Assembly (NCBI GenBank): GCA_000934665.2
Contig: JYFJ02004063.1
Coordinates: 1 to 35,159 of the forward strand
Reading direction: 5' to 3'
Length of the DNA: 35,159 nt
Origin: Catajapyx aquilonaris
Taxonomy: Eukaryota
How positions within the stretch are numbered: the stretch's first letter is position 1; the number at the start of each line of letters is the position of its first letter. A program made the translations under genes and the position numbers. This document shows, in pieces, positions 1-35,159 of the stretch. The notes under the pieces were generated by a model, which was given only the letters and a program-made list of their open reading frames with translations, had not been told where the DNA came from and made no database searches.

Positions 1-1717
1 GGAAGCAGGTGTTCGAGAACAATGGATTAGACCGGAAGTGAGCTGTCAACGAGTGATTGATGATCCATTGTCTCAAAACGCCCAATATATATCTACTAAC
101 ATCCCTCTTGACATACGAAGAACTAGAGGAATTGAGGGAATAATAGTTGACACATACGAATTATAGGTACAGTACATTATATTAAACCTGAGTGAAATAT
201 TCACAACATGGCTTGGTTATGAGTCATACAGTGAAATTCCTAATAATTTGACACTAATTTTTATTTTTAAGTATCTGAATGCGTAAGAAATATCGCACAG
301 AACATTGTTCAGTAGAAAAAAATATCATCGTTGACCAGTGTAAATGTATCAATTATATATAAAAATAATTACAGACCTTGCTCTGCTGTTCAGTAGCATG
401 CCTGCACAAGAAGTGTGTGGCCCTGTGTGCACTCTGCACTGCAGTGACCCTCGGCCTCGACCAGAAGTCGAGATTACTAATTGAAGGAACCTGTGATGTC
501 CCCCCCTTTCGTCCCAAAATTCCCCCCCCCCTCCCCCCTTCAACCTCCTGTGGGGGAAGTGGGCTCCAGACTGGGACCCCCTCCCAAGTATATCCGGTCT
601 CGGTACAGAAAGAGGGCGGGAGCCACAAAACTAACACTTTCAAAATCGCCTCGAAACTCAAAAAGTAAAGGTTTTTCTCAAAAAAAGGTAGGCAGAAAGG
701 CCCCTCCTTGGAACATTGCGGTTCTAATGAAGCATTGTATGACCCTCTACGACGCACCGTTTAGGCTGTACCCCTGTCGAAGTAACGACACATTTTTGAA
801 CTTTGACCCCGGCTAATGACCCCGGTAATGGCCCTAGATGTTGTTATCTATCTAAAGTTTGAAACTGTAGTGAGCGGAGTGTAAATCTTGTTTCCGATTT
901 GAAATCGATTAACCCGATCGCGAGTTAGGAAGTCAGGAAATTAGCATTGGGATCGTAGCTATTCCCTACTATTCGTTTGTGGCGGGCGCCGCTTCGCGGT
1001 GCAACCGGCAGGTGGAGTTGCCGGGAGGGAGGAAGAATAGAAAAACACGTCGTAGCCAATGTATGGCAAATTCACGTCGGTAGTTAAGTGTTAAGAGCCA
1101 TCAAGCCTGGACAGTCTGTCTTTACTTGTATGCAAGCAAGTGCATGGCCAAATCTTTGCCTTTGATAATCTTGATATTGTTTTTTGGACTTGGTGGAGGT
1201 CTCCTTCATGCCCATGACATGAAATGAATCTACTTCCTCTTGAGTTCACATTACACACACACTACCACCAAGTAGTGGCGTCTAGTAAAATCACATGGTA
1301 ACACATATAACCTGTCGAATTTTGCTAGTATGGGAGGTGGGCATGTAAAGGCTATCCATTATGGCCACCCACTTTAGCCACCTACACCAAGCCTGATCTG
1401 ACAAGATTATCCGCTCAAGGCAGAATTAAAGAGCTCTGATGTGTGCTTGCAAGGAGTAAGTAACTTGAAGTTCTATCATATGATGGATTTATTGCAGTCA
1501 GATTGGAATTCTATGGACTTTAGCAGTTTAGTCAGACTGAGTCCTGACACTTCCTGCAGTGAGTGTGGTCTTCAGAGCCTCCGCAGACTATTCCAGAAGT
1601 CCAAGCCACCTCTTCATCATGCACCATGTATCATTTATTAGACTCGCTGCTGCCAACTAGAAGTTTGCTTCTTCCCTGAAGCTGACAATGTACCATTTAA
1701 AATGTTTGTACAGTATA

Positions 1718-2565
1718 CAGGGTGAAGGGACACTCGCAGATAATCGCCAGGTAGACTGATAGTACTCGCAAAACTAATGTAGGGATGTGCAATTAGTTTT
1801 GGCCGCCGTTGCACAGTTAATGCGTACAGAGCCTTCAAAGCTTTGTGATGTCACATCCGCTCCACCCGTTTCAAAAAGGAAAACTCAGCTGGAGGACCTC
1901 CGAATAATCCGGCCTTGGTCCTCTAACTCATCGTCCATGTGCAATAGGTGATCAAATCCTGTCAGAGTAAGAATCCGGGTACAACCACAACATCCCCGCA
2001 CATGTCATTTTTTATCTCATATTCTACCATCCGGCACTCTACACTTTAAGGGCGCCATACATATTAACTACGCAATGGAGCCAAAAACTAATTATAATAA
2101 TATTAATAATAATATAATAATATAATATAATAATAATAATTGGGTTTAGTGTACCACCCTTCTTGGGCATCTGGCACGGTACCTTTATTATGCTTCAGAT
2201 GTACAAGCTTTACAAGGGGTCCTTTTCCATAACGCCCGGGTACCGCGAGCGAAGGGGGGATGAGTAGGAGGGATGTGCAATGTGCAGTGCAATGTCTTAA
2301 ACGTGGTACATTTTGTGAGCTCCCCCGGGTGGTTAGTCTCAAGGAATCCCACCCGAGGCGAAGCCAGAGATGACCCCAACTCTGCACGAGATGAAGGGGG
2401 GGATGCCCAGGCTTGGAATCGAACCGGAACCTGGAACCCTTACATCCGTGGGCGCATACGTTACCGCAGCGCCACTTCGCCTCCCTATGCCAAAAACAAA
2501 TTGCACATCCCTTATTAGTTTTGCGAGTACTATCAGTCTACCTGGCGATTGTCCGCAAGTTGTAC
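1718..2565. mobile_element. Tc1/mariner-type MITE with long inverted repeats, hosting a SINE
   Basis: TA-CAGGGTGA start; 1735-1803 is the reverse complement of 2489-2558; right terminus eroded. Confidence 0.6.
2094..2488 (-). mobile_element. tRNA-derived SINE, family B
   Basis: Head GGGAGGCGAAGTGGCGCTGCGGTAACG with B-box-like GGTTCGATTCC, (ATT)n tail, TSD-like GCCAAAAAC on both sides; homologous to copies at 17971, 29186 and 31782. Confidence 0.85.
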
Positions 2566-3011
2566 CTGGCCAAGTGGAGATTTCATGCAATGGCACGTCC
2601 AGATTCACCTCTTTCAGGAGCCTTTTGTATGGTTTCACAAAGATCAAGGTCAACAGTCTTGTCACTTCCCATTTTGTCATATATTCTTTTCTAGCTTCAA
2701 GGTCTTTTGTATGCCAATACAAAATTGACATAAGAGCAATTCCACAATAATGTCAACATGACAGGGATGGAAAAAAGCTTATCGTAGGAGAAAATTCTAT
2801 TTGCACGTTGAAAGGACATAGTTCAAATCTAACTTCAGTACATAGACATGCTTATTTCGTACATGTGTACAGGTGTGGAGACAAAGTACACATGTGACTG
2901 ATTTTGCATGGGTGCACAAGCTCCCTGAGGAATCACGTAAAGAAACGGTTCCGACAATTTGCACATGGGTTAATAGTGAAAAAAGGTGCAATTTCATTTC
3001 CAAAAAAAAAC

Positions 3012-3425
3012 CAGTAAAACTTCTATAAGTCGAACTTCCCTAAGTCGAAGTTCTCTATAAGTCGAAGAAAATTATGAGCTTGGTTGGTCACAATGTAAAA
3101 GAATAGGAAATAAACTTCCCTCACTCGAATTTCTATAACTCTAAGTGCTCCATAACTCGAAGTGCAGGCAGGGCCTTACGATGGGATATCAATGCATTTT
3201 CAGTCTCCCTAAGTCCAAGTTCATGTTGGCGAGTACGGAAAATTTTCTCATTTCCCAGCCGAAGGGTCGAGAGTAGGCCACATGTACAGATTATTGATAG
3301 TGATAGTTATTTTTAAGTTATGAACACCTTTCGCCGCTGGATATAAAGGTAGGCTTCCTTATTGAGTTATGTGCTTTAAAAAAGCCAAACTTCTCTAACT
3401 CGAATCTTCTATAACTCGAAGTTTA
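3012..3425. mobile_element. Tigger/pogo-like element fragment
   Basis: CAGTAAAAC start followed by repeated CTATAAGTCGAA/CTATAACTCGAA subterminal units; no right end seen. Confidence 0.55.
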
Positions 3426-3856
3426 TAGTAAAAATAACATTTAATGTAACCTGTTAACTTCACCAAATCATATTACAACATATACTGGGTTGATAATGTT
3501 TAATATGATATGTATGCCCATACACAGTACTTCGAATTGACTTGAAAAGGCTATTAAGTAATGTGTTGTTACACCTGTGTGCAACCTATAATGCCTGTAA
3601 ATTAGCAGGAACATTAGCTCATTGTTGGCGAACTATGACTGCAATTGCTCTATGAGTCAATTCGTTCTATGAACACACTGTTCTTGCAATGGCCCCTGCA
3701 GAAGTAAGGGTCGTAACTATACATAAGTCACAGGAATGTCATATAATGTAAACCGACATACCGGCTCTGCTACTTGCGGTAACAACCCAATCCAATGCGA
3801 CTGATTTTAACAGGTTGACCCTACAACTCCGGTACACACAATATCTTGAAATAAGG

Positions 3857-4147
3857 ACCGAAGCAGTAGTGGTGTAGTGGTATGGTGTCCGACTGCTAAT
3901 CGGGAGGTCCTGGGTTCGAATCCCGGAGGCCGGCGACCCTGATCATGGTTTTCTGTGGTTTCCCATGGTCATCGCAGGATAATTCCGGGGTCGTTACCGT
4001 AATTATAGGCCACAGCCGCTTCCTTCCTTACCTATCCTTGCCTCAATTCCGATGAAAAAGTATAGTAAAGATGGAAAGAGTTCCAGACAAAAAAATTGGG
4101 AGAAATCCCCCCCTAATAAAGCCTAAAGGGCTGATAATGGGGTATCA

Positions 4148-4190
<43 letters not shown>

Positions 4191-4207
4191 ATTATTATTA
4201 TTATTAT
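3857..4207 (+). mobile_element. tRNA-derived SINE, family C (tRNA-Ser GCT-like head)
   Basis: A-box, CCGA-CTGCTAA-TCGG anticodon arm, GGTTCGAATCC, (ATT)n tail, 15-bp TSD TATCTTGAAATAAGG. Confidence 0.9.
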
Positions 4208-4584
4208 TATCTTGAAATAAGGCAGAGGGAAATCAATACACCTTACTTAGTCTGGAATCTCCCTTTATCAGCCCAACGGCTTTTCTGTAATCTGAGAAAT
4301 GTGTCCGAGCATTTGGTTTACGGGTGTTAAGATTGATTTTAGTTTACCAGGGAGATGCCAATTATGTAACCTGGATGAACCTTTCTCGTTGCACCATGCC
4401 CTAATGGTGTGCAGACAAACAAAACAGCTATGTAGCTATGTATCTGCAGACATTTCCATCCGTTCTGCCAGGTAGACTGCACTGGCTATTGGCAAATTTG
4501 ACAAAAGATACAGCTTTTGCGCTCATTCACTTTTTTTCTGGATTGCTGAGTGTATTTGACCTATGTGCATTGTGAGTGTAAATA

Positions 4585-4792
4585 CAGGGTGTCTAAACTT
4601 TTTTGTCTGAACAGTTATCGGGAAAGCCTACGTATCTTCTAGCTATGTAGCTAGAATATGCCCTAACATTCCTGGCACATCCCTCAACAGTTGAGGGATG
4701 TGCCAGGAATGTTGGGCATATTCTGGCTACATAGCTAGAAGATACGTAGGCTTTCCCGATAACTGTTCAGACAAAAAAGTTTAGACACCCTG
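4585..4792. mobile_element. Palindromic Tc1/mariner-type MITE
   Basis: TA|CAGGGTGTC...GACACCCTG|TA; arms of ~103 bp are almost perfectly complementary around a 1-nt centre. Confidence 0.9.
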
Positions 4793-5151
4793 TATTCATG
4801 TTTGTATTATGCTGCTGGGGGAGGTCCCCCGAAAAGCCCTCCAGGGCTATCACGGGGTAAAAACAATAAAAAATTAAATAAAAATAAAAATATAATGTAA
4901 ACCCCCTTCCTAGGGTGTTCAAATCATATAACATCCGTAATGCGCACAATAACCCGGATGTCCCTCTTGTGTGCATAATGTAGGAGGTTGGTGTATGGTG
5001 TATATGAAAGTACACATCCTGATTGTTCCTCTGGACATACCCATTACATCCTCACTTGCACGTACCATCGTGAACACAGCCATCTTTCTCCCATTTTGCC
5101 TGTTTTGGTTTTAAGGTCCCATTGACCTTAGTTGCTCTCGCCCGCCAGAGT

Positions 5152-5855
5152 GGGGTTGCCGATTAGGGCTGCTGCAAACGTGGGGATTCAGGAGGGGAAA
5201 GTTGCGTGAGCGTGCGAGCTTCTCCCAAATGTCTTCCATGTGAGAAATCTGGACGTGCTGGTTGTTCTCTCCTGGCGCATGCGCTGTATGCTTTCCTGGA
5301 TGGATTCACGGGCAACAAGCTGCTCACGAATCCTCATGTTTGCGGCGGCCCTTAGGTGCTGGTGTTTCTCCACAGTTCCTAAGGTGGTTCCTGCGAACAA
5401 CTCTTTGCATTGTGGGGAAGGTGTGGCAGCCGAGATGGTAACGTCTCGGCTTGCTGAGTGAAAGGTCCCAGGTTCAATCCCCGCCTGTGAGTTCCCTTTC
5501 ACCTCTCTCTGACCCGTGCCTTGGAGGTGTCTGGCAACCGGACCTCCTGGGGAACAGCACATGACCCCTTCACAGACATTGCACTTGTACCCATGTTCCC
5601 TCCCCCCCAAAAACCCCTATCCTTACCCGATGTCCCTGTTTCCTTGTATCAGAGAGAGAAGAAAAGTTGCAAAAACACTAGAAAACTGATGGTGGTATGC
5701 CACCCCCCTATAACAGCTTACAGTTGTATCATGGGGTAAAATATATATTTTTTCAACTCTTTGCATTGCAGCTGGATCTGGAGCACATTTGCAGAGTTGT
5801 CCGCAGGAAGCACTTTAGAACTGTGGAGCGACACAAGCACCTAATCGGCAACCCC
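5152..5855. mobile_element. Foldback/MITE-like element interrupted by a SINE
   Basis: Termini GGGGTTGCCGATTAGG and CCTAATCGGCAACCCC; internal inverted repeat 5352-5404 vs 5792-5844; no clear TSD. Confidence 0.55.
5413..5753 (+). mobile_element. tRNA-derived SINE, family A
   Basis: Head GCCGAGATGGTAACGTCTCGGC...GGTTCAATCC; 15-bp TSD CAACTCTTTGCATTG. Confidence 0.9.
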
Positions 5856-6484
5856 TCCAGGTGGCTACAGGTGGCTGAGCTAAGCTCACAGGGCTTGGAA
5901 TTTGATAGTAGAAGCTATTCTTAGCCACCCATGAAAATGAGGGCCACTCTCTCACTGTGGTTACTCTTCAAGGAGCAGAACTGTCACACCAATTTCAGAC
6001 AATCATAGGCTAGGCTACTATGAATACGCTTCAGATGGAAAAAAATTTGAGAGTCATGAAGAGGGTATCCCCGTTTCCATCCTTTCACTAGCTGTGCCTC
6101 ACAGTAAATCTAGGAAACTACCCTTCTGCAGTTTCTGCAACTTTCCACATGGTGCTAATTGTCCAAGATTGAAAATTTGTACACTACTTCCATATGATTT
6201 GGGAAAGGAGTTGCCAAATCTATTATTTATGACTAGAGAATGGATTTCCAGGTTTTTACCTACTTTTTATTTTGTAGGCAGAACACCAGAACCAAAATAT
6301 CTATCTGTTTCATAACACAAGGACTTCAAAAATCATAGTTTTATGGAACATAAAATAGCCTATTTTTGGCATTGGGACCTAAATGGCCTATTACCACGTA
6401 TTTACACATTTTTGACACCATTCTGTAATATTTGCGAGAATTTTTGCGGGTTTTCCCTTCAAGGCATCCCTCCTGCTTCAACGT

Positions 6485-6580
6485 GCGAAGGGTGAAGAAG
6501 CTGTAGGCATTCTAGATGAACTGGCAGCAGAACAAATTTCACTTTTCAAGTATGATCCAGTTACTTCATGTGACGTCGAA
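6485..6580 (+). pseudogene. Relic of a hAT (CGGBP/hAT19-like) transposase C-terminus, in a deleted element of about 6310-7115
   Basis: Translates as AKGEEAVGILDELAAEQISLFKYDPVTSCDVE, resembling the FKYAPxTSCDVERSFS motif around the catalytic Glu. Flanked by CCTA/TAGG-rich subterminal-like sequence. Confidence 0.65.
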
Positions 6581-6703
6581 ATGTATTGCCAGACAGGTGT
6601 CACCAAATAACTGCAATTAACCAACGAAAATATAAAACAACTGCCAGTTTGTTATTGTGCTGCAAATTTCCATGGCCAAGCGTAGGCTGTATAGAAATGA
6701 AAA

Positions 6704-6977
6704 ACCGAAGCAGGTTGGCATAGTGGATAAGGCGTCCGACTGCTAATCGGGAGGTGCTGGGTTCGAATCCCGGGGCCGGCAACTCTGACCGTGGTTTTCT
6801 GTGGTTTCCCACGGTCCTTCCAGGAAAATTCCGGAGTTGCTTCCGTAATTAATAGGCCACAGCCGCTTCCTTCCGTCCCTATCCTATCCCAACGAGCGCA
6901 GTAAAATGAAAGGCAAAGAGTTCCAGACAAAACAAACTTCCCCCCCAAAGAGCCGATGGCTGATAACGGGGTATGAA
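6704..6977 (+). mobile_element. SINE family C
   Basis: Near-identical to the 32151 copy; 14-bp TSD TATAGAAATGAAAA. Confidence 0.9.
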
Positions 6978-7632
6978 TATAGAAATGAAAATAAATTAGG
7001 ACCTGCTTGATTTTTACTGCTTATTAAGAGCCTAGTTTAACTGCTTTCAGGGCCTAAATTCCTACCTATTAGAGGGTTTTTTAGAACCTAAAAATACGTT
7101 CATTATTTATGACCATGCTATGGCCTACCCCACTACGACACCATGTTGCCCATAATGTTGGATCATAATGCCTCATTCCAATGCTCAGGGCCTGCATCTG
7201 GGTGCTCGAATTATTTAAACATAAGCATTGGTGGTCGCTTTGGGACCTCATTGGCAACAGCCTTGCCATAACCATATAATGTGCTTGTAGGCCTACATAT
7301 GCCAAGCTTGCTCATGTCCTACGAGTTCACGTGGCACTGGCAGACTAATCTTCGTTCATGGAGGGAGTAAATCTTTAGGTGCTGTAATAATTTAGTGACT
7401 GCATTGATTTTAATTAAATAGTCACATCTTTGCATATCACAGCTGTCTGTTGCATCCAAAGGGTCAGTTTATCAAAGCAAATTAGAGGAGAGCTCTTATT
7501 ACATATTGGTACTCACAATACATATGGTAATCAAATATGTCCTAAATTTGTGCTGATGCGAATAGCCCTAAACGTGTACCACTATAACTTCATCACCACA
7601 TGCACACCCAACACAGCTTGGTCAGCACTAAC

Positions 7633-7842
7633 CTCCGGGTGCTCTTCCTCCACAGCTCCTTCTTGTGGTGCTGCGGGAGTCACAGGCTTCTGCCACCTTT
7701 CTTTTTCCTTCTTTGCCTTATCAGTAATGGCTTTCTTCCCACTTTCTTCGAGCTTTTTCGCCACTTGATCCGAAGTGGCGAATTTCTTTCCTTTGGCTTT
7801 CTTCTTGTCTTTTTTGGCGAAGAAGTCATCTAGGTCGGCCAT
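7633..7842 (-). CDS. CDV3: CDV3 homologue, first coding exon (70 codons); later exons not found in window
   Basis: Translates as MADLDDFFAKKDKKKAKGKKFATSD...HPE, the characteristic CDV3 N-terminus. GCC-ATG-G Kozak context. Phase-0 donor GAG|GTTAGT at 7632. Confidence 0.9.
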
Positions 7843-7939
7843 GGCGACTCCTATACTTACCGAAGAGACAGAAGAGGAAAAGACTTTCAGGGAGGAGATC
7901 CGCAACACATGTGTTACACCATGACCCGAATACTCGCCC

Positions 7940-7990
7940 GAATAAGGCGACTTCCGGTTCCGATGCAATGTGTGGCGTTGCCAACAGATA
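7940..7990 (-). promoter_or_regulatory. Putative CDV3 proximal promoter
   Basis: ETS-type CCGGAAGT on the minus strand (7950-7957) and an RFX-like GTTGCCAAC (7977-7985) about 110-140 bp upstream of the ATG, at a boundary between CpG-rich and AT-rich sequence. Confidence 0.5.
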
Positions 7991-8581
7991 TTTGATATCT
8001 AATTAGTTTTAAATAATAGCGCACTGATTAAGTAGGTGTGTAAAATGTATCAATAGAAAAAAATATTTATTAACATAAACTTTGTTGCCTACATAAGTTT
8101 ACATCTAAATCTGTATAACACACGGGCATGACGGGCATAACCGTATATTAACTTATTCTTTTCGTTTCAAATATTTTCTAATACTTATATCAATTATTTC
8201 TAATGTCCTGGATGTTAAAATTAGAAGTTGAATTTCACTGAAAAGGCATGAACAGGGGTAGCCAACAGATGCTAAGCGTCACCAACAATGACATGGACAA
8301 AATAGACCGCTTACCCATTGCCGCTAGCCCGCTAGCCCCATCAACCTGAAGTCGAAAAATTCTTTGGCCACACGGGGCCGCCATGACACTCCTGGGAAAA
8401 ACAGAGTTCGTGTGGTTGCTTGTATCATACCCAGCCTGCCGAGGTATTTTGCAGCGGGTGCTCACCTGAGAGCGCCATGAGACATTTCGGGGCCCAGGTA
8501 AGTAGCGACCCTACCGGACTAGGCTGAACTTTATAGGTACGAAAAGGGAGGGCTACATTGGGGAGCCCAACATGGCCAACA

Positions 8582-9057
8582 TGTTGATTACATTAGGTTG
8601 TTAAGGGGATGGAGCCTAACTGCCTAAGGTAGATCACGTGGGCTGATAATGATGTGCTTCCACCTGACGGTAGTGACACCAAGAGCTAATAACTCATAAC
8701 CAAAGAGTTCTGCTATATTATATACACACCTAGAGGAGGTACTCGGCCTGAAATGTGAGGCAGGCAACAATGCAGGCAACAATATGACCTTCAACAAGAT
8801 GGCGGACGCCTGACATTATTGAACTAATTGTCGCCCAGTTGTCATTATTGGTTGTTGTCCCAGTTGCTAGACAACTGTTAGACGAACAACAACATGACCT
8901 TCAACAAGATGGCGGCTGCCTCAGCCTGTCTAATGGAAAAGGATAGGGAGTACCTCCTCTAGGTATTATATTATATAATAGCAGAACTCTTTGCTCATAA
9001 CAGAAACAACCCATTGTCCATTTGTTCCATCCCCTTAACAACCAAATGTAATCAACA
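8582..9057. mobile_element. Outer MITE
   Basis: ~32-bp TIR TGTTGATTACATT(A/T)GGTTGTTAAGGGGATGGA at both ends; TSD unclear. Confidence 0.7.
8701..8993. mobile_element. Nested MITE with 8-bp TSD (P-element-like)
   Basis: TIR CAAAGAGTTCTGCTA-(TA-rich)-ACCTAGAGGAGGTACTC; perfect TSD CTCATAAC at 8693-8700 and 8994-9001. Confidence 0.85.
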
Positions 9058-9707
9058 AACTTATCCTATAGTAACACACACTGTTGCCGTTCTACCTCCG
9101 ATCGGCAGACCTGGTTTCGGGGGCCGTGGAGGGGGTCTAGTTTAGCCCAGTTTTATGCCATGAAAACTGCCCAAATGGGTCCAAAATGGGTCAGCACGGA
9201 GATAAACGGTAGGGTCGTACATTCCAATACGCCAAATTCAAATGACCGGCTCCGTTGCGACGCCCCTGTGACGTCAATTCCAAAATGTGTTTCCCATTGA
9301 CGATCGATTACTTATAGGCCGATTAGAACCGTTCCATGGAAGAAGCGCCAGCTCTTTCTCCGGACGATGCAAAAAACCGCGTGTCCGTATCTCAAACAGC
9401 GCGCCAGGATTCGTCGAACGAAGACGAGTCAGCGCGCCCGATTTCGGCTCGCTGCCGCCTAGAAAGTGGCGGGAAACCTAACGACCTTATTCCAGCCCGA
9501 AGCCCCGAAATCTAGCGTGACTGTGCCGAGAGTAGCGCCAGTGTGCCATTGGTCCTTATGAAGCCCGCAAAAATAGGTTCTACTGTATAATTGGCGTTCG
9601 ATGCAAATTTTGTTCCAATGGGTCACTCCCAATCGGAAAATCATATCAATTTATTAAGAGCTGGGAAAGCGCCTAATACTTGTATTATCAGCCAGTACGT
9701 TCGCTAA

Positions 9708-9862
9708 AGGGGCGTTCAGACGAGGCAACCTGGTTGAATGCAACCTGAAATACACGGAGAGAATAGGAAGTTGCAGCAACCCAAAAAATGCTGCAACTTT
9801 TCTGCAACCGGGGGCTGCAACCAAGGTTCCTATTCTCTCCGTGTATTTCAGATTGCAGGTTG
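9708..9862. repeat. Palindromic MITE fragment (Harbinger-like start)
   Basis: 31-bp inverted repeat 9739-9769 vs 9827-9857 with internal TGCAAC repeats; begins GGGGCGTTCAGAC. Confidence 0.6.
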
Positions 9863-9869
9863 TTTTACT

Positions 9870-10290
9870 TAACAAAACTGAGACCCAGTTAAAAACTCAA
9901 CTACTATAACAAGTCTGGACCACAACCACAGATATAATAATCGCTACAAATTGATCAAACATAACCACAGAGGCGTATTTTACGTATGGCCTGCCCCTCT
10001 ACTTACAACGAATGCTGATAAATTTAAGAAATGGCTCGAAATACCTCCCCATTAACCTGGCATAACATGGTGTAACCTGAATGTCTCTTGAACCTCATAT
10101 CATCTGATGTTTGAGTGCCCTATATATTTATTACCCCCCGCAAAATATATCTCCACATGATCTCCACACACTTTATGTTCTCCCTCCAGACTTATCATCA
10201 TTTGTTTTTGATAACTTAACTAAACAACATATCACCCTACTTTTTTCCCTTTTTTCCAATGTCTCTAAACGTATTCAATAACACTGATCT
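9870..10290 (+). mobile_element. Degenerate LINE 3' coding relic
   Basis: Peptides HLMFECPIY and FVFDNLTKQHITLLFSLF parallel HHFIFECPVF and WSFANITKDQAFNVFFLF of the LINE fragment at 31262-32500. Confidence 0.55.
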
Positions 10291-10955
10291 GCATTTTGTG
10301 ACTTTTTTCTGTTGTTTTGAAATAAACAGGTGTATCTGATCTGAACCGATTTTCTCTGCAGATTACGAAAATGACATTGAAAATCTCCTACCACGTCAAG
10401 TTTCGAGTGTCATAAATTCACGTGGGTATGTCCACATGTCCAGCGCGTGACGTGGATGGAGTTGACCTACAGCAACGTCCTTACATCACATTGTTGTGAC
10501 ACTCATCCTTGTTACTACCACCAAGTTTGATTTCGATTGCATCATTCCACTGGGAGTTATGCACCTCAGAAGGTGTAAAGGTGCATTCACATATCCGCGA
10601 TCTCGTGCCCAGCGACCGATTCGGTGCCCCGTCGCTGTCGCCGGAGCGTTCACGTATCCACGACGCGGTGCCCCCAGCGACGGAGTTCCCGTCCAGCGAC
10701 CGTTTTGGTGCCCGTCGCCAGGATCTGCTAGATCCAGATACCTGCGACGGCAGACACACGGTCGCTGGCGACAAAAGTCACGTGTCTTGTGCCAGGCCTT
10801 GCATCATCCTTGCATGGGCCGGCTTGGGCTCTGCAGTTGGGTCATTGGACCGCCATCTTTGATATAGGCTCCATTATTTTAAAACCTTAAATTATTTTAT
10901 AATTGAACCTCGGAATCGGAAAACAGGTTAAGTGGACTAGAAAATGACTTGGCAC

Positions 10956-13900
10956 TAGGGTGACCAACCGTCCCGGTTTGCCCGGGACTCTCCCAGTTTT
11001 GACACCTAAGTCCCGTGTCCCGGGCATACCCTCCCCGGGACGCATAAATGTCCCGGATTTCGTCAAGTAGTGTGCATATGGACGTTGGACGACCAATGGT
11101 CCTAAATGGTACATAAGACTACAACCCTACACACAATAAAGTTGCGCCGGTGCGGTGGTTGGCTGAATGGCTGTGGGAGAAGGCAGATGGCAGAATCTCA
11201 TATATATCTATGCTACCATCAGCCATCTTCTGCCACCGATCACCGTCCACTACCGGCGCCACTAAACAGTGCGTTCAAGCTTCAAGGTTCAACCCTGGTT
11301 CAGCTAGCTGACACCAGATGGTGCCCTCCGAAGTCAGCTAGAGAGTAGAGACAGGCAGCTAGAGCGGGAGACGTGAGAACTAGAATCTAGAAGTCTAGAA
11401 CCTAGAAGAGTTGTTGGCTGTTACAGTAAAGTAATGCAGTCAGCAGGGGGGAGGGGGCAGGCACAGAGGCACTAGAAGTAGAGTACAGATGTACAGTGTA
11501 CACTGTACAGACTACAGGAGAGGTGACGCAGTACAAGTACAGGACGAAGATCGTCACACTCAGCACGCACAGTACTGAGTACGCACTGTACCTCTGTACG
11601 CTAGTACGTCAGTACGTGTAAGGACGAAGTACAGTACAGGCACGCCACACGCGGCAGAGGCAGACGGCGTCGGGATCTGGGACACTGGGAGGTAGGCGGT
11701 AGGCCGGTAGTGGTCTGCGGTCTTATTGTCAGTTTGGTTTGGTTTGAGAGTTATTCCTTGACTGTCCTCTGTCCGCTTGTTCTGGCAGGTGCTGGCTCTG
11801 TGTATGATTTCACTGGTGAATCTGGCACTGGGGAGCTGACGCTGACCATCTGTGCAGGAGAGGTGCTGTCGTGCTGAACATTACCACTTACCAGGCAGGA
11901 TGATGGAGAGGGATGGTGGGATATTCTGTGTGGGGCACTGGACGTCTGGACTTGAATGATAGGCATTGGTTTGGCTTGAGAGTTATTCTGTGTGGCTGAA
12001 TGATAGGCACTGCTTTGATAGGCCAGATTTGTGACCATGGTTAGTTCAGACTCTTCAGAGTCAGACGACAATAAGGATTGCCATTCCAGCCAGACGCAGA
12101 CACCACCAAAAAAAGTCAAACGTCTGTGTTACTTCAATGGTAACTGGAGAAACAAATACTCATGGATTCGAGAGGTGGGCAACAAAAACCGAGCATATTG
12201 TACAATATGTAGAAAAGAATTTGGAATTGGACATGGTGGGGAAGGGGATGTGAAAACGCACATGGAGACGGAATGTCACAAGTCTGGGATGAGACAAACA
12301 AGTTCTTCTAAGTCAATAAAAAGCTTTTTTGTCTCTCAAACAGACACAAAGTCTCAGTCCCAAGTGGCAGCTGCTGAACTGTCATGGGCTTACCACACAA
12401 ATTTCCATGCATTATCATATCGTTCATTGGATTGCTCAATAAAATTGAGTAAAATATCATTTCCTGATTCAGAGGTTGCAACTAAAATGTCATGTGGGCG
12501 AACGAAGGGGGAAACACTCATAACAGATGTGTTGGCCCCTTACAGTGTAGGGCTGATTTTGTCGGACCTCAGCAAAGATTATGCCTTCTACAGCATATCA
12601 AGTGATGCATCAAATCATGGTAACAAAAAAATGTTTCCTGTATCACTTCGATACTTTCATTTGAAAAATGGGACGACTAATTGCCTCCTTGATTTCTATG
12701 AAGATTGCAATGAGACGTCTGACAACATCAAGCAAAAGATTGTTGATATTTGGCCAAATACAAACTAGACATTGCTCATCTGTCAGCTTATTCGGCAGAT
12801 AGTGCAAATGTGAATTTTGGCAAATTTCATTCAGTGTATCAACTTTTGACAATCGAAAATGACAAGATTTTAGCTGCCAAATGCCCTGCCCATCTTGTCC
12901 ATAATGCTGCGAAAAAAGGGTGTGATTTGCTGGCATGTGATGTGGAAGCTTTCATCATGAAAGTATTTGGTCACTTCTCTGTGTCTGCAAAACGGGCAGC
13001 AGCTTTGAATGATTTTTTTGATTTCTTGGATATGGAAGCAGATCGCCTGCTAAGGCATGTGCCAACAAGATGGCTGTCATTGTTGCCAGCCATAGAAAAA
13101 ATGCTCAAGTGTTGGCCAGCTGTCAAGTCCTATTTCCAAAGTCTGGGGCAAGAAGACTGTCCTACATTTATATGGAAACATATCGATGATGAGGCAGGAG
13201 AACAGAGTGGATGTAAAACAGAAATTTACTTGTTGTTTCTCCAAAATGTACTGAGGGTTTTTGAAGAGGCTATCAGGAGCCTTGAAAAAGATGAATTGAC
13301 AGTAACTGAACTGTACGAAGTGATGAGTAGGTTGTGGCAAAAACTCAAACAAAGAAAAACTGACTCATTTTTTGGACACATGACAGTCACAGAACTTCGA
13401 AAACTGTCACCAGGAGATGCACGTAAAATCAAGCAGGACTTTCTCCGGTTTTTTACTAAAACTATTGATTATCTCGAATCAAACTTTGACTTTACAAATT
13501 CAAATTACCTCTGTGCATTGACACCATTTTCGCTGAAAACAAAAAGCTTGACTTATGAGGACATCCAAAGTGCATCTGAGTGTCTAAAAATGATGGACGT
13601 ATTGGATATGGATAGCCTATACGATGAATTCATTGATGCAAAACATTTCATGGACAATCAAATGGCCTTCCCCGACAAAGCAGTAGACAAAAAATGGGTG
13701 GACATTTTTGGTGAACTGGAGAGTAATTCATACAAGTTCAAAAACCTGTTGTTGCTTATAAGCAAGATTCTAAGTATTCCTTGTGCAAATGCTTTTGTGG
13801 AAAGAATATTTAGCATGATGGCGTCTCACTGGAATGATACCAGGAATCGGTGTAATGTGGGCTTGATGAGGGCAGAGTTGCAAGTCAAAGTTAATTTTAA

Positions 13901-14030
13901 ATTCGACTGTCTTCAGTTTTACCATTATATAAAAGACAAGAGAGATGTTCTAAAAGCTGCAGGCAGCTCAGATAAGTATTATTGGAAAGGGAAACCGAAA
14001 GATTGAAAAGGTTGCATATCAATATTCAGA
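10956..14030 (+). mobile_element. hAT DNA transposon, Blackjack-like; left end intact, matching right TIR not found
   Basis: Left terminus TAGGGTGACCAACCGTCCCGG with repeated GTCCCG/CGGGAC subterminal motifs, and an internal hAT transposase. Confidence 0.85.
12037..14006 (+). pseudogene. hAT transposase (~655 aa) with one frameshift at ~12750
   Basis: BED-like finger CTIC..H..ECH; catalytic motifs SISSDASN, YSADSANVNFG, CPAH (CxxH), PTRW and PCANAFVERIFS. ORFs 12031-12768 and 12750-14006 join if one T is added to GATATTTGGCC. Confidence 0.88.
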
Positions 14031-14104
14031 TATATTTAACGCTGACTCTCACATAGCAGCTACATAGCTGACGCGTTTTGGTGTCGTCAGCCATTTTCAT
14101 TCCA

Positions 14105-14162
14105 ATATGGCGGCACAATATGTGCACTTACCCCGGGTGTGCACTTCCCCCACTTCACCCTA
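14105..14162. mobile_element. Terminus of a probably different DNA element (pogo/mariner-like end)
   Basis: Tandem GTGCACTT(A/C)CCC repeats ending in CACTTCACCCTA. Confidence 0.4.
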
Positions 14163-14539
14163 CTTAGGATTACCCTGTGTGTACAGAAATAAGATCCCTG
14201 CGATCATAATAATAAATCACTGCGGTTCATTCTCAAAATATCCCCAAGATATATGTTATTATTTATAGACATCGCAATTCAAGCAGCGCATGACACGGGT
14301 CATGGCTTGGTGGTTGCTTCATTCGCTCTTCTTCTGCTTCTTTTGGTTCTGCGGAGAAAGGAATGAGAGTAGCCTACCACTCCACGAGCTCACATTTTTG
14401 AGCGAGAATTAAATCCGTTTCCGGTCCAGATTCAAAATAATCAGGCGGCTTGCCCAGTCATACGTAATGAACGGAGACAGATACAGATAGATAACAAAGC
14501 AGAGGGCAGGTCCAAACGAGCTGACTTACGTGATCAGGA

Positions 14540-14860
14540 GTTGGAAATGGGCGCGCATACGTCACTCCGCGTCACACGAACTCCCTTCTGCCACCTAGCG
14601 GCCATAGTCAGAAGCTGAATATCGATATTATTTCCTATTGCTACCATCAACTGGAGGTAAATATCGGTATCATGGTAGAGGTGACAACACATACACAACT
14701 GCTACAATTAGGCTGGTAAGTAGGTTTACTTTTGATGTGTAATCCGGTGAAACCTGTCCAAGGCACGTCTGAAGAGTATCCGTATCTGAATAAGCCTGTA
14801 TCATATGATCGATATATCGATAGAGTTTTTACCGATCTTAAAATATCGATTCGATACTTC
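14540..14860 (+). promoter_or_regulatory. PDK promoter region with DRE sites and a CTCF-like site
   Basis: TATCGATA at 14620-14627 and 14815-14822, with ATCGAT variants at ~14808 and ~14845. TGCCACCTAGCGGCCA at 14589-14604 (CTCF-like). CRE-like TACGTCA at ~14558. Locally CpG-rich. Confidence 0.6.
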
Positions 14861-15100
14861 CAGGGCCAGAAGAGGCCGAGTTCGGACGAAGGTACACAAG
14901 GTGCTCGGTGCTTATTATGTTGTAGGGTGAAAGGAAAGCAGCTGCTGGTGAGTGCGCAACTGCAGTACTGCACGAGACGAGTGGGTGGTGTGCAGCAAGT
15001 CCGGCTGTCGGAGGCTTGCGATACATGAAGCTGGTCATTGCTTGTTCCACCTGTTCTTCTCAACGGGAAGTGATCTGCGAGTGGTCTCCAAGGCACCACC

Positions 15101-15200
15101 ATGAAGACGACGATGGTTCTCAGGTCCATCACCAAGATGTTGGACTTTTATTCACAGTTCAACCCGTCACCCCTGTCCATTAAGCAGTTTATCGACTTTG
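15101..15200 (+). CDS. Pdk: Pyruvate dehydrogenase kinase exon 1
   Basis: CACCACC-ATG start; MKTTMVLRSITKMLDFYSQFNPSPLSIKQFIDF(G), a PDK N-terminal motif. Donor G|GTGAGT at 15201, phase 1. Confidence 0.93.
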
Positions 15201-16038
15201 GTGAGTATATAAATGCAGTAATTCCCTTTTCAGAGAATGGTACTGGGGGTCATTGACCTTTAATTGCTAGTTGGGTCGATATTTGGTAAAGGTTCAAGGT
15301 AGCCTACATGGCTCTTTGACCACACTCGAAGTAAATGGTTTACTTGTGATTTAACCTTGATATTGTTTGGTAATTGTTACAAATGAAAAGCAAGGATAAA
15401 CCAGCCTCAGATCATTTGTTTTCAGTGGTAAACCTGGGCCACAGAGAATTGGGATCATTGATTAGTTCACATGAGTCACTTGGTCATGGACCTTGAGGAC
15501 GCGAAACATTTTGAGTGGCATTGATGTTTTATGTGCAGTGCATGCCCGGGATTTATAAACAGTTCATCATTCCTTTAGGCAGGTGCATTCCATTGTTGAT
15601 AATAGTCATTATCTCTTCGTGAGGTACACTGATCTCCTTATTGTGGCACTTTCCGGTGCCATTCGGACTTTGTCCCTGACATTGCCATAGTGAAGCAAAT
15701 GTGAAACCCAGACGTTAAATTGAGGACAATCGCAGAAGTTATTTGCAGGCGGTCGTTCACCTTATCAGGGCTTTCCGCATTCTTCAAATGTCTTGATAGT
15801 CTCTGATGGTTGAACTGGGCATGGAAGACCCTGGTTTGGAATAGAATGGGGGGATTGGGGGAATCCCTCGTGTGTGAGGCCTTTTGCTCTCCCTTTCATT
15901 ATTATTTAGTTTGTTTTATTTGTTACAAACCTTTGTAATGGGGCACCCTGAGTGCCAATGGCACTAGCTTAGCTGGTACCTCCATAGCAACCCTAGTTCC
16001 ATCTCTAGTTATTGCAAAATTGATGTGCAGGTGCTTAA

Positions 16039-16321
16039 CCCAGGAACTGAGATGTGCCTGAAAGCTACGGCAACCGTGACGTGGGGTCTTTTAGGACCCC
16101 ATCCATATTTTAATTTTTATTAATTTTTATATAATACTTTTCGATGTATTGACTATATGTAATCATTCTTTGAACAATGCCTAAAATAATCGCTAAGGCA
16201 AAATAAACATGCACTTCATGTTATATACTTTTTTTAAATGGCATAAGTTCACTGTAATTATCATTTTCATGCATTTTAATTCCATTGGGGTCCTAAAAGA
16301 CGCCACGTCACGGTTCCAGGG
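16039..16321. mobile_element. piggyBac-type MITE
   Basis: TTAA|CCC...GGG|TTAA with subterminal TGGGGTC-TTTTA-GGACCCCA palindromes; the left TIR is split by a 27-bp insert. Confidence 0.8.
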
Positions 16322-16844
16322 TTAAAATACTTTGAAGACCACAGTCATTATAAATTCCAGGGATGTGTCTAAAAATTTGCTTGGCCCATCTCCTGCGAAT
16401 TGCACCCTAATCTAGGTCATTGACTTCTGAAAGAACACCAAAATTATTAGAACTAATCACTTCATTATGCTTAGTCCCCTCGCTCCTGCTCCTTTATGTG
16501 AGTCATGGTATGAAAGTTAAGATAAATTCATCAGATAATGATTGAATGTTCAATTAGTAATATTGAAATAAAACACTTCCGCATTATATGAGCCCAGTGG
16601 ACATGTACTAATCATGCTTAGAACAAATCTGTCACAAAATAATTATTGTACTTGATGAAATGATAAGTGCTTGTTACTAAATAGACACAACTAAAGAGAG
16701 TTCACAACCTTTTGATTCCTACCCTGAAAATGCAGTTTATACCTAGGTCATTGACCCATGTGACGGATATGTTGGTTAATTAAAAACAATTGAATTTATG
16801 CGTTACTTGAAACATATTTTTAATTATGGGGCAGTCTATATGTA

Positions 16845-17049
16845 CAGTCCCGAGCATAAAGTTGGCAGGCCTTCCCCTTTGGCAGAGTGCTCTGCCAATC
16901 CCCGCCATTGGGGTATCAAATATACGGTTATAAATTCACGAACACATGCCTAAAGCAGCTAACTGGGTCCGAAAAGAGTCAATTAAATTGAGTCAGATAA
17001 TGGGGGTCAGAGAAGGCCTGCAGCATCTCCAACTTTGTGTTTGGGACTG
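16845..17049. mobile_element. Tc1/mariner-type MITE
   Basis: TA|CAGTCCCGAGCATAAAGTTGG ... CCAACTTTGTGTTTGGGACTG|TA. Confidence 0.75.
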
Positions 17050-17493
17050 TACATTGTGCTGACCTTGAGCTTGTTGGACACCCCCTTACTCCCATATCAT
17101 GCAGAGTTATACTGGGTCAGACCCCCTACTCCCTATCAGTGATATACTTTATGCATGACCTGAATTTTCTCATTTTGTGTCTCCCAAACAGACACACCCC
17201 CTCTTTTTAGTTTGTCCTTTCCACAAGAACTGATGCTTGCAACTAAATATACACAGACCATATGCACTATACAATGTTATAGAAGTCTGTGATTGGAATC
17301 AGGGATGTACGTACATGTGTGTGATGATTGACTAGGCTTTTATTGTGCAAGAGGAACAATGACTCTGCTGTGCCAGAACAAATCCTCAGTGTATGATGAT
17401 AACCATAATAGGAAGGAACATACTGTATGTAGAGCAGGGGATCATCGTGCATGCCACCACTTAGTGTGTTTTTTTATGAAGAAGGCTATTTAT

Positions 17494-17854
17494 TTTTATT
17501 TTATTTTTTATTTTTTATTTTTCGTACCCCTTGATGGCCCTCTATGGGCCTTTCGGGGGGTGGCAGACCACCATACAGTTTTCTAATTAGTTTTTCTTCG
17601 AATCACCGGTGCAAGGATTACTGGGAAATAGGGTAAGGGTTGGGGATTTGGGGAGGGGACACATGTGCAGGTGCATTGTCCAGCGGTGGGCCAGGTGCAG
17701 TCCCCCAGGAGGTCAAGTTGGCAAGACGCCTCCTTAGGCGCGGGTCACGACCCATTGATGCAAGCGAAAGGTTTGTTCCCGGGTGGGGATTTGAACCCGG
17801 GACCTTTCGCATAGCAAGCCGAGACGTTACCATCTCGGCCACCGTGCCTCCCCC
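17494..17854 (-). mobile_element. SINE family A (diverged subfamily)
   Basis: Head GGCCGAGATGGTAACGTCTCGGCTTGC; TSD GAAG(G/A)CTATTTAT. Confidence 0.85.
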
Positions 17855-17970
17855 GAAGACTATTTATAAACATGTATAAAGCTCATCACTATGTATTTAA
17901 GTACAATTTTTATATTTGCATTTATGGTTTGATATCTGAGTTAAACCCCCACCTCAATGTCACAGTTTAT

Positions 17971-18253
17971 TGGGAGACGGAGTGGCACTGCAGTAACATA
18001 TGCACCCACAGATGGAAGGGTCCTGGGTTTCCCCCCTTCATCTCGTGCAGAGTTGGGTCGTCTCTGACTTCATCTTGGGTGGAATCTCCGATAGACTAGT
18101 CCACCCAGGGGAGTTCACGAAATGTACCGTTTGAGACATTGCACTTGTATTTTGCACATTCCCTCCCAGTCACCCTGCCCTTGGACCAGGGCGATTCGTA
18201 AAGAGGTTCCCCCAAAAGGGCCTAACACCTGGTATTATTTAAATAAATAAAAA
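17971..18253 (+). mobile_element. SINE family B (B-box partly deleted)
   Basis: GGGAGACGGAGTGGC head; 12-bp TSD GTCACAGTTTAT. Confidence 0.85.
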
Positions 18254-19224
18254 GTCACAGTTTATCATGCCAGCATCAACCACCTTGCTTACCAGGGAGT
18301 GACATACTTTATGGATGACCCCTAACTGATGAATGTGTCGATTGTCACAGGATACAAAGAATTAGGGTTAGACCGGTGGTTGGACCTGTCAACAGCAGCA
18401 AGTAGCCGCAAGTAGCTTTGCTATTTTTGGCTCAAGTGCAATGCAATGACATTGTATTGTGGACACTCTCAGTTTCTCACTGTTGGCTCAAACCGGATTC
18501 CAACATCCCTATTGTAAGTGAAAATGTAGAGCATATTATGGTATTATACAATAGACCTGGACCTTCACATTTATGTACAGTACTGCCTAGTTACTAATGA
18601 TTGATTATTTTTATGCAAGGAAACCTTTTGGGGTTTTAAAAATAGCCACATGCTACACTGGGTAGCCTAGAAAGCATTTTCAAGGCCGTTGATATCATAA
18701 AATGTAATCTATAGGCAACACCATGTACCTTTAAAAATCGGCTTCACCTATTGTTGCTATAAAAATGAGATTAAAATTCCTGCAAATTTGATCTCGCTCC
18801 TGCAGCCCTTTGAATTTTAAAAACATTGCAAATTGCCAATTGACCAGTGTATTTCAGTTTATTGTTCTTCTTTTCAATTCTAGCTTTCACTTTTTCATTC
18901 ACGCTATCATGTAGCTTTTCCTACATAATCTTATTGCCCTGGCCCCAAATAGGTGTCTAAAAGTTTTCCCTATCTCATATAAAATGTTATTCTTCCACCA
19001 TATGAATATCTGCTCCTTGTTTGTCGCTGTTTTACACTAGTACAAACAACATCAAATTTGAATTTGTGCACTGTGGAGTTAATTTTAATGGAATATGAAT
19101 AATTAGTGACAAGCATGGTGTCAAGCATTCATATGTCAGAGTAGTGGAATTCTGTCCTGCCACTGGCTGTCTAAATGTGGCCCACTCCAGATCACTTATC
19201 ATGATGAGATGATGTTTAACACTA

Positions 19225-19794
19225 CAGGAAGTACTCATTTTACGCCGTTAATGAGTTCTAGCAAATCGCGGCGTAAAGTGAATCGGGGTAAAACGAGACA
19301 AAATTATAATGTAAGTAAACGAGAAATGAGAAATTTCCATAAGCAGTACTAATATTGCTGTTTTTAACGCCAAATATTTGAAATATTGATTAATGGGAGG
19401 TTTCAGGTTGGGGGCCATCTGGTTCTGAGGGCTCCTTATTTTGGCAAGAACTGCAGGACACTTTGGGTATTTAACAATGGTTAGAGTACTTCAGGGAGTG
19501 CCGAGACCAACAATACGGTACCATGCCATGGTATTGGACATGGTACTGTATAGTGTATAATTATATCGATAGAACTTGCCACAAGGCACCAGGAAAAACT
19601 AAAGAAGAACCTAGTTATGGTTGTGTGTTTGGTCTCAGAAGTGTTGAAGTGATGTGTTTATGTTTATATTGCGTTATATTCAAATTTGTCAGAAAATTTC
19701 GAAAAAAAAATATTTCAAATGTAATTTTAAAACCGGCGCGGCGTGTTAATGTGAAACGTCGTAAAATGGAGCAGCGTAAAACGGGTACTTCCTG
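19225..19794. mobile_element. Tigger/pogo-like MITE
   Basis: TA|CAGGAAGTACTCATTTTACGC ... GCGTAAAACGGGTACTTCCTG|TA with CGTAAAA subterminal repeats. Confidence 0.8.
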
Positions 19795-19804
19795 TATACT
19801 ACTT

Positions 19805-19931
19805 GGGCCGGTTTCACCGAGCTCAGTATATGATAAAACCAGGGTTCTTTCTCAAAATCCCTATCTATTTGTATGGGATTTTCCTAAAGAAACCTGGTTT
19901 TATCATATACCAAGCTCGGTGAAACCGGCCC
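19805..19931. mobile_element. Short palindromic MITE
   Basis: GGGCCGGTTTCACCGAGCT ... AGCTCGGTGAAACCGGCCC; nearly the whole element folds back. Confidence 0.8.
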
Positions 19932-22222
19932 TCAACCATGCAAACGTTATGAGAATATTGAACAGCAAACGTAGTGTCTGAAATGAAATTCGCTGCTCGA
20001 TGGTGTCCACGCCTTTCCATGGTAAATATATTTACGATCCCTCATCTGATGTGACGCCCGAGTTTCTTCAGAAAGCTATTGGCCAGTGTTGACAAGATGT
20101 CACCCTTGCGGAAATCCGTGAACTGACATTGTGGGAAAGGCATGATAATTTTTAAAACAACTTGATTCTCCCTGCCCCCCTCAATATTTGTTCCATATTT
20201 GTCCCCAGAGGTTAATTGACCCGGCCTGTCCACATGTGCGGTATAAATACGGCCGGCATTGCGTAAACATCTGCGCAACCTGCCGTTATGTGGCAAAGCC
20301 ATATGAATGATATGCTGACTCAAGTGGTCGTAACTCACGTGAAGCATGCTAATCCAGACGTTCAAAAATATTGTACCAAATTACGCATCCACTCTGGAGC
20401 CCCACATGTGTGGCAATAAGATTATGTAATGCAGGTAATATGTTTATGTGCCAAAAAGGTGGTGTAATGTCCACTGGATACTTGCATGAATTGCAAACGT
20501 GTCGGAGGAGTGAAATCAATGCGTGGTGAAGACGTGCGAGGAATACGATACGCTTCTGCACGGAATCGCTCATGGAAGTCGCATGAAGGACTTGCTTACG
20601 TCCTCTCTTGTGCAAGGCCATGGCTAGAGATCAGTATGCGCCAGAAATGCCTGAAATTCAGGTCTGGACATTTCTCGCGGGTTTGATATGCGACGAGGTC
20701 AGAGGCTAGCCTGCCGGTTAGTTCTGGTTCGGACATAAAAGTGGGACATCGCGTGGCCTTGAACCTCTGACGTGATCATAGTGTTTTTGCACCATTAGTT
20801 GCATTAGGATTATTCTTTGGACAGATAGCGGGAAAAGGGGTACCGAGCAGGTACGAAACTGGGCCCTGAGGTGTTGAACTGAGAACTGACAAAGTGGTTG
20901 GGAAACCCGAGTTGGGGGTCCAGGGGGTCCGGTGCCGGCATTTTTGGCATTGCTTGTATTTGCGTGGACGTGACGTCTGCTAAATGACGCACGCGTATCA
21001 ATCTTTTCAGCACGTGGATGCTGTAAGCAAATCGACACCGGCGCTGCGTTCCCGCGAGGAAATTTTGGCTACTCGCCTGTTTCCAACGACCCCCCAAGGA
21101 CTTGAACGTGTCAAGAGCCGTTTGATTGGCACCGATTGAGACCACTTTAGCCGCGTACTTTTTTGGCCTCGACGTCGTCACGTGTCGAGGTCGTAACTAA
21201 CTAGTGCCCTGTAAGTGCCGGTCCAGGATATTTTCAGTAAAGCGGTTGATTTGGGGCCGGGAGCACGTTTTGGCAAGGGCTAAAAATGTTCTGCGTGGCT
21301 CAGCGTGGCTACAACATTGAAAGGGACGTAAGATCAGACATGTTGTAGGTCATTTGGGTGGGCTCCGCACGGATACCATGTACACATATTCCCACATGCA
21401 TTTATAGAATGTAGGATTATTATATTGTTATCGTAATGAGTAGCTATGTGGCGGTTTTGCGTGTGTGTATCTGCGCCAAGACAGTACTGTTGCTCGTCAC
21501 GGTGCGATTGACCTCAGCTATTAGGCTGTATGACTCTATCTTGTTTACTGACAAGGATTCTTCTAGAAATGTGAGAAGCACAACACTGAAAAAAAGTAAA
21601 TTCAATAGAAAGGCACGTGTTTTGATGATTACAACTAGTTGGCCTTGAGCTTTTTATGACGTACAATATTACACTTACGACGTGTTTGTCTGGGTTGTGG
21701 GTAGTTACACTTTACTGTAGCCTACTGTATATAATATGATATTGGCAAGTAGGAGATCGCAATATTAGGATGACTAGATTTGAGAATGATACAGGATGAG
21801 GCGGCTCATACCCACTAGAAGCAATGACCAGCAATAACGCCGCTTTCTGAGTGGGAATTATCTTTGATTACAGTATCGTATTCAAGGAGCAGGTGCTATT
21901 GTGACACATTTTGGTGTGAATAATTGGACCCTCGGGGTTGATACTGAGGTCATATGGTACAACCACGTATACGCTCTGTGAAGTTCCGTGTGCTTGCAAA
22001 AGGTCAGAGCCTAATACTAGTTGGTTTAGGCTGGTGATTGTGATTGGTGATACTCGGTTTGGATGACGTAACGTAACCGGCCGGGACATGCAGAAACTTT
22101 TTTGGGGAAAACATGTCTGCCACATAAAACGATCATAGCAACTTCGAGACCGGGAGAAAAATAATGTAGCATGAGCATATACGGTACTGCGCAAGCTCAA
22201 GTATGTTTTGGTAGCAATTTAT

Positions 22223-22331
22223 GGGTGGAATTTTCGTCATACTACTAGTAGCATACTACTTAGCAGTACCATTGCATTACACTGGTACTGCTAAGTTAAA
22301 AGTAACTAGTAGTACAACGAAAATTCCACCC
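22223..22331. mobile_element. Short palindromic MITE, related to 26101-26197
   Basis: GGGTGGAATTTTCGT ... ACGAAAATTCCACCC flanked by TAT on both sides. Confidence 0.7.
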
Positions 22332-23245
22332 TATGTAACTATGAAGAGTGGCATAGTTTTGAGGATCGCGCAGGATTGCGCATGCTAGGCAGTGGGCATT
22401 CACGTTACATACTTGCGTGGATTAGATTATTAATGTGTACGTCGCTTGTGCTACAGCTGGCGAGTTTGGCACCCAGTTTGTTTATCTAACCGATGGAGAT
22501 AAGCCAGTTCAAGCCCCGTTCAAACCCCCTAATACAACCTGATAAGTGACGAAATAAATGCTAATCCATTCATGACCTAGGATTTTCACAAGCTGTTTCA
22601 GATTGGTAATCTAGACCTAGAGTATAAGGTCAAATATGTCGTCATGTGTTGGTCATGACACATTGCGAAAAGAGGTGTAGGTTAAATGTGAATTTAGAGC
22701 ATGAGCGATAAATCCGTGGGCTATTTTCATTATGTGATCGAAGATTAACAGGATGAGTGGCTCCTATGATAGAAGCTGCCATGCTGCATCAGTTACCATT
22801 GAAATGTCTCACTGTCAGTAGGAGGAGTGATATCCTCATTGGAGTGGGTATTGATTATGATATGGCTTGAAACGTGATCATGGTTCGATATTATACAACT
22901 TTTTAGGAATATTTGAGAGACCATTATTTTAATTTGTTAATATCATAAATTGTTGGCCTTGGGCTTAGCATTACTAACATGTTGCGCATTTTTAAATGCA
23001 AGAGGGATGATTTCTGTGCTGTCATCGGGAAACGGTGCCCTTGAACCACTGGATGTCACGATTTCAAGGTCACATTGCGACGTGGGGGGGGGGGGGGGGN
23101 GGGGCATTGTAGCCTATGTCATGATGTTGCTTGTTTTTGTTATAGGTCACTTATTTAATATGTCGAAATATTATCCAGTCCCACTCACAAGTCACCTTGT
23201 TTTATATTAGGCTGTATACAGGCCTAAATATTAAAAGTTTTATGG

Positions 23246-23287
23246 ATTATTATTATTATTAATATGATGATGATGATGATGATGATG

Positions 23288-23360
<73 letters not shown>

Positions 23361-23379
23361 TTGATCTTAATTGGTGCAA
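23246..23379. repeat. Compound microsatellite (ATT)n(GAT)n(ATT)n
   Basis: Seen directly; it produces the poly-Ile and poly-Met ORF artefacts. Confidence 0.95.
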
Positions 23380-23474
23380 CCCAGCCAACAAACCCAATGT
23401 AACATTTACCACTGGTTTTAATGTTGGAAACAATTTGCCAGTCATATTAACAAGAAGTAACTGTGCAGACTTAA

Positions 23475-24361
23475 GCCGCATTTACATGTGGGCGATTTGA
23501 TCAGCGATGAAATCGCTTGTGAATTGTAGCGGTTCTGACGTCATGATGCAAGCGACAGCGCTTATACATCGCCTGTGTATTTACAAGCCGGCGATGTCAT
23601 TGCCATCATCGCCATCGTCTATTTCAAACAGACCTGAGGAGGGTCTCAACCACTGGCCACTCCCCCTTGAGATCTGTCCTGATCGAAAATTGACTTCACT
23701 TTTCTGGCCTGAGGGCATCTCTACTTTACTGTACGGTTAGCATACTGCCTCCGTTCCCAGCTGTCCAAACCAGTGCAGCTGCCAATATAAAAAAGTGGAT
23801 GCAATTCACAACCAGGTAAAATATTTTGGGAACCAGGCAAGCAGCACTGTAGTTCCGAATAGTTTGAGCCTGTGACACTTAGAGAATGATTTACATGAAA
23901 CTTTGTGGTCGGTTCCAGTTGAGACAAGGCCAGCTGCTTCTGGAAACAAGCATTAGCAAGGAATTTGTTTCAGGAGATTAGTGTGGAGGGCAGGACTATA
24001 TTGAGTAGTGTAACAATCAAGTTCGCCTCCAAAAATTGCATCACAATATGGGGCAATAGTTGAATCACTTAGGCCAAGTTGCACCTGCTCCCGGAAAATT
24101 TGTCTGGCCGAAGAAGAGCCAGGTTTGTTTGTTATTCATTGTTGTCAACAATTCTGTGAACAATGAATAACAAACTTACCTGGCTCTACATGTGAGCGAT
24201 TTGACAAGCGAAGCGGAGCAAAGTCATCGCCGAGTGACATAACCAATATTGTTTGAGTTGAAAGTAACAATCGATTTTCGCCTCAAACAATACTGGTTAC
24301 TCAGTGTTGTTATCGCCGGTGATGACATCATGCGATCAAGTCGCTCACCTGTAAACGCACC
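23475..24361. mobile_element. Harbinger-like non-autonomous element(s) with an internal hairpin
   Basis: Degenerate TIRs TAA|GCCGCATTTACATGTGGGCGA and TCGCTCACCTGTAAACGCACC|TTA; internal hairpin at ~24116-24187. Confidence 0.5.
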
Positions 24362-24619
24362 TTAATGGTGTTTAACAATAACTGGTATCCTATGCCAGAA
24401 AAATAATGAGATGAAAGTCTTTCAAGTAAGCCAATAGGAGAATTCTTGGAATATAAATAAAATGCTACGAGTTAACAGCCTACATAATTAGTCTCCTGTT
24501 ATGAATTAAATAGAGCTAGCAAAATGGTTAGGTCCTGGTAGGACATGTATTGGAAAAAATGGTATAGACTGCCTGAATCAGACCAGTACAATCATATGGG
24601 CCGATTAGAGTAGAGTAAG

Positions 24620-24921
24620 GATATAGGCAGCCCACGATAACTTCCAAATGATGTCATCATTTTGTTGACCAATTCCTAGTCAACGGAAATATGTCGAAGA
24701 CACCTGGAACCTCCCATGTTTCAAGTTTCCATGGAGATGCCCTCATGCTACAATTGATGTAAAAATTGCCAAACAAATGCCTTAATTGTTCCATGAGGGC
24801 ATCTCCATGGAAACTTGAAAAGTGGGAGGTTCCAGAGGTGTGTTTGGCATATTTTAGTTGACTAGGAATTGGTGAACAAAATGATGACATCATTTGGAAG
24901 TTATCATGTGCTACCTATATC
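24620..24921. mobile_element. Foldback MITE
   Basis: ~135-bp imperfect inverted arms (GATATAGGCAGCCCACGATAACTTCCAAATG...) around a ~25-nt spacer. Confidence 0.85.
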
Positions 24922-24972
24922 ATAGTAAAGGACTTCCATAAAACACAGAGGTATACATATATGAAGTTATAT

Positions 24973-25929
24973 ACGGGAGGTGTGGTGGCCAAGATGGTAA
25001 CGTCTCGGCTTGCTGAGTGAAAGGTCCCAGGTTCGATCCCCCACCTGGGAGTTCCCTTTCACCTGCGTCGGGAGTGTCTCTGACCTGAATCTTGGAGGTG
25101 TCTGGCAACCTAACATCCTGGGGAACAGCACATGACCCGCAATTGAACCGTGGAATCGGAAAACCGGACAAGTCACATCGAAAATGAAAAGGCGTTTAGG
25201 TACTTGTTGCACTGAGCCTGTCTAAAATCCACAGGAATGGTTGTAGGTGCACCAAATTTGCAAGGTGGGTGCATGCAACGAATTCAAACTCACCGGAATT
25301 GGTTGGAATCATATCTGAGCACCAGAGGCGACACTGTGGCCGTCTCTTTGGACCCCCTGCCCGTGAAAGGGCCCGTTGACTTATCTGATTTTCCGATTCC
25401 ATAGCTCGTAGAAGCTAAGATCGCACCTGCTACAATCCACAGGAATGGTCGTAGGTGCACCAAATTTGCAAGGGGGGTGCATGCAACGAATCCAAACTCA
25501 TCGGAATTGGCTGGAATCATATCTGAGCACCAGAGGCGACACTGTGGCCGTTTATTTGGACCCCCTGTGGTGAGATATGATTCCAGCTAATTCCGGTGAG
25601 TTTGGATTCGTTGCATGCACCCACCTTGCAAATTTGGTGCACCTATGATATTCCTATGACTATTCCTGTGGATTTTAGACAGGCTCAGTGCAACAAGTAC
25701 CTAAAGGCCTTTTCATTTTCGATGTGACTTGTCTGGTTTTCCGATTCCACGGTTCAATTGAGACAGTGCACTTGCACCCATGTTCCCTCCCCAAAAATCT
25801 CAATCCTTACCCAATCTCCTTGATTCCCTGCACCGGAGTGAAGTTAACTCAGAAAATTGAGGAAAACTGGTGGTGTACCACCCCGCTATAGAACCTGTAA
25901 GGGTCATCACGGGGTACAATAAAAAATAA
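24973..25929 (+). mobile_element. SINE family A interrupted by a DNA element
   Basis: Head at 24975-25040, body resumes at 25760; 12-bp TSD ATGAAGTTATAT. Confidence 0.88.
25145..25755. mobile_element. Non-autonomous DNA element with AATT TSD (Sola1-like)
   Basis: AATT|GAACCGTGGAATCGGAAAA ... TTTTCCGATTCCACGGTTC|AATT; ~170-bp TIRs; 134-bp direct repeat at 25226-25359 and 25434-25567. A related left end occurs at 10901-10950. Confidence 0.8.
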
Positions 25930-26023
25930 ATGAAGTTATATCTTTGATAGATAACTGGATGAATGCAAATGTAATGTGCAATGATAAATAGAGAATGTGC
26001 TGATAAGATTGTCAAAACCAATA

Positions 26024-26678
26024 CATTGTACTCCCGATTATCCGGGTGTGGATTATCCGTGCATTGCCAAAAAATAAAATTTAAAATTTTAATCCGACGA
26101 AGTGGGTCAAATTTTCGTCCCACTGCTAGATACTGCTAACGTAGCAGTACCAGTACCAACACCAGTAACTAGCAGTGGGACGAAAATGCTACCCACTGTC
26201 AATATGTATTGCCAATGAAGTAATATGAAAACATACTTTTTCTAGAAGGAAAGTAAAAATCTATGGTAAGTTTTATTATTTTGATTCAACCAAGCAGCAT
26301 ACATTTTCTACATCAGTACATTAATAACCTGTGAATAGCTCATTTTTGACAATGTCTGGGACAATTTTCCAATTATCTGTGTTTTCAGATTATCTGGCAG
26401 ATTAGCCCGGATCAGGGTCACCTACATGAGTGCCACCCCCACCTAGACAGGGTATTGTCTCTCCGCCATATTGGAACTAAACCAGATAGGAAAATTGCAT
26501 AGGAAAAAAAACAATTGAAAAAAACAAAAACGAATCGCTTGCCAATTCCCTATCCTGCAGCATGGGGCAGCCATATTGGAACTAGATTGCATAAGGACTA
26601 TGTGAAGACAATACCCTGGTTAGGGTGGGGGAGGCAACCATGTAGGGGACCCTGGCCCGGATAATCGGGAGTGCAGTG
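26024..26678. mobile_element. Tigger-like MITE hosting two nested elements
   Basis: TIRs CATTGTACTCCCGATTATCCGGG and CCCGGATAATCGGGAGTGCAGTG; contains palindrome 26101-26197 and hAT MITE 26413-26654. Confidence 0.7.
26413..26654. mobile_element. hAT-type MITE
   Basis: CAGGGTCACCTACATG ... CATGTAGGGGACCCTG with perfect 8-bp TSD GCCCGGAT. Confidence 0.88.
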
Positions 26679-26888
26679 CATTAATTAACTACAGTATTAT
26701 TCTGATCGTGTGTATGATATGAGAACTGGTAACTTCTACCATACTTTCATCGAACAGTTACATCATTATTGCTTTTTTATAGCTCCATACATTTAAATGA
26801 ATGTTTAAGGAGGAGGACTCGGCATTGCCTCTCGTTCTAAGTATAGCTCCATACTGAAGGTAGTAAGCTAATGACAATTTTTTTTCAG

Positions 26889-27099
26889 GTCGTAGTGCAT
26901 GCGAGCGCACCTCATTTGTCTTCTTACGGAAGGAACTGCCTGTACGATTGGCCAACATCATGAAGGAGATCCATCTACTGCCAGACAATCTTCTCCGCAT
27001 GCCTTCTGTGGGTCTCTTGCAGCAATGGTATGCACGGAGCTTTCAAGAGATTCTAGAATTTGAGAGGGCTGATGCGAATGATGACAATACCCTCCACAA
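26889..27099 (+). CDS. Pdk: PDK exon 2
   Basis: Acceptor ttttttcag|; [41 protein letters not shown]...; donor AA|GTGAGT. Phase matches exon 1. Confidence 0.95.
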
Positions 27100-27158
27100 G
27101 TGAGTGACTGCTTTTGTGCCACTAAAGCTGTGATAACTTATTTCATCGACCATTACAG

Positions 27159-27343
27159 GTTTTGTGAATCGTTGATAAAAATTCGTAACAGGCATTTGAA
27201 CGTAGTGCAGACTATGGCTCAAGGTATGATGGAGCTGAAGGAATCACATGACATTGACCAACAGACAGAGCACAGTATCCAGTACTTCCTTGACCGATTC
27301 TACATGTCCCGCATTAGCATCCGCATGCTCATTAACCAGCACA
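27159..27343 (+). CDS. Pdk: PDK exon 3
   Basis: Acceptor ttacag|; [22 protein letters not shown]...[21 protein letters not shown]; donor A|GTAAGT. Confidence 0.95.
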
Positions 27344-27401
27344 GTAAGTGCTCATTTTAGGTAACTGTTAGGTGCATGAGACTGATATTTTTATTCACTA
27401 G

Positions 27402-27566
27402 CACTTCTGTTTGGAAGTGAGCTGAACGGGCATCATCGACATGTTGGTTCCATTGACCCTCATTGCGATGTGGTGGCAGTGGTGAAAGATGCATATGAAA
27501 ACGCACGATTCCTATGTGATCAGTATTACCTGGCTTCTCCAGACCTCAAGATTGATGAGCACAATG
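27402..27566 (+). CDS. Pdk: PDK exon 4
   Basis: Acceptor cactag|; [49 protein letters not shown]; donor G|GTGAGT. Confidence 0.95.
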
Positions 27567-27933
27567 GTGAGTTTGGCTGAGTTGTGATTGATACAGGTGC
27601 TATGTTGTTTCAAAAGGAGTTCTGGAAACAGTGATTAAATATTGGAGAAATTGCTTTTGACATTCCATTGTGTTTGTAAGGAGTTAATTTGGTTTGGCAT
27701 GCTACATCTAACAGAAGATATGCAGTTGTCATGTGAAACCACCATGTTGTTATAATGTTAAAATGATGTAAAATGGCTGCCTTTGAGAACAACCTGTTAT
27801 TTTGGAAGTAATTCAAGTCAGCAGAGTATTATAACAGTTTTCTATTTCTATTCCATTGTGATCCATTTTGTTGCCACTGAAACCCAGATGAAGTAGAAGG
27901 TAAGCTGTGCAGCATGTGGATGTATTATACATA

Positions 27934-28501
27934 CAGGGTGTTTCAGAGTCACGGGTCAAGCGCGCACTAGGGGGTGGGGGAAAATTGTAAGTGGCGACAA
28001 CCCCAGTCGGTTTTATAAAACAATTAGAAATATGGGAGTAATCAATTGAGTGATTACGGCGTGATGTCACATACTTTCTGTTCGAATTGACTGGCATGGA
28101 CTGGCAGGTGCAGTGGGTTGAACCTTGTTGAACTGCTTTTTAGCCTTGTGGGTTGTACTGAAAAAGGCGCTCTCCTGCTATACCGGCAGGGTACTGTACA
28201 CACTACTGTACAGTAGTACACTACTTTGTACAGTACCCTACCGGTATAGCATGAGAGTGCCTTTTTCAGTGCAACCCGCAAGGCTAAAAAGCCGTTCAAC
28301 CAGGTTCAGCCCACAGCACTTGCCAGTCCGCGCCACTCAATTCGAACAGAAAGGATGTGACGTCACGCCGTACGGCCGTAATAGATAAATTGATTACTGC
28401 CGTATTTCTAATTGTTTTATAAAACCGACCGGGGTTGTCGCCACCTACGATTTTTCCACACCCCCTCGCGCACGCTTGACCCGTGACTCTGAAACACCCT
28501 G
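27934..28501. mobile_element. 568-bp foldback Tc1/mariner-type MITE in PDK intron 4
   Basis: TA|CAGGGTGTTTCAGAGTCACGGG ... CCCGTGACTCTGAAACACCCTG|TA; arms of ~270 bp. Confidence 0.92.
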
Positions 28502-29124
28502 TATAAGTGTGATTACTTTAATGCCTATTGTAGTAATGCAGTATATAAGACTGAATGTAGGCTGTAGTTGGGGATTGCTGTGTACAGTGTTGCACATAGG
28601 AGGCAGGCCAGGCAAGTTCAGCCTTCCCTGAATCTATGAGATGTGAAAACCCAATTTAAGCGTGAAGAAGCGTCAAGGCTTTGTAAGGAGTAATGTGAGA
28701 GTTGCTTACAATGGATAAGTAATGTGATTTTATGTTACATTTAAAAATCGAAAATGAATAAATTAAGTTTCAAATCTGAGACTGATCATTGGAATGGATT
28801 GGTATTTAATTGGATTGATGTCTCATCCAGGAGCGGTCCTTGCTTACCCAGTTGCAGAACTAACACTTTTACACTTGTGCAGGGCTAATCCTTATTTCAG
28901 TGCAGAGGTAGTTCTTGGTAGCTTTGTAATAAAATGTAACAAGATCTACCCCTACGAGCTTATACATTAAATTCAAACCTGTTTGGTGCCTTATGTACGT
29001 ACATTTACATACAATGTGTTCTAACTGAATTGGCTGTGGAGGTAAGTAATTTTACAGTACTAAGCGCCAATTGTTTGAATGAAAGTTAATTATACAACCA
29101 GCCCATAGTCAGCTGCCGCATAAT

Positions 29125-29820
29125 TTTTTAAATATTATTTATTTTATCCATTGATACAACTATAAGTTGTTATAGGGGGGTGGCAGGGGAGACGGAGTGG
29201 CGCCGCGGTAACGTGCGCGCCCACGGATGTTAGGGTCCCGGGTTCGATCCCAGTCCGGGGACACCCCCTTCATCTCGTGCAGAGGTCGGTCACCTCTGGC
29301 TTCGTCTCGGGGGGTATTTCCTACAGACTAAACCACCCGGGGGAGCTCACTAAAAACGGCCACACGTCAGATGCACTGCACTTGCACATCCTCTCCTATC
29401 ATCCTGCCCGTGGGCCCGGGCGCTTCAATAATAGGATTCCCAGAATATGTGCACCATCACAATAAAGGTCTGGCAAAAAACCCCTATGGGGTTAGCCGAA
29501 TACCCAATCAATTATTATTATAGGGGGGTGGCACACCACCATCAGTTTTCAAACTTGTTTTTCTTCAAGCACCGTGCAAGGACTTCAGGATGTAGGGTAG
29601 GGATAGGGATTGTTGGGGAGAGGACACTTGTGCAGGTGCAATGTCTTAAACATTTGGGCCATGTGCCGTCCCCCAGGAGGTTAGGTTACCAGACACCTCC
29701 AAGGTGCAGGTCAGAGACCCTCCTGATGCAGGTGAAAGGGAACTCCCCAGGCGGGGATCAAACCTGGGACCTTTCACTCAGCAAGCCGAGACGTTACCAT
29801 CTCGGCCACCACACCTCCCC
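29125..29820 (-). mobile_element. SINE family A with a family B copy inserted in its tail
   Basis: 15-bp TSD CAGCTGCCGCATAAT at 29110-29124 and 29821-29835. Confidence 0.9.
29186..29517 (+). mobile_element. SINE family B
   Basis: Full head with GGTTCGATCCC; 16-bp TSD TTATAGGGGGGTGGCA. Confidence 0.9.
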
Positions 29821-30474
29821 CAGCTGCCGCATAATCAATTGTTAGTAAAGGAAGCTTGTATTCTTCATCTTATATTTAAAGGCAACTCTCACCCACTGCC
29901 TTCTGTGAATCCCACCCTTCTCTGGGTCATACACATAACAAATTGATAAGCTCACCAAGACATGGAGTTGTCATGTCATGCATTTGACACAATGTACCAG
30001 GAAATTATCATACTGATAACATGACAACTCCATGATTTTCAAAATATCTTGTTGCCTTCAGTTATTGTGGTGGGTGCAGGCTCATAGTCAGACAGAGAAG
30101 AGAGGAGGGGCAGACAAAAATGAGGGTCAGGCAAAATTTTTGCATTTTAATTAATCTGATATTTTTAATTTTCCACCCTCGCACCACAATGTATTTTCAA
30201 TATAAAAATGCAACTGAAATAAAAATAGTTGGGACTATAAACTGTAAAACAATGATACCACGATGTTATGCAGGTTCCGCAAAGCTGAAATATGGTATTT
30301 TCACTTTTAACAGAAGATGAAGAATTTCTTCTCTTATTAGCTCTTATTAGGATGATAAGAAGGATGGATCAAATAAAGCATTTTTAACCCAGATATGCAG
30401 AGTGCCCCCTACAGGGGACACCTGCATTGTTGTCACATTTTAATTTTTTTTTTAAATGCTGGTTCTTCTGCTGC

Positions 30475-30746
30475 GCCGACCTTGGTGGACTAGTGGTTAG
30501 CGCGCTTGCCTCCGGTCCCAAGGTTGTGGGTTCGAACCCGGCCGAGGTCGGTGACTTTTCTCCGGGTGGTAGAAAAGTGAGAGTGCTCTTTCCTTCGGAG
30601 GGGAAGTAAAGCCGTTGGTCCCGTGTGCTTGTGACATTGCGTGAGATCCCCAGAGTGGCCAAATTTCCAGGAGGAGGACCACCCCCTGGCGTCGGTGTTG
30701 AGCCTTAGAGGCAGAAATAGGCCGACGTTAAGCCCCACTGAACCCA
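30475..30746 (+). mobile_element. tRNA-derived SINE, family D (Talua/Nin-domain-like)
   Basis: A/B boxes, core CCTTCGGAGGGGAAGTAAAGCCGTTGGTCCC, 13-bp TSD GTTCTTCTGCTGC. Confidence 0.85.
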
Positions 30747-30915
30747 GTTCTTCTGCTGCTAAAGTCACAGGAGTGACGGGTGGCAGTAGTGACAGAGTCA
30801 CAGCTAACGATACAAGTTAAAACCTGCTTGATATTGCTTCAGATTTTGAAGATACAGGTGTTTGAATTTTAACGCAGGAAATAATGGCTGCACCGTCATG
30901 TTCCAAATATGATTA

Positions 30916-30920
<5 letters not shown>

Positions 30921-30963
<43 letters not shown>

Positions 30964-31217
30964 GATACCCCGTGATAGGCCCCTTGGGCCTCTTAGGGGA
31001 TCATCTTTTGAATATCCGACTTTAATCATTTGCCTGTAATGTGATGGATTTTGATAGTGGGAGGAAACGGGAGAACCCCGAGAAAACCCACGCGAATACG
31101 GAGAGAACCCATCGAAACTATATCCACATAAATATCCTCCGTCCGACCCGGGGATCGAACTCGGGACCTTAGAGGTGGAAGGCTGCGGCGCTAACCACTC
31201 GGCCATCGTGTTTCCCT
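30921..31217 (-). mobile_element. tRNA-derived SINE, family E (V-domain-like)
   Basis: A/B boxes; GCGTGGGTTTTCTCGGGGTTCTCCCGTTTCCTCCCAC resembles the V-SINE domain; (ATT)n tail; 16-bp TSD AAATATGATTAGTAAT. Confidence 0.88.
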
Positions 31218-31781
31218 AAATATGATTAGTAATTAATTCTCTAATGTTGATTAGTGTTATGAGTTTTTTTTTTAAATGTTTTTTTTTATTATTTCAATTA
31301 CCCCGTGCCACCCCTTGCGGGGTCTTTGGGGGAATCCTGCTCCCTACATACAAATAACATTGTCATCAATATTACCGTGCACAGCAAGCCATAACCAAAA
31401 TACATGAAATATATTATCCAATAATCAAATTTGACATAATTCTTGTATACAGAGGGTTGTTTTAAAAAAGAAAAAAAACATTGAAGGCCTGATCCTTTGT
31501 TATATTTGCGAAGGACCATAGCAAGCGATCTGGAGGGGAACGGGGCAAGTCTGTTAGGTAACGCTCCCTGGGCCCATTAAAAACTGGACACTCGAAAATG
31601 AAATGGTGGAGAGTCTGAGGCTGCATCATACAACAATAATCACATGGCTCATCTTGAAACACTCGCAGCACCTCTCCGCATACGTAATAATTAGCGGAAA
31701 GGTTTCTTATATTTATTATCAGACGAGTGATTTGCAGAGGTAACAATATGAGTTATTTATTATTTGTAATACTTAGAAAAA

Positions 31782-32097
31782 GGGAGACGGAGTGGCGCCG
31801 TGGCAACGCGCGCGCCCACGGAAGTTAAGGTCCCGGGTTCAATCCCCACCCGGGGTTCCCACCTTCTTTCGTGCAGAGTTGAGCCATCTCTGGCTTCGTT
31901 TCGGGTGGCAATTTCCGACAGACTAAGCCACCCGGGGGAGTTCACAAAATGGCTGTTTGAGACATTGCACATGCACTTTGCACATCCCCTCCTACCTACC
32001 CTTGGAACACACTAAATACTATCTTAGTATACCAGTTCCTCCCAGATGGTGGTAGTCCACCCCCCTAAAGGAAATGTAACTCCCAATGGGGTAATGC

Positions 32098-32139
<42 letters not shown>
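31782..32139 (+). mobile_element. SINE family B with poly(A) tail
   Basis: Head GGGAGACGGAGTGGCGCCG; ~40-nt A tract; flanked by CTTAGAAAA. Confidence 0.88.
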
Positions 32140-32141
<2 letters not shown>

Positions 32142-32150
32142 TAGAAAACT

Positions 32151-32433
32151 GTCGAAGCAGGTTGGCATAGTGGATAAGGCGTCCGACTGCTAATCGGGAG
32201 GTCCTAGGTTCGAATCTCGGGACCGGCAACTCTGACAGTGGTTTTCTGTGGTTTCCCACGGTCCTTCCAGGGAAATTCCGGAGTTGCTTCCGTAATTAAT
32301 AAGCCACAGCCGCTTCCTTCCGTCCCTATCCTATCCCAAAGAGCACAGTAAAATGAAAAGTAAAAGAGTTCCAGGCAAAACAAACTTCCCCCCTAAAGAG
32401 CCGATGGCTGATAACGGGGTATGAATTATAATA
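32151..32433 (+). mobile_element. SINE family C
   Basis: Near-identical to the 6704 copy; TSD CTTAGAAAACT. Confidence 0.9.
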
Positions 32434-34468
32434 CTTAGAAAACTTATGATGATGTCGATGGGGAAATAGAGGCATATTTTTTACTTTCCTTGTCTGAGAG
32501 TAGTGTTGAAATCTGGTGTCCCCTCGGGAGAACACAAAGAGACAATTTCACCCACATTTGGACAAGTAAAGTATGTGTGTGGATTTTGTACGCTTTGTTG
32601 AACTGTATTTTAATGAATCCATATAATTTAAACGAGATTACATGGCAATTGGTTAACATGGCAACAGTTGCAACAATGCTTGATAGTTTTTGATTGTGAC
32701 TAAATTACAACCCCTTGTTTCCGCGGCCTGTTTCCGTGGTAATGCAATCGACACCAATCAATCATTGGTGATATTAGGAAGCTATGGATATTGCTGAATG
32801 TCACTGTTGCCATGGTAATGTAATCAACAACTGTTATAGCCATACTAGGTTACATTTTCCTAGCATCCCATAATTATAGGAAATGGCAATTTTCTCGCGA
32901 ACAAGCATTCAGAAAAATGTTTTATCTTGATATTTGTGTTTTGGGAACTACTATGAACTAATTGAAACAAAAAAAGATCAAAAATTCGACAAAAAATTTT
33001 CCCGACATATCTGGGTTAAGAAACTCCCTTACTGGCCTCATCATGAGGTAATGCATCACGTATATTGAAAGGTTGACCCCAGGGAGCGAGACTTGTCATA
33101 TCTTCCATGTCACTTGCCCACATCAATGTAAACAGTCGCAACAATATTGGACAGCACAGGGGATTAGGCTGGTGGATGTCTGCCCCTATTTTGAGTAATA
33201 TAGCCACCTCTGACAGAGATGGAAGCATGTTACAAGGGATGCATTCTAGCATTCTTGATGGAAACCTATTATGAACAGCTTCCATGCAAGAGGGTGTAAC
33301 TAGTCAGTTTTGACACAAAAAGGTTTATTTTTCATGCCTTATAATTTTTATAGCCTAGAATTTCAGTTCTGTCTACTCATTCAATTATAATTAAATGAAT
33401 AATGCAGCAGTGATAGCCTCACAGTGCTTTCCACACATTACCTGGCAGGCTCATTTCCTGAGACTTACCTGTGGATCGAATATATTGATACTTCCTGTAT
33501 ACTACCTGCACAGGTAGTACTTGCATTAAGTAAAATTCAACCAATATATTGTTTCATATAGGTGACATTTTGTTATGTGCAAAATTTCATTATAATCTGT
33601 GGAAGGAGATGTGACATGTAGCACAAAGAAGGGAATGTGGAGGACCGTGCTGTGTATGCGAAACACACGTCCGTTAAGTTGGCCCTAACACTTTCGGAAA
33701 TTTTTTGTTTGATCATGGCAATCGTTTGTGCTTCGTTTGTGCCTGTTTGTGCTGAAAACTGAAGAGCTCTATCTCTCACCATTCTTGAGATATTAATTCT
33801 TACTTTTTGGGGCCAGCCTGACGACCTTGAGAAATTTGAATTTTCAGGGCGGCATTCGTTTGTGCCTTTTGGTGGCTGATTCAATGGGCAGCAATGAAAT
33901 GAAATTTTGAACTCTTCTGCTTGGCTTAGGGATGGAGTTGCGCTTTGTGTTGGTGATGCTATATGGCTTTATGTTACCACAACAGTGCTGGCCTTTGTTG
34001 TGGTTCTGCCAGGCACGGTTCGTAGCCCTGCAGGATATTTTTAGTTAATGCGGAGCGTAAGCGGAGCTGGGCGCTTATTTTGGGTTTCGTATCCGCAACA
34101 TTTCTGTCCGTCTTGTGGTGCCGCAGGCCAACGAACGTTATTGTTGGTCTAATGCTGCTGACCGAGATGTAGACTACACGGCGGGGGAGAAAATAAAAAA
34201 AGTCACATAGAACACTTTACATAGTGGGAAAACGCTGTAGTTTCGCCAGCAGCATTTTTTAAAGCCATCATATCGGCATGTAATATCCCCGTCTTATTAG
34301 GGTTAAAGCCTGATATTCCACATGCTAATAACCCAACAGATGCAGCAACTCGGGTTTACCCCTGTATTTAGTTTCATGAAATGATGAAGTAGTGTGAGAC
34401 AATGCATGTGCTCTCTTATGGGTTTGTAAGAGAAAGATAGACACACTAATGGAATTGACTGTTTACAG

Positions 34469-34647
34469 ATCTGGAGCACAATAACCCCATCCAGATAGTA
34501 TACGTTCCATCTCATTTGTACCACATGGTATTTGAACTGTTCAAAAATGCAATGAGAGCTGTTGTGGAGTACCATGGCCCTGCATGTGACGAGTACCCTC
34601 CAATTGAAGTCCTGATAGTGAAGGGCCAGGAGGACATCACCATTAGA
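34469..34647 (+). CDS. Pdk: PDK exon 5
   Basis: Acceptor tttacag|; [25 protein letters not shown] (GHKL N-box); donor AGA|GTAAGT. Confidence 0.95.
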
Positions 34648-34711
34648 GTAAGTACCATATTACTTTGTGTGATTGTGTCAGACCAAGGAAAGTTCACTGT
34701 AAATTTTGCAG

Positions 34712-34826
34712 ATGGCTGATCGTGGGGGAGGTATATCTCGAAGTATGTTGGATCTCCTCTTCAACTACATGTATTCAACTGCCCCACAGCCACCCGTGTC
34801 TGGTGCCAACACAGTTCCACTTGCTG
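34712..34826 (+). CDS. Pdk: PDK exon 6 (gene continues beyond window)
   Basis: Acceptor ttttgcag|; [11 protein letters not shown]...[10 protein letters not shown]...PLA(G) (G1 box DxGGG); donor G|GTGAGT. Confidence 0.95.
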
Positions 34827-35159
34827 GTGAGTTTTACTTTTTTTTTAATGTAATAGTATCAGGAACAACTCAAATTAGAAATTATCATGGTGCATGGCAT
34901 AATTGAGGAGCTCGCGCGCAGAAGGGCACATATCACATAAGGTCATATTTGGGGAAATCAAGGAAAACTGTTCTCGCTTTCCAGACTCGCTGGGAATGTG
35001 AGTCATGGTATCAGTGCAGAGTGCTAGTGATAATAAGGCAGTCGGCAGAGCAAATTAACTTAGAATATGCCCATCTATTAATTTTAAAAAATTTAAATGT
35101 TGGATATGTGTCCATATGCTCGAGACATACCACTTTGTGCCCTTTTGAAGGCAACAGGT

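What the first reader, a model, noticed from the sequence alone, without database searches (positions are those of the whole stretch)
4107..32421. One covarying 3'-terminal RNA structure shared by four SINE families and a LINE in the same window
Seen: about 11 element ends follow the pattern CCCC(C)-A-rich bulge-[inner hairpin]-(ATCAC/ATAAC-like)-GGGGTA-tail. The inner hairpin changes sequence but keeps pairing: AGCC-taaag-GGCT (C, ~4120), AGCC-gat-GGCT (C, ~6952 and ~32399), AGCCC-tcca-GGGCT (orphan tail, ~4835), ACAGCT-tac-AGTTGT (A, ~5713), ACAACT-tat-AGTTGT (A, ~29160 minus), GGCCC-ataga-GGGCC (A, ~17540 minus), AGGCCC-aag-GGGCCT (E, ~30985 minus) and ACCCC-gcaa-GGGGT (LINE 3'UTR, 31309-31323 minus). 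Weaker versions occur in A at ~25895 and B at ~32070. Established: many SINEs borrow a stem-loop 3' end from a partner LINE whose reverse transcriptase mobilises them. Inference: SINEs with different tRNA heads have repeatedly swapped tails while keeping a shape-based recognition signal for this LINE clade. Tails differ even within family A, which is unusual.
Basis: partly seen in the sequence, partly recalled or inferred. Interest (0 to 1): 0.78.

Follow-up and report, generated by a model that had tools for sequence, protein, structure and literature searches.

The report
Shared LINE tail hairpin in SINEs
Four kinds of short parasitic repeats (SINEs) and dozens of distantly related LINE retrotransposon families in this arthropod genome end in sequence predicted to fold into the same two-tier RNA hairpin, likely the handle by which the LINE enzyme copies them, which is a well-known arrangement seen here in an unusually rich set.

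Summary
Real. All ten hairpins lie at the stated coordinates, at element 3' ends. The fold (outer stem, internal loop, inner hairpin, then an AATAAA/microsatellite tail) ends 43 of 47 LINE families of one clade sampled from this genome (RT median 45% identical), with changes on both sides of both stems, and 8 of 12 ends of relatives from other animals. The LINE has ORF1, APE-RT and a C-terminal zinc finger; likely RTEX, not formally placed. Corrections: the 'orphan' is a second truncated LINE; the 29160 copy has lost its outer stem; the shape is not clade-specific, since RTE and I-type LINEs here fold alike; 0 of 8 window SINE tails match one sampled LINE family in sequence. Tail exchange is real: B and a fifth family carry either this tail or a second one. 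In family A only the inner hairpin turns over. Stringent tail recognition, compensatory change and tail exchange are all published; I found no paper on an RTEX-SINE pair. The scan noted this structure twice before on other pieces of this genome. Function untested.

The parts
4101..4148 (+). two-tier 3' structure of SINE C (divergent subfamily; element 3857-4207, (ATT)n tail)
   Evidence: (37.5 bits, training member), TSD 3842-3856/4208-4222
4214..4566 (+). 5'-truncated, frameshifted LINE ORF2 C-terminus (zinc finger), family near L023; owner of the 'orphan' tail
   Evidence: tblastn E 8e-8; blastn 67% over 320 bp to L023
4581..4796 (.). palindromic MITE-like insertion splitting that LINE's 3' UTR
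   Evidence: arms 4581-4663 and 4714-4796, 99% complementary
   Evidence: 80% over 86 bp to L023 end; 2 of 300 nulls
5695..5742 (+). 3' structure of SINE A (element 5413-5753)
   Evidence: TSD
6932..6977 (+). 3' structure of SINE C (element 6704-6977; tRNA-Ser-like head 6710-6781)
   Evidence: TSD
17521..17568 (-). 3' structure of SINE A (element about 17859-17494)
   Evidence: 8-bp TSD
25873..25920 (+). 3' structure of SINE A (element 24973-25929, interrupted by a nested insertion)
   Evidence: TSD
29141..29188 (-). 3' structure of SINE A (head at 29820), outer stem broken; separated from its body by a B SINE inserted into the tail
   Evidence: 16.3 bits, not in training; A TSD 29110-29124/29821-29835; B TSD 29170-29185/29518-29533
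30962..31009 (-). 3' structure of SINE E (element 31217-30919)
   Evidence: TSD
31297..31342 (-). 3' structure of the window's main LINE fragment
   Evidence: 98% identical copy with RT upstream
31462..31752 (-). ORF2 C-terminus (C-x2-C...H-x4-C) of that 5'-truncated LINE
32052..32095 (+). weak 3' structure of SINE B (element 31781-32139)
   Evidence: 18.2 bits, not in training; z -0.25
32380..32425 (+). 3' structure of SINE C (element 32151-32433)
   Evidence: TSD

Best explanation
These are 3' tails of one radiating LINE clade (likely RTEX), kept by compensatory change in a predicted outer-stem, internal-loop, inner-hairpin fold, and SINE families A, B, C and E carry the same tail, likely so that the LINE ORF2 protein binds their RNA and copies it. 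Shown: the position at element ends, the covariation, the LINE anatomy, the target-site duplications, the exchange of tails among SINEs. Inferred from the L2 precedent (PMC4176376): the basic linker between endonuclease and RT binds the stem generally and the inner hairpin or loop more selectively, and reverse transcription is primed on the repeat tail at an endonuclease nick. SINEs took the tail several times from the CCCC/GGGG sub-branch of the clade, passed it among themselves by recombination, and family A renewed the inner hairpin between constant flanks.
For: 43 of 47 family ends fit the fold at -5 kcal/mol or better; 35 of 47 beat all but 5 of 100 dinucleotide shuffles. With tails called automatically, 28 of 42 families reach -8 against 11.7% of 840 shuffles and 0 of 166 upstream windows (those windows are poorer in G+C). 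Joining halves of different families breaks it: in-register inner stems pair fully in 202 of 1640 chimeras, outer stems in 614 of 1640. Sequence-only alignment of 14 LINE and 7 window ends: 29 cells changed on both sides against 12.0 shuffled, 0 of 500; slid controls lower. 16 disjoint close family pairs: 28 two-sided against 6 one-sided changes on fitted stems. 8 of 12 ends of relatives from other genomes at 10 or fewer of 200 shuffles, 0 of 3 unrelated controls. 91 of 99 model hits are followed at once by an AT-rich tail. 7 of 10 hand-picked SINE tails from elsewhere in the genome match one LINE family better than random hairpins. A basic P-W linker with a second W 19 residues on lies between EN and RT in 5 of 5 own ORF2s printed (two are one family), the spacing of ZfL2-2 W325/W344.
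Against: No functional test. RNAalifold on a sequence-only alignment of 43 LINE ends predicted no pairs (lengths vary and the alignment slips). Most counts use stems fitted per sequence, and related SINE copies inflate. 20 of 37 chimeras with the nearest family still form 4 bp. 0 of 8 window SINE tails match a sampled LINE family at 5 or fewer of 300 nulls, so their specific partners are not identified. The nested shape also ends RTE and I-type LINEs of this genome. The second W of the linker is absent in most relatives from other genomes, and I had no ZfL2 sequence to align. RTEX is a recalled label.
Confidence: 0.8

Rival explanations
1. The fold is conserved for RNA 3'-end formation or stability (it sits directly before an AATAAA hexamer), not for recognition by the reverse transcriptase.
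For: AATAAA or a close variant follows the outer stem within about 0-7 nt in most LINE ends here and in relatives.
Against: SINEs with tRNA-type heads keep both stems, and several C and E tails go straight into (ATT)n without AATAAA. In L2 elements the 3' stem-loop is needed for retrotransposition and bound by ORF2 (PMC4176376).
Confidence: 0.1
2. Recognition is by shape alone: any ORF2 of the clade copies any such tail, and the inner hairpin drifts freely under pairing constraint only. A variant of the best explanation, not exclusive of it.
For: 32 different inner-arm 4-mers among 43 families; five or more hairpin types behind one A scaffold; window SINE tails match no one family.
Against: Some SINE tails copy one LINE family's hairpin and loop exactly (L066/L067 with L080; L294 with L024); close LINE families often keep stems (L024/L082, L080/L027). 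ZfL2-1 and ZfL2-2 do not accept each other's loop.
Confidence: 0.35
3. Artefact: a conserved C run and G run pair by accident and short hairpins can be found in any 20 nt.
For: Low single-sequence z-scores; 11.7% of shuffles and 32% of chimeras reach -8 kcal/mol; one search found no consensus.
Against: The outer stem changes on both sides in other branches (CGTC/GACG, CGCC/GGCG, TTTCC/GGAAA, TTGAG/CTCAA); interior shuffles, chimeras and slid registers are all far worse.
Confidence: 0.03

Closest known systems
Stringent L2 tails: zebrafish ZfL2-1/ZfL2-2, eel UnaL2/UnaSINE (Hayashi et al. 2014, PMC4176376; abstract and sections 13, 19 read)
   Same: 3' stem-loop before a repeat tail; stem exchangeable, structure required; basic EN-RT linker with P-W and a second W 19 residues on.
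   Different: Different LINE clade (RT tree); two stems around an internal loop followed by AATAAA; here dozens of co-resident families; no assay.
Plant RTE LINEs with Au-like SINEs (Nishiyama and Ohshima 2018, PMC6007223; passages) and monocot L1 with SINE2 (Ohshima 2013, PMC3747384; passages)
   Same: SINE and LINE share a 3' hairpin kept by compensatory changes while stem sequence varies.
   Different: Described there as a single hairpin; RTE lacks a full ORF1 (PMC3905857, passages), whereas this LINE has one.
Bivalve HCD-SINE mosaic evolution (PMC11481361; PMC4758252; passages, section 11 part 1) and SINE tail exchange (Kojima 2018, PMC5786205; passages)
   Same: One LINE tail shared by several SINE superfamilies; one SINE group using several LINE partners.
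   Different: Partners named there are CR1, CR1-Zenon, L2, Nimb, RTE, Vingi; RTEX has 0 occurrences in the main text of PMC11481361 and PMC5786205; turnover of only the inner hairpin was not in the passages I saw.
RTEX clade of non-LTR retrotransposons (Repbase class listed in PMC5753468; passages)
   Same: ORF1 plus APE-RT ORF2 without RNase H; C-terminal C-x2-C...H-x4-C finger and microsatellite tails (RTEX features recalled, not read).
   Different: No labelled RTEX sequence was available; ORF1 shows no esterase hit in Pfam.

Membership tests
Stringent-type LINE/SINE pair | SINE with tRNA-derived Pol III head | tested here: met
   Family C: ARAGORN and Rfam tRNA at 6710-6781 and 32157-32228. 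A, B, E were not detected by either; their A/B boxes are judged by eye only.
Stringent-type LINE/SINE pair | SINE tail homologous in sequence to a LINE 3' end | tested here: inconclusive
   7 of 10 picked SINE tails elsewhere match one family; 0 of 8 window SINE tails do beyond the shared scaffold; 47 families sampled of an unknown total.
Stringent-type LINE/SINE pair | 3' stem-loop conserved by compensatory change | tested here: met
   negative on the unstructured alignment
Stringent-type LINE/SINE pair | Target-site duplications and repeat tail (TPRT marks) | tested here: met
   10 of 10 SINE insertions examined, 0 of 2 LINE fragments
Stringent-type LINE/SINE pair | Structure needed for retrotransposition and bound by ORF2p | not testable with these tools
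   needs an assay
RTEX clade | Full ORF1 ahead of an APE-RT ORF2, no RNase H | tested here: met
   ORF1 of 289-344 codons and ORF2 of 1153-1283 codons in L083, L093, L159 (L107 ORF1 cut by contig end); Pfam EEP and RVT_1, no RNase H in 4 of 4 ORF2s
RTEX clade | C-terminal cysteine finger in ORF2 (feature recalled) | tested here: met
   invariant C1015 C1018 H1028 C1033 in alignment A2
RTEX clade | RT groups with named RTEX elements, sister to RTE | tested here: inconclusive
   No named RTEX reference. Quick tree: apart from RNase H-bearing and CR1-like rows (SH-aLRT 99), joined to RTE-like rows at only 52; my outgroup labels are by domain content and recall, and two 'CR1/L2-like' rows fell among RTE-like rows.
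RTE clade | ORF1 absent or rudimentary (PMC3905857) | tested here: not met
L2/CR1 or I/Nimb clades | RT groups with these clades; RNase H for I/Nimb | tested here: not met

The most novel reading that the evidence does not exclude
The inner hairpin is an exchangeable address: each family of this LINE radiation reads its own hairpin on a common scaffold, and SINEs re-target themselves to whichever family is active by replacing only that 13-16 nt cassette. The roughly 47 ORF2-linker/hairpin pairs in one genome, with the scaffold conserved in relatives from other animals, would then be a natural table for decoding how a LINE protein picks its RNA.
Probability: 0.25. Interest if true: 0.6.

Novelty: new member of a known kind. 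Interest (0 to 1): 0.35.

Why it matters
It likely adds an RTEX-type LINE to the clades known to mobilise SINEs and shows its tail fold holding across a large radiation and across animals. The mechanism class is established, so a specialist would find it neat, not surprising. Its use is as a test set: many cognate protein/RNA pairs, and SINEs with swapped hairpins, make the question of shape versus sequence in LINE template choice directly testable, which also bears on retrotransposon-based gene insertion tools.

Tried and rejected
RNAalifold on a sequence-only alignment of 43 LINE ends: no pairs. My first structure string for alignment A4 was one column off (model R1, unused); corrected. Model R2 is narrow: among 100 sources it found mainly CCCC/GGGG-type ends and none of the true ends of 15 loci from other genomes; no whole-genome covariance scan was done. 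mis-parsed several hairpins and is replaced, where one row (25873) is still mis-parsed. 'Orphan tail is a headless SINE': rejected; a pattern search found no second copy. 'Shape is unique to this clade': rejected, although R2 does not hit RTE or I-type ends (its one hit is an inserted A SINE). Partner LINE of the second tail type: not found among the clades fetched. Rfam has only the two tRNA-like heads. Rows dropped: of 150 RT hits 110 were fetched, 85 had a C-terminal match, 65 an automatic tail; for one family without a real end was removed, six missed ends were added and two re-anchored by eye on sister copies; the fits for L124 and L145 are doubtful and were left out.
Full report
Observation. 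The window is arthropod DNA (a pyruvate dehydrogenase kinase exon is 80-89% identical to insect, mite and myriapod proteins) dense in SINEs. The copy at 29156 has lost its outer stem. Ten SINE insertions have target-site duplications, which fixes these motifs as true 3' ends. A sequence-only alignment of 12 ends folds to an outer stem of 4 bp, an internal loop of about 4 and 5 nt and an inner stem of 5 bp; 4 of 9 pairs change on both sides, all in the inner stem. Singly the ends are only mildly stable (z -0.25 to -2.6). Two details change: the 'orphan' at 4817-4863 is the end of a second truncated LINE whose 3' UTR is split by a palindromic insertion, and the A tail at 29141-29188 is parted from its head by a B SINE that landed in the tail.

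The LINE. A 98% identical copy elsewhere carries a reverse transcriptase. Searching the genome with it gave 150 scored hits of 653 candidates; I fetched 110. Full-length members have an ORF1 of about 300 codons and an ORF2 with APE endonuclease, RT and a C-terminal cysteine finger, without RNase H. In a quick RT tree 52 own rows form one radiation (SH-aLRT 98) inside a clade (98) with pseudoscorpion, springtail and unnamed metagenome sequences, apart from RNase H-bearing and CR1-like rows and only weakly (52) beside RTE-like rows. This anatomy fits RTEX by recall and by the ORF1 contrast with RTE stated in PMC3905857 (passages); no named RTEX sequence was available, so the clade is likely, not shown.

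Covariation across the clade. With tails called automatically, 65 of 85 loci with a C-terminus gave an end, falling into 42 families whose RTs are 32-74% identical (median 45%); 28 of 42 fit the two-tier fold at -8 kcal/mol or better, against 11.7% of 840 dinucleotide shuffles, 16 of 131 AATAAA-like sites in the window (5 of them these ends) and 0 of 166 upstream windows, which are poorer in G+C. After curation by eye (47 families) 43 fit at -5 or better; three of the four misses carry a mismatch in a stem, and 35 of 47 beat all but 5 of 100 shuffles. Outside the CCCC/GGGG branch the outer stem also changes on both sides (CGTC/GACG, CGCC/GGCG, TTTCC/GGAAA, ACCCT/AGGGT). In-register chimeras of different families pair fully in 202 of 1640 inner and 614 of 1640 outer stems. 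On a sequence-only alignment of 14 LINE and 7 window ends that I chose from the CCCC/GGGG branch, 85.7% of cells pair against 72.7% shuffled and 29 change on both sides against 12.0 (0 of 500; slid registers lower). Among 16 disjoint close family pairs, not all exact sisters, fitted stems show 28 two-sided and 6 one-sided changes. Against: RNAalifold found nothing on a sequence-only alignment of 43 ends, 20 of 37 nearest-family chimeras still make 4 bp, and most counts rest on per-sequence fits.

Beyond this genome. Of 15 clade-side loci from metagenome contigs read to their ends, 12 had a usable end. Eight fit the fold with 10 or fewer of 200 shuffles as good, two were borderline (17, 18), two failed; three unrelated LINEs failed. 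Their outer stems read TTGAY/RTCAA or TTGAG/CTCAA and run into the AATAAA. A distant lineage of this genome (L148, L372, L375) has it too.

The SINEs. A covariance model built from A4 finds the 11 window ends at E 0.012 or better (nine are training members or near copies) and 90 hits in 82 loci. Of 99 hits classified, 33 follow an A head, 34 C, 12 E, 2 B, 3 a LINE C-terminus and 15 none of these, among them a fifth SINE family; 91 are followed at once by an AT-rich tail. On the fitted alignment 92.3% of cells pair against 77.5% (related copies inflate this). Young C copies share one tail. In family A the upstream GGTGG/CCACC hairpin, the outer stem and the ATCAC bulge stay while the inner hairpin takes five or more forms, clustered by subfamily (32 copies, 9 changes against 18 shuffled). 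Two forms differ at about 12 of 15 positions (read by eye) in bodies some 5-15% apart, which suggests block replacement, while one series is linked by small compensatory steps. Seven of 10 tails that I picked after seeing one search match one LINE family better than random hairpins, for example 22 identical bases between L066 and LINE L080, but 0 of 8 window SINE tails do. Whole-tail exchange is plain elsewhere: C heads with A-type tails (L067, L282, L019), and B and the fifth family with either this tail or a second type that has 980 pattern matches against 1 control.

Specificity. An RTE family, an I-type LINE and the second tail type of this genome have unrelated ends that also fold as outer stem, internal loop and inner hairpin, though the model does not hit the RTE and I-type ends. 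The shape is therefore a common design of LINE tails, and clade identity must lie in sequence and spacing.

Mechanism. By analogy with ZfL2-1/2 (PMC4176376, abstract and sections 13, 19), ORF2p likely binds the fold through the basic linker between endonuclease and RT, the stem generally and the loop selectively, and primes on the repeat tail at a nick. The own ORF2s have a basic P-W linker with a second W 19 residues on, as in ZfL2-2; most outside relatives keep the first W only. All of this paragraph is inference. I put 0.8 on RT recognition, 0.1 on a role in 3'-end formation, and leave shape-only against family-specific reading open.

What is known. Shared tails, compensatory hairpins and tail exchange are described in PMC3747384, PMC6007223, PMC5786205, PMC4758252, PMC11481361 and PMC8010984 (passages); PMC11203168 and PMC5753468 were read in passages for RTEX. 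Nine literature searches listed no paper on an RTEX-SINE pair or this fold. The library lacks most subscription papers and Repbase reports, and I read no supplements, so absence is weak. Two earlier notes of this scan describe the same structure on other pieces of this genome; my reading was formed before I saw them, and they led me to PMC4176376.

Verdict. A real, covarying LINE tail structure shared with at least four SINE families: a new member of a known kind. Interest 0.35; the hairpin-cassette reading (probability 0.25) would merit 0.6.

Noticed in passing
window 29461-29505 + and 2142-2189 -; L301-L330: A second SINE tail type (AATAAAGGT... nested stems ...ACCC, then (ATT)n) with its own variable inner hairpin between constant flanks, mostly on B SINEs; 980 genome matches; partner LINE not found.
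   Followed up: partly
window 30470-30745 +: A further tRNA-type SINE (F) with a third kind of tail that folds as nested stems.
   Followed up: partly
window 9862-10278 +: Third, decayed ORF2 C-terminal fragment of the same LINE clade, near family L045; no tail seen.
   Followed up: partly
window 29170-29533; also L096, L102, L103, L282: SINEs often insert into or next to the A/AT-rich tails of other elements, frequently in the opposite orientation, giving tail-to-tail pairs.
   Followed up: no
window 12022-14006 +: hAT-type transposase in two frames (248 and 419 codons; Pfam Dimer_Tnp_hAT).
   Followed up: no
window 4581-4796, 19805-19931, 24620-24921, 25140-25760, 27931-28504: Many palindromic MITE-like insertions, some nested inside SINEs or LINE UTRs.
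   Followed up: no
window 15101-34830 + and 7582-7843 -: Host genes: a pyruvate dehydrogenase kinase spread over about 20 kb, and an exon that resembles CDV3 by recall.
   Followed up: partly
L338, L346, L360, L372, L375: 3' ends of an RTE family, an I-type LINE and a distant RTEX-like lineage of this genome all fold as outer stem, internal loop, inner hairpin.
   Followed up: partly
L136:1453-1760; L306: Hybrid SINEs joining a C head and body to an A-like second half, with either tail type.
   Followed up: no
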